Numbered from the whole stretch's first letter, positions 1 through 63,514 are shown. The stretch: 63,514 nucleotides of DNA, filler included, from Craspedostauros australis (GCA_030167865.1; 21 parts of 21 records of this genome joined end to end with filler, not necessarily neighbours in it); one strand, 5' to 3'. Numbers and translations are program-made. Notes: generated by a model not told the origin, from the sequence alone.

Positions 1-612
1 TTGCTTGCCATCCTTGGGAAGACCCCAACTGAGAGGACTGCAACAGAGGCATTGTTCATCGAAGGCTTGTACAAAGGGGACCATACCCTTGTGACGGTTC
101 CAAACAAGAGGAGAAGCTGCGTCGTGTGCAATCAGCAAGTCACATCATATTGCACAGGATGTCATCTGACAGTCTGCGGAGTGGGCACACCGACAAAGTC
201 TGCATGGATGGAGAAGTGNNNNNNNNNNNNNNNNNNNNNNNNNNNNNNNNNNNNNNNNNNNNNNGGGGTCCTGGAGATTCCCAACACATGCCACCACATC
301 CTGCATAGCAGAGACACCAAATGGTGCACGAAGGTTGGGAAAGGATTGAAGAAGGCCGCTCAACCTGCAGTCGTGGCAGTTCAGAACAGTCACAAACCAG
401 CTGAAGAAGCTGGAACAGATGGCAGGGCAGCGGCAGCAGCAGTAGCACAAGTAACCCAAGAGGGTGGAGATGACGAACAGGGTGAAGAAGAATCGCAAGC
501 AAGGAGGGAGGCAGACAACAGGAAGGCTGCGGCAGAGATGAAGAAACGAGCGGCAGCTCAATTTGCCGCTGAACAGAAGGCTCGCAGCAAGAAACGACAC
601 CGCACAACCTGA
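1..612 (+). mobile_element. C-terminal part of a piggyBac-like transposase (cysteine-rich domain), 5' truncated
   Basis: RRSCVVCNQQVTSYCTGCHLTVC...TCHHILH matches the CxxC-CxxC-C-CxxxH cysteine-rich domain of piggyBac transposases. It ends in a basic NLS-like tail and contains an internal N gap. Confidence 0.6.
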
Positions 613-770
613 ATGCACTCCAGAGAGATCCGCGCCAACAGTAGGGAAAAGCAGCATCAATAGCATATCAGCTCACCTACGCAGATGCAACAGATCTGTG
701 CCAGAAGACAGACAATGACACGAAAATCAAACGGATTATGAACGCGAAAGGCAAACTACGGAAATGAAAT

Positions 771-884
771 TAACACGTGAATACACGCGAAAGGCGCAAC
801 ACAAAAATCAAAAATAACACGTGGATACACGCGAAAGGCATAACACAAAAATCAAAAATAACACGTGGATACACGCGAAAGGCA
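771..884. repeat. 44-bp tandem repeat, about 2.6 copies, possibly a transposon subterminal repeat
   Basis: The unit TAACACGTGGATACACGCGAAAGGCATAACACAAAAATCAAAAA starts at 771, 815 and 859, downstream of the transposase ORF. Confidence 0.85.
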
Positions 885-1261
885 GATGAACCAAATGCTC
901 TCGACTGAGATCGTAAGAATTATAAACTCGAGAAAACAAAGAAAACAACAAATACAATTTGTAAACGCAAAGTAGCGAAAAAAATCGCAAGGTTACTATA
1001 GAGCATCTCATGATCAGGAAAACAATTTGAGCAAATTGGAAACAATCCATCGCAACATCTCAACAAAAAAAAATGGGATCGCCCCGCAGGAGATCCAACA
1101 CAACACAACTCTCTATTCCTCACGGAAACCAAAAAATGAAACACTTGCCACACCAAACCAAAAAACAAACGATGGTGTCACAAGTCATGCTAAAAAATGA
1201 CAAGAAGATGATATTGCATTGAAATGAATCTATACACTATTCAGTGAATGGCCACCTATCA

Positions 1262-3020
1262 ATGTGGATGCTATTGTGGAGCTTGGACACGGACGGCATG
1301 CTTGGATCGATGCGACTGTGTTTGTCGATGTGATGCTGTTGGAGAGCATGGACATGGACAGTATGCTCCAATCGAAGTGGATGTGGCTGTCGATACTGTT
1401 GTGGAGTATGGACATGGACAGTATGCTCCAATCGAAGTGGTTGCCGATGTGATGCTGTTGGAGAGCATGGACATGGACGGCATGCTTCAATCGAAGTGGA
1501 TGTGGCTGTCAATGTGATGCTGTTGGAGAGCATGGACATGAACGGCATGATTGGATCGAAGTGGATGTGGTTGCTGATGCGATGCTGTTGGAGAGCATGG
1601 ACATGGACGGCATGATTGGATCAATGTGGATGTGTTTGTCGATGTGATGCTGTTGGAGAGCATGGACATGAACGGCATGCTTCAATCGAAGTTGTTGTCA
1701 ATGTGATGCTGTTGGAGAGCATGGACATGAACGGCATGATTGGATCGAAGTGGATGTGTTTGCCGATGCGATGCTGTTGGAGAGCATGGACATGGACGGC
1801 ATGATTGGATCGATGCGACTGTGGTTGCCGATGCGATGCTGTTGGAGAGCATGGACATGGACGGCATGATTGGATCGATGCGACTGTGTTTGTCGATGCG
1901 ATGCTGTTGGAGAGCATGGACATGGACGGCATGATTGGATCGATGCGACTGTGGTTGCCGATGTGATGCTGTTGGAGAGCATGGACATGGACGGCATGCT
2001 TCAATCGAAGTGGATGTGGTTGCCGATGCGATGCTGTTGGAGAGCATGGACATGGACAGTATGCTCCAATCGAAGTTGTTGTCGATGCGATGCTGTTGGA
2101 GAGCATGGAGAGCATGGACATGGACAGTATGCTCCAATCGAAGTTGTTGTCGATGCGATGCTGTTGGAGAGCATGGACATGGACGGCATGCTTCAATCGA
2201 AGTGGATGTGGCTGTCAATGTGATGCTGTTGGAGAGCATGGACATGGACGGCATGCTTCAATCGAAGTGGTTGTCAATGCGATGCGATGCTGTTGGAGAG
2301 CATGGACATGGACAGCATGCTTCAATCGAAGTGGATGTGGCTGTCGGTGCGATGCTGTTGGAGAGCATGGACATGGACAGTATGCTCCAATCGAAGTTGT
2401 TGTCGATGCGATGCTGTTGGAGAGCATGGACATGGACGGCATGCTTCAATCGAAGTGGATGTGGCTGTCAATGTGATGCTGTTGGAGAGCATGGACATGA
2501 ACGGCATGATTGGATCGAAGTGGATGTGTTTGCCGATGCGATGCTGTTGGAGAGCATGGACATGGACGGCATGATTGGATCGATGCGACTGTGTTTGTCG
2601 ATGTGATGCTGTTGGAGAGCATGGACACGGATGGCATGCTTCAATCGAAGTTGTTGTCGATGTGATGCTGTTGGAGAGCATGGACATGGACGGCATGCTT
2701 CAATAGAAGTGGTTGTCGATGTGGATGTCGATGCTGTTGGAGAGCATGGACACGGACTGCGTGCTTCAATGGGAGTGGATGTGGATGTCGATGCTGTTGG
2801 AGAGCATGGACATGGACGGCATGCTTCAATCGAAGTGGATGTGGCTGTCGGTGCGATGCTGTTGGAGAGCATGGACACGGATGGCATGCTTCAATCGATG
2901 CGGCTGTGGCTGTCGGTGCGATGCTGTTGGAGAGCATGTACATAGACTGCGTGCTTCAATCGAAGTGGATTTGGCTGTCGATGCGATGCTGTTGGCAAGC
3001 ATGGACATGGACTGCATCGG
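1262..3020. repeat. Minisatellite of about 28 units of 59-65 bp with a constant core
   Basis: The core GATGCTGTTGGAGAGCATGGACATG recurs every 59 or 65 bp, followed by a small set of alternative modules. Both ends are degenerate. Confidence 0.95.
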
Positions 3021-3304
3021 TCACTCTTTGGGGTTGGCTTCTCGCATCGATGTGGATGTGATGATGAGGGGCTGGGCTTTTCAGTTTGGTATTGTGCTGT
3101 TGATGTTGATGTTGTCATTGTCTTTGCTGTTGTGGTCACTTTCAGTGTCACTTTCATTTTCACTTTCGTCGTGGCTGTCGTCGTTGCTTTCGTAGTTGCT
3201 GTGCTGTCGGCTTTTCGTCTTCTGCCCATCCTGGTGCCTTGATGTGCAATGGACATGAACAATGACGCAAGCCCACACCAAAACAAGCCAAGTTCCTTGT
3301 TCTG

Positions 3305-3803
3305 GGCCACTCAAAACCGATGACTTTCATTGGCGCAGAAACCGGACACAACCGTCCAACCCAGAACCTGGATACCGCGAACTGTCGTTGCAGACACCAA
3401 AACGACTCTATTTACATAACGGAGTGTTTTCGCAGTTTTTTTCAACGCCTCGATGAAATTTGTTTGAAATTGAATGTAACATGTGGAAGACGTCTCATGC
3501 AGCTGGAAGACGATCAAAACACGACCGAGATGGACGCCGAGCGCAACCAGAGGAGAAGAATCGGAACCACCTCATCTACACGTGGAGGAGGGACGTCCTC
3601 TCTCATCTGTCAGTCTGAACGTCAACTTGCATGTAGACGTAGCAAAGCAACCATGAAGCCAACTGTACTAAAGTAATAAATCAGAAATATATGCATGACT
3701 ATTACCATTATCAATCTTCCACATGCTTAGAAGAAGTATAGACCAGCTATTGTCGAAGGAGAGGCATTGGTGTATTATTCATGCTCACATCAAGTGCTGC
3801 ATG
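3305..3803 (+). repeat. Interspersed repeat, probably a non-autonomous transposon; second copy at 40965-41462
   Basis: About 500 bp align with high similarity to the reverse complement of 40965-41462. Both copies run into contig ends. Confidence 0.9.
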
Positions 3804-3903
3804 NNNNNNNNNNNNNNNNNNNNNNNNNNNNNNNNNNNNNNNNNNNNTTAATTAATTAANNNNNNNNNNNNNNNNNNNNNNNNNNNNNNNNNNNNNNNNN
3901 NNN
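3804..3903. other. Artificial contig linker (N44-TTAATTAATTAA-N44), first of 20
   Basis: Identical 100-bp linkers with stops in all six frames start at 3804, 5877, 9985, 22179, 23932, 25148, 27463, 29857, 35940, 38853, 41463, 44383, 47199, 49140, 50666, 51825, 53794, 55137, 56771 and 58756. Confidence 0.98.
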
Positions 3904-4206
3904 CTCGCTCTCCGCGAGATGGGCATTCCCATCGACGGTCCCAGCTGGATGTTTGGTGATAACCAAAGCGTGATCACCTCGTCCACTGTGCCCATGAGCA
4001 TGCTGTCCAAGCGGCACAATGCTCTCGCCTACCACAGGGTCCGCTCCGCAGTCGCTGCCGGGGTACTCTACTTCGTCAAAATACACGGCTCACAAAATGT
4101 GGCCGACATCATGACCAAGTTCCTCCCATGGGCGTCCTTCTGGCCCCTCGTCAAGCCCCTGCTCTTCTGGAAAGGAGTCAGCATCCCTCAAGGTCACGGC
4201 ACCTGA
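3904..4206 (+). mobile_element. Ty1/Copia (CoDi-like) pol C-terminus, RNase H domain, 5' truncated
   Basis: GDNQSVI...LSKRHNALAYHRVRSAVAAG...NVADIMTK is the Copia RNase H signature. The PLLFWKG ending is typical of diatom Copia elements. Confidence 0.92.
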
Positions 4207-4239
4207 ACTGCTACCTACATCGAGACACACTTTGGGGAG

Positions 4240-4862
4240 TATTAGCTCAAACTAGTATTCCCATTAGTCGTGTTAAGATTTAGTCTAGTTAGTCAACTGT
4301 CCGACTGCTCAGAATGTTTGAGCGGGATTGAAGCGTGACTCGATGTCAGTGGGATGGGGTCCCACGGGGTCCCACCCCACGAATCGTGCTCGACCTAGGA
4401 CGAAATCGCTCGTCTGACCAATTTGGGGATTGAGCGATCGTGCCGCCCCACACCACTTATGGGTGTGACATGGGTTGTCCTGGATGGACAAACGTACCAG
4501 ACCGTTGAAAGAACATCATTCCCCAAAAGCGATCGGAAGAGAGTGAACAACAAACTCTCTCTCCGACCATCACGAAATTGATGTCTCCTCTCTCGAATGG
4601 CAACATCGACACCGCGATGATTGCACGTGGGAGACTCAACGCTCCACTATACCACTACTAATAGAGATGATGCAGATCCAACTCTAATGGATGCTGCTCA
4701 TCACCTGCTCACAATCCTTTTGAAAGTCTCATTTGGATTCGTATCAGCTTTTAAGACTAAGACACACACCCACACACAAACTCATCAACCTACTGCACTA
4801 CCACGGATTGATCACCCTTCGGCGTACAGTAAGTTACCCTCGTTTTCAATATCGTTCTATCA
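4240..4862 (+). mobile_element. Probable 3' LTR of the Copia element
   Basis: A short purine tract GGGGAG (4234-4239) follows the pol stop. The putative LTR starts TATTAG and a candidate end CTATCA lies at 4862, giving an imperfect terminal inverted repeat. The right boundary is inferred. Confidence 0.5.
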
Positions 4863-6516
4863 GTTCTCGCAGAGCCACTCCGCAGTTTTGTGGCGCACCA
4901 GAAACGATTCTTCTGGGAATGTGTATCGACACGCACAAAGCACTCCGGAATTCGTGAGCGCAGTGTCTGGTTTGGTTTTGTTCCACACGGTTTCTACCAA
5001 AACACCACATCTCATGTCTGTCTGTCCACCGAAATCAGAAGTAGAACAGAGCGATTCTTTGTGTGCGACATGGAACAGAACCAGGAAAAGGAATGAAACG
5101 TGATCAAGAAAAGAGCAAAATGAACTCACAAACTTCCACAACAACAACAAGACTCCGAAATCCTCCAGAAGAGGCGCAACGCGCGGCGACTCGGCAACTC
5201 GGCAACTCAGCAACTCGAGCACAGCAGAGCACAGCAGCGTACATCAGGAATGTGCCGTGGTCGCCACCGGTCGACTTTGATTCGCAGAATGGGAACCTTA
5301 TCCTCCTGCACCTATCTTGTCACAGAGTCTCGTGCCCCTTGTATGATATGAGAGACCACACGTGGAACGCGCGAGATCATGGTGCGACGAACCCGGCAGT
5401 GATCACAGTTCCCGCGCTCATGAAGTACTACCAGCATCAGCAAAGGCAAAAGTAGCATCCCACTATACCTGGTGGAATATGCTGATAGCTCTGCACCTTC
5501 ATCCCATCCTAATGTCGTATGGTACGGCGCAGTGCGCGTACGTTCCATCGCATTCTGATGCAGTTTTGCTCCTCCACACCTGTTCCAAGTCCACCGCGAG
5601 AAACTGCGTTCAATCAATTGGGGCCAAAAACAGCCGAAATGTGTGCCCGTTCGCACGACTGTAGACACGTCTGAGGGCGGCTTCGAGTGCCTTGCTGTGA
5701 GTCCGTCTGAGAGAGGAAAAAAGAACATTTTCGCCGCTCGCCAACATCAAATTTGGAGTCAGTGATGAGTCGCATCCATGTCGCATCCCAACAACTGAAT
5801 CTAATGCACGATACAACACGACAGAATAGGTACCTTCATGACCTCCTAACCCATCCAATATACGTTTTAAGAATGTNNNNNNNNNNNNNNNNNNNNNNNN
5901 NNNNNNNNNNNNNNNNNNNNTTAATTAATTAANNNNNNNNNNNNNNNNNNNNNNNNNNNNNNNNNNNNNNNNNNNNTGGATACCATACGATAAATGCATG
6001 AGAACATGATCGAACTTTCTGCGAAACAACTAGGAATTTCATGGGGATCGACCCATACGACTTCAGAAAACCTTTGAATATGCATAAAACTTAAAATAGG
6101 ATCTATCTCAAAAATGTAATGGTTAATTATTTATAAGGAGAGGTGGGAGAATACGATTATATGCTTGGTTTGGATCTACTGAAAAAATGTTATTGAGTCC
6201 CGTAACAAAGTGCAGGTCGACTCACTAAGGCGGCTCATAACACTCAATTCTCCAAAGGGACTGCGACTGTTCCAAGTACGAATACTTCAAAGAATAAAAC
6301 ACTAACCCAACATTCTCCATGAACATGAACATGAATGAGCACTTGGATATCTGCACTCATATCAACATGCTATGCTTGCACAAGTATGAAAAACGAATTC
6401 GCAGTCGAGTAGGGCTGGGTTGAGCACTCTGCTTGGGGAGTGTCATACTCTAGCATACTTGTCGTCCGAATATTCTGTTTTTACTCCCAGTACAGCTGCC
6501 GTCGCTGCTGCTATTG

Positions 6517-7389
6517 CTACTCCTGCGCTTGCGGCATCGTCCGCACCGATGCAGATTTGTAGCTGAGGTACACATTCCACGCCAGCGCGACCATGTTGCC
6601 ATACAGCACCTGATACTTGAGTGGCACGAAGCTGAAATTGACACACATGGCCGGTATCCACAGGGACCAGCCAGCAACCACCATTTCCGGAGCATTCTGC
6701 TTGAGCTTGGTGGCGATATGGGCCGGCAGATCTCCTTCCAGCGCCCACAAACCCGTCAGGAACGAGGAAAGGAAGATCGGCGCAAACACGAACTGATCCA
6801 TGACGACCCGCTTGAAGACGATCGGCCATGTCGGTGATGAGACGGTGCTCCCGCCCTTGGCAATGGCCGTCGCTGCCGGCGCAGACGGAATAATGCGAGT
6901 GGACAGAGCGGTGTACCACGCGCTCGTCACGGGGGCGACCCACAAGGTACCGAGCAGCACGAACCTCGCCGTGCGCACCCAATCCCACGGTGGGGTGGAC
7001 GACTGGTTGTCTTCGTCATCATCGATAAAATTCCTTGATATTCCCTGACAGATGAGATCCGCCGAGCCGGAAATGAGGCCAGAGCTGATGCACTTCGTCA
7101 GCATCGGGTGCGTCTCGAGCTTCTGCGCGTACCATGCGAAGAAACTCGATCGGCCGGTTTGCGTCGATTGTTGCGACTGTCCGGACGATCCTGACATCGC
7201 CTCTGCTGAAGAATTCGTCTTCTTTGGCCTGCGGATGCTTGTCTTGGTTTGGGCGCCGGTGGTACTGGTAAGACCGCGCTTCGTTGCCGCTGCCGCTGTC
7301 GTCAGTGGCAGTGGGAATGACCGTGGCACTGGCAGTCTCCATGACACTGACTGATACAACTGAAGCGCATTGGAGAACTGACGCAACAT
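6517..7389 (-). CDS. Mpv17/PMP22 family membrane protein
   Basis: WYAQKLETHPMLTKCISSG...DLICQ, DWVRTARF, KRVVMDQFVFAP, W.PAMCVNFSFVPLKYQVLYGNMVALAWNVYLS. The start MLRQFS at 7389 was chosen because it resembles a mitochondrial presequence. Confidence 0.92.
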   Translation of the reverse strand: MLRQFSNALQLYQSVSWRLPVPRSFPLPLTTAAAATKRGLTSTTGAQTKTSIRRPKKTNSSAEAMSGSSGQSQQSTQTGRSSFFAWYAQKLETHPMLTKCISSGLISGSADLICQGISRNFIDDDEDNQSSTPPWDWVRTARFVLLGTLWVAPVTSAWYTALSTRIIPSAPAATAIAKGGSTVSSPTWPIVFKRVVMDQFVFAPIFLSSFLTGLWALEGDLPAHIATKLKQNAPEMVVAGWSLWIPAMCVNFSFVPLKYQVLYGNMVALAWNVYLSYKSASVRTMPQAQE

Positions 7390-7948
7390 CTTCTGACTCC
7401 TGCGTGTCACCGTGACTGTGAATACAAGCGCAACTGCGTGAGTGTGAATGCGTGAGTGTGAATGCGTGAGTGCGTGAATGAGGGTGTTGATGATTGTGTG
7501 AATGAGGGTGCTGATGATTGTGTGATCGTTCTTGTGTGTTGAAACGTCAGGTTTGTTCACCTTCCTTGCGATTGGAGGCTGCAGATGTTGGCATCATCAT
7601 CGCACGTCCTGGCAGCAATGACTGCCACAGCGATGAGTGGACGGAAATTCTGACTTGTTGTCCATTCCGGAGAGATGAGTGTGGTAAACCTAATTTTGCC
7701 GCAACTCCGAAACCGTGGATCCAAAGAAAAACGTCAGTCGGAACATTCTCTCCACGCATCTGATCTGCAATGCACACAACAACATGACGCAAACGTGAAG
7801 ACTCGAAGAACAGCGGGTATCGGTATGCGTCATCATCCTCATCCTCATCGGAACATGCTTTGTCATTCCACAACTTTGCCAAGAGAGACAGACACACTCA
7901 TCCTCGCACTTGTACTCGTACCAATAGCAACCAACATCGCCTGGAACA

Positions 7949-9576
7949 ATGAGGATATCAGCACGTTGCACAGGAAGCCTGCTTACGGCATTTGCATGCC
8001 TCGCAACGACGGATGCGTTCACATTGCAGCAGCCCAACGTCGCCATCGGCGCACACAATCGCATTCGCCACAGTGCTATTCATGGACATGGACATGGCGC
8101 ACGCCTGACTCCGCTGGCAAGCAGCGCGTCCGCCACAGATGTGGGATCCACGAAGGCCGCCGTGAAGAAGCTGAAGCAAGTGCTGACCAAGGAGTACGTG
8201 TCTTTCTTCAACCCCATGGAACGATCCTACTACGCCGACGACGTCTCCTTCGAGGATCCTATGACTTCGTTGGCAGGCGTCGATTCCTACCAAAACAACG
8301 TGGACATGCTGGCATCCCGGACCTTGATGGGCAAGTTCTTGTTCGAAGGCGCCGGCATCAACCTCCATTCCATCTCCGGAGGCGAGGTTTCCGAGACTGG
8401 CAATATTTCCAACATCACAACGCGGTGGACGCTGCGCGTCACGGCCAAGGCGCTGCCGTGGAAGCCAACCGCGCGCTTCTCCGGTGTTTCCGTCTACGAA
8501 GTGTCGGTTGGCGGTGAGGAAGGCGTGGTAGTCAATCATCAGACAGATTACTGGGACTCCATCAACCTCTCCGAGAATGGCCAGTACACGAAGGTCGACA
8601 AGGGCATCGCCATCCAGGATTTCCTCAACCAGCTCAAGCCGGAAGGAGGCAATGCTGCGGCGGCCGGAAAGGAATTGCCGTACCAGCTGCTGAGGCGTGG
8701 AAACGGCTACGAAATCCGCCGGTATCCTGCCTGCGTGGTTGCAAAGGTACCGTACGATCGTCGCGATGAAGGGTACGATCAGCTCGCAGGTTTGACGCAA
8801 GGTACGTACGCGCGAGTGCTTGTGCTTTAGAGCACGTTGAGACGCTGTCGGATCCAATGCCGACGGCAGCATTGGCGGTTCGGTCATGCCTATCGGTGCA
8901 CTTCCACTCTCTTGTTGCCACCATTGCATGTCCCACTGTGACTGCCGGCATTGTCGCCGTCGGCATCATTTGCTCCTCTCCAATTTTGAACCAACTGCGA
9001 CAGAGGAACAAGCAGGCCAACTCGACTTCAACAAAAGTATGATACGATGCTCCACATCTCACACTTCAATCGGACTCCGCCGAATCCTGCGTCGTCGCGC
9101 CATGCCTCATTCGTATCTCTCCTACGGTTCTACGTACGCTTGGTGGCACCATCATTCGACGCACAGGCATGACACCGTTGGCCCCTGCCATTATGGAGGT
9201 CCCCAGCGACGACAGCATCACGAAAACGATGGGCTGGCCGTTGGCGTATGCAAAGCCAGGTGCTGCTGCCGATGACATCCCGACCGTCAACCCCGCTGTC
9301 GAGAAGCGAAGCAAGGGGTCGCTTTGGTCTGGCTGCGAAATTGACAGCATGCCTTCAAAAGTGATCGCTATTGGTTCGTTTTCCGATGCCAGCGTCGCGC
9401 CTGTCGTCCGCAAGGCCGACAAAGCGTTGCGTTCCTCTTTGCAGCGAGATGGAATCAAGGTTCCAGAAGGTTCGGACGCTTCGGTGAAGTTTGCGCAGTA
9501 CGACGCAGTTTACAGTTTGGGAAAGAGACGAGGCGAAGTCTGGATCGAGCTTGAAGATGGTGGCCACCCGTACTAG
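7949..9576 (+). CDS. DUF2358 (SnoaL-like) plus SOUL heme-binding protein, plastid-targeted; exons 7949-8801 and 9167-9576
   Basis: YADDVSFEDPMTSLAGVDSY marks DUF2358; PYQLLRRGNGYEIRRYP and FAQYD...RRGEVWIEL mark SOUL. The intron 8802-9166 (GTACGT...CAG) joins the two ORFs in frame (G+GC=Gly). The signal peptide ends TDA-F, like the diatom ASAF motif. Confidence 0.88.
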
Positions 9577-10084
9577 AATGAATTATATATACAAGTGCGA
9601 GGATACTAATGGATAAAAGTAAATAAGAGCTTTCTACTGGACGAAGAATCTGACAGCGGTTGTCCATACCAGTGTGTTATTTCAAACTCTCCTACTGGAA
9701 AAGGCATGGAATTGGAAGTAAACAACGGATTATGAGCTCAAGGCACGAGCCATTTACCTCTCATGTGGTCTCTACTCTGCTGCGTACGATTCAGCTGCAA
9801 GTGCCCAGTCTAACGCTCAAATAACCGGTAATAACGTCCGTATCTGCTTGGTCCCCTCGATATGCGGTGGCTCTGCTACTCGTCAGATCGTCTCATCTCA
9901 TCGGTGCTCTCGTTGATATGCATTCGTACGGTATGTACCTGCTGCATGTCCTCATGAATGGACACCACAGGGCGCTCATCCCATNNNNNNNNNNNNNNNN
10001 NNNNNNNNNNNNNNNNNNNNNNNNNNNNTTAATTAATTAANNNNNNNNNNNNNNNNNNNNNNNNNNNNNNNNNNNNNNNNNNNN

Positions 10085-10166
10085 CGTGGGGACGCAAACT
10101 GCACCTCCAATTTGCGTCCGGACGCAAGGTACGTAGGCCAGTACCAGGCCAAAATCATTAGGGATA
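10085..10166. mobile_element. Terminus of a TA-flanked TIR element
   Basis: Nearly the same sequence opens the contig at 22279. It ends ...AAAATCATTAGGGA followed by TA, and contains a GGACGCAAA...TTTGCGTCC inverted repeat. Confidence 0.6.
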
Positions 10167-10397
10167 TTCGTAGAAGTGCTCCGACGCTCCAGTCAAGGTG
10201 TTTTGATCACTTCCAACTGTGACGACACTCTCTGGAAACCACAATCGCGCTCCACCAATATCCAGGGATGTGATTCTACCATACTGAATTTGTTTGTGTT
10301 GGATTTTATTCTAGAGAGTGGAGTGTTTGTATTTGTCGTATCGTTTGCTCTTTCTTTGTGCGTCTCTCTGTCTCTCTCTCTCTGCCTAACGCAGGAC

Positions 10398-12626
10398 TTA
10401 GTCGACCTTGAGGGCGTTGTAGATGGCCTTTGTGAACCACAAGCTGGACAGGAATCCCACGGCTCCGCAGAAGAGACCGAAGAAGATGGAGATCATTCCC
10501 ATGTACGTGAGGTAGATGACGACTGGAAGCGTGCCGACCAAGTCCAGACGGCTGGACAGGAACCAGAGGCTGTAGACGTACAGGTAGAAACCGGCGGATG
10601 CGCAGTTCCAGAATGAACGCCACCACCAGCGGTGGTCCTCGGCGCAGAGCTGAAGGTAGCACAGCACGATGCTGACCTGGGCACAGGTGGCTGCGAGGAT
10701 GGCGATGACGGCAAGGAGGAATCCCATGACGTAGTAGATCTGGTGCAACCAAAGGGCGCTCATGATGAAGGCCAGCTCGATGCACACGCTGCCGAATGGA
10801 AGGATGCCTCCCATCAGGGCAGTGAGAGCTGGGTTCATGTGCCATGGAGCCTCCGGGACGATGCGAGCGATCTGGGTGGTCTTGGTTGGGACCTCGATGG
10901 TCTTGGCCTTGAGGCCGATGTACGATCCCAGGAAGACGAGCGGCGACGACACGCACACCCAGAGCAAGAAAAGCACGATGATGGTGAGGAAGGAGACCGC
11001 GGTGGCGGCACCGGCGACGCTGAGGAACATGTTGAGGACGGTGAAGATGGCCACGATGGCTCCCGGCAGCGCAGTGGCTGTCAGGATGGCATTCGTCTTC
11101 CACGCGGTGGCCTCGGTGAACTTGTAGATTCTGGCAGACACGTATCCTGCAACAGATCCACAGAGCACGTAGAGGAGGATCATGGATGTCAGCACCTGTC
11201 CCTTCTTGAGGGAGTTGGTGAGCTTGAAGATGGCACAGAGCATGGCAAGGATGAAGGCTGCGCCGATCTGGGCACCGGTTCCGACCGCGATGGAGAGGAT
11301 CATAGGAGATGTCTCTGGCTTGCGGAACACGTCGCCGTGCACCAGCTTCCAGCCGGTCTCCTCCTGCGCATCCTCGATGGACTGGATCTCGTTGTATCCG
11401 GCGATATCCTTGCGCAGGGTGCGGACCATGATGGTGGAGATGGCACCGGTCATGAAGAGGATGATCATGAGGGAGTTGACGATGGAGTAGTAGTGGATGC
11501 CGTCATCGGGAGAGCCGACGAGGTAGACATCCCAACGGTCTGACCAGGTGAGCTTGTCGTTCCTGACCCATGTGATGTCGTACGAGTACACGATTGGCAC
11601 AGGGCTGCCGTTGTCCTCGAGGGCGAGGTACTTGGAGGAGTCGTTCTCCACAGACATGCCGCTGCAGCTGGTGATCTTGTCGCGCTTGTCAACCTGCGTC
11701 TTTCCCGCCGGCATGTCGTGCTTGATGCTGACGGGGTGGACGTCGAATCCTGTGATGTGGTACCCGCCGCCCTCGACGTCGTCATTGTAGGTGACGGAGA
11801 ACTTCAAGTGGTTGTACAGGTAGATATCCTTGGACGGGCCTCCTCCCACGGGCGGAGACTTGAAACCCAGGGGGTAACCGCGGATGGCGTAGTTGTAGTT
11901 CTTGCTGCGCATGAGCACCGGGAGGGTGTCGAGCTGCAGCTGAACGCGGTACTTGCGCTCGATGAGCTTGCGCATGAACTTGAGCTGCTTTCCCTGCACG
12001 TTGACAGTGCACATGACGGAGCACTCGGTGTTGACGGCCACCTTGACGTCGAAGGGGGCTGGCTTGAGGTCGTATCCCTGCAGGCGGCTTCCGAGGTTTC
12101 TGCGTTGACGCTGCTTCTTCCTGATGGTGCCCTCCTCTGGTTGGGAGCAGTGAGGAAGGTGGTAGTACTCGTACGGGACTTGAGTGTTGCGGGACTCAAC
12201 TAGACCCGCATTGATCCAAACGAGCTCTCCGAAGTTGTAGATCTCCGGAGAGACGCCGGGGAAGAGGACGTTGGCCAGCGACACCTCGCGCTTGCGGATG
12301 AGGCCGCGCTTCTTCTTGTTGCGGAGGCGGTACTCGCGCAGCATCATGGCGCTCTCGGTGTTGGAGATCTCGTCGGCTCCCTTCATGCGCATCTGCTTGT
12401 ACTGCTCGAGCTCGGCCTTCGACACCTCCTTGCGTTCCTTGCGGTTGAGGCGCTTTCCGTCGTCCAGCTTCTGGGCCGTCGTCTCCATCAGCTTGTTGGA
12501 GTTCACGGCCAGCGGGCGCTTGTCCACCTTCTGCGTTGCTGCGGCCTTGGTGGCGGCGGCGGCGGTGCCTGCCGGTGATGACAATGCCAGCACCGCGGCG
12601 AGAAACAGCGATGAGAATCCACGCAT
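10398..12626 (-). CDS. Transmembrane 9 superfamily (nonaspanin/EMP70) protein
   Basis: Signal peptide, then YEYYHLPHC, YLYNHLKF, IHYYSIVNS, EETGWKLVHGDVFR, EDHRWWWRSF and a C-terminal KVD retention motif. 742 aa, intronless. Confidence 0.97.
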   Translation of the reverse strand: MRGFSSLFLAAVLALSSPAGTAAAATKAAATQKVDKRPLAVNSNKLMETTAQKLDDGKRLNRKERKEVSKAELEQYKQMRMKGADEISNTESAMMLREYRLRNKKKRGLIRKREVSLANVLFPGVSPEIYNFGELVWINAGLVESRNTQVPYEYYHLPHCSQPEEGTIRKKQRQRRNLGSRLQGYDLKPAPFDVKVAVNTECSVMCTVNVQGKQLKFMRKLIERKYRVQLQLDTLPVLMRSKNYNYAIRGYPLGFKSPPVGGGPSKDIYLYNHLKFSVTYNDDVEGGGYHITGFDVHPVSIKHDMPAGKTQVDKRDKITSCSGMSVENDSSKYLALEDNGSPVPIVYSYDITWVRNDKLTWSDRWDVYLVGSPDDGIHYYSIVNSLMIILFMTGAISTIMVRTLRKDIAGYNEIQSIEDAQEETGWKLVHGDVFRKPETSPMILSIAVGTGAQIGAAFILAMLCAIFKLTNSLKKGQVLTSMILLYVLCGSVAGYVSARIYKFTEATAWKTNAILTATALPGAIVAIFTVLNMFLSVAGAATAVSFLTIIVLFLLWVCVSSPLVFLGSYIGLKAKTIEVPTKTTQIARIVPEAPWHMNPALTALMGGILPFGSVCIELAFIMSALWLHQIYYVMGFLLAVIAILAATCAQVSIVLCYLQLCAEDHRWWWRSFWNCASAGFYLYVYSLWFLSSRLDLVGTLPVVIYLTYMGMISIFFGLFCGAVGFLSSLWFTKAIYNALKVD

Positions 12627-13488
12627 CTTCTTGCTTGACTGTTCGTTTGGCTGCTCTTGCCTTGCTCTTTGCCTTCTTCTGAACTATTACAATACTATAT
12701 GCTGCGATCAGACAATGCACTCTGCGGTGTACGTTGCTGTGATCAATGACCGGTTCAATCGATCGATGGGCTGCGTTGGTGCTTTCACTCCAGAGAGAGA
12801 TCCTTCAATCTCGATCTGCGCTTGGGTGGATGTGGCTTCGATCGATCTTTCGCGGTCTTCGCTGTTGTTGTTGCCGTTGCCGTTGCTGTTGCTGGTCTTT
12901 TTCTTGCCTTGTTCGTGGGAATTTCGGTCACAACGCAACGCGGTGCAGCCGAACACGACACGGCAAAGTGCCGTGTCTCGCAACCTCCTCCGCGAAGCCA
13001 CAGGGTCACCCCTCACCAATGCTGTTCGCGCACAGAACGATGCACATCATAAATACGATGTATCGCAGACATGTCTCCATTAACCGGGTGTTAACGTCCA
13101 TGATGTTGAAACCGCTTCTTATTGGATCAATTAAATCTCACGACTCACTCATGATTCGAACAAAACGGTCGCAAGAACGTCACACGCGAAGACAAAACTG
13201 CCAACAAATCGCGTGTCGTGTCAGTAGATCAGGCTACGGTTCCAAATCTCTCTACTCTAGATAAAATGCAGATTAGTCGTTCTGCGACAACTTCTGGCGT
13301 CACGCAACCCCCGAGATCGTTGCAGAGTCCCAAACGGGCACGACCTACTCTATCCGAGCATCATGACAGGGAAAGGCAACGAGGATACTCCACTCCGGAG
13401 TGTCCTCTAGAGTGTGTACGACTACGTGCACAACAACATACTATACGCCACTTTCGTAAAGTACTACATAGAGTATTCCTATTCTCGT

Positions 13489-16269
13489 TTATGATCCCAT
13501 CACATCTTCGATGGCGGCGGCGATAGCATCCATCTCACCCTCCGGCATGGTGGCTGGCGGCTCGGTCTTCTCCTCGGCCTTCGGGGTGATCTTGCGACCT
13601 TCCATCACGGCCTTGCGACTCAACGAAATCTTGCCCTTGTTGTTCAGACCGATGTACATCACATCCAGCTCTTCGACGCCCAGGCTCTTCACGAAGCCGC
13701 CGCAGTTGCGAATGCGTTGCTTGTCCAGCTCGGAGATGTGGCACAGTCCCTCGAGTCCTGGCGTGGAGCCGTCCTCGGCACCGGGCAGGATCTCCAGGAA
13801 GACGCCAAAATCGTGGATGCCCGTGATCTTGCCCTTGTAGATCTTGCCTTCCTCGGCCGGTGGACCGACGTACTTGGGGCGTTCCTCTCTTCGTCCGCCA
13901 CGCCCTCCACCGCCGCCACCACCACCGCTGGTGAGGGCCTTGACGAAGTCCTTGGCCTCGTTGGCCCTGGTGGTGTTGAAGGAGCAGATCTGGACCATTC
14001 CGTCATCCGTCACGTCGCATGCCTCGAGTTCGAAGTCCTCAATGATCTGACGGATTTGCTTGCCGCCAGGTCCAATGATCTTACCGATTGTTTCGAATGG
14101 CACATTGAACGAGACCATCTTGGGGACGGTGTCGGGCAGCTCGTCGCGCGCAGATGGGAGGACCTTCTCCATGGCATCCAGGATGTGGATGCGTCCAACG
14201 CGGGCCTGCTCCAAGGCACGTTCCATGGTGGCCAACGTCAGACCTTCGCACTTGATGTCGAGCTGGAAGGTGGTGATACCCTCGCGGTCACCGGCAACCT
14301 TGAAGTCCATGGTTCCGAGAGCGTCTTCGGTTCCCAGAATGTCGGAAAGGATGATGGCATCATCATCGGACACGCCACTCTTGTCATCCAGGAGCATACC
14401 CATGGCGATGCCGGCGATTGGACTCTTGATGGGCACGCCGGCATCCATGAGGGCGAGGCAGCCGCCACAGACGCTCGCCATGGAGCTGGAGCCGTGAGAT
14501 TCGGTGACCAGCGATTCCACACGAATTGAGTATGGGAAGTCTTTTTCGCTTGGGAGTCCCGGGATGAGCGCGCTGTGTTTCAAGCCGTGAGAGAGTTGTA
14601 CAGTGCAGAATAGAGTAAAGTAGAGCCATGAGGATCACCATCGTGGTTAGTTCCGGGAATGCGAACAAGCAACTGACTGTGCGCACCTGCAAGGCATATA
14701 ACTCAGGGCATGGCTCGCGAAAGGGCGTACTGTTGAAACACGCCAAGTGAACTCAACGTCCACATCGTCTCTAACTTACCGTTCCGCCAAGTTGCCGTGG
14801 CCAACCTCACGACGTCCCGGCATTCCCACGCGGCCCGTTTCTCCGACACAACTGGGCGGGAAGGTGTACTGCAAGTAAAATCGCTTCTGCTCCATTCCAT
14901 CCAGCTTGTCAATCTTCTGCTTCATGCTGGAACCACCCAAGGTCGCGGTGGCCAAGGCCTGAGTTTCACCGCGCGTGAACAAGGCAGAACCATGCACTCG
15001 CGGCAACATGCCGGCCTCCATGTCGAGATGTCGAATCTCGTCGAACTTGCGCCCGTCGCATCGCACGCCCACCGTTTTGGCACGCACGAACATGCGGCGG
15101 CACAGCAGATCCTTGAAGGCGCCCATGAGGGCTTTCTCTTGATCGGGGAATTCCTCCTCGAGCTCTTCGACCATGGCCCTTTGCAGCTTCCTCATGATGG
15201 GACCCTGGGTCGTTTTGGTGCCGCCACCGGCGTACATTTCATCGATGTGGTCTGTCATGATCTCATTGACGCGTTCCTGAAGTCCCTCGATGGGTGCTTC
15301 GATCGTGTCCATCTTCTTTTTGATGCCGACCGTGTTGCCGAATTCCTGGACGGCTTCGCAGATGGCCTGGATGGCGTTGTGGCCGAAGGTGACGGCCTTG
15401 ATCATGGTGTCCTCGGGCAGGAAGTTGGAGGCACCCTCGATCATCAGCACGGCGTCCTTCGTTCCGGCGACGACGAGCTGCAGGTCGCTGGTCTCCATCT
15501 GCTGGTTGGTGGGATTGAGAACGTATTCGTCGGTGGCCTTGTAGTATCCCACCATGACGGCGCCCACGGGCTTCGTGAGCGGCACGTCGGAGAGGTAGAG
15601 CGCGGTGGCGCTGGCCGTGATGGCCAACGGATCGCACGATCGGATTCCGTCGTACGACAGCACCCAGCTCAGTAACTGCGTCTCATGCCTCCACCCTCCC
15701 GCGATCAAGGGTCGCAGCGGGCGATCGATCAGTCGGCACGTGAGGATTTCGTGTTCGGCGGGGCGTCCGTCGCGTTTGTTGTAGGATCCGGACGTCGTTC
15801 CGGCCGACGAGAAGCGTTCCTGATGCTCGACGCTAAGGGGTAGGAAGTCGATGCCCTCCTTGGGTTCGGAATCGCGGGCGGCCGTGGCGTACAGGACGGT
15901 CTCGCCGCGCGTCAAGGTGATGGCGCCGGCCGCCTGTCGTCCGAGCTTTCCCGTTTCAATGACGATGGTCTCTTCTGGCACGAATTCAGATGGTTTGGCA
16001 TCTTCGGCAGTCGCGGCTGGCGAATCGTCGGTCTGCTTCTGTCCTGGCAGACTGCGAATGGTGAGGGTGTGGACAGCACCGCCGGATGGGCCAGTGTTCG
16101 TGGTCTCGATGGAGAAGAAGTCAGTCTCTGCCGCAAGCACGGTTGGTGGCGTGGTCTGTGCCGATCTGCCGACCACCAGCGCTGGCTTTCGTAATCTGCG
16201 GAAGGAGTTGCCGTTCGGAGAGAATGCCGCTGTCAAGACGACCGTCGTTGTGAGCACCAGCAGTCTCAT
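13489..16269 (-). CDS. PNP: Polyribonucleotide nucleotidyltransferase (PNPase), plastid-targeted; exons 16269-14780 and 14572-13489
   Basis: IETGKLGRQAAG, RLIDRPLRP, HGSALFTRGETQ, RREVGHGNLAER|AL, ESHGSSSMASVCGG, DALGTMDFKVAG, KH motif IIGPGGK and an S1 domain. The intron 14779-14573 (GTAAGT...CAG) is in frame. The presequence is MRLLVLTTTVVLTAA-F. Confidence 0.96.
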
Positions 16270-17163
16270 GGTGCCAGAGGAATATGAGTATGATCCCTTG
16301 TGGTTGCTCGTGGTTGCTCGTGGCTGCTTCAGGGTTGGGCGCTCTCTGTATTCTGTGTATTCCAATGTTCTTTGAATACGTACGAGTGAGTATGGACGAG
16401 TGAGTATGGACGAGAGAAGAATGGAGTACACTACTCTAGTCTACGTTACTATTTGTTGGATTGCAATAGCAGTAGCAGTAGCAGTAGCAGTAGCAATAGA
16501 AGAACGAGCCGTTGCAAGCACAAATGAGATGGGCTGATGTGAATCTTCCCACAGGAGGGATGGTGGTGGGTCACGCAACTGATGACGCAGAACGGATCTG
16601 CTTGGGGTTGGATCTCTGTTGGTGGCGTTGCAGCATTGTCCACAAGAGAGGAGATGGATGGGTGGCCCCACGTTGCCTGCCGACTTGGCTGATGGCTACC
16701 TTCCGTTCTTGATGTGTTGGTTTTGATGGCTTCACGTCATTCCTTGTTGCCGCGGTTTTGAACTCTGCGGTCATCCGTCCCACATGACAAAGCTCGTGCG
16801 TTGGTGGGCAGACCGCAATCACATGCACGACTGCGATGGTCTGGTACAGATATTGATTCATCCGAATGAGACTGAAGGTGGATCCAAGACTCGTGTTCGT
16901 GTTTCAAACGCGCACCATTTTGCGCACGCGGCGGCGCGAAAAGAACGGTGATGGGCGCAGGCACAAGCGGAGACGCCCGCGGTGATGTGCTCTTTCCTCT
17001 GTAGACTCCGTACCTGTCCAGTTACAGTAGATGGAAGAAACCTCCACTCATGCAATACCTCGCACCACACATCAAACCATCCATAGTGGCAAAGAGGAAG
17101 TAGAATAGAACAGAAGAACAGAGGTGGTCGTACTTGTAGAATTACAAAAACGTACAGCCCAAA

Positions 17164-18441
17164 ATGAGCGTGATCCTGGCAACGGGCGGCTACGACCACA
17201 AGATCCGATTCTGGGATGCCCCTTCCGGTGCCTGCGTCCGCGTCATCCCCTTCCCCGATTCTCCCATCAACAAGTTGGAGATCACGTCGGGCAAGCAGTG
17301 CATCGCCGCTGCGGGCAATCCCAACATCGAGATCTTCGACGTCGACAGCCAGAACCCGCAGCCCGTTCTGACATTGAAGGGGCACAAGGACGCCGTCACG
17401 TCGATCGGGTTTCAGATGGATGCGCGTTACCTGTACAGCGGATCGGAGGACGGCACGATCAAGCTGTGGGATCTGCGCGGATCCTCCTACTCGCGCAGCA
17501 TGGATTGCAAGGGACCCGTGCGGTCCGTCACGTTGCGCGAAGATCGCGATGAGATCATCTCGGGCGATTCCAACGGGATGGTCAAGATTTGGGATTTGGG
17601 GCGAGATGCGGCCGAGAATGGCAGCATCGTCGCTATGCAGCCCGGCGATTCGGGGACCTTGACGTCCGCGATTCAGGCCGTGGATATATCGGCGGATTCC
17701 AAGACGTTGGTGGCAGCCAACAATCATGGCATGGTCTTTGCTTGGGATCCCAACACGCCGGTGACGGTGATGGACGAGTCTCCGATTGTGTCTCCAGATG
17801 CGCCTGTCGACGGCGATGCCTCCAAAAGAAGGCAGGATCAGTTGGATGTGGATCTAGACAACAAGAGTGCTGCTGCCAATGTTGACGGCAATGATGATAA
17901 TGGCTATGGTGATGATGGTGATGTTGGCGACAACAACACTGGCAACCGCAGCACAAAGGATGTTAATGATGACGCTGACGACGAAGGAGAGAGTGACGAC
18001 GTCCACCACGACAGCGCTGACCACGAACAGGAAGATCGAGATCAAAAACTGCCACAGCACGATGCAGCTACACCATCATCAACAGCGACTTCCAATTCAC
18101 CCCAACTCAAGCTGCTCACCCAATTCCGCGCTCACCCCATCGGCACTTACTGCCTGCACGCTCGCCTTGCACCAAGCCGCGACATCCTCTGCACCACCAG
18201 CAGCGATGGCTCCGCCAAGCTATGGAACACGTCCACGTGGATGCTGGAGCACGATCTCAAGCGGCATTCCAAATGGGTCTGGGATGCCGCATTCTGTGAG
18301 GACTCCAGCTACCTCGTCACCGCCAGCAGCGACAAGACTGCCAAGCTGTGGAATCTTGGCACCGCCGGCGACGTCGTCCGACAATACCATGGGCACGAAT
18401 CCACGGTTACGTGCGTGGCATTGAACGATAACAGTAATTAG
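17164..18441 (+). CDS. LST8: TOR complex subunit LST8 (WD40) with a long acidic insertion
   Basis: MSVILATGGYDHKIRFW...INKLEIT...AAAGNP, YSGSEDGTIKLWDLR, HSKWVWDAAF..DSSYLVTASSD and C-terminal CVALND are LST8 hallmarks. Confidence 0.93.
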   Translation: MSVILATGGYDHKIRFWDAPSGACVRVIPFPDSPINKLEITSGKQCIAAAGNPNIEIFDVDSQNPQPVLTLKGHKDAVTSIGFQMDARYLYSGSEDGTIKLWDLRGSSYSRSMDCKGPVRSVTLREDRDEIISGDSNGMVKIWDLGRDAAENGSIVAMQPGDSGTLTSAIQAVDISADSKTLVAANNHGMVFAWDPNTPVTVMDESPIVSPDAPVDGDASKRRQDQLDVDLDNKSAAANVDGNDDNGYGDDGDVGDNNTGNRSTKDVNDDADDEGESDDVHHDSADHEQEDRDQKLPQHDAATPSSTATSNSPQLKLLTQFRAHPIGTYCLHARLAPSRDILCTTSSDGSAKLWNTSTWMLEHDLKRHSKWVWDAAFCEDSSYLVTASSDKTAKLWNLGTAGDVVRQYHGHESTVTCVALNDNSN

Positions 18442-18544
18442 CATGGAATAGATTGTAGTGCTCTCTAGAGCGTGCTCTGGAACACTTCAATACCATGCGC
18501 GCGCTACATGCGGTTGAAGTAGAGATACCGTACCAAAACACTTT

Positions 18545-19087
18545 CTATTTGTAGGACGAGTTCATGAATTCCAGCAACTCTTGCCTCGCCTTTTCATGCG
18601 CCAGATCTTCCGCCGTCTTGTTGATCTTCAATTTGAGCTTCTTGCCTGTGATCACGCTGCGGCGAACATCGTCGTCGCCGTCGCTCTTTCGTTTCTTGGT
18701 CTTTTTGCTGCTCTTCTTTTTCGGTTTCTTTGACTTCTTCTTCTTCTTGCGACGTTTCTTGCGTGCTTCCTCTTCGCTGCTGTCGCTGTCGCTATCGCTG
18801 TCGCTATCATCGCGCGATGGCCGTCGTCGCTTGGAAGATGATCGTTTTCGTCGTTTCGATTTGCGGCTTGACTTCTTTTTGGCGACCTCATCGTCGTCGC
18901 TGTCATCGCTATCGCTGTCGTCATTGTCCCGCCTTCGTTTCTTGTGCGATGGCTTTTTCTTTTTGCGCGATTTCTTCTCGCGGCTTTCCTCTTCGGACGA
19001 GGAGGAGCTGCTGTCGCTGCTGTCATCGTCATCTGACGAGGAAGAAGAGGAACTCTCTTCTTCCTCTTTTCGTTTGGATCGTCCCAT
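18545..19087 (-). CDS. Small Lys/Ser/Asp-rich, probably nuclear protein of unknown function
   Basis: 180-aa low-complexity ORF ending in an ordered segment RRSVITGKKLKLKINKTAEDLAHEKARQELLEFMN. It lies in a gene-dense contig. Confidence 0.7.
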   Translation of the reverse strand: MGRSKRKEEEESSSSSSSDDDDSSDSSSSSSEEESREKKSRKKKKPSHKKRRRDNDDSDSDDSDDDEVAKKKSSRKSKRRKRSSSKRRRPSRDDSDSDSDSDSSEEEARKKRRKKKKKSKKPKKKSSKKTKKRKSDGDDDVRRSVITGKKLKLKINKTAEDLAHEKARQELLEFMNSSYK

Positions 19088-19662
19088 GGTGAAGTGTTGC
19101 GGTAATCTGTCCAATTATATTAAAGTGGTGGACTGGGAGCGAATCTCAATGCTGTATAATATTATATCTGCGTTCGAAATTGTTCACGAAAGGCAAAGAA
19201 AACGATGATGAAGTTGATGATGAAGTTGATGATGTGATGGCGATGGCTGACGATGGGATCATGTGATGTTCCAGCACTTGCGGTGTGCCAAGGAAGACAA
19301 AAGCAAACACCATTCGAAAACACGCGCACTTGCCGACTGCGAGGCACCCATGATGAGTTTGGTTGGTGGGAGATGGCGGGAAAACACTGACGACGGACGC
19401 ACAAGAATGAACGTAACCACGACTGACTGATTCCAAAGTGATTCTGTGTTGGTGGTCGCTGCCGACCCATCACCAACAGTTTGCGACAAACAAAGTGCAC
19501 TTCCGTGGGTTCATCCACTCACCCACTCATCCATCGCGTCCATCGCGTCCATTGCATCTAGCAATCCAACATCCTCGAAGTCTCTATCGACCACTCTGAC
19601 ACGCTGTCAGAAGGAAACTCGAAGGACGGAAACGCGAGGGAAGGAAGGAAGAATGACAAGAG

Positions 19663-21042
19663 ATGAGAGCGTTTTACTTTCGAAGAAAGATGAAACGACC
19701 TTCTATGCCAACTCTGTCGGCATTGGTGCTCCTGTCGTCGACATTGCATCTACTGTCGCTATTAACACTGCCATCATTTCGTGATGGAAGCACCGCACTC
19801 TTTTGTGAGGCACTCAGCACCACAGGAGCAGTGACACCAACGCCGTCCATCATTGAACAGCAGCGGCAAAACCAAATGCATCATCAGCACCAGCGTGACT
19901 ACCCAGACTCATCTGCGGACACCAGCGCTGAATGCGATCTGCGTGCTCCCACCTCGTCTCGCATTGACGACAAACACGAAATTCTCGCGAGCAAATGCCA
20001 GGACTACACCATTCCGAATCGACGCATCCAATACAAGCACGTTGAATGGAGCGGTTCTGCTCTGCCGATGCAAATCTTCTCTGCTCCGAACAGCGAGAAG
20101 CAGGCGCCGAACTACAAAACCAACCTTCCTGCGGGTCGCAAACCCACCTCCCCAAACGACAATGATGTCGACCTCAGTTCCATCAGCATAGAAGAGCTCC
20201 AATCCATGAATCTCTCCAAATCGTCGCATGAACTCCTCAAACGATATTCCGAACTCTCCGAACGACAGCAGAGGCAGCTCATCCAGAAGATACGTGCCGA
20301 GCATCGCGCGAGCCAACCACTGGATCCAAATCTGATGGAGATTCTGTACTGCGACGAGCACATCTGCGTCGCCAACAAACCTAGCGGCATCCTCAGCGTC
20401 CCTGGCCCACGGCGCAATCCTTCCTTGGCGAACCTGCTGTACGACGCTCTGCAACCCACCGATCTGGATTCCGTTGATCAGATGATCGTGCATCGGTTGG
20501 ATATGGCGACGAGCGGCATCATCGTCTACGCGCTGACACGCCAGGCCTTGTGCCAACTGCACTTGGATTTCAAACAGCGGAACGTCATTAAGATCTATCA
20601 CGCGCTCCTTCCAGGACACTTGGACGATCGATACGCGGAAGGCGAGATCGATGTCACGATGGAACGAGATCCCAACAATCCACCCTACATGCGCGTCTAC
20701 AACGTCGCGACGGCCGACTTGGACAAGGAAACGCCAGCATTCTCGCCGGATCACAAGTTCTTTCGAGAATCCAAAAAGACCAGCCAGACCACGTACCGCG
20801 TATTGCGACGGCACACCAGCGGCAACGATCCCATGACGCGCATCGAACTGAAACCATGGACGGGACGGACGCACCAACTGCGAGTGCATTGCGCGCAAGT
20901 GTTGGGATATCCAATCTTGGGTGATGAGATCTACAGGTCGGAGGATTTGGACATTCCCTTGTGTTTGCATGCGCACAGGCTGTGCATCAATCATCCCATC
21001 TCAGGCGCACCCATGATCTTTCAAGTCGATCCACCTTTTTGA
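19663..21042 (+). CDS. RluA-family RNA pseudouridine synthase, probably organelle-targeted
   Basis: ANKPSGILSVPG, catalytic HRLDMATSG, TGRTHQLRVH, PILGDEIY, LCLHAHRL and a hydrophobic N-terminus. The exact start codon is uncertain. Confidence 0.95.
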   Translation: MRAFYFRRKMKRPSMPTLSALVLLSSTLHLLSLLTLPSFRDGSTALFCEALSTTGAVTPTPSIIEQQRQNQMHHQHQRDYPDSSADTSAECDLRAPTSSRIDDKHEILASKCQDYTIPNRRIQYKHVEWSGSALPMQIFSAPNSEKQAPNYKTNLPAGRKPTSPNDNDVDLSSISIEELQSMNLSKSSHELLKRYSELSERQQRQLIQKIRAEHRASQPLDPNLMEILYCDEHICVANKPSGILSVPGPRRNPSLANLLYDALQPTDLDSVDQMIVHRLDMATSGIIVYALTRQALCQLHLDFKQRNVIKIYHALLPGHLDDRYAEGEIDVTMERDPNNPPYMRVYNVATADLDKETPAFSPDHKFFRESKKTSQTTYRVLRRHTSGNDPMTRIELKPWTGRTHQLRVHCAQVLGYPILGDEIYRSEDLDIPLCLHAHRLCINHPISGAPMIFQVDPPF

Positions 21043-21187
21043 AACTACACCGTTCTTTTCGGTTGGAAATAGGACGCAATGGAGTGCTTGTATTAACATG
21101 CTCTTGAATCATAATACATTAAGGTATAGTAGTAACGACAGCACTCTAACGAGAGATGTGACGAAACCGCATGGCGTAATTGATTCT

Positions 21188-21408
21188 TTCGTGAATCTGA
21201 CATCCTCGATTCAGTCATTCCATCAGTTCATACCATTGCGTTTTCTGCATTTCTTTGTCTTGCTGCGTTCTTTGGGATTGCTTGTGATGTTCTGTGCCTC
21301 GCTACAACTGCGGCATCAGACAGATAATCGTTCCGTGGAGGCGTCGCTTGAGAGGAGTTCACTTGGTTGCTCGTCTTGACAATCGCTCTGCAATATCATA
21401 CGCAGTCG
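21188..21408 (-). promoter_or_regulatory. 3' UTR region expected to hold the SECIS element of the SelU gene; two imperfect candidates
   Basis: Candidate A (21408-21305): CGACUGCG/CGCAGUUG lower helix with an AUGAU...UGAU core, but an over-long apical part. Candidate B (21218-21188): AUGAC-UGAAUC...GAUUCA-CGAA with a short upper helix. Neither is canonical. Confidence 0.35.
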
Positions 21409-21443
21409 TGCGAATGCTCAGCCTTTCTCTTTCCCTCTTCTTT

Positions 21444-22170
21444 CTATTTATCAGCGTCCACCCCAATTTTCAGCACTTCCAATGCAGCCACGATATCTGC
21501 CACCGGCAAGTCTTCACCAGTCTCTTCTTGGTAGGAGTACCTGGGCTTGCCTTTCGTATCGAACAGTATCAAACCGCCTTTCAGTAGACCTTCTCCTTTC
21601 GTATTCCCGCTGATATTCTTCTCCTGAATCCGACTTATCCAACTGAAGACGCCCATCATCATGCTCCACAGTGCCGGCAAGTCTGTGGCACGTCGATCAC
21701 CCAGCGCCTGATAGAATGCGAACGATTTATCGCAAAAGAGCGGCGCGTCAAGAAAATACTTCTGGGAGAACTCCATGAGACCTTCATCGTCGATGCCCGT
21801 CTCCTTGACAACACCGAACAGTCCGAAACCCTCCAATGAATTTGTGTCGGCAGCAAGCGCGCTCAAGGTAAGTGCGTGCTCCCGACACAAGAATCATCCT
21901 GGTCGGCGAACGACGAAGCAAATGCCTAGAGAGAGAGATTGTGCGTTGCGCAGCGCAGCGCAGAAAATGCAGAGCCGAGTTACGCAGCGTTAGTTGTGCT
22001 TTCGTTGAGACGCAACACAGCGCAGCATAACGCAACACAGCATACTGTGGCAAACTGCGGGTCGACGTCCACTTACTCCCGTATTTCCCAGTCTGTTCTC
22101 GGATCATCTCGCGACTTCGCAACACATCAATTTCAGAAACGGAGTCCTTCGTGATTCTCAATTGGACCAT
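21444..22170 (-). CDS. SELENOU: Selenoprotein U / PRXL2A-like thioredoxin-fold protein with in-frame UGA (Sec) at 21896-21894; exons 22170-22077 and 21925-21444
   Basis: The spliced product reads ...GKYGS|ICFVVRRPG-U-FLCREHAL...GVVKE...FYQALG...GNTKGEGLLKGG, where RRPGUFLCRE is the SelU UxxC motif. The intron 22076-21926 (GTAAGT...TAG) is in frame. The 5' end may extend beyond the contig edge. Confidence 0.9.
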
Positions 22171-22278
22171 CTGTTTGGNNNNNNNNNNNNNNNNNNNNNN
22201 NNNNNNNNNNNNNNNNNNNNNNTTAATTAATTAANNNNNNNNNNNNNNNNNNNNNNNNNNNNNNNNNNNNNNNNNNNN

Positions 22279-22429
22279 GCAAACTGAGCGTCCAATTTGC
22301 GTCCGGACGCAAGCTACGTAGGCCAGTACCAGGCCAAAATCATTATGGATATCCCTAATGAGTTTTTTGCTGACAAATTTGGCACATGTGCCAAATTTGT
22401 CACTTCTTTTGGGTTCGCATCAACAGCGC
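22279..22429. mobile_element. Two related TIR-element termini back to back across one TA
   Basis: ...AAAATCATTATGGA, then TA (22350-22351), then TCCCTAATGAGTTTTTT..., followed by a perfect 32-bp palindrome at 22371-22402. Confidence 0.55.
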
Positions 22430-22634
22430 NNNNNNNNNNNNNNNNNNNNNNNNNNNNNNNNNNNNNNNNNNNNNNNNNNNNNNNCAGTGTGGTGGCTTCT
22501 CTCATTGTTTAACTGGAACCTTCTGGCGCAGGCAATTTCCGCTGCAAACAAGGCCACATAAGGAATTCTGAACCCTAAGGACATACCCAATAAATGAATT
22601 ATTTATCAACAAGCCGGAACGCTTCGTGCATAGA

Positions 22635-23806
22635 CACTGCAAGACACGGGAATTTCGCTGAAACTCGATGCCGTTTGCGTTCGACCACATGGACTAATCC
22701 CCCAATCCCCCAAACGAACTCTTGATGGACTCAATGGACCACCATTGAATTTGTAGTTTAACGCATTTAACGTCTTTTGGTTTGAATGCCGAACACCTTC
22801 CAACGAAAACAAGTTCGATGAAAGTACCACCAGTTCGATGAAAGTACCATCACTTCGATGAAAGTACCATCACTTCAATGAAAGTACCACCAGTTCGATG
22901 AAAGTAACACCTGTTCGATGAAAGTACGACCAGTTCGATGAAACTAAGACCAGTTCCATGAAAGTACCATAGTCCGACAAAGGTCCGGCGAGTCCGATGA
23001 AAGCGGACACTCTGCAACACACCCCACAACGGTTCAAGAAACCGACTCGTGTCCGAACAGCCATTCTGTTGCAACAAGACCCAATGACAAAAACAAGAGC
23101 CCGAAACCTTGTGCCAATCTGTGTCACTCCGCATTACAGAGGAAGAACTCAGCAATCAGCCAACCAGTTGGCACACCAACATTCACCAAAAAGAGGAAGC
23201 AAAGGCAGCAGGGAATTTGGAGCGTTCCATGCAGAATTGCAATGCAGCTGAAAAGAGAGTGTAGCCTGTGGTGTGGATAATAGCGAACATGCGATGATTG
23301 GGAGACAATACGGATGTGTGTTGTTGTTGTTGTTGTGTGTGTGTGTGCGTGTGTGTGTGCGAGATGTGAGATTTTGTGGATGCTCTGGTCGTCTCTGCAG
23401 ACGCTGTGGAGACGGGAAATTGCTCCGTCTCCGTCTGTCATCCGACCGTCACCAACAACATTTCGATGAAAGTACGCATGTTCCAATGATGGCCGCAACC
23501 ATTCGATGAAAGTAGTCACGCTTCGATGAAAGTAATACCACTTCGATGAAAGTAATACCACTTCGATGAAAGTAATACCACTTCGATGAAAGTAATACCA
23601 CTTCGATGAAAGTAACACCACTTCGATGAAAGTAACAATACTACTCTTAACGCCTATAACGTCTAATTAACGTCTTGACACACGGGCTTGGTGTCCCCGT
23701 CCAGGTCATTGGGGTTTGGGCGTGGTTGTGAATGGGACCGGACTGATTGGAGTCTTGCGCGCGTGGTCTCTGCGAACTTTCGGCGAAATTCCCGTGTCTT
23801 GCTGTT
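22635..23806. mobile_element. Non-autonomous CACTA/EnSpm-like element with subterminal tandem arrays
   Basis: The left end CACTGCAAGACACGGGAATTTCGCTGAAA is the inverted match of the right end TTTCGGCGAAATTCCCGTGTCTTGCTGTT, with GA on both flanks. Arrays of TTCGATGAAAGTA-based units lie at about 22813-22970 (19 bp) and about 23502-23640 (20 bp). Confidence 0.75.
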
Positions 23807-24031
23807 GAAAGACAATGATTGGATGAAAATCACAGACTTCGCTTGGAATACGACCTGCAGAGAATGTAAAATGGGTCACGATAGCACTAGTTGTGGAGTT
23901 TTACTCGTGATGAGTCGTGATAAAGTAGACTNNNNNNNNNNNNNNNNNNNNNNNNNNNNNNNNNNNNNNNNNNNNTTAATTAATTAANNNNNNNNNNNNN
24001 NNNNNNNNNNNNNNNNNNNNNNNNNNNNNNN

Positions 24032-24238
24032 TGCACCAAGCATGTGGTTGATTGTGGTGTTGCCTGGTAGCAGCCCGTCTTGTGTCAGTGCTGTCCATAC
24101 TGCAGAAGCCACTGCAATGCTGGTCCCATACGTCCTGCGGAAAAGGATGGTGAGCCATGGGGGTTGCTCCATGCAAGTGAGCATGTCCACGTNGCGACCC
24201 ACAATTTGCATACCAGAGTGGGCAATCTCAACCTCCAT
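24032..24238 (-). pseudogene. Possible decayed N-terminus of a PIF/Harbinger-type transposase
   Basis: LFRRTYGTSIAVASAVWTAL...LLP...HMLGA resembles the FRxxFGxS..V...W..L...HLLWAL N-terminus of diatom DDE_Tnp_4 transposases. It is short and cut by the linker. Confidence 0.4.
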
Positions 24239-24769
24239 CNTCTTCTGAATGAGTCATTGCGAGGTGGAGCAAGTTGATGCACAATGTAGTGGATTGGATG
24301 TTGGCTTGATGTTGGATCGGATACTGTCGTGGGCAGGTATTGTGAGAAGTTGTTGATTCGGTTGCTTGCGCGTGATTGTTGGCCGTCGTTGTTGTTGACG
24401 TCAATACCTTGTTGGCATCAGGCGGCATGTGAGTTGTTGTCGAGGCGCAGCCGATGGCCATCGCACATTGATGCTGACATCTTGAGAAGCAGAGTCCGCC
24501 ATTTGCTGCATTGCACAGCGATCACTTGCAATACACGGTGATGCAGAACACAAGGATTTCCATGTTTGTCTCCACGATCTGTTGGCTGGTGGGAGTATTC
24601 GCGCGCTGTTCTCTCAACGCGAGTTGGTCTTGGGTCATGTTCCTTGGCTTCCTCAGACATTCCACAGAACACTCACTGAGATCGACATCATTCACGAACA
24701 TCCATGCAAGGTGTCCGTAAGACAAATCGAGGCATATAACATGGATACATATTCGGTCCCTTTCCGCGC

Positions 24770-25147
24770 AAGCCATCCATTTGGTTTAAACATAGTTTAT
24801 CAATGACACAGGAGCGTTCCAATCCATACAAGCCCTCCATTTGGTTCCAATGTTGTTCATGACAGGGACAGATTCGTTCTTGTCCGTACAAGCCCTCCAT
24901 TTAGTGGAAAGAGCGTTTATCAATGACACAGGAGCGTTCCGATTCATACAAGCCCTCCATTTGGTTCAAAGAGCGTTTATCAATGACACAGATTAGTTCT
25001 TATCCATACAAGCCCTACATTTGGTGGAAAAACGTTTACTACAGATGCAGATTAGCTCTTATACATACAAGCCCTCCATTGGGTGGAAAGAGCGTTTATC
25101 AATGGCACAGATCTATCAATAGCACAGATCAGTTCTTATCCATACAA
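24770..25147. repeat. 60-bp tandem repeat, about 6 diverged copies
   Basis: AAGCCCTCCATTTGGT...AAAGAGCGTTTATCAATGACACAG recurs with a 60-bp period. Confidence 0.9.
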
Positions 25148-25247
25148 NNNNNNNNNNNNNNNNNNNNNNNNNNNNNNNNNNNNNNNNNNNNTTAATTAAT
25201 TAANNNNNNNNNNNNNNNNNNNNNNNNNNNNNNNNNNNNNNNNNNNN

Positions 25248-25977
25248 TTCGAAATCGTGTTCTCCAGGAATACAATTCGTCGCTCACAATCAAGGACATA
25301 CCATCCTGCCTCAATGAATCCAGAAGGTTCTTGACGTTCCGTATGCGATCCGGAACAGCATGCGTGGGCGAAGACGCCGCTGAATCGAATTCAGTGGACG
25401 AAATCGTCAAATTGTTGGCGTTCCTGGCTTCGACGGAATGCCGTTTCCGTTGGAGATAGTCTGCGTACTCCTTGTGCATGCAGGTGACGTTCCATAACTC
25501 ACCAATGGAGTTGAGTTCGATCCCACCATAGCTTCCATCAAAAGATTCCCGCCCCCAGTAGACGTAGTTGTCCTGCTCGAAAACCCCTTTCTGCTTGAGC
25601 TCTTGCATGTTGGCTTGCATGGTGGATGTCGCTGTCTTCGACGGTCCAACATGAAGGACGAGTTGCGGCATCTTCTGTTGAATGCGATGAGCATGCGGGG
25701 ATTGCAGTGCACCATCCACTCGTAGTCTGGTATTCGCTGGTGTTGCCGTTGGCACCTGAGTCAATGACTGCACCAATGACTCGGCGGATGCGGTGGTCGC
25801 CATCTCATTCCAACCATCCGTGTGTGCATCCTGACGAGGAGGAACCAGATCGATGGGAGTGGCATAGTCGGCACCCTCCAGTGGAATTGAAGAGTCCAGC
25901 AACCAGGGATGATTCGATGCATTGTACAGACCCTTGACTTGCAGAAGTATGAAGCACACCAAAATGCCAGCCATCAT
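25248..25977 (-). CDS. Type II membrane P-loop/sulfotransferase-like protein, 3' truncated
   Basis: Signal anchor MMAGILVCFILLQV, a stem region, then LVLHVGPSKTATSTMQ (5'-PSB-like) and LIVSDELYS. The upstream part of the 591-aa ORF looks non-coding. Confidence 0.6.
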
Positions 25978-27389
25978 CTTTTGCGCGAACGATCCATCGT
26001 GTTTGTGCAGTGGGCTGCCATCTGCCGTTGCGTTGTTGAGCCAATGCAGTGCGCACACCGCTGCGATCAGGATGAAGTACGTATGGTGTGGTGTGGTGTA
26101 GTGCGATGCCGCTTCCTCTTGCGCGTGCCTTTGAGTGGTACCAGCCTCGGCACTGACTGGTATTGTACTCTGGCTCCAGTGGCGACAATGATGACGATGA
26201 CGACATTGACGACAGCGGCCAGATTCGCAGCGACCGTTGGGTGAACGTTGATCGAGTGCATCGCGTGACTCAACGTCGAAGAAAGCAATGGATTCGTGAA
26301 TGAACGACCACCGACAACAAAAAGCGTAGCGTGAGATGAGCACTCGTCTGACGATCATGGATGCCCCATTGCACCGCCAGCCAAAGAACTGACGACGCTG
26401 CAACAAACACAATGATGATGATGTGCATACGAGTAGAAGTGGTACCAACAGAAGTGATACCAGCAGAAGTATCGACCTACGAGGAGAGAGCGTCGAAGCA
26501 TTATCATCAGCACCCGGAGATCCCACGGCACGAACACTTCCGCCGTGTCCTTCCTCTCGTCCATGTACACGCGGAGAATTGCATTCAGGAGGGACATCAG
26601 TCACCATGGCACTACGAGGACGCAACCGATCCATCATACCTTCCTGGAAAACAGATGAGAACAACAACAACAACAACAACAGCAGCAGTAGTGCAGAAGG
26701 GAGCCGTGACCAATTTCGGCGCCACAGAGCGGGCACGTTCCAACACGGAACACCAGCGGTTTCTCCAGATTCGTGTTGACTCTCATTCTTTGCAACATAG
26801 TCGTACCACGCTCGCAGGATCCTCGGTCGTCTCCACATTCCAAGGATGTTGGGACAATGATGACTTCCGACACCTTCGCCCACGATCAACTTTCTCCTTC
26901 TGTGGCTGGCCACGATCACGGCCAATATCGCGCCCACGCTCAAGCCAATGCTCAAGCTGATGTTCACGTTGATGCCAAAGTAGATCGGGTGATCACAGCG
27001 ACATCACGGTAACAATGTGAAACGAAAAACATCGTGAAACAGTCATCAACGGAATGCCATGCACGCTGGGTGAAACGGAGCACGGGATACCACCAGCAAT
27101 GACCATGAAACAGACCACCAGCCTCATAAAGGCAAACAGAGATGCGATCAAGCGACTACGACCAGCCAAACAATCATTCAAATCACATCGAAAAAACCGT
27201 CGCATTGATCTGATCTCAGCAACAAGCCGTTCCATCTCGAAACACGCCAGCTCCATCATGGTCTTCATCCTTCCACGACTCGCTATACTGTCCACCTCAC
27301 CATTGCGCAACCTCCGGGCTTCGTCAACACAAACCGCAAAATGGTCATCTCTCCTTTCGCTCAAGTCGACCCCTGGTGATGCATCCAAC

Positions 27390-27462
27390 CCGACCGTCAC
27401 CGACCAGGATCTTCTGCGCGCCGCAGAACAAGGAGATGTGGACATCCTCACCGCATGGAAGA
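27390..27462 (+). CDS. N-cap fragment of a divergent relative of the ankyrin-BTB family
   Basis: PTVTDQDLLRAAEQGDVDILTAWK aligns with PNVTNQQLLDAAKTGDLSVLKEWK at 35135. It is cut by the linker. Confidence 0.5.
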
Positions 27463-27562
27463 NNNNNNNNNNNNNNNNNNNNNNNNNNNNNNNNNNNNNN
27501 NNNNNNTTAATTAATTAANNNNNNNNNNNNNNNNNNNNNNNNNNNNNNNNNNNNNNNNNNNN

Positions 27563-27602
<40 letters not shown>
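27563..27602. repeat. (CA)n microsatellite
   Basis: About 20 CA units at the contig start. Confidence 0.95.
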
Positions 27603-27603
<1 letters not shown>

Positions 27604-27729
27604 CACGAAAGAAACACGAAGAAGGAATGTGCGCGATCGAACTCGGTTGTCTGTAGTCCATTGAGTCATTCGATAGTTCGTGCGTGTGCCAAACTGTGCC
27701 GGATCGCAGGGCGTGCCTCCAATGGCCTG

Positions 27730-28377
27730 GGGCTTCCGGTAAAACGGACTATCGGACTAACGAACGGCATCACTATTTGGTTAACGGATAATGTTAGTCG
27801 TGAATGCGAAATGCTTAGTCCTGGTTGGAATGTCGTACTTGGATTTTATGGTTTTATCAATCCGTGATTGAATTGTTTCTAGCCTACAACGAAAAAAGAT
27901 GCCCTATGTATGGCACCTTTTGAAAAGATGCCCTATTTAGGGCACGTTTCGTTTCACAATAGCCCAGCCAAGATGGGCACATTCCACAAAACCATCAACG
28001 GGGAACAATGTGGACGTCTCTGAATGACGAATCAGAACATTAATACTTATCGTCATCTTGGCGTGACATGACTTTGATAATCCTCTGTCGTCACGTTGTT
28101 GCACAAGATTTGCTTTTGCTCTTTCTGTCGTCCAATCGGCTGCGAACACCGACGTGTGGATGAGGGAGAAAAGATGCCCTATTTAAGGCACGTTTTGAAA
28201 AGGTGCCCTAAATAAGGCACCTTTTGACATCACTCGGATACGAGTCGCGAGTGGCGACAACAATGTCGGAACGACACTGCAACCAAGACTAATACAATCG
28301 CACTCACGACTATCATTGTTCGTCAGTCCGTTAACAACACGTCCGCGCCACCATGTCCGTTAGTTTACCGGAAGCCC
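27730..28377 (+). mobile_element. Harbinger-like MITE, copy A, with an internal insert of about 220 bp
   Basis: TIR GGGCTTCCGGTAAA...TTTACCGGAAGCCC, flanked by CTG and CAG, with internal AAAAGATGCCCTATTTAGGGCAC repeats. It is homologous to 28452-28851 in inverted orientation. Confidence 0.8.
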
Positions 28378-28451
28378 CAGTCGTACACTTCCCACAGTAC
28401 ACCACACAAACACCATGATCTCCAACTCCCACAATAGCAACACCCGTCCTG

Positions 28452-28851
28452 GGGCTTCCGCTAAACTGCCGGACATGCTGGTTCGAGTTCATTTTAACGG
28501 GCTTACGAACAATATTTGTCGTGAACGAGTTTTTTTAGTCTTGGTTGCCATGTCCTTCAGACATTGTCGTCGCCACTTGCGACTCGTATCTGTGCGATGT
28601 CAAAAGATGCACTATTTAGGGCACCTTTTCAAAACGTGCCCTAAATAGGGCATCTTTTCAACACGTGCCATAAATAGGGCATCTTTGTTCGATGTGGGCT
28701 AGAGACAATTCTATCACGGATTGATAAAACCACATTGTCCTATTCCGACTTTCTAACCACGACGAAGGAATTCGCATTCACGGCTACGAATGCCCGTTAA
28801 CCAGATGGTGATGCTGTTCGTTTGTCCGATAGTCCGTTTTACCGGAAGTCC
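28452..28851 (-). mobile_element. Harbinger-like MITE, copy B (400 bp)
   Basis: TIR GGGCTTCCGCTAAA...TTTACCGGAAGTCC with a CTG duplication on both sides (28449-28451 and 28852-28854). Confidence 0.82.
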
Positions 28852-30844
28852 CTGGCACACTTCCTTCTGCAAACACTGTCCAGATGATGAGCGCGATTGC
28901 CGGTGCTTCAATTCCCCCATCTGAACAAGTTCGGGTGGAGGATGCACGCCTTGTGCGGAAACGTGAAGCTTACGGATGGCAGAGCTGAGGCCAGATCACG
29001 CATCATGCTGGAGATGTGTGCGATGTCTCCGCGTTGATGCCAATGCTGCACATCTTTGATCCAATGATGCCATTGGCCAAGTCGTCAAGCTGGAGCATTG
29101 CTCAAGACACACACACCCTGAGGCAAATTGGTCCTGAGATGTGAAAAACAATGGCTTGGCACCAATGCATCATATGGTACCAATGCATTGCGCCTGAAAC
29201 GTATCGCTTTGAACACTGGAGTATTCGCAAATCCAACCAATTGGTTGGACTGCAACAAGCCTTGCACACTCCAACGGCAGTGATCCAAGACAGTGCAAGA
29301 GTAGAGCCAGGTGAGCATAGTTTCACTATCAGCACATACATGATGACATCATTGACACACTTCAATTGGTGTCACATGACATCCCCTTGGTTGCTCTCCT
29401 GCTTGCACACTGTCTCTTGTTCTCTCTTTTTGCTCATCTTGATCCCAATCGTGCACCAAATCCAGATCAAGAGCCACCTACACAGTCAAGTCAGATGTCA
29501 TCGCAACATTCACAAGCTTCATCAAGTGATCATTCAGAGCATTGTTCGACACAGTGATGAGGGCACAAGTGTTGGAAATCTTCCAGGGTATTGCAAACAT
29601 ATGCTTTGGTTGCATCAAGCTTGACCAAAGCGCAATTGGCAAGGTGCATGGCTTTTTCTTTGCTCGTCGGCTCACCAGCTGCCCCATGGCTGGTCCGAAC
29701 AATCGGGTGAATGGTTGCGTACCGCAAGGACCCAACAATGCAATTATGATGAAAGTGTCAATAGTGACTCCGACTGAGGTTCAATGCTGTTGATATTCCA
29801 AGCTCCTCACCCACTCACAGCCACATCCATCCTGTCTCACTATCCACAACCAAACCNNNNNNNNNNNNNNNNNNNNNNNNNNNNNNNNNNNNNNNNNNNN
29901 TTAATTAATTAANNNNNNNNNNNNNNNNNNNNNNNNNNNNNNNNNNNNNNNNNNNNTTGTTTTTGACGTGACGAAGACAGACGAAATGGTTGATACGCTC
30001 CCCTCAGTGCTTGTGACCGGTTTTCACCGTTTGATGTCCAAGCTGTACTGATGGAGGTTGTGGCTATGGTTGTTTGTTTTGTGCTCTGATGTGGTTGTTG
30101 ATTGAGTTTTAGTATTAAGTTGTAAGCTTTGTGTTTTTATGAGATGAAGAATGTTTGCATCTTCATCACATTCGAGTTTTGCTGGTTTTACTCGATGTAC
30201 CGCACAAGAATGCACTCAATGTCTCTTCTTGTTCACCAAGCTCAGAGCTGCTCAGACAACAAAATGACCATGACCACTTCTATGCAATGTTTGCATGAGT
30301 GGGGCTGGAATGTTGGCAAGCAATGCAGGAGCACAGGTTAGTAAGTTGCTGAAGCAAGATCAGACTTCACTGAAAGTAGGATCTCTTTCCTTGGGAACCA
30401 TGACCACGATGTCAATGGGCTCAGGTGTTGTTCGTGTGTTCTTCATTCTGGTCATATGCATAAGTGGGCTGTATCATCAGAGAGTTGCATACACCTGTTC
30501 CTTGTGCATGAGAGACCTTGCTGTGACCAAGGTTTCTCATCAAAGGAGACTCAGAATCAAAGGCCACATATGCACACAGATTTTCGCCGAGATGATGATG
30601 ACGTCACGAAAAATCCGACAAGTAACGGACAAACGTTGGTCGAGTCCGTTTTGAGTGCAAATTTGGCACGGTACTAACTTAGTGTTCTAACTCTCACAAC
30701 CAACATCACCAATGTGTTGTCTTCATTCGACGCAACTCTGTTCGGAGATGATGGCGATGGTGATGGCAACCCCTCCAACAGTGCCGTATCCCTTCACAAT
30801 TGGTACCACCACCAACAACACAAACAATCAGACAATCAGACAAG

Positions 30845-33192
30845 ATGATGAGGCATCGACATCCAAGAGGAACTGTGGGAAGGCTCGCCAGTTGCTCCGT
30901 ACCCTTGACCCACCCGTCGTACGACTACGAGTATTACTATGGAACCTTCCATGGGTACGATCTACTCTGGGAGTTGTCACAACAAAGCGTCCAGCCTGAT
31001 ACTCTGTTCGAACCTTCGTACAGCCCGTGCGGTCATGACCATCGAAGTTGGTGGAAGAGGACGGTGTCAGACTGATAGCGGAGAAGCACACAGAGACCAA
31101 GCAACCGCAACAGGCCGACACGAAATCGAAGGCGAGCGAGCCCACAAGCGTCGCCAAAGAGGCCAAAGCAGCTGTACATTCAGGTGGTCGTGCGAGTGTC
31201 AGCACAGATACACCAAGCAGTGCCAATAGAAGTGCAGCCAAAGATACGAAAGCTTCGGCTGTGAAACGATCACGTGCGAAGAGTCTGGACATGCTCAACA
31301 TGCAAGATCACGAGACATCATTCAGCTCCCTTGATCCCAGCAAGTTCATCAACAACGAATCGATACTGGTGCCAAACATCCCAGGTGGACTCAGCTTCGC
31401 CACAGCCCCAGCACTTGGCGCAACCCGTGAACGAAGCAGCCAAGACAAGACGTAGCTTGCCCAGAGTCGGAGACGCAGGCCGACGACACAAACGAATTCC
31501 AACGGAACGACCAGCAGTGCCAAATCGAGGAGCAAGAGTTTAGAATTCTCGAAGGACGGACACAACATGCCAGTCACACCAGACACATCAGACATACCAG
31601 GCGCGATGAGCGCAGCCAGCACCCCGGCTCTACCTCGAGTTGCGACAACGGAGACGTCACGCAGCAAGAGCCTGGAGCCACTGTCCAATCTGCCAAGTCT
31701 CTACGACGACGACAGCGTCGACGTTGCGACAAGTGCTGCCGTAACGAACGGTGGGAGATGCTCTGTGGCCCCTGTCACGCCTGGAGGTCGGAGCGCGGCA
31801 TCTACACCAGCCCCCTTCAGCCACACACATGAAAAGAGACAACAGTCTTTGTCGCCGAACAAGCGCAGGTCGACGTTGGCAAGCATCCTCAAGGCCAAAC
31901 GATCGTCATTACGCGAAGTGTCGTCAACCAATCCTGGCAAATCGAAGCAACGACCATCTCTCGAATCCCGATCATCGCAATTGGCCGATCTTGCCTTGAC
32001 TGAAGCCTCCGCAAAGGCGCCATCATCGCCACCGTCATCATCATCACAGTCCAAATCCAAACTCAATCTTCAACAGTTCGAACGCAACCACGGAGGTGTC
32101 TCGACCGCACCCCAAGCCCCATCCAGTCCTGGAGCCTTGAGTTTGGGAATTGAATTGAAATCGAGCAAGAAGGAACAGGTGACTCCTTCTCACAACAGAT
32201 CCGCACGCAGTTCGTTGCGCCCAAGTGAAGACTCAAAGCAACGACGTTCACGCGAATGAAGCACGGGTGCTCTGTGCGAGGCGATCAAGGAAACGTTCTC
32301 CAAAGTGCTTGGCAATGGGCCCGACATCACCACTCCAGCAAAACAGCAGGTGTGTCATCACCATTGATATTACCATCGATATCACCATCGATATCACCGT
32401 CGCCACGACATCGGCGGAGAAGCGCACAACACACCAGCGGTAAGCCGCACTCAACATTGTCAAGATCAAAGAGTCTGGAGCATTCACCATCACTGCGTCA
32501 TCGTCGTGACGGAGAAATTCATACTTTCTCCTCTGGAAGAAGCCGCTGCTCGCCATCGGCGCGGAGTCGTCGAGGCCCGTCCGATCGCGGCCATAGAAGA
32601 ACTACGCAAGTATCGATGGACTCATCGCCATCATCACGACGCCAACGAACATGTGGCAGTTCGGATGATGCGAACGCAGCCTCGCGTTCACGCCAATCCA
32701 ACTCAAATGCGCACTCCACTGGTACTGGTTTGCACCAACGCAAGGGCTCACCTTCCCGAACGCATGCCCGGGGAAGTTCGCAAAGACCAAATCAACGTGG
32801 CCATAGCCAATCGACACCATGTGGCGAAGATCAGCGAAGGAAGTCCTCTGATGAACGATCACCATCGGCGCGACAACGAAGTAGGTCAAGAGGATATCGA
32901 AATTAGAGCGTCGAACGGCACAGCAATGAGAGAGATGAGAATGGACGGCATTGCAAACAACAACATGGCCAACAACAGCATGGCAACAAACGTTCGTCAT
33001 CACGCGGNNNNNNNNNNNNNNNNNNNNNNNNGTTGTGGACGAAGCAGATCATCGACTCGCGATGCTGTCTACCATGAGAAGCTGTCCGGCACAAAGCCAC
33101 TGCAACTCATATCAAAGAAAGCAGTCAGGAACAAGATCGCGTCTCAGTGCCGCCATCCCTTGATGAATGGTACCAAAACTCCCACCCTGTGA
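30845..33192 (+). pseudogene. Disrupted low-complexity Ser/Arg-rich hypothetical gene
   Basis: Successive S/R/K-rich ORFs. 31048-31455 and 31567-32259 share a frame with a TAG between them, then frameshifts follow. No recognisable domain. Confidence 0.4.
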
Positions 33193-35134
33193 TGCATCAC
33201 GACATGATGGTATGGAATGAGATGTGTGGGCCGCTCCGTACTCGTATCATACTCATAGAGGTATGGTAGATCCACATCCCTGTATGTAATACACCTACGA
33301 ATAGACTGTACGTCTCTACGTATGTTTGGAACAGTACCGCATGCACTATATCTGCTTGTGCAATAGAACACTGTGATGAAGTCACCGGATGTTTCAAGAG
33401 ATTGAAGGGCTGGATACTGCTCCCGCGCTGCCTCTGCCTTGTCTGCAACTTGTCTGGTCCGCTCTCTGCGGTATAGTACATACCCACACAGGGATGTTGC
33501 CGATGTCATTCACCAGCAGATTGGACGTCCGTGGTTCCATCCACGCTCCGCCATGAGCATCGTTGTTGGTTCGTTGCGCAGACAAAGGACGCATGGCAGC
33601 AACATTATCACAAGCCGTGCGGTCGCCACCATGCCACCGGATTCGCACACAGAGCAATCTACTCCAAGTTACACTACCAAGCAGATGCAAAGCAACAGTG
33701 CCGATGCCAGTCGATCCAAGCTTCTGGAAGAGACGATCTACGAAGAACACATGGCGAACAAGGCAGAGAGAAATGGTGAGAAGCCGCGAGGAGCATGGTT
33801 GCTGCACGGTTCCATCGACCGTCCCGCATCACGCTATTGTCCTCATCTCGCCAGGAGTTGCGCTCTCGTCATTGTGCCAGAACTGCAGTCGAGACCCTCG
33901 CCAAGTCCCAGGAGGAGTGATCACTCGCCGTTGGAGCAACAATTGGGTCACCATCCATTCCAATCTTCGGAGCAATCAATGCCAGCGTGGTGAAACACAA
34001 GAATCGACGAGCTAGCGCAGTCCAAACATCCAGCCAGCTTGGCGAGCAAAAGAAGAAACCAATCAGCCAACCAACCAACAAGCAACCCCATGCAGAGTGC
34101 GGGTGCCGTATTGCGGATCACGGTTGACACAGAGTTTCCATACAGCACAAGAAGCACACGGTCAGCGATCCATGGCCCATGCGCACCGTATACCCACAGG
34201 TCCTCCTTTGTGATGCTCCCAACTTCGTTCGTGAGGTGGATGTTCTTGTCGATCACCTCGGTTGAGCATCGATGCTCTGGGAGTCACGAGCCAAGATGGC
34301 AGTGCTTCTGTCTGTGGATAGAACGCGCATGGTATTGTATGTTGGTGGTATGTGCGACAGGAACAGTGGAGGCGGCACAGTATCGCTCTGCCTGATGCTC
34401 GCTGGACGTGTCAACTCATCCCAATATGCAATGTGGTGTTGGTTTGATGTTGAGGACTCTTGTTGCCTGTGCGGATGGTGATGGTTGCAATGCGGTGGGA
34501 TGGCAACCAGTTGAATCCAAATGGGATGGGTCGCGACCACCAAAGGCAACCAACAAACGCAGTCACATCAGTGGCTTCATCGTTGTTCGAGGCATTGGCT
34601 CACACCTCAAGTTGGTGCTTGCGATGGCAGGCGGACGGGGGTCAGCGGTGTTGCAGATGCCACGATGACGCAAGCAAGCGTGGGCCATGGTGCACATGGT
34701 GATGGCGACGGTGGTGGCGACAGCTCCCGCTGTCTCTTTCTCTCTTTCTGTATCTCAGCCTTCAAAGACTTTCACATTGTTTGCTTCGGATTGGTGTTGC
34801 GTTGATTGTGGCCAAACGAGAACTCTGTTGTGGTGCTTCTTTCTTGTTGTTGGTCGCACGCATTTTCGTGATGGATGGGAACAGAAAGATCCAATCCGCG
34901 CGAACCAGACGCGTTTGATCAAGAGAAGGAGACAAACACAGGCAAACACACACACCAACCAACCCCATAATCGAGCACATCAACAACAGATATCGAGTTG
35001 CCACTCAGAACAATTCAAGCTATTGAAAACACACCATCGATATCTCTGCCTCATAGTAGATAGCTCAGACCACGCACTTCCTCGACAGCCAATCCAACGC
35101 CAAAAGACCACCAACCATCAACCATCCTCTCAAC

Positions 35135-35939
35135 ATGCCGAATGTTACGAACCAACAACTCCTTGATGCTGCCAAGACAGGTGACTTGTCGGTGTTGAAG
35201 GAATGGAAGAAGCAGAGCACGACACAGAATGAAGGAGTTGATGTCAACATGGTTACAGGCAGGAGAGGTCGGACTCCCCTTCATTTGGCATGTCACAACG
35301 GCCACCTGGAGTGCGTGGAGTACCTCATTGAATCATGTGAGGCGAACATCAACTGCAAAAACAACGATGGTATCACTCCCCTTCATGTGGCATGCTTGTG
35401 TGGCAACCTGGAGTGCGTCAAGTACCTCATCGAATCATGTGAGGCGAACATCAACTGCAAAACCAACGATGGTTCCACTCCGCTTCATGTGGCATGCATG
35501 TACGACCACCTGGAGTGTGTGAAGTACCTCATCGAATCATGTGAGGCGAACATCAACTGCAAAGACAACAATGATCTCACTCCCCTTCATGTAGCATGCC
35601 ACAACGGCCACCTGGAGTGCGTGGAGTACCTCATTGAATCATGTGAGGCGAACATCAATTGCCAAAACAACAATGGTTGGACTCCCCTTCATCACGCATG
35701 CCGCAACGGCCACCTGGAGTGTGTGAAGTACCTCATCGAATCATGTGAGGCGGACATCAACTGCAAAGACAACGATGGTGACACTCCCCTTCACCAGGCA
35801 TGCTGCAACGGCCACCTGGAGTGCGTCAAGTACCTCATCGAATCATGTGAGGCGGACATCAACTGCAAAGACAACAATGATCTCACTCCCCTTCATGTAG
35901 CATGCCACAACGGCCACCTGGAGTGCGTGGAGTACCTCA
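35135..35939 (+). CDS. Ankyrin-repeat protein, family copy 1: N-cap plus at least 7 repeats of 34 aa, 3' truncated
   Basis: Tandem 102-bp units encoding TPLHxACxxGHLECVKYLIESCEANINCKxNxGx. Confidence 0.95.
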
Positions 35940-36129
35940 NNNNNNNNNNNNNNNNNNNNNNNNNNNNNNNNNNNNNNNNNNNNTTAATTAATTAANNNNN
36001 NNNNNNNNNNNNNNNNNNNNNNNNNNNNNNNNNNNNNNNATGTATGTATGTAGGTACTAGTATGTATGTGTATATGGTCGGTCATCACGCCTTCACACAT
36101 TCCCATTCGGTTCTGCATCATGCTTCTCC

Positions 36130-38757
36130 TCAGCTTTTGTCTGTCTTGCTTCTCTTGCGGCCTCGAGTTGATCCATCTCCTGCCGATTTTCTTTTTTGGT
36201 CCAGCTCCCCGCCCCTTCCCCGGAATGCCTCGAGGCCGTCCAGATAATCCCGCAACCAAGGACACTTGCTCTTTATCCAAGCGGCTATATCCTCCGCATC
36301 CTCCAAAGACTGAGGGTTGGTGATACGGTTCGCTTTCTCGTTGGTCTTCCGACTTCGCCGGCGACAATCATCGAGCTTGTTCATCGATTCACCCAGCAGT
36401 GGACTCTTATCGGTGGGAAAGCCTACGTAGAAAGATGTTCCGTCGGCCGCCTCTCCGGAGTACTTTTTCTTCAGATAGAGTTTGTCTTCCCTGCTTGCAA
36501 CGCAGTACAGTCGATTCGAGCCAAATGTGATGCTAAGGAGGCTGTCGTAGACCCTGTCTCTGTTCTTGCGGATGTTCTCGTATTTGATTGTGCTGGAATC
36601 AAAATAATCTTTGGCTTGGATGCAGACCGTGAAGAATCCCACTTCCCATCTCGAGGAATTACTTGCGCTGTTTGTGGTCTTCTTCACGCCAGCAGTGGAA
36701 ACGTATCCATCCGCGAGGTTGCTCGATCCCTCCGCCACAGTTGTGAGTGATGGACAGAAATTCTGTTTGGTTGGATTGAATTGGGGCGCTTCTGTCTTTC
36801 TGATCGTTTTCTCAAGATGACCGCATGCCTCCCTCATCTTGAAAAGCCCATCTGTTAGGACAATGTCCATGTCGAACGATGGAACCAAGGTCTCAAACTT
36901 GGAAGCATCGAAACCCTTGGCTTTCTCCCATTTCGAGATCAGTTTACGACGCCTGCTGCCAAAGTCTGGATCGACTTGCTTTGTTTTCAACTTGTCCCAA
37001 CGGTTCTTCCGCATGCGAGTCTTCTGGGCTTCGAGTCGTTTGTTTACTTCCTTGTTCATCCACTTGTTGACCTGAGCTTCGGTCATGGATTCAAAGTTTT
37101 TGGGCTTTGTTGGTATGGTCGGTTCGTTGACGTTCATTTCAGACTGCTGATAGTACATTCCATCCATCGCGAGCTCAGACTCATCAGAAACAGGAATCAC
37201 ACTTTTCAGCGCGTCCCATGCCATTGTCACGTGGTCTATCTTGTCACCAAGGACTCCGTCGGACAACTTGAGCTTCAATCCGAGGGTATCCTTGAAGATG
37301 GATTGGATGCATTTCCTGTGCTTGAATGAGACGGTCTTGGCTGCAGTGATGGCAGCACCAATGATCTGCGTTGACAACGCCTCGTAGGCAAACGGCGTTG
37401 TTCCAAGAAAGCCAACACCACCTTTCAGCCTGATTCCGCCCTCCAAAAGCCACACACAGAACAGTTGAATTGCCTCATCCACTATGTATGGCTTCTCCAG
37501 TTCCTCTTGATCCTTGAACTCTGGATCGACTTTGTTCTTGCCGTCGTCACCCACAATAATGTTGTCGAAGATCTTGAAAGGCACGGGTGTCACCAGTCCG
37601 TACTCCGTGACGAGATCTTGCATGATGTTGATGTCGTTGTCTCCGAACTTCTCGAAGTTGATTCCATAGTCGAGTGCCATCGCGTGTTTCCTTGCTAGGT
37701 CGATGTCCAAGGGCACTTTGAATGTTGTTTGATACAGAAGAATGGCAAGCGTCCGTGCCACTGCCAGAGCTCGTTTGCTGCCAAGTTCGTCAAAATTGCT
37801 TGGTTCCCACAGTTCTGACATGCCATTGCTTCTCGCGAATTTATCAAACACCAAAGACACCAACTCCATCTCATCATTCGGCTTGCCGAACTTCAACACC
37901 GACTCTGCCAGCTGGTTGACCAAGATCGAGGCCATCCTTGCATTGTGTGATACAATGACGCTCAGGAATGGCGTCTCCATTATCTCCTTGTAGGAGGGGA
38001 GCTTGTGCCTTTTCCAGGTTCCTTTGTGGTATTCCTTGCGGAGGGCTTCGTACACTTCCTTGGGATCCTTTTGGGCGCTGGGGATAAGACAGACGAAATT
38101 GTTGCTTTGAGAACCGACAGTCCCACCGTACATCCCAGTACCTGCAATAGAGAAGACCACCTCGATGGCTGACAGGGTGTCGAATACTGGGAGCTCGCCA
38201 TCACCCGGGCTGGCTTCTGCCTTCTTGCTTCCAATGGCCTTGTTCATGATGTAGTGACCGAGGTCTCTTCCAAGGTGTCTATAGTTTCTGATGATCTCTT
38301 TCGCGAAATTGGGACACTTCCGTGCTTCATCGATGGCAAGCACTATNCGAATCATGTTGTCCTTCACCTTCGGGTGTGCATCGTCTCCAGTCGAGTCGCT
38401 CATGCGTTCCTTCTTCTTCTTCTTCTTCTTCTTCTTGAGTGTATCCAACCGCTGCCGCACCGTGTTTACGATCGTTGATAGCACCACACCGTCACGTGTG
38501 AAGAAAGCATTCACCCATTCCTTCAAGTAAGCTCGGCACTGCTCCGTTCGAGCATCGTTTGGATCCGCCGCCGCTATGTCACCGTCTGCTTCATGCATCA
38601 GAGTGATGACAGCATGTCTTGACTCTGAGCTTGTTGCCAGCTCGACTGTCTTTCCTGTACCGCTGCCGGAGAAGAAGACACGGACTACGCTGGTGTGTGC
38701 AGCTTTGTCATTTTGGGTGACATGAACTCTTGGGGGGATTCTAGATTCGCTGCCCAT
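36130..38757 (-). CDS. P-loop NTPase plus restriction-endonuclease-fold protein (Crinkler/RHS-like), 875 aa
   Basis: Walker A SGSGTGKT, Walker B VLAIDEA, C-terminal ADG...VCIQAKDY (D...QxK nuclease-like motif) and an NLS-like RGRKRSK. The N-terminus may be incomplete. Confidence 0.65.
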   Translation of the reverse strand: MGSESRIPPRVHVTQNDKAAHTSVVRVFFSGSGTGKTVELATSSESRHAVITLMHEADGDIAAADPNDARTEQCRAYLKEWVNAFFTRDGVVLSTIVNTVRQRLDTLKKKKKKKKKERMSDSTGDDAHPKVKDNMIXIVLAIDEARKCPNFAKEIIRNYRHLGRDLGHYIMNKAIGSKKAEASPGDGELPVFDTLSAIEVVFSIAGTGMYGGTVGSQSNNFVCLIPSAQKDPKEVYEALRKEYHKGTWKRHKLPSYKEIMETPFLSVIVSHNARMASILVNQLAESVLKFGKPNDEMELVSLVFDKFARSNGMSELWEPSNFDELGSKRALAVARTLAILLYQTTFKVPLDIDLARKHAMALDYGINFEKFGDNDINIMQDLVTEYGLVTPVPFKIFDNIIVGDDGKNKVDPEFKDQEELEKPYIVDEAIQLFCVWLLEGGIRLKGGVGFLGTTPFAYEALSTQIIGAAITAAKTVSFKHRKCIQSIFKDTLGLKLKLSDGVLGDKIDHVTMAWDALKSVIPVSDESELAMDGMYYQQSEMNVNEPTIPTKPKNFESMTEAQVNKWMNKEVNKRLEAQKTRMRKNRWDKLKTKQVDPDFGSRRRKLISKWEKAKGFDASKFETLVPSFDMDIVLTDGLFKMREACGHLEKTIRKTEAPQFNPTKQNFCPSLTTVAEGSSNLADGYVSTAGVKKTTNSASNSSRWEVGFFTVCIQAKDYFDSSTIKYENIRKNRDRVYDSLLSITFGSNRLYCVASREDKLYLKKKYSGEAADGTSFYVGFPTDKSPLLGESMNKLDDCRRRSRKTNEKANRITNPQSLEDAEDIAAWIKSKCPWLRDYLDGLEAFRGRGGELDQKRKSAGDGSTRGRKRSKTDKS

Positions 38758-38952
38758 GTGTCGAAACTTGCAATCGCCGATGTAATATACTCTTCTCCTC
38801 CCACCACACTGTATGCTCCGAAGAGAATGCTTTGTGTGTTCGGTTCGAGCGTNNNNNNNNNNNNNNNNNNNNNNNNNNNNNNNNNNNNNNNNNNNNTTAA
38901 TTAATTAANNNNNNNNNNNNNNNNNNNNNNNNNNNNNNNNNNNNNNNNNNNN

Positions 38953-40522
38953 CCTAGCAAGGAAACACGCGATGGCACTCGACTATGGAATCAACTTCGA
39001 GAAGTTCGGAGACAACGACATCAACATCATGCAAGATCTCGTCACGGAGTACGGACTGGTGACACCCGTGCCTTTCAAGATCTTCGACAACATTATTGTG
39101 GGTGACGACGGCAAGAACAAAGTCGATCCAGAGTTCAAGGATCAAGAGGAACTGGAGAAGCCATACATAGTGGATGAGGCAATTCAACTGTTCTGTGTGT
39201 GGCTTTTGGAGGGCGGAATCAGGCTGAAAGGTGGTGTTGGCTTTCTTGGAACAACGCCGTTTGCCTACGAGGCGTTGTCAACGCAGATCATTGGTGCTGC
39301 CATCACTGCAGCCAAGACCGTCTCATTCAAGCACAGGAAATGCATCCAATCCATCTTCAAGGATACCCTCGGATTGAAGCTCAAGTTGTCCGACGGAGTC
39401 CTTGGTGACAAGATAGACCACGTGACAATGGCATGGGACGCGCTGAAAAGTGTGATTCCTGTTTCTGATGAGTCTGAGCTCGCGATGGATGGAATGTACT
39501 ATCAGCAGTCTGAAATGAACGTCAACGAACCGACCATACCAACAAAGCCCAAAAACTTTGAATCCATGACCGAAGCTCAGGTCAACAAGTGGATGAACAA
39601 GGAAGTAAACAAACGACTCGAAGCCCAGAAGACTCGCATGCGGAAGAACCGTTGGGACAAGTTGAAAACAAAGCAAGTCGATCCAGACTTTGGCAGCAGG
39701 CGTCGTAAACTGATCTCGAAATGGGAGAAAGCCAAGGGTTTCGATGCTTCCAAGTTTGAGACCTTGGTTCCATCGTTCGACATGGACATTGTCCTAACAG
39801 ATGGGCTTTTCAAGATGAGGGAGGCATGCGGTCATCTTGAGAAAACGATCAGAAAGACAGAAGCGCCCCAATTCAATCCAACCAAACAGAATTTCTGTCC
39901 ATCACTCACAACTGTGGCGGAGGGATCGAGCAACCTCGCGGATGGATACGTTTCCACTGCTGGCGTGAAGAAGACCACAAACAGCGCAAGTAATTCCTCG
40001 AGATGGGAAGTGGGATTCTTCACGGTCTGCATCCAAGCCAAAGATTATTTTGATTCCAGCACAATCAAATACGAGAACATCCGCAAGAACAGAGACAGGG
40101 TCTACGACAGCCTCCTTAGCATCACATTTGGCTCGAATCGACTGTACTGCGTTGCAAGCAGGGAAGACAAACTCTATCTGAAGAAAAAGTACTCCGGAGA
40201 GGCGGCCGACGGAACATCTTTCTACGTAGGCTTTCCCACCGATAAGAGTCCACTGCTGGGTGAATCGATGAACAAGCTCGATGATTGTCGCCGGCGAAGT
40301 CGGAAGACCAACGAGAAAGCGAACCGTATCACCAACCCTCAGTCTTTGGAGGATGCGGAGGATATAGCCGCTTGGATAAAGAGCAAGTGTCCTTGGTTGC
40401 GGGATTATCTGGACGGCCTCGAGGCATTCCGGGGAAGGGGCGGGGAGCTGGACCAAAAAAGAAAATCGGCAGGAGATGGATCAACTCGAGGCCGCAAGAG
40501 AAGCAAGACAGACAAAAGCTGA
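38953..40522 (+). CDS. Identical partial second copy of the NTPase-nuclease gene
   Basis: 38953-40612 is the reverse complement of 36040-37699 and the translations are identical. Confidence 0.85.
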
Positions 40523-40661
40523 GGAGAAGCATGATGCAGAACCGAATGGGAATGTGTGAAGGCGTGATGACCGACCATATACACATACATACTAGTACCT
40601 ACATACATACATACTAGTACCTACATACATACATCCATACGTGCATGCCTTCGTCACCATA

Positions 40662-41462
40662 TCCATGGTGAGTTTTTTCCTTCCTTTGAAGGAAGCTTTC
40701 CTAGTGCACCTTCCTTCAAAGGAAGATCGGAGGGGTCAGAGGGCCCCAATTCTTCCTTCAAAGGCAGGCCTGCCTTTAAAGGCAGAATTCCGGCCCCTCA
40801 GAGGGGGTCAAAATCACAAAAAAACAGACCCCAACGCAAACATGACACCCCACTGCGTGGAAACAACACGGTTTTTGCGTTACGCGATACATACGGACGT
40901 TGCAACCGCAAATTTACTTCTGGTTCCTGTGCTTTACAGACTAGTGCCAAAATTGCAGCGCACTCATGCAGCACTTGATGTGAGCACGAATAATACACCA
41001 ATGCCTCTCCTTCGACACTAGCTGGTCTATACGTCTCCTATGCATGTGGAAGATCGATAATGGTAATAGGAATGCATATATTTCTACTATGTTACTTTAG
41101 TACAGTTGCCTTCATGGTTGCTTTGCTACGTCTACGTGCAAGTCGACGTTCAGACTGACAGATGCGGGAGGACGTCCCTCCTCCACGTGTAGATGAGGTG
41201 GTTCCGATTCCTCTCCTCTGGTTGTGCTCGGCGTCGACCTCGGTCGTGTTTTGATCGATTTCAAGCAGCATGAGACGTCTTCCACATGTTACACTCGATT
41301 TCAAACAAATTTCATCGAGGCGTTGGAAAAAACTGCGAAATCACTCCATTATGTAAAAATAGTCGTTTTGATGTCTGCAACGACAGTTCGTGGTATCCAG
41401 GTTCTGGGTTGGACAGTTGTGTCGGTTTCTGCGGCAATGAAAGTCATCGGTTTTGGATGGCC
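40662..41462 (-). mobile_element. TA-flanked TIR-element terminus with subterminal palindromes, followed by the repeat shared with 3305-3803
   Basis: TA-TCCATGGTGAGTTTTTT resembles TA-TCCCTAATGAGTTTTTT at 22350. Four CTTCCTTTGAAGGAAG-type palindromes lie at 40680-40785. 40965-41462 matches 3305-3803. Confidence 0.6.
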
Positions 41463-41576
41463 NNNNNNNNNNNNNNNNNNNNNNNNNNNNNNNNNNNNNN
41501 NNNNNNTTAATTAATTAANNNNNNNNNNNNNNNNNNNNNNNNNNNNNNNNNNNNNNNNNNNNGGGGGGGGGCTACC

Positions 41577-43466
41577 ATGATTGCAAACCAGATGACTATT
41601 CTGTGGGCAGCGGCAACCAACTACATGGGGTGCCAATACATGGCAGAGAAACCCCCACCGGAAGTGGACTCGGGAGCCGATGCGATGACGGTTGACAGTG
41701 ACGATGACAGCTATGATCTCGTAGCTTTGGTGTCAAAGAAACCGCTTAAACAGGCGAATCTGACAGCATACACCACAAATACGAAGATCAATTCGCCAGC
41801 GCCACAAGACAAGGACGGAAACCCAAGCGTAGCAAGAGTGCCAATAGCCAGCGACGGAAACTCCAACAGCAACGAGACTACAGATGACGGATGGACCAAA
41901 CACCAGAAGAAGAAACCTCAGATGTCTAACCCAAAGCGCCGGTACTATGAGAGACTCGAAATGCGCCTCAAAATCCCCAAAGGCACCAAAACGCCAGTGA
42001 GGGATTTCCAGGAACGCTTTCGGCAATGGTACGACGAAGCCAAAGGCATGGATCAGAGCCTGACAATAAGCCCATGGTACAGGAAGAACAAGACCAAGGG
42101 TTGCATCATCACCGACGCAGACATTCCTGCTATGTGGAAGGATCTCCGATATTACATCGGCAGAGCCAACCCAACGTCGAAGAGTGAGGACGTATACTTG
42201 CAGGTACTGATGTCCTCAAACATTGACATGCAGGCATTCACAAGCTGGAACACGGAGCTCGAGGGCGCATACCAAAAAGGTGAGTATGCCTACATCCAGG
42301 ACTTGCGAGACGCAGAGCATATGACAGAGATAGGCTTCATGGCCTACTCTGGCAACTTCACAAAGGCGAAGCAAACGTTAGCAGTCATCAACCAGCTGCT
42401 GGAAGAGAAGAGAGCCAAACTCAAAGTCGGCGGCAGGGTAAAATTCATGGGGAAGGTATCCGAGGAAGTGAAGACAAATCATTTGCAGAATGGAGGAAGC
42501 TGGTACAATGCTCCATGGATGGCACTTCATCTACATGCGGATGTAAAAGACGCGCGCAGGGCATCAAAGCTCCTGGGTAAAATCTTCAACACCAAGGATG
42601 GCGACCGCAAAGGCCTCAACTACAGATATGTGCCCAAACCAGGTACGTCTGTCATGGGAGCGAAGATGGCGATGAAAGTTCAGGCCATGATCCGGAAACA
42701 TCAGAGCTACGTGCGCAGACTGAAGTACGAACAGCTCAAAGGCGACTTCGCGTTAGACACCAAAGATCCAGAATCGGGCACCGTCACTCTTCGGGAGTTC
42801 CTGGCGCAGCAAACTAGCGACGGCAATCCTCTCATCCATGATGTCAGCACAACGCACATGGCAGATGGTAAGGAAGACGCGATCCATATTGTGGCTTTCG
42901 AGGAGCGACACGCGCAAGCGGTAGGGCTCATCCACACAATCGCAATTAGCTGTTCAACGGAAATCAACGCATCCACGAACAAGGGGTTCTCCGACGACAT
43001 TGTGGCAATGAGTTGCGCCATGATAAAGGACGACAGCGGGGAATACGTGGATGTAGAGACTGAAGAAGAAATGGACTTCCTTTTGGACGAAGGTTTTGGA
43101 AATGTTGTCATCGAAGGCATCGACCTCATGGAGAGCGAGAGCGCATGCCCGAAGCGAAAGAAGGCTAGACTGGAGGACGAGGGTTTCAAAACTTTCGGGA
43201 CAGAATACGGCAAGCCAGCAGCTTCGTCACGATACACCATACCGAAATCTCAGACAGAGGCAGATGAAATCGAAGCGGAAATCGAAGAAGCCATGAAGAT
43301 GGCAAGAGAAGCACAAGAGTTGGCGGCGAGTCGAGTCAGAGTGCAAGAGCAATCGAGCATGATCACCAACCAAGAAGCAATCATAGCGGCACTGCGCGCC
43401 CAACTGGAAGCGTCCACGGCCACGCCACCTGCCTCAAGCAAGGGTAGGGGCGAGGATCAAGAATAA
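41577..43466 (+). mobile_element. Non-LTR retrotransposon ORF1 (629 aa)
   Basis: Long intact ORF with a C-terminal coiled coil, directly upstream of an APE-endonuclease ORF. Assigned by position. Confidence 0.8.
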
Positions 43467-44382
43467 AGAGAGGCTGGGGGCAGGAGAAGCATCACCAACC
43501 ACCCCCGCAAGCCTAACAGATGCAACCCCGGAGGAAGGGCGCCAGGAAGGGCACAACCTCCACGATCGGCACTGGGGCGACTCCCCTCGTACAAAGAGCA
43601 GTTCGGTATTGAGAATAGTAGCTCTTAACGTGGGGTGCCTACAGGCGGAATCGAAGCATTGGAAAAACGACGATCTATGGCAATGGGTCAAGCAGAAGAA
43701 GTTTGACGTGGCCCTGCTATCAGAGATAGGAGTCAACTGGTCCAAGGTGGGCAAGATGAACTCGTGGAAGGCGAGAGCACACAAACACGTGCATACAGAA
43801 AGGCACGCTCTGGCATACAACGAAAGAGAGAAGCTTGGTGGAATTCGACAGTGGGGAGGCACGGCATGCGCAATAATCGGAAACGTCGCAGGCAGATACA
43901 AGAGTCTGGCCAACGATCCCCGCAAGCTGGGAAGGTGGACAAGCATGGCCATAAGAGGCAGACAGGACACCACAGTGAGACTTGTGAGCATTTATGTCCC
44001 CAACAAGGGTGGTCAGAGCGCCGGCACAGTCTATAATCAACAGGCATCGTGGTTGGAGTCCCAAGGCATCGACACAGCTCCCATTGAGCTATTGATCCAG
44101 GATCTGGAAACAGCCATCCAGGAATGGAGGCAAGATGGGGAGGCAGTCATTGTCGGAGGAGATATAAACATGCTGGTGGTTCGCTCCCAAATGGCGACCA
44201 TGATGGGCCGACAGCACATGAAGGAGGCGATTCTCAGTCGACACCCGCAAGCCCCAGGAATATCAACAAATGTGAGGGCAAACTCGGACAGGGTGATCGA
44301 CGGCATATGGGTGCCAGCATCGGTGCAAGTCATACGAGCGGGATACAGCGAGTTTGGAATGTGGGACCACAGAACGGCGTGG
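43387..44382 (+). mobile_element. Non-LTR retrotransposon ORF2 N-terminus (apurinic-type endonuclease), 3' truncated
   Basis: WGD...RIVALNV, LLSEIGVNW, GRWTSM, VSIYVP, VGGDIN, IDGIW and DHR are EEP endonuclease motifs. The frame opens after a TAG at 43384-43386. Confidence 0.92.
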
Positions 44383-44482
44383 NNNNNNNNNNNNNNNNNN
44401 NNNNNNNNNNNNNNNNNNNNNNNNNNTTAATTAATTAANNNNNNNNNNNNNNNNNNNNNNNNNNNNNNNNNNNNNNNNNNNN

Positions 44483-44908
44483 CAGGAATCGATCTGCAAG
44501 TACATGACGCGTGCCGTCGCATACTACAACGAATGGGGCTGCTCCATCAAGGTGAAGGACATCCAGAAGCGCCGATCGCAGTATCTGACGCTGGATGGCA
44601 GCATGCAGTTACAGGATGCCAACGATGGTAGAGTGGTGGATCTCGCAGGTCATCATCACAACAAGGTAACCGCTGGAACATTGATGACGGGAAGCGTTGC
44701 ACCGAAATCCATCGCTGGTCGCAGCATGAACGATCACGACACGAAGTGGACGCAGACTTCCACGAAAGGCAGCATGCATGAACAAGAAGGCGCTGGCTTG
44801 TCGCATATCTCCAGCGAACAGAGCGATGGAGTGAAAGAGGACGAGCATCAAAGCAACGACATCGACGACGATGACGACGTGTCCGTACTGACGGACTTGT
44901 CGGGCTAG
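44483..44908 (+). CDS. C-terminal fragment of a hypothetical protein
   Basis: Frame open from near the contig edge, with an acidic tail DDDDDVSVLTDLSG. It converges on the aspartoacylase gene. Confidence 0.35.
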   Translation, partial: QESICKYMTRAVAYYNEWGCSIKVKDIQKRRSQYLTLDGSMQLQDANDGRVVDLAGHHHNKVTAGTLMTGSVAPKSIAGRSMNDHDTKWTQTSTKGSMHEQEGAGLSHISSEQSDGVKEDEHQSNDIDDDDDVSVLTDLSG

Positions 44909-45191
44909 AGAGAGGGTCGAGGGTTGCAATTGTATTCCGACAAACCAATAGAGAGCGCAACCATAGAATGGAATATGTATTACATTCGGAGATGATGATG
45001 CAAAGTGGCGTTGGTACCCTCACGGGGCACGGAAAGATGGATGGCCAATGCCTCCGGTGCCGCAAGTGTGCAAGTAAACGAAGACAGAGTACCACGGGCA
45101 ATCTTCTCGACTTTTGTGATGAAGTGTGTAATATTCTCATATAATAACATTAATGAATGTAACATCGCACACGGCGATTCACGATTCTTCT

Positions 45192-45231
<40 letters not shown>

Positions 45232-45258
45232 GGCAGGCATACGTATTATCATATCATA

Positions 45259-46569
45259 CTACAGCTCCCGCATCGATCTCGCAGCCGCACCAGCCGTCAC
45301 CAAATCTCCCATCGTTGCCCCGTGCGCCGATGCCGCATCCATCAGCATGCCCGTCACGAGATCGTACTCGGCCTGCACCGCGACGCCAATGCCGGTGCCG
45401 GAACTCTTGTAATAGTAGCCACCTTCATTGATGAACATGAGCTGCACGGGCGAGCCATGCGATCCGTTGTACGTGATGACGTTGCCCTCCATGTCGATGA
45501 AGATGGGATCACCCGTGTGGACGTGCGCGAAATCGCGGTCCTGGATGTTCTTGTGAATCATCCATTGGGGAAAGTTCGGATTGTCGTCGTCATCCGTGGG
45601 CCACACAATCTTGCCGCTCATCTCGCCTTCTCTTTGCGCCGCCGCCGATCGGAAGCACGGCACGACGATGCCACCGTAATGTCGCTTGAGCTGCTGCAGG
45701 ACGCTGTCGGCGTCGCGGTTGCGCTGTTCGAGGTAGGATAGCAGGCAGTACAGCACGCCCTCCGTCTTTTCGACCATATCGTGCCGTATGACGCCCTGCG
45801 GCACGGGCCCCACCTCGATGGTGAAACCGTGCCTGCCCGTCGAGGAGAGGTTGGGCCGCACGGAACGGTTGGGATGCGTGTGCATCAAACAGCGCACATC
45901 GTCGAAATGCTGCATGACGTACGCCGCGGCCTGCGTCATGACGGTGTCGCCCTGCGCCACGATGACCGTGACGCCCATGTTGGTCGTCGTGGTGTGCAGA
46001 TCGACGACGACGTCCGTGGCGGGATCCTCGTTGAGCGTGACGCCGTCGGCGAGGAACTTGGGTCCCAGCAGGTCGCTGAGTTGTTTGGCGCGTTTGGATT
46101 CGACCGTCGTGGCAGCATCCTTCCAGACGTCCGACGCAAACTGGCGATTGAGATCGGCCTCCACAAAGCGTTTGTTGGCCATGTGCGCGTCCGGGTTTGC
46201 CAGCAGCACGGCGATGTTGAGCGAGGGGTACTTGTCCTTGAGGCTGCCGCGGTCGAGGCTGACGAGGTTTGTGAGATGCTTGCTGTGGCTGAGGTTGTTG
46301 CCGTTGATGGAAGCCGCGGCGGCCATGGCCTTGACGACCCACACACCCGTGTACTCATTGCCGTGCGTGCCACCCACCACAACGACGTTGCGAAGAAGTG
46401 AGGCCGCGCACCGAGGCATCGTCGCTGCTGTGAGCAAGGTCATCATGAGCATTGGCATGCAAATGAAGTTGTGGACGCAGGAGTGAATGCGTGTGCTGCG
46501 GCGGGCGCTGCTGCGAATTGGAATGGAGGCACTTGAGGGGGATGAAGGAGATGAAGGAGGGGATATCAT
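45259..46569 (-). CDS. ASPA: Aspartoacylase (AstE/AspA family)
   Basis: VVGGTHGNEYTG, NKRFVEADLNRQF, DLHTTTTNMG, IEVGPVPQG and FINEGGYY. The start is at 46569 or 46458. Confidence 0.93.
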   Translation of the reverse strand: MISPPSSPSSPSSASIPIRSSARRSTRIHSCVHNFICMPMLMMTLLTAATMPRCAASLLRNVVVVGGTHGNEYTGVWVVKAMAAAASINGNNLSHSKHLTNLVSLDRGSLKDKYPSLNIAVLLANPDAHMANKRFVEADLNRQFASDVWKDAATTVESKRAKQLSDLLGPKFLADGVTLNEDPATDVVVDLHTTTTNMGVTVIVAQGDTVMTQAAAYVMQHFDDVRCLMHTHPNRSVRPNLSSTGRHGFTIEVGPVPQGVIRHDMVEKTEGVLYCLLSYLEQRNRDADSVLQQLKRHYGGIVVPCFRSAAAQREGEMSGKIVWPTDDDDNPNFPQWMIHKNIQDRDFAHVHTGDPIFIDMEGNVITYNGSHGSPVQLMFINEGGYYYKSSGTGIGVAVQAEYDLVTGMLMDAASAHGATMGDLVTAGAAARSMREL

Positions 46570-47961
46570 TCCTGGACTTGAGCCGAGCTGAATGGATGGA
46601 CGGACAGCGTCTGTACGAGCTGTTGCGGTTGCAGCTGAGAAGACGGATCGAGTGACTTGGAATGCTTCGCCAACGCAGTGCTGCGATGTTGCTATGAATG
46701 GATGGATGGATGGATGGATGGATGGATGGATGGATGGATGACCGAATGAATGAGGGAAGCAGGCACGTGAAGAGTCTGACCCGATGGAGAAGTATAATAC
46801 GTGGCGGCGTGTCTGAATGTGCCGCCGCTTCGAATACAAGAGGTGTGCCATTCATGAGAATGCAAACAGCGAAATCGTGGAGAAGGATTCTCTCTGGAGC
46901 AGAGATTGTTGAGCCGGCTTGAAGCAAACACCCTCTTCTCCGCGACGAGACTCGCGATGGTGGTCGTCGCCCATCAACAAGGAAGGAGAAAGGCACAACA
47001 GATGTTGGTGTCAAATGTGTGCCAAACACGGAAGTTCGCTCCATGTCATCTGTCGTGCCAATCATGTCGGTTCCCTTCCAAACTTCTCACAAGAGAGGAA
47101 GATCGACTGAATCGACTACAAAAGGCGAAGCGAGGATAACCGTGACTCGATCGCACCAATGTCTCGTGACTAAAAACGAATCCAGAAAACAGAAATCANN
47201 NNNNNNNNNNNNNNNNNNNNNNNNNNNNNNNNNNNNNNNNNNTTAATTAATTAANNNNNNNNNNNNNNNNNNNNNNNNNNNNNNNNNNNNNNNNNNNNCC
47301 GATTGGACTCCTTGGGGGATACGCGTACATCGTGACGTGCGATGGTTGCAATTGAGATTGTGATCATCTTGGTGCTCCCTCCGTCGCATCATCGCTGTTG
47401 GCGTCATCATCACTTTCGTGGTTGTTTCGAGTTGACGATCAGAGATCTCATTTGAACGCCTTTCTGANGNGTCCTTCTCATGAAAGAAGCTAATGAAGTA
47501 CTTCATTGACACACAGAATTCGTGGAATTGGGAACATCTCTGCACGTGCAAAAGTGGTGAAGTGAGAATCAACGATTCCCATTTGTGGTGTTCTCGTGTT
47601 CGCAACAGCGATCTTGTGGGGGCGTGTTGTGTTCTGTTCCTTCTTCTCGTTGTTGTGTGCGCCAGTTCGCAGCGAGTAAAAGGAAGGATCCGCACTCTCC
47701 GGACAGCGCTGGTGCCCTCTCCCAAACCAGGGTGCGATCAAGAAGTGGACAAACAGAGAAACGAGGAGAGAAACGGGAGAACATTGAAACGAGGCAACCG
47801 CACACACTGCTCAACCCCACAATCGAGCACATCAACAACACACATGTCATGGGTTGCTCGAACTCCACACTTCCTCGACAGTCAATCCAACCTCAACGTC
47901 CAACGTCCAACGTCCAACGTCCAACGTCTATCGTCCAGCAACCATCGACCATCCTCTCGAA

Positions 47962-49139
47962 ATGCAGTATGTTACGAACCAACAACTCATTGGTGCTGCC
48001 AGGACAGGTGACTTGTCGGTGTTGAAGGAATGGAAGAAGCAGAACAAGACGCAGAATGAAGGAGTTGATGTCAACATGGTTACAGGCCGGATTGGTTGGA
48101 CTCCCCTTCATTTGGCATGCCGCAACGGCCACCTGGAGTGTATGGAGTACCTCATCAGATCATGCAGGGCCGACGTCAACTGCCAAAACAACTATGGTTG
48201 GACTCCCCTTCATATGGCATGCATGCATGGCCAGCTGGAGTGTGTGAAGTACCTCATCGAATCATGTGGGGCGAACATCAACTGCCAAAACAACCATGGT
48301 CACACTCCCCTTCATTGGGCATGCTGCTGGGGCCACCTGGAGTGTATCGAGTCCTTCATCAGAGGACTTTCGCCTTCAGCTCACCCACAATTGCAACAAC
48401 TGCAGCAACGCTTACAACAATACGAACAAGCAAATGAACAATCACAAGAATAGCTGAGACAGCAGTTGAAGCACAAGAGCCAAAAAGAATGAACACAAAC
48501 ACAGCAGCAACAAGAGGACCAACATCAACATTTGAGAAGATCGGCCAGATCCTTCCAAACTAAGGACAGGACAGACACCATCTTCTTGTGTGGACAGGGC
48601 GACCAACAACAACTAACCAAGGCAAACGCCCAAGCCCTCATCATCACACTCCCATCCATTGAGACACTGATCGACAAAGGAACTCAACTTCACCGCGCGA
48701 ATGATGACGCTCACGGTGGAACTGAAGCCATCCAAACAACCATCCCTCTTCCCAACCTTCAACCAAAGCACATCCGATACGTCCTCCAATGCATCTACAC
48801 AGCCAAGATATCCTTCAATGACAGTGCTCGTGACAACGCTGCTGCTCACACTGGCACTCATGTTGGCGCTCACGCCAACGCTCACCACGATGTAGATGCC
48901 TCTCACCAGCCAACTCCCACCCTCACTGGGCAGGACGATCTGCAACAGCTGATCCTTGTGGCCAACGAGTTCGGCTTCTGGCGACTCAAGCTTGTTCTTG
49001 AAGCAGAGTTGGCCCACAAGCATCTCACAGAGGACACCACGATAGATGCGTTGAGATTCGCTGATCAACACAACTGCGTGGTGTCGAACGATACAGCAAT
49101 GAGAATGGCAGCTGAAAGTGAGAAAGATATGTTCACTCA
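47962..49139 (+). pseudogene. Ankyrin-BTB family copy 2: 3 repeats, Q-rich linker with stops, BTB/BACK-like domain
   Basis: The ankyrin ORF ends at TAG 48451, with a further TGA at 48490. The same frame then gives TDTIFLCG...HIRYVLQCIYT...LILVANEFGFWRLKLVLE (BTB). Confidence 0.85.
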
Positions 49140-49876
49140 NNNNNNNNNNNNNNNNNNNNNNNNNNNNNNNNNNNNNNNNNNNNTTAATTAATTAANNNNN
49201 NNNNNNNNNNNNNNNNNNNNNNNNNNNNNNNNNNNNNNNCCGATTGGACTCCTTGGGGGATACGCGTACATCGTGACGTGCGATGGTTGCAATTGAGATT
49301 GTGATCATCTTGGTGCTCCCTCCGTCGCATCATCGCTGTTGGCGTCATCATCACTTTCGTGGTTGTTTCGAGTTGACGATCAGAGATCTCATTTGAACGC
49401 CTTTCTGACGTGTCCTTCTCATGAAAGAAGCTAATAAAGTACTTCATTGACACACAGAATTCGTGGAATTGGGAACATCTCAGCACGTGCAAAAGCGATG
49501 AAGCGAGAATCGACGATTCTCATTTGTGGTGTTCTCGTGTTCGCAACAGCGATCTTGTGGGGTGTGTCGTGTTCTGTTCCTTCTTCTCGTTGTTGTGTGC
49601 GCCAGTTCGTAGTCAGCAAAAGGAAGGATCCGCACTCTCTGGACAGCGCTGGTTCCCTCTCCCAAACCAGGGTGCGATCAAGAAGTGGACAAACAGAGAA
49701 ACGGGAGAACATTGAAACGAGGCAACCGCACACACCGCTCAACCCCATACTTGAGCACATCAACAACACACATGTCATGGGTAGCTCGAACAGCACACTT
49801 CCTCAACAGTCAATCCAACGCCAATCGTTCAACGTCCAACGTCAATCGTCCACCAACCATCGACCATCCTCTCAAA

Positions 49877-50665
49877 ATGCCGAGTGTGAGGAAATATCAA
49901 CTCCTTGATGCTGCCTATGCAGGTGACTTGTCGGTGTTGAAGGAATGGAAGAAGCAGAACAAGACGCAGAAGGAAGGAGTTGATGTCAACAAGGTTACAG
50001 ACAGCAATGGTTGGACTCCCCTTCAATACGCATGCTTCTATGGCAAGCTGGAGTGTGTCAAGTACCTCATCGAATCATGTGGAGCGAACATCAACTGCAA
50101 AACCAACCGTGGTTGGACTCCCCTTCATCACGCATGCATGCGTGGCCGGCTGGAGTGTACCGAGTACCTTGTTGCATCATGTGAGGCGAACATCAACTGC
50201 AAAGACAACCATGGTTGGACTCCCCTTCATTGGGCATGCCGCTCCAGCCACCTGGAGTGTATGGAGTCCCTCATCAAATCATGTGAGACAAACATCAACT
50301 GCCAAAACAACCAAGGTGAAACTCCCCTTCATTACGTATGCATTGATGGCCACCTGGAGTGTATGGAGTCCCTCATCAGAGGACTTTCGCCTTCAGCTCA
50401 CCCACAATTGCAACAACTGCAGCAACGCTTACAACAAAACGAACAAGCAAATGAACAACCACAAGAACAGTTGGGACAGCAGTTGAAGCGAAAGAGGCAA
50501 GAGAATGAACACAAACACAGCAGCAACAAGAGGACCAACATCAACATTGGAGAAGATCGGCCATATCCTTCCAAACTGGGAACAGGACAGACACCATCTT
50601 CTTGTGTGGACAGGGCGACCAACAGCAACTAACCAAGGCAAACGCCCAAGCCCTCATCATCACAC
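49877..50665 (+). CDS. Ankyrin-BTB family copy 3: 4 repeats; ORF stops at 50632, BTB start in the -1 frame, truncated
   Basis: Same N-cap, repeats and Q-rich linker as copy 2. The upstream ~630 bp is shared with 47299-47960. Confidence 0.85.
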
Positions 50666-51224
50666 NNNNNNNNNNNNNNNNNNNNNNNNNNNNNNNNNNN
50701 NNNNNNNNNTTAATTAATTAANNNNNNNNNNNNNNNNNNNNNNNNNNNNNNNNNNNNNNNNNNNNTCATGTCAAATCTACGTATTAGGTGAATAACGCAC
50801 AGACGCCAAAGTGCTCATTGACGCTTCAATTTAGTCGCAGTGGTCATTCGTCCCAAAACAGTCTTTTTTCTTCCGTCGTTTGGGCTTTGTTCGCGATTCT
50901 TGAATTTCCGGAGAGTGACTTTACCTTGTGCTCACACAGAATCGTTGGTGTGAACACAAAACTGTTGTTGCATGGAGAGTGATATGATGTATCATATTGT
51001 GATGCGGTGCGATGTGCAATGGGCCGTCAACCAGGATGGTAGGCACAGTCCTTGTTCCTCTTCCTCCTGTCTGTTATGTCAGCATGGTAGTAAGGTGGGT
51101 GCACTGGCTGCAATGCACAAGACGCATACGATGCAAGTTGCGCAGCGCTGAATTGGACGATGTGAATTGCTGGTCCCAAGATGGAAATGGACAGCACCCT
51201 CGCCACAGTCCTGTACGCAGCGGC

Positions 51225-51490
51225 AACCCCAACCCACACATCTCTAACCCAAACCCTAACCCTAACCCTAACCCAGGTCTTGGCCCTCTGGCCCCCGAAC
51301 CCCAGCCCTAGCCCTAACATTGAGTAACTTCCTGGCTCTGTGTGAGCATTGTCAGCCGCACGCAGTTGCCTCCCTCGTCTCTCCCAAGTTGCCGAAACCC
51401 CAACCGGAACCCCAACCCTAACTCTGCTCCTGAGCAACTGCTTCCCTCCTACCTAACCCAAGCTGGAACCCCAGCCCTAACTCTGACCCT
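51225..51490. repeat. Degenerate telomere-like (CCCTAA)n tract
   Basis: CTAACCC AAACCC TAACCC TAACCC TAACCC at 51244-51274, plus scattered degenerate hexamers. Confidence 0.65.
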
Positions 51491-52373
51491 GAGCGACCTC
51501 GTGACTCTGTCTGAACAACGTCATCCGCACACAGTTACCTCCTCCGTCGCTCTGGTGTTGCCCTTGTCGCGAACTCTTGCTTTTCTCCCACTTTTTTGCT
51601 TCCCGCACTGTTTCGATCCATTTCAACGGCCGCCGTTCCAGCGTTTTTGATTCGATTTCACGATTATTACAGTTTGTTTCGTCGGAGGTATCCTCCAGAA
51701 CGTCCTTTGAACTATTTGGCGCCAATGAAACGTAATCAACATTGTCGATTGTGACCCTGGTATCCGGACAGACGTCATATCTGCTGAGTAAAACCTGGCA
51801 CGTTGGCTCGAAGGCTTCGTTGAGNNNNNNNNNNNNNNNNNNNNNNNNNNNNNNNNNNNNNNNNNNNNTTAATTAATTAANNNNNNNNNNNNNNNNNNNN
51901 NNNNNNNNNNNNNNNNNNNNNNNNTCACTCTTTTTCAGTGTATGGACACTTTGGGGCATGCAATGTGGCCAAAACGTTGTATCCTTCATGGAGTGGGTAG
52001 ATGGGGGGGTATACAGAGCGATTGTGATGCGCATATTACAGAAATGCAACAGTGATGATGATCATCATGGGTGTTGAGGGGAGGGCAACATTGGTTGATC
52101 GAGAATTTCCCGAATCCACCACACAAAACACNGCAAACCAACATGACTACCAAAATATTTCCTATACTCATTTAACTTCGATATTCTGATTAACCGATAG
52201 TCATGTGTACGAACGCAATGTTTAGATATAATTTTAAGCAATTTGTTGTTGAGATATAGCATGATAAGCCGATATTTGGATGTGTTTTTGGATGGCCTCT
52301 AGACTCGTTTTAGTAGCTTGGCCGGGCGCCCACAAAACTCCACAACTCGTGTTATCGTGGTGATGCACACCCA

Positions 52374-53793
52374 TCACAAAATTTCTGTCCCATCATCCAA
52401 CACAGCCTCACTTTCTGTGTTCGCCTTCACTGTGTGAGCATCACACCACCTCTGATTCTCCAATTCCTCTTCCTCTCTCTGCAACTCCTCTTCGATTCGT
52501 TCCTCCTCTGTTGCAGCTGGCGCATTGGGGGCCGCCACGATTACAGATGCTGTTGCTGTGCTTGTTGGGTTGGTGTTGGTGTTGGTTTCCGTCTTGATGA
52601 GGGCAGCCTGCTTCTTTTCTTTGCGTTGTTTGGCACTGTACGCCGCAAACAGCGACGATTTGACACGCATGGGATTTGCGTGCAGTTGCACGTACCAGTC
52701 AGTTTTGGTTCTTGCGTTGTTCATCAGTTTCTCGTGTGCTTCGTGCTCCGATGGCCTGTTTTTTGGGTCCTTTGCGGACGCTTCACAGATGTCCTTCAAC
52801 TTGTCCGCGATGTAGTCTGGTAGTTTTGCGTTGGTCCGTGTTGTTTTGCTCGCCCAGCCTGGCACTGCGAGTGGTGGGTGTTCGGTTTCCGCGGTCTGGT
52901 CTTGTAGTGCTGTGGTGTGATCGGATGGTAGATGTTGTTGTCCGTCTGCGATGGCTTTGCCGATCGCAAACGCCTTGCTCTCTGTCGCTGTGCGCCCGAG
53001 TTTTCGCGTCTTGTCCGTCTTCCTGGACGATTCGGACGTGATCGGCGGCTTGTCGGACGTGTGCGAATCGGCAGGGACGACACCCAACTCGTTGATGATC
53101 CACCCTTCCCATTCAGCGCTCTTGACCACGACGTCTTCCGTGATGCCAGATGCAGCCACCAACCATGCCTTGTCATCACCATACTTCACCTCGTGAGTCT
53201 GATGTACCTGTTGCCCACTTGCACGGAATCGTCTTTTTGGTGCGCCCGGTAACGTCGTGATGTTGCCTTCAAGGGTCTCTGCGTTGGCCAGTACCGTGGT
53301 GGTACCCACGATGTTACCGGCGACCAGTGCCTCGAAGAGTTGCAGCGGGGTCTTGATGTCATGTCCACTTTGCACGTATTTTCGCAGCACACGGGTGATG
53401 TACGCAAAGTGGGTGTCCAGCATGCTCTTACCGGTTTGGGCCTCCGTGTAGATCCACGCGATGATTTTGGCCGCGTTTCGTNNNNNNNNNNNNNNNNNNN
53501 NNNNNNNNNNNNNNNNNNNNNNNNNNNNNNNNNNNNNNNNNNNNNNNNNNNNNNNNNNNNNNNNNNNNNNNNNNNNNNNNNNNNNNNNNNNNNNNNNNNN
53601 NNNNNNNNNNNNNNNNNNNAGCAGTCCACCAACTTGAAGAGTGTCTTGTGTCGGTCTTCCATCGACCACAATGTCGATGAACCGATAAGTGAAAATGTCA
53701 TTGCGACATGTGATGACCATCGCCCCAAGCAGTGACATTCCCTTCTTCCCCCAATATTCTTGTTGGGCTTCGCCTTGGCCTGTTGGTAGAATT
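52374..53793 (-). mobile_element. DDE transposase C-terminal half, Sola-like (Sola3-type motifs), 5' truncated
   Basis: LPTGQGEAQQEYWGKKGMSLLG and TEAQTGKSMLDTHFA...RKYVQSGHDIKTP resemble the WFGKRG and SExxxGKxxxD...YVxxGxDI motifs I recall from Sola transposases. The superfamily call is from memory. Confidence 0.55.
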
Positions 53794-53893
53794 NNNNNNN
53801 NNNNNNNNNNNNNNNNNNNNNNNNNNNNNNNNNNNNNTTAATTAATTAANNNNNNNNNNNNNNNNNNNNNNNNNNNNNNNNNNNNNNNNNNNN

Positions 53894-55136
53894 GCATGCT
53901 GGAACGGCCACCTGGAGTGTGTCAAGTACCTCATCGAATCATGTGAGGCGGACATCAACTGCAAAAACAACAATGGTTACACTCCCNNNNNNNNNNNNNN
54001 NNNNAACGGCCACCTGGAGTGTGTCAAGTACCTCATCGAATCATGTGAGGCGGACATCAACTGCAAAAACAACAATGGTTACACTCCCCTTCACTGGGCA
54101 TGCTGGAACGGCCACCTGGAGTGTGTCAAGTACCTCATTGAATCATGTGAGGCGGACATCAACTGCAAAGCCAACAATGGTTCCACTCCCCTTCATTTGG
54201 CATGCCACAACGGCCAGCTGGAGTGTATCGAGTCCCTCATTAGAGGACTTTCGCCTTCAGTTCACCCACAACTGCAACAACTGCAGCAATGCTTACAACA
54301 AAACGAACAAGCAAATGAACCACCACAAGAACAGTTGAGACAGCAGTTGAAGCGAAAGAAGCAAGAGAATGAACACAAACACAGCAGCCACAAGAGGACC
54401 AACATCAGCATTGAAGAAGACAGCTCAGATCCTTTTAAACTGGGAACAGGACAGACAACATCTTCTTGTGTGGACAGGGCGACGAACAGCAACGAATCAA
54501 AGCAAACACTCAAGTCCTCATGATCAATGTCCCCTCCATTGAGACACTGATCGACAAAGGAATCCAACATCAGCACGCGAATGATGGCACCGAAGACTAC
54601 GTGGCCCCATCCAAACAACCATCCCTCTTCCCAACCTTCAACCAAACCATGTCCGATACGTCCTCCAATGCATCTACACAGGCGAGAAATCCTTCAATGA
54701 CAGCGCTCGTGACAACGCCGCCGCTCATGTCGGCGCTCACGCCAACGCTCACCACGATACAGATGCCTCTCACCAGCCAACTCCCATCCTCACTGGACAG
54801 GATGATCTGCAACAGCTGATCCTTGTGGCCAACGAGTTCGGCTTCTGGCGACTCAAGCTTGTTCTTGAAGTGGAGTTGGCCCGCAAGCGTCTCACAGAGG
54901 ACACCATGATAGATGTGTTGATATTCGCTCATCAGCACAACTGCGTGGTGTTGAAGGATGCAGCAATGAGAGTGACAGCTGAAAGTGAGAAGGATACGTT
55001 CACTCATCTAGATTTAAGCAAACTAAGTCTACAACCTCAACTGATGGGAGGCATTCGTGTCCTCCGCAATGGGGGAGCGGAGAGTGATGGTACTGATGAT
55101 GAGTACAGTCATATGTCCATGATGGACCTGTACAAG
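53894..55136 (+). pseudogene. Ankyrin-BTB family copy 4: at least 4 repeats, then a frameshifted BTB/BACK-like domain
   Basis: The ankyrin frame 53894-54523 is followed by BTB sequence spread over several frames (TDNIFLCG..., ANEFGFWRLKLVLE, HNCVVLKDAAM). Confidence 0.85.
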
Positions 55137-56319
55137 NNNNNNNNNNNNNNNNNNNNNNNNNNNNNNNNNNNNNNNNNNNNTTAATTAATTAANNNNNNNN
55201 NNNNNNNNNNNNNNNNNNNNNNNNNNNNNNNNNNNNAAGTTTGGCGTCCATCCAGCAGCGGCAAGGTCGTCATCGACAAGCAGAAGTGGATAACAAGAGT
55301 TTTTGGAGGTGGTGACAGAGCCTGATGCCCTTCCTTTGGGCACCAGTGGCACGCCACACATCCACCAAATGGACAACTCTCCCATGCAAGAAGCACTCAG
55401 AATCCCTTGGAGAGTCGATTGAGCAATGTGTGTGCGCTGGAAGCATTGCGACATGCGGTCGCTCTTGCCGCCAAAGACAGATGGTCAATTTTGGGACATT
55501 GAAAAACTCGAGGGTGACAAGTGCAGAACCAAGCTGCCTGTCATGGATATCCACTTGCGAGTGCTTTTGGATGCACCATTGTGTTGCCTGAAGCCTACTG
55601 GATCCGGAATGCTGTGTGGTGGTGGTGAACAAGGTCGGATGGATGAGATATCTTGGTTGCAGGAAGGCGGACTGGAGTTTGCGTCCATTTTTGGAAATCC
55701 TGAATTCCAGAAATCGCAACCTGGGGAGATGGATATGGACTTTCTGAGTCGAACACGTGCCCAGACGATGGATATGGGAGTATACAGAGGCGATGGGGTG
55801 CTCAGATAAGATGGATATGACGAGGAAGGGCATGATCATGGACCGTGAAGTGGGGGTGGGTGGGTGTCGCACAGAGTTTTTCGATGTGACAACACGCGAT
55901 ATCACGGGCCGAAATGGTATTGAAACTAAAGTTATTTATTTTTTAAGTTCAATATTCACTATCACTGACAGTCAGGTATTCACATGGTATGCTCAGTTTT
56001 TGGTTTAACTGAGTTGGTGTATAGATATAGCATCATAAGGGGTTGCTGAGGCTGGTTTGGAGTTTGAGTCGTGATTAGTTGTGATTAGTCGTGATTTGTC
56101 CGCAAAGCACGACAGAATCCCGAAGTGGGGCCCACAACTAGCATTTGCATGGTGAAATTACCAGTTTACAGAGGGTATGCTTCCATTTTCTATGACGAAT
56201 TGATCAGGCAGAGGGCAAAGGGTCGGGGACGGCTGCCAAAGGAACAGATCGCCACCGCAGAATCCAGCCCCCTGTCGCACACCAAATTTTCAAGCGCCAG
56301 CACTGACACAAGCACAAGT

Positions 56320-56700
56320 ATGGACCAGAACGAATCCCACACTCCCAGCGACGAGGTCATGACCGACGCCACCTTCTTGGTTGGATCTGGACACACACAA
56401 CAAGCCATCAAAAGCGGACGTTGCTATCTTCTCATTCGCTCTACCATGAAATCAAAGCAATCATTGATTCCGGTACTGTCCAAACAAGCACAGATGACAG
56501 CTCCCAACATGTGACCATGATTCTGCCTCAACATCACTCAAAACACATACGATGCATCCTCCAGTACATCTGCTCTGGCGACATGTCATTCATCAAGGCC
56601 AGTGAGACAGCCAATGGCACTGATCTCCAGGAGTTGTTGTTGACAGCATAGCACTCTGGATGTTCGAAGCCGAAGGTGGCCATCGAAGAAGAGCCAGAGA
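56320..56700 (+). pseudogene. BTB-domain remnant related to the ankyrin-BTB family
   Basis: TDATFLVGSG, a frameshift, then LPQHHSKHIRCILQYICSG...LQELLLTA and a stop. Confidence 0.65.
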
Positions 56701-56870
56701 AGAAGTAGAGCGGTATAGAAAACTAATACTTGCGTAGAATACGACATATAATCACGTCCATGAGGGCGCCNNNNNNNNNNNNNNNNNNNNNNNNNNNNNN
56801 NNNNNNNNNNNNNNTTAATTAATTAANNNNNNNNNNNNNNNNNNNNNNNNNNNNNNNNNNNNNNNNNNNN

Positions 56871-57707
56871 ATGCTCGAGGGTATGCAGATCGCCTTCTTC
56901 GCCGTCGCCAAGCTTCCAAAGGAGGACCGTGGAGACCACCCAATGGCCCGCAAGACCTGCGANCTCCTCTTCCGCGGTGACGGACGCAACCTTCCAGGAT
57001 TCATGATCGGACGTCAGATCTGCGTGACCATGTGCTTCTTCATCATCGCCCGTGTCACCACTCTCGATGTCGAGGTCGGAACTGGCGAGAACATCTTCGG
57101 AGTTTCCGACAGCACCCAGGAATTCTTCAACACCGGACTTCTCGGAGCTCTCATCACCACCATCATCGCCTCCATCACATGGCAGCTGGTCGCATCCGTC
57201 TTCCCAATCGCCTTCCTTTCCAACCCAATCGTCTACATCTTCCTCCAGTTCTGTCTGTTGTTGGAGGCCACTGGTATCTGCTCCGGAGCCTGGGTTCTCG
57301 CTTCCATCCACAAGGCCGTCTCTGGCTTCCAGCTCGATGAGGTGTACATCGGCACCCCAGAGGAGCGCGCCGCCGGCATGAAGCCAGACCACCAGAGCAA
57401 CCGCAACATGCACTTGGGAACCAACGTGCTTGTCGGTGAGGCCGGTTCCACTGCCGTCCCACGCGAGTACCTCGAGCTCCAGAAGGCTTTGGCCACACAG
57501 ACCGAATCTTACTCCGTCCGTCGCGAGCGCATCCTGTCGAACATCAAGGGACTCCGCGAGGAGATCAACTCGTGCAGCAACGAGGAGGATGCCGCCGTCT
57601 TCGAGTCTGCCCTTCGCATGGAGACTGCCGCCATGAACAAGCTGAACCAGGACGAGGAGAACGACAGCGCCGCCGAGAGCGACGAAGAGATGGGTGTGCA
57701 GAAGTAA
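56871..57707 (+). CDS. SIT: Silicon transporter, C-terminal half (5' truncated)
   Basis: EGMQIAFFAVAKLP and IGRQICV GxQ motifs, FFNTGLLGALITTI, LEATGICSGAW, DEVYIGTPEER and a C-terminal coiled coil. Confidence 0.97.
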   Translation: MLEGMQIAFFAVAKLPKEDRGDHPMARKTCXLLFRGDGRNLPGFMIGRQICVTMCFFIIARVTTLDVEVGTGENIFGVSDSTQEFFNTGLLGALITTIIASITWQLVASVFPIAFLSNPIVYIFLQFCLLLEATGICSGAWVLASIHKAVSGFQLDEVYIGTPEERAAGMKPDHQSNRNMHLGTNVLVGEAGSTAVPREYLELQKALATQTESYSVRRERILSNIKGLREEINSCSNEEDAAVFESALRMETAAMNKLNQDEENDSAAESDEEMGVQK

Positions 57708-58159
57708 GCACGTTGCCACCTGGTGGGTTGAGGTGCAACCACAATGCACCACAACAACATATCAACACACATCAACACACGGGTGAACACATCACCCGCA
57801 TCACGGCGCCAAGGGTATCTCTGAGATGCATCGTGAATCTCAGACCATGGCGCCGCTTGCTTCCAAGAAAGGCAAAGCACAATCGCATGCCATACACAGT
57901 ATCCGCCACAACACATCGCAACACATAACAACGCATGGGCTGGACAGTGATACCATGACCTTGCAACACGAAGCGACGATAAGCAGATTGCAGCAAACCA
58001 TCCTCTCATAGTGCAATAAGTGTAGTCCACTGAACAATAGAACCCAACGACTGATTTACATCAACGATGAATGTTAAGCACTTGACAGCTGCTAAGCGAG
58101 ACTACTTTGACGAGTGGCTGGTTGGTTGGATCTTGTCCAATTTGTGTTCATGCTTTCTC

Positions 58160-58755
58160 TCATGAAGCAAGAGGGGTCAAATAGTCGACAACATCAGTGT
58201 AGCCGATTTCTTTCGCAATATTCAGCGCAGTCAAGCCACTGCTGGTCTTGATGCTGATGTCTGCGTTGCACGATTCTACCAAGTACTTGACGACTTCCAA
58301 TTCACCATTCCCACTTGCCAACCGAAGTGCAGTTCCGCCATACTTGTTCCGAATGTTGATTTTTGCGTTGCAGACTTCCACCAAATACTTCATGACTTCC
58401 AATCTGCCATTGATGCTCGCAAAGTGCATTGCTGTGTTGCCATGATTGCTGGTTTTGATGTTGACATCTACCTTGCCTTGTTCAACCAACGACTTCACAA
58501 CGTCGAGATGACCATTAGCGCTTGCGCGATGGAGGATGGTTTTGCCTTTCTCGTCTTTTACGTTCAAATCAGCATTTGGTGCTGCGACCAGATACTTGAA
58601 AATGTCGAAATGATTGTTGTGATATGCCTTGTAGAGTGGAGTCTCGTATGTGTCGTTCACAGCGTTGATATTGGCCTTACCGGATTCAACCAGCTGCTTC
58701 ACAACATCGAGATGGCCATCGCCACTTGCGAGATGGAGCACGGTGTTGCCATCCT
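58160..58755 (-). CDS. Ordinary ankyrin-repeat protein (divergent repeats), 5' truncated
   Basis: LHLASGDGHLDVVKQLVE, LHRASANGHLDVVKSLVE and similar repeats, diverged throughout. Confidence 0.9.
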
Positions 58756-59472
58756 NNNNNNNNNNNNNNNNNNNNNNNNNNNNNNNNNNNNNNNNNNNNT
58801 TAATTAATTAANNNNNNNNNNNNNNNNNNNNNNNNNNNNNNNNNNNNNNNNNNNNTCGGATGACAGATATCAACTCCACCGAATACGATATCGGAGTACA
58901 GTCGCAATGCAAGACCAAGACCAGAATAACACGGGACAGTGCGACCGAAACAAGCCGAATGTCGACGATGTTCATGGCCGATAACACGGCACATCGCGAC
59001 AGAACCAAACCGAATGTCGATGATGCTCATGGCCGATAACGCGGCGCATCACGACGAATGCAAACAGAATGATGATGATGATCACGGTCGTTCACACGAG
59101 AGATGCTGCTGACCCTGCANNNNNNNNNNNNNNNNNNNNNNNNNNNNNNNNNNNNNNNNNNNNNNNNNNNNNNNNNNNNNNNNNNNNNNNNNNNNNNNNN
59201 NNCAACTAATCGACAACTAACGATAACAATTACCTCCAAACCAGAGCCCACGATCTCACCACTGCCTACGCCGGTCTAATCAGTGCTGACATCTGGACAC
59301 AATATCACAACCATTGGTGTATCGCCGACGGCACAAGCTGCCATTCGATGAGTTGATGGCTGTTGCCTGACATCTTTGCATCATTGGAAAGAGGAGAGTG
59401 AGAGTTCTCTGTTGATGTGTTCATTGTCGGCAAACGGTCTCTGCTTCCTGTTCATCTTGATGCCTCTTTCAA

Positions 59473-61517
59473 CCCTTTATCGGCCTTTTTCAAATGGACG
59501 ACGTACGGACAAGAATCCGGAATTTTTTCGTTGGTAACCACTGGTAACCACGTAGAGTCTACGACATCCTGGTACAGAAATTTGTTGCTTCTTGGTCCAA
59601 TCTCGACCGGCGGCCTTCCAAAGACCCGCATCCAATTTTGTTTCGTCTATTACTCAAGTGAATGGCATGGCTGTATTCGCCACTTCATTCTGCTTTGGGT
59701 GGTGTGCTGGTCAGCGGTGCAGGATGCCTTTGGGTGTTGCTTTGGGTGTTTGAAGTCAGTCACTAATGCTCGTGACAGCCATGATCATCGATCCGTGAAC
59801 GCACAACACTTGGCGCCAAAAATATCGTGTGTTGTTACGTGTTGTTGATTCCGACTGCACTCCTCACCTGAGTCTGGCTACTTCATGCGAGGTTGTGCAT
59901 CGCCCTGACGTCGGATCATCGTTCGGTTGCCTTCAATCGACGCAGTATCCTCTCATGCACCCGTCCATGTAGTCTTGGTCTTCGTCCTTCACTTCCTCCA
60001 AAGATATACCAACTGTCCTCCACATCAGTATTCCTCCAAGTATCACAATCAACTCGTCCACCACCAACACTCCTCTTCACCATGCCTCTCAAAGTTGGTT
60101 CCCACGTCCTCTCCAACTTCAACCATCCCTCCCACGGATCTCATGGCGAGAAGGTCCCTCTCCGTGGCATTGTGCTGAAGTCCCTTGCTGATCGCGTCTG
60201 GGCGATCCACTGGACCGTGCTCGAGGTTGTGTGTGACCACCAAGCTGCGACGTTGAAGCTGATCAACGAACCCATCCACCATGCCCCTCCTGACAAGATT
60301 ACCGACCTCATCCACACCCGCTACATTGGGAAGGGTGTGTTGGCACTGCGACGTTTCCAGAAGAAGTGTGCATTCATCGTTGCGCCCCATGCAGCGCTCC
60401 AGATTGGCTCAGCAGTCAGGAACATGATCGCTGGTGTATCCATCGCCCGCGAATCGATTTCAAACCACCCCAATCGCTCCCATCATGGCCATTCTGAACC
60501 GATGCCAAGTGGTCCTCCCGCTGGATCAGACTCTGCCCCTCGCTCTCGTCGCGTCAAAGGAGCAATCTCCAATGGCGACGAGCTTCGCGCTGACGGTCAC
60601 AGCAGCCGCCGCGATGCTTCTGATGCTTCTGATGCTTCTGATGGAGCTGATGGAGCTGATGGCGGCGGCAAGGTGCCAATGGGCGACGACGCCAGCATCT
60701 TGTCAGTCCATGATGGACCGCATCTCGACTACTCCTTTTGAGGCGACCGACTGGCCGACGCAGTTCCGCACAGGGCAGCCAAGCTTGCCCTTATGGGGAC
60801 GAATGTGGTTGTGGGAAAGGGCCTCGACAATCAGACCTGGATTGTGGTTCCTGACAACCACATCCAGGCCCACAGCCCTTTGCTATGCAAGACTGTGGCA
60901 GTGACTGGGTTTAACTTCCACGACACATTGCAAAAGTCAAGCAGCAACCGAAGGGGCCNTGCCAACTTGTTGCACCTCATNCAACACATCTGGCCAGGTG
61001 ACTGGAAAGCGCAGGTGGACTGCTTCAACCAGCGGATCACCAATGCGAATCCAGCAAGAAATTCGATCGGAATCTCTTGCACCTTCTCCGACAGCGAGTT
61101 CTGGGCGTTTTGGGGATCATTCTTCTGGGAAATCTGCACGCCACCTGCAACCTGTGGGGCCAGGGGCAACAGGAGGGGTTCCTGCAGACTATGAACATCT
61201 TGAACTACATGTCCAAAGGACGCTTCCGCCAACTCCGAGAGATTCTGATGCCAATGATATTTGCGGATGAATCAAGGAGGGGCGAGGATCCATGGTGGCA
61301 GATTCAGGCAGGCGTTGAGGCATTCAACCGCTGCTGCTCCGAAGTCGTCATACCAAGTCATATCAAAGTACTTGATGAATCGATGAGTGCTTTTCAGCCT
61401 CAAGAAAAGAAAAATGGGAACCTGCCACACCTGACATTCGTCAGTCGCAAGCGAGAGCCCTTAGGGACTGAGTTCAAGTCGGTGACTGATGGTGCAACTG
61501 GCATCATGCTGCACCTG
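59473..61517 (+). mobile_element. Decayed piggyBac element (5' end and frameshifted transposase), cut by an LTR
   Basis: Candidate terminus TCAA|CCCTTT. Transposase motifs WPGDW, YMSKGRF, DPWWQI, VLDESMSAF and LPHLTFVSRKREPLGTEFK occur with stops and frameshifts. Confidence 0.88.
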
Positions 61518-62041
61518 TGTTGGCAAGTTCCGTGATTGGAAGCCTACGATCGTGGAAGACAGTGTTGATTGATAGTTGGTCTGTTTGCTATTTCATTACG
61601 TTGGCACTCCGATCCTCTCGGTGTCCATTCTCTTGCCCGATGCTCTTGGCGCGTTTGACTGTCTCGTAGATTGGGTCTCCGACTATGAGTTGGTACGTGA
61701 GATGCTCTCTCACTGCTATCGTATTCTCTCTCTCTCTCTCCCAATATTCCGTGTTCATGTTACATGATACTCCGTATTCGATGCGTGCTCCGCACTCAAC
61801 GCTCTGTTCGTTCACTACTGGTTCCTACTCCAAGAGTACTTACCACTCGAACTCCTCTTCGTGTATCCATGATCTCGATGCCCTTCTGTCATCGAATCTT
61901 CACCTTCTGCTTCTGACATGGAGACAGGTGTCAACGTGGTGACACGGTGACATCCTGTCGACATCAGTAGACGTCCTTCTGCTCTCCAGATGTCACGTTC
62001 CATTGGTGATGCGATGGTCTCTCAGATGATATCGTCATCTG
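61518..62041 (-). mobile_element. LTR-like repeat 1
   Basis: Begins TGTTGG where transposase homology stops. It is a diverged direct repeat of 62954-63474. Confidence 0.75.
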
Positions 62042-62953
62042 TTGGAAATTCGGGGTTACAGTAGTAGACTAATCTGTTATCAGTCTGTACTGTTTTAGAA
62101 CTGTGAGCACAACATGCTCATCTCCTTTCGATTCCAATTCCATGACAAGCATGATCTGCGGTGGCTGCCCATGGTCACGCTCTCATGCATGGCTACGTTC
62201 ATCTGCATCCTCATCTTGCATTCACATTGGTTCATCGCCTGCTTTGCTTGATGTTGGTGAGCACCTACATTCATCTGGTCCATACTCGTAGACCTGTAGG
62301 TACCTCACCTCCGGTCTCGTGTCACCTCACTGGTCCCACTTCGGTTCATGTCACCACATCCCTCTGCGGGTCATCTTGATGGTTACCTCTGCATCTTTGG
62401 AACTTATCGTCATCTGGATCGTGGTCTTGGGCGATTAGGGATCGCCTCTGTTTTGCTTTCTCACATTAGGTTCTCAGGGATGCATCGACTTGTTCAGATA
62501 TATCGGTTGTCGCGCTCATTCGATTCACTCATGGGCTGATGTATTGTTATTGCCATAGATCTCTCGATTCCCGACCGTTATCGGGACATGACCGAGTAGG
62601 CCACTGGATGAAGGTGCTTGGACATCGCATATGACAGGTAAGGCCATTGGGCTGTCCGAGTGCAACTGGTCGATTGCTGGGTTGCGGTTTGTCTGGAAGA
62701 TACTATTGGGTGTTGAGGCAATCATGGGTATCTTTTCACAAAATACCATTGTGATTCCAGTCATTCCCAATGGGGTATGCGGTAGAACGCGGTATCTTTG
62801 CAAAGTCGTACCCCCGATTCCTGACAGTCATCTGGTACCTCGAGTTTCGCTCAATGGAGGTGGTTGTAAGGGTCATAATTTCATAACCTGTCAGCCTTGT
62901 TCACCCCGATTTCAAGTCACGAACATCAGTCCCGTATCCAAATCTGCCCCCAA

Positions 62954-63474
62954 TGTTGGCAAGTTCCGCGCACGGTAACCTACGATCGTGGAAGATGGTG
63001 TTGGTTGATAGTCGTTCGTTTGCTATTTCATTACTTGGCTACTCCGATGCTCTCGGTGTACGCCCGTTCTCTTGCCCGATGCTCTCGGTGCTTCAATCTG
63101 TTTTGTAGATTTGGTCTCCGACTATGAGTCGGTACGCGAGATGCTCTCTCGCTCCTCTTTGTATTCTCTCTCTCTCAACATCGTGTGCTCGTCGCACACG
63201 ATACTCCGTGTTCGATACGTACTCCGTATTCGACACTCCGTTCATTCAGTACTGGNTCCTACTCCNTGAGTACTCGCCATTTGAAGTTCACCTTCTGTAT
63301 CCATGATGCTGATGCCCTTCGGTCATCGGATCTTCGCCTCCTGCTCTGACTTGGAGACAGATGTCGACATGGTGACATGATGACATCCTGTCGACGTCAG
63401 TAGGTGTCCTTCTGCTCTCCAGATGTCACATTCCATTGGTGATGCAGTGGTCTGTCAGATGATATCGTCATCTG
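62954..63474 (-). mobile_element. LTR-like repeat 2 with adjacent PBS-like sequence
   Basis: On the minus strand it ends ...CCAACA, followed by TTGGGGGCAG (TGG-initiated, like a primer-binding site). Confidence 0.75.
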
Positions 63475-63514
63475 AGGTTTAGTTGGGAAGTACCTCGAGA
63501 TTCTCTTGGTACCA

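Follow-up and report, generated by a model that had tools for sequence, protein, structure and literature searches.

Hypervariable codons in a multicopy ankyrin–BTB gene family of the diatom Craspedostauros australis

In a window of 63,514 nucleotides (the whole stretch of Craspedostauros australis DNA that was analysed, GCA_030167865.1, filler included), made of 21 short contigs linked through N44-TTAATTAATTAA-N44 spacers, four gene copies carry tandem ankyrin units that are alike at the DNA level and in which the diversity of six surface codons far exceeds that of neutral sites. The reading that we lean towards is that these copies belong to a large, lineage-specific family of Cul3-type adaptors that turns over by birth and death and whose ankyrin binding face is diversifying.

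Four gene copies and their repeat arrays

Tandem Repeats Finder located period-102 arrays at 35273–35939 (6.5 copies), 48093–48361 (2.6), 50007–50378 (3.6) and 53894–54240 (3.4), and no other array of this period in the whole window. In-frame reading of the 102-bp (34-aa) ankyrin unit gave 7, 3, 4 and 4 units for the copies designated A, B, C and D, confirming the first-pass annotation, which had counted ≥7, 3, 4 and ≥4 units of such a repeat on four contigs; unit A7 is cut by a contig end, D1 by a contig start, and D2 contains Ns. That annotation also located three of the contigs by 35135, 47962 and 49877. These positions are gene starts, each with a start codon, whereas the contigs of copies A, B, C and D begin at 29957, 47299, 49240 and 53894.

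All four copies lie on the plus strand. Copy A opens with a start codon and an N-terminal capping repeat (35135–35269; residues 1–262 of the relative P0123 align from 35135) and continues with units A1–A7, of 102 bp each, from 35270 to 35939; its linker and BTB are not visible because the contig ends within the array. The start codon, N-cap, units B1–B3 and Q-rich linker of copy B span 47962–48453 and close at an in-frame TAG (48451–48453), where at 48451 most contigs of the public run X1 have C, not T. In copy C, the start codon, N-cap, units C1–C4 and a Q-rich/KRKR linker occupy 49877–50632, the frame crossing the junction to a TAA at 50630–50632, and in copy D units D1–D4 lie at 53894–54283, with an 18-N gap in D2 (53987–54004). 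The ANK part is open through all ~680 codons of the four copies together. A related ANK-only ORF is located on the minus strand at 58160–58755, with a stop immediately after its C-cap, and other contigs of the window hold long ORFs without any Pfam family match.

Pfam assigned the units to the ankyrin repeat family (Ank_2, E 2.5e-129; Ank, E 2.2e-80, 7 stretches in copy A). At 34 residues the unit is one above the usual ankyrin length, the extra residue falling after helix 2 in an alignment to ankyrin-1, and in an AF2 model of copy C every unit forms two paired helices and the linker, too, is helical. The four copies differ at the DNA level, with pairwise identities of 88.1% for B–C (1063 nt), 85.9% for B–D (1019), 82.9% for C–D (633) and 84.8% for A–B (441), and are paralogues of 81–88% DNA identity rather than a single gene; copy A is preceded by 5 kb of unique DNA unlike the upstream region of B and C. 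Mean pairwise unit identity was 79% in A, 68% in B and 61% in C, and units D1–D3 are almost identical (0–1 of 66–72 scaffold bases). Units A4 and A7 are equal, as are D1 and D2, and there is a higher-order period of 306 bp; from this we infer that the units are homogenised and shuffled through their duplication, unequal crossing-over and, probably, gene conversion.

Hypervariable codons on a nearly invariant scaffold

Among 18 units, 12 of them complete and internal, taken from 3–4 paralogues, the six codons at unit positions 1, 6, 9, 10, 31 and 33 accounted for 55% of the total sequence entropy. Their pN of 0.536 was 3.6 times the pS of 0.150 measured over the other 28, scaffold codons (pN 0.085), the scaffold itself not being tight (pN/pS about 0.57–0.61). 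By tree-free minimum counting, the six codons need no fewer than 36 replacements and the 28 scaffold codons no fewer than 11 synonymous changes, which per site amounts to a ratio of 3.75. The six sites were picked after inspecting the data; an a-priori set of seven codons matching designed-library positions passed too, taking 34 of the 61 minimum replacements (binomial p 1.8e-9). Over 145 unit pairs, whose counts are non-independent, nucleotide difference was 9.8% in the scaffold and 53% in the six variable codons, which bears out the initial description of a nearly invariant scaffold with a few very variable positions; the residues listed in that description (nine preceding TPL, seven following TPLH and, behind AC, 12 different pairs) were recovered exactly. 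Where the scaffolds of two units differ at no more than 5% of their nucleotides, 17–92% of the variable-codon bases are different. Units A5 and D1 differ at 1 of 72 scaffold bases, yet at 4 of 12 variable-codon bases, and this near-identity of the scaffold beside differing variable codons points to recent diversification.

The AF2 model places helix 1 at unit positions 3–9, which would put positions 6, 9 and 10 on one helix face, and positions 1, 31 and 33 in the turn. Judged from the helix periodicity of the model and from the library positions, the variable positions probably line the concave face, and the residues at positions 1, 6, 9 and 10 are rich in aromatics and His (W, Y, F and H, 27 of 68). 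The first-pass annotation had proposed such a binding face; in the window units the entropy and pN/pS comparison found variation concentrated on the predicted face, above the synonymous rate of the scaffold, and the model of copy C put the variable sites on the helix-1 face and the turn. Given TPLH at 6–9, unit positions 33, 1, 6, 9 and 10 presumably correspond to library positions 3, 5, 10, 13 and 14, and on this mapping, which takes the usual numbering, five of the six variable codons overlap with designed-library positions, much as had been suggested. The DARPins of Binz et al. 2003 are said to be randomised at positions 2, 3, 5, 13, 14 and 33. Designed libraries and this family alike hold one scaffold constant and vary residues of the beta-turn and of helix 1; the natural family differs in its 34-residue unit and Cys-rich scaffold, in library positions 2 and 33 being (nearly) invariant (Asn; Lys/Gln), and in having Cys, which is barred from designed libraries, at variable sites. 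The ANK-N5C library varies positions 2, 3, 5, 10, 13 and 33, according to PMC4308713.

Codons that differ at up to three of three bases between units of almost identical scaffold could also be the work of a dedicated codon-rewriting mechanism, instead of selection on ordinary mutations. Neither a template repeat nor an associated enzyme was found adjoining the genes, and unit shuffling with selection accounts for the same pattern in fungi, as described in PMC4986451; we find such targeted mutagenesis hardly credible.

The BTB half and the ANK–BTB junction

The BTB part was seen in copies B and D and, for its first 25 codons, in C. In copy B, the BTB and the 3-box/BACK-like helices (48574–49139) are open over 188 codons to the contig end, the relative P0121 aligning in one frame at 48640–49137 with 59–66% identity. 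The 25 codons of copy C (50590–50665) are in the −1 frame with respect to its ANK part and are cut by the contig end. Copy D extends through the BTB and 3-box/BACK-like helices to the start of a conserved C-terminal tail (54454–55136, cut by the contig end), its BTB being divided between two frames where another base is lacking, somewhere from about 54585 to 54639, and P0121 accordingly matches at 54520–54639 and 54609–55136.

Pfam BTB scores of the window copies were 20.4 bits (B) and 17.5 bits, compared with a cut-off of 20.5 that 9 of the 10 closest relatives clear (24.0–34.4 bits). An AF2 model of the copy B BTB, built on the family alignment (pLDDT 73.7) and interrupted by a low-confidence His/Ala-rich loop of 29 residues, gave as best Foldseek matches the solved Cul3 adaptors KEAP1 BTB (9ety, 9etx), SPOP BTB/3-box (3htm, 4j8z, 8dwv), KBTBD2/4 and KLHL11 BTB-BACK (3i3n), with prob 1.00, TMq 0.52–0.58 and 175–193 aligned columns of the same fold at just 10–16% sequence identity. 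Behind the BTB core, four modelled helices (132–198) aligned to SPOP BTB/3-box and KLHL11 BTB-BACK; the Pfam BACK_BPM_SPOP match was weak (18.6–22.2 bits, cut-off 27.4). By this modelling, the C-terminal half holds a genuine BTB with the fold of Cul3 adaptors, probably followed by a 3-box, and the KEAP1 and SPOP BTB top matches agree with the BTB identity originally assigned to it.

The two halves are joined in a single frame in none of the three assessable copies (B, C and D; copy A is not assessable), and the intact ANK–BTB gene that the first-pass annotation asked for did not emerge among these copies. In copy B, a three-way DNA alignment and three-frame translation placed the lesions between linker and BTB at 48484–48546: an extra base near 48484, an in-frame TGA at 48490–48492, and one base absent between 48545 and 48546, within a conserved Asp-Arg-Leu junction motif that relatives pass in a single frame. 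The same base is absent from copy C (between 50561 and 50562). Within the linker and junction of copy D (54284–54453), the junction is one base short at or next to the Arg codon preceding the Leu codon (alignment-dependent), and a TAA at 54436–54438 lies within the BTB frame. Copies B and D thus carry stops or shifts in addition to the break at the junction.

In run X1, 1220 of 30610 contigs fell on copy B at ≥80% identity, as expected of the multicopy family first proposed, and 25–31 contigs had another letter at single BTB places of this copy. A T inserted behind 48545, which restores the junction, was present in three contigs (depth 386 of 1521), and contigs without it account for some three quarters of the total depth at the junction; the extra base at 48484 was absent in one contig. 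Single Ns and N runs inside the four gene-bearing contigs, all of which end within the family, make a chimeric assembly conceivable, with arrays joined from collapsed multicopy reads and frameshifts due to base-calling errors. Such an artefact seems very improbable, as the variation is codon-specific rather than random, the missing T lies outside any homopolymer, and X1 shows T-less and T-bearing junctions alike and confirms many variant letters.

BTB loss could itself be the working state, in which case the proteins would work not as ligase adaptors but as free binders, decoys or inhibitors, the junction frameshift yielding an N-cap, ankyrin array, Q-rich helix and basic tail while the BTB decays downstream. 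All four ANK parts are open, whereas three of three junctions are broken, seemingly by different one-base losses 3 nt apart in B/C and in D, which suggests recurrence. The T-less majority of X1 junction depth and the minus-strand ORF ending right behind its C-cap point the same way, as does the BTB comparison of B with D, where the ratio over 176 codons (pN/pS 0.64; 15.5 synonymous and 34.5 non-synonymous differences; Fisher p 0.11) was not distinguishable from neutrality, gave no clear sign of purifying selection and fits neutral decay. Conversely, the BTB of copy B is still open, eight relatives retain the fusion, and the tails are unlike between copies because copy B stops within the linker; we regard this alternative as unlikely. 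The broken junctions would also suit dead repetitive DNA. On that view the copies seen here, and possibly the greater part of the family, would be pseudogenes spread by segmental duplication or as passengers of mobile DNA, with nothing at work today and the site pattern a fossil of selection on functional ancestors. The additional lesions of B and D are in keeping with this, together with more frameshifted variants in X1 (for example, one base skipped at 48092 in three contigs) and the occurrence of the copies on short unplaced contigs among others with long Pfam-less ORFs. However, the ANK codons remain free of stops and shifts at 10–19% DNA divergence between copies, near-identical units of the A5/D1 kind still differ at variable codons, the unique DNA upstream of copy A is not shared with B/C, and variants with an intact junction occur in X1; we judge dead DNA unlikely too.

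Relatives, known systems and the proposed adaptor family

A HMMER search of 1.84 billion representatives with the BTB ORF of copy B returned 19 hits, eight of which contain ANK and BTB at full length and share the N-cap, 34-residue units, junction motif and tail with the window copies; three of the 19 are MATH-BTB proteins. Among the relatives, only diatom transcripts carry a name; they are complete ORFs of the Craspedostauros australis MMETSP transcriptome (MMETSP1442 transcripts), in accordance with the diatom ANK–BTB family of the first-pass annotation. The 'BTB domain-containing proteins' A0A7R9WS08, A0A7R9WX37 and A0A7R9ZPE7, as well as JGI relatives, belong to the same family as the window copies and share with them a KYLVESC-type helix 2, the Q-rich linker, the QDRL junction motif and a DDxYSxMS...SYMDR tail, with 36–66% identity in the BTB part. 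Unlike the window copies, these relatives have intact ANK–BTB frames and ordinary, diverged units (25–55% alike, compared with 61–79%), and in them the entropy of variable positions is 1.6-fold that of scaffold positions, compared with 5.8-fold in the window copies; among the sequences compared, a near-identical scaffold with hypervariable codons is confined to the window copies. ANK and BTB also occur in one protein in plant NPR1 and in animal ABTB1 and BTBD11/ABTB2, single-copy conserved regulators with another domain order or number, and to our knowledge without hypervariable repeat arrays.

The closest parallel to the unit pattern is found in fungal NLRs; Dyrka et al. 2014 (PMC4986451) explain their ANK (also TPR and WD) repeats by concerted evolution coupled with diversifying selection, in the service of non-self recognition. 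As in that account, the units have 33–34 residues, are alike at the DNA level, vary in number and show few hypervariable, positively selected sites, the placement of these on a binding face being an inference here. The host is a diatom-like alga instead of a fungus, the array precedes a BTB rather than following a NACHT/NB-ARC and an N-terminal effector, and unit identity of 61–79% is, except for D1–D3, below the ≥85% over ≥100 residues used in PMC4986451. An NLR identity was rejected: Pfam detected no NACHT/NB-ARC or NOD domain in the window ORFs, only ANK and BTB/BACK families, and the protein begins just 45 residues ahead of the first ankyrin unit. The natural DARPin-like repertoire is therefore not new in kind, the same regime being described for fungal NLR ankyrin repeats in PMC4986451. 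Nematode and grass MATH-BTB and F-box adaptors are described as large birth-and-death families (Thomas 2006, per PMC4334554; also PMC4091423), with positive selection in the substrate-binding, not the Cullin-binding, domain, which has been read as defence by degradation of foreign proteins. The BTB studied here is of the SPOP/BPM kind, given the MATH-BTB hits and weak BACK_BPM_SPOP matches; its substrate-binding part is a modular shuffled ankyrin array in place of a single MATH domain.

In the adaptor family that we favour, the succession of N-cap, n 34-residue units, Q-rich linker, SPOP/KEAP1-type BTB with probable 3-box and conserved tail would make up a Cullin-3 substrate adaptor, the ankyrin array being its putative substrate-binding part. 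Diversifying selection would maintain and refresh variety at the beta-turn and helix-1 codons, giving many binding faces on one scaffold, and turnover by birth and death would lead to loss of the BTB in many copies, of which B, C and D are probably examples. By analogy, intact members may bring in Cul3 so that rapidly evolving proteins, probably of foreign origin (viral, parasite or non-self), are marked for ubiquitination. A more far-reaching possibility, which we put forward tentatively and hold to be improbable, is a ubiquitin-ligase-based recognition repertoire in a unicellular alga, in which dozens to hundreds of ANK–BTB Cul3 adaptors on one Cys-rich 34-residue scaffold, their binding faces renewed combinatorially by unit shuffling and diversifying selection, would provide a defence inside the cell, encoded in the germline, against viruses, parasites or non-self. 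If so, the family would be a diatom counterpart of the fungal NLR repeat arrays and the nematode MATH-BTB families, and its junction-broken ANK-only copies might be a reservoir of units or decoys.

Ankyrin repeat arrays in four contigs

The window consists of 21 short contigs (1.1–12 kb) joined by N44-TTAATTAATTAA-N44 spacers and is not a single locus; single Ns and N runs also occur inside its contigs. For the ANK-BTB family we worked from four contig fragments, together with public protein collections and a single public sequencing run. Tandem Repeats Finder placed period-102 arrays at 35273–35939, 48093–48361, 50007–50378 and 53894–54240 and nowhere else in the window, and Pfam called these arrays as ankyrin repeats with E-values down to 2.5e-129. 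All four copies lie on the plus strand: copy A (35135–35939) carries seven in-frame 34-residue ankyrin units, the last truncated at the contig end, copy B (47962–49139) three, copy C (49877–50665) four, and copy D (53894–55136) also four, the first truncated at the contig start and the second containing Ns. Reading the contigs in frame thus returned the unit counts of the first-pass annotation (at least 7, 3, 4 and at least 4), and its lists of residues at the variable positions proved exact when re-read from the units.

The copies are paralogues, with DNA identities of 88.1% (B–C), 85.9% (B–D), 84.8% (A–B) and 82.9% (C–D). About 620 bp of upstream sequence is common to copies B and C, and the 5 kb upstream of copy A is unrelated DNA. 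Copy A breaks off within an array and copy D starts within one, and their units are closely similar (A5 and D1 differ at 1 of 72 scaffold bases), so A and D could be the two ends of one gene.

The window also contains other tandem repeats: a 65-bp repeat at 1267–3017 (27.5 copies, 83% matches, higher-order period 254 bp), two 20-bp arrays of similar units separated by 530 bp in one small contig (22812–22969 and 23498–23635; 7.9 and 6.9 copies), a 29-bp unit of the AAAAGATGCCC...GGGCA...TTTT type forming short tandem pairs at three places of one contig (27894–28686), and CTAACC, which is complementary to a TTAGGG-type telomere repeat, in five copies at 51244–51274 within a 1-kb contig. The neighbouring contigs 36040–38852 and 38953–41462 repeat each other in reverse complement along a long ORF (924 and 537 residues within the contigs) that matched no Pfam family. 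Two long ORFs at 41563–44382, in different frames with an overlap of ~80 bases (651 and 347 residues, both reaching contig ends), matched no Pfam family at E 0.001 and may, as a guess, be part of a mobile element. A 530-residue minus-strand ORF at 45259–46851 belongs to the succinylglutamate desuccinylase/aspartoacylase family (Pfam AstE_AspA_cat, E 1e-26), and one of its nearest Atlas clusters is mostly Bacillariophyta.

Variation at the predicted binding face

Units were numbered from the residue preceding TPLH (position 1), and the sample was small, comprising 18 units from copies that are all fragments. Positions 1, 6, 9 and 10 each showed 7–9 different residues (2.2–2.8 bits), position 33 showed six and position 31 four; together they account for 55% of the summed entropy, and 13 of the remaining 28 positions are invariant. 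Aromatic residues and His made up 27 of the 68 residues at positions 1, 6, 9 and 10. When all units were compared pairwise, the non-synonymous difference was 0.536 at the six codons, compared with a synonymous difference of 0.150 and a non-synonymous difference of 0.085 in the 28 scaffold codons. The first-pass annotation had proposed diversification confined to a few positions, and variation in the window's units was indeed uneven, with the six codons exceeding the scaffold synonymous rate. Tree-free minimum counts came to 36 or more replacements at the six codons and 11 or more synonymous changes in the scaffold, which per site is a ratio of 3.75. Even in units whose scaffolds differ by 5% or less, the bases of the variable codons were still 17–92% different.

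DARPin libraries are randomised at positions 2, 3, 5, 13, 14 and 33. In the ANK-N5C library, the randomised positions 2, 3, 5, 10, 13 and 33 are described as forming a continuous binding surface (PMC4308713). Because the six variable sites had been chosen post hoc, we tested an a-priori set of seven unit positions matching those randomised in designed ankyrin libraries. This set took 34 of the 61 minimum replacements (binomial p 1.8e-9), bearing out the suggested overlap with library positions, and its entropy lay above that of the remaining positions (Mann-Whitney p 0.002). In copy C as modelled by AlphaFold (mean pLDDT 67), helix 1 spans unit positions 3–9 and helix 2 positions 13–23, which places positions 6, 9 and 10 on one face of helix 1 and positions 1, 31 and 33 in the turn. 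Taken with the library literature, this model suggests that the variable positions lie on the concave face.

The arrays also contain exact duplicate units (A4 = A7 and D1 = D2) and a higher-order period of 306 bp. Duplication of units, unequal crossing-over and probably gene conversion would homogenise the scaffold and reshuffle the units, while selection for new specificities would keep the six codons diverse. Targeted mutagenesis of the variable codons is a possible alternative source of their variation, but we saw no pointer to such a mechanism.

The BTB domain and its broken junctions

Downstream of the array, the copies continue with a Q-rich helical linker and a region that scored marginally as BTB in Pfam (BTB 20.4 bits, cut-off 20.5; BACK_BPM_SPOP 18.6 bits, cut-off 27.4). 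A HMMER search with the open BTB frame of copy B against 1.84 billion representatives returned 19 matches, of which 13 reached 1e-10 or better. Eight of the 19 are full-length ANK-BTB proteins of 434–607 residues, three more are MATH-BTB proteins, and two appear spurious, one being a cadherin-repeat protein and the other of low complexity. The named full-length relatives are complete ORFs from the transcriptome of the diatom Craspedostauros australis, and within this analysis they offer the sole direct evidence for a diatom origin of the window. The relatives share one plan, consisting of an N-cap, 3–9 units of 34 residues with a KYLVESC-like second helix, a C-cap, a Q-rich linker, a QDRL...D-x-x-F-L-x-G junction, a BTB domain (24.0–34.4 bits) and a conserved tail. 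A model of the copy B BTB region, built on the relatives' alignment (pLDDT 73.7), showed a BTB core followed by four helices, and its best Foldseek matches were the KEAP1 BTB, the SPOP BTB/3-box, KBTBD2/4 and the KLHL11 BTB-BACK (probability 1.00, TMq 0.52–0.58). Together, the BTB plan of the relatives and these structural matches of the model identify the predicted C-terminal domain as a Cul3-adaptor-type BTB.

Units within a relative are ordinary repeats with 25–55% mutual identity, compared with 61–79% in the window copies, and variable and scaffold positions contrast in entropy by a factor of 1.6 in the relatives and 5.8 in the window. These differences indicate that hypervariable codons on an almost uniform scaffold characterise the window's copies and not the whole family. 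Word-based searches with the BTB ORF matched only the relative P0121 among proteins of similar length and nothing among longer proteins, and the ANK part of copy A matched only generic ankyrin proteins at 27–51% identity among the 120 matches listed. Scanning metagenome contigs for the family gave two generic ANK loci at 35% identity, scanning viral contigs gave none, and a PDB sequence search with P0121 gave 0 matches. Using another relative, P0123, tblastn detected an ANK-only minus-strand ORF at 58160–58755 (36–38% identity), truncated on its 5′ side at the contig end. It consists of family-style 34-residue units with a KYLVESC-like helix 2, which are ordinary diverged repeats, and it stops immediately after a C-cap-like unit with no BTB downstream.

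In the relatives the junction, the conserved Asp-Arg-Leu stretch before the BTB, is read in a single frame, with ten residues from Asp-Arg to the Asp starting the BTB. The corresponding stretch has 29 bases in copies B, C and D versus 30 in the relatives. In copies B and C the Leu codon is missing its T; copy D keeps this codon and falls short by one base immediately ahead of it, a placement that depends on the alignment. Four codons further on, copy D also has a TAA in the BTB frame, and a second one-base shortfall lies within its BTB, so that P0121 aligns to it in two frames. Copy B has further lesions (a linker TAG, one extra base and a TGA), and the contig of copy C stops 25 codons into the BTB. 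Owing to these lesions, none of the three assessable copies (B, C and D) encodes a one-frame ANK-BTB fusion.

An intron bridging the ANK and BTB frames was considered because the two stops and the extra base of copy B would fall inside it. We rejected it: the relatives run through linker and junction without changing frame, the residues on either side being homologous, a single missing base accounts for the frame offset, and no GT was found by eye from the last BTB-frame stop to the BTB start. None of the 15 listed of 28 joints in the public run (X1) skipped the linker. Programmed −1 frameshifting was likewise rejected, no slippery heptamer being seen by eye.

Between copies B and D the BTB has a pN/pS of 0.64 (Fisher p 0.11), a value compatible with constraint as well as with its absence. 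In contrast to the BTB side, the ANK parts show no interruption in roughly 680 codons. The broken junction may be the working state, yielding ANK-only binders: the ANK frames are intact, and the lesions in B/C and in D are possibly independent. However, the BTB of copy B is still open and the relatives are intact. The window copies may also simply be dead. Chimeric assembly may contribute to the pattern.

X1, whose kind could only be guessed, comprises 30610 contigs and covers part of the window, with no cover over 47471–47750 upstream of copy B. Copy B was fitted by 1220 X1 contigs at 80% identity or more, distributed as 209 at 99% or more, 308 at 95–99%, 394 at 90–95% and 309 below. Another letter occurred in 25–31 contigs at single BTB places, so the family comprises dozens of sequence variants or more at these places. 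The T of the copy B linker TAG is C in most X1 contigs, and its extra base is absent from one (depth 336/482). In three contigs (summed depth 386/1521, where depth in X1 is not copy number) a T behind 48545 makes the junction Asp-Arg-Leu and places the BTB in frame, indicating that junction-intact copies exist beside a junction-broken majority.

A candidate recognition system in diatoms

The family combines one scaffold and many copies with an ancestral architecture containing a Cul3-adaptor-type BTB, and its variation concentrates on the predicted binding face, where it outpaces synonymous change. Gene turnover would leave many copies without a working BTB, and intact members would, by analogy, dimerise, bind Cul3 and direct the ubiquitination of fast-evolving targets.

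According to PMC4986451, the ankyrin arrays of fungal NLRs show five selected concave-face positions, repeat-number polymorphism and concerted evolution, apparently the same repeat regime as in the ANK-BTB units of the window. The same adaptor logic was proposed by Thomas 2006 for MATH-BTB and F-box families in nematodes and plants, as summarised in PMC4334554. From these sources, this kind of system is already known in fungi and, for BTB adaptors, in nematodes and grasses. Within the literature searched, which lay mostly outside subscription journals, an ankyrin array joined to a BTB seems not to have been reported for a diatom lineage. An Ectocarpus preprint touches on ankyrin families briefly, and BTB occurs in it solely as part of a grant number.

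The 34-residue Cys-rich scaffold, which in nature accepts nearly every residue at five or six of its positions, may be of interest for protein engineering. The family would carry the regime of near-identical repeats with hypervariable contacts beyond fungal NLRs, into a stramenopile alga and onto a different output domain. To our knowledge, the intracellular recognition of viruses and parasites by diatoms is poorly understood. Because its array bears the signature of a diversifying binding surface and is coupled to a ligase-recruiting domain, the ANK-BTB family is a concrete, testable candidate for intracellular recognition in diatoms.
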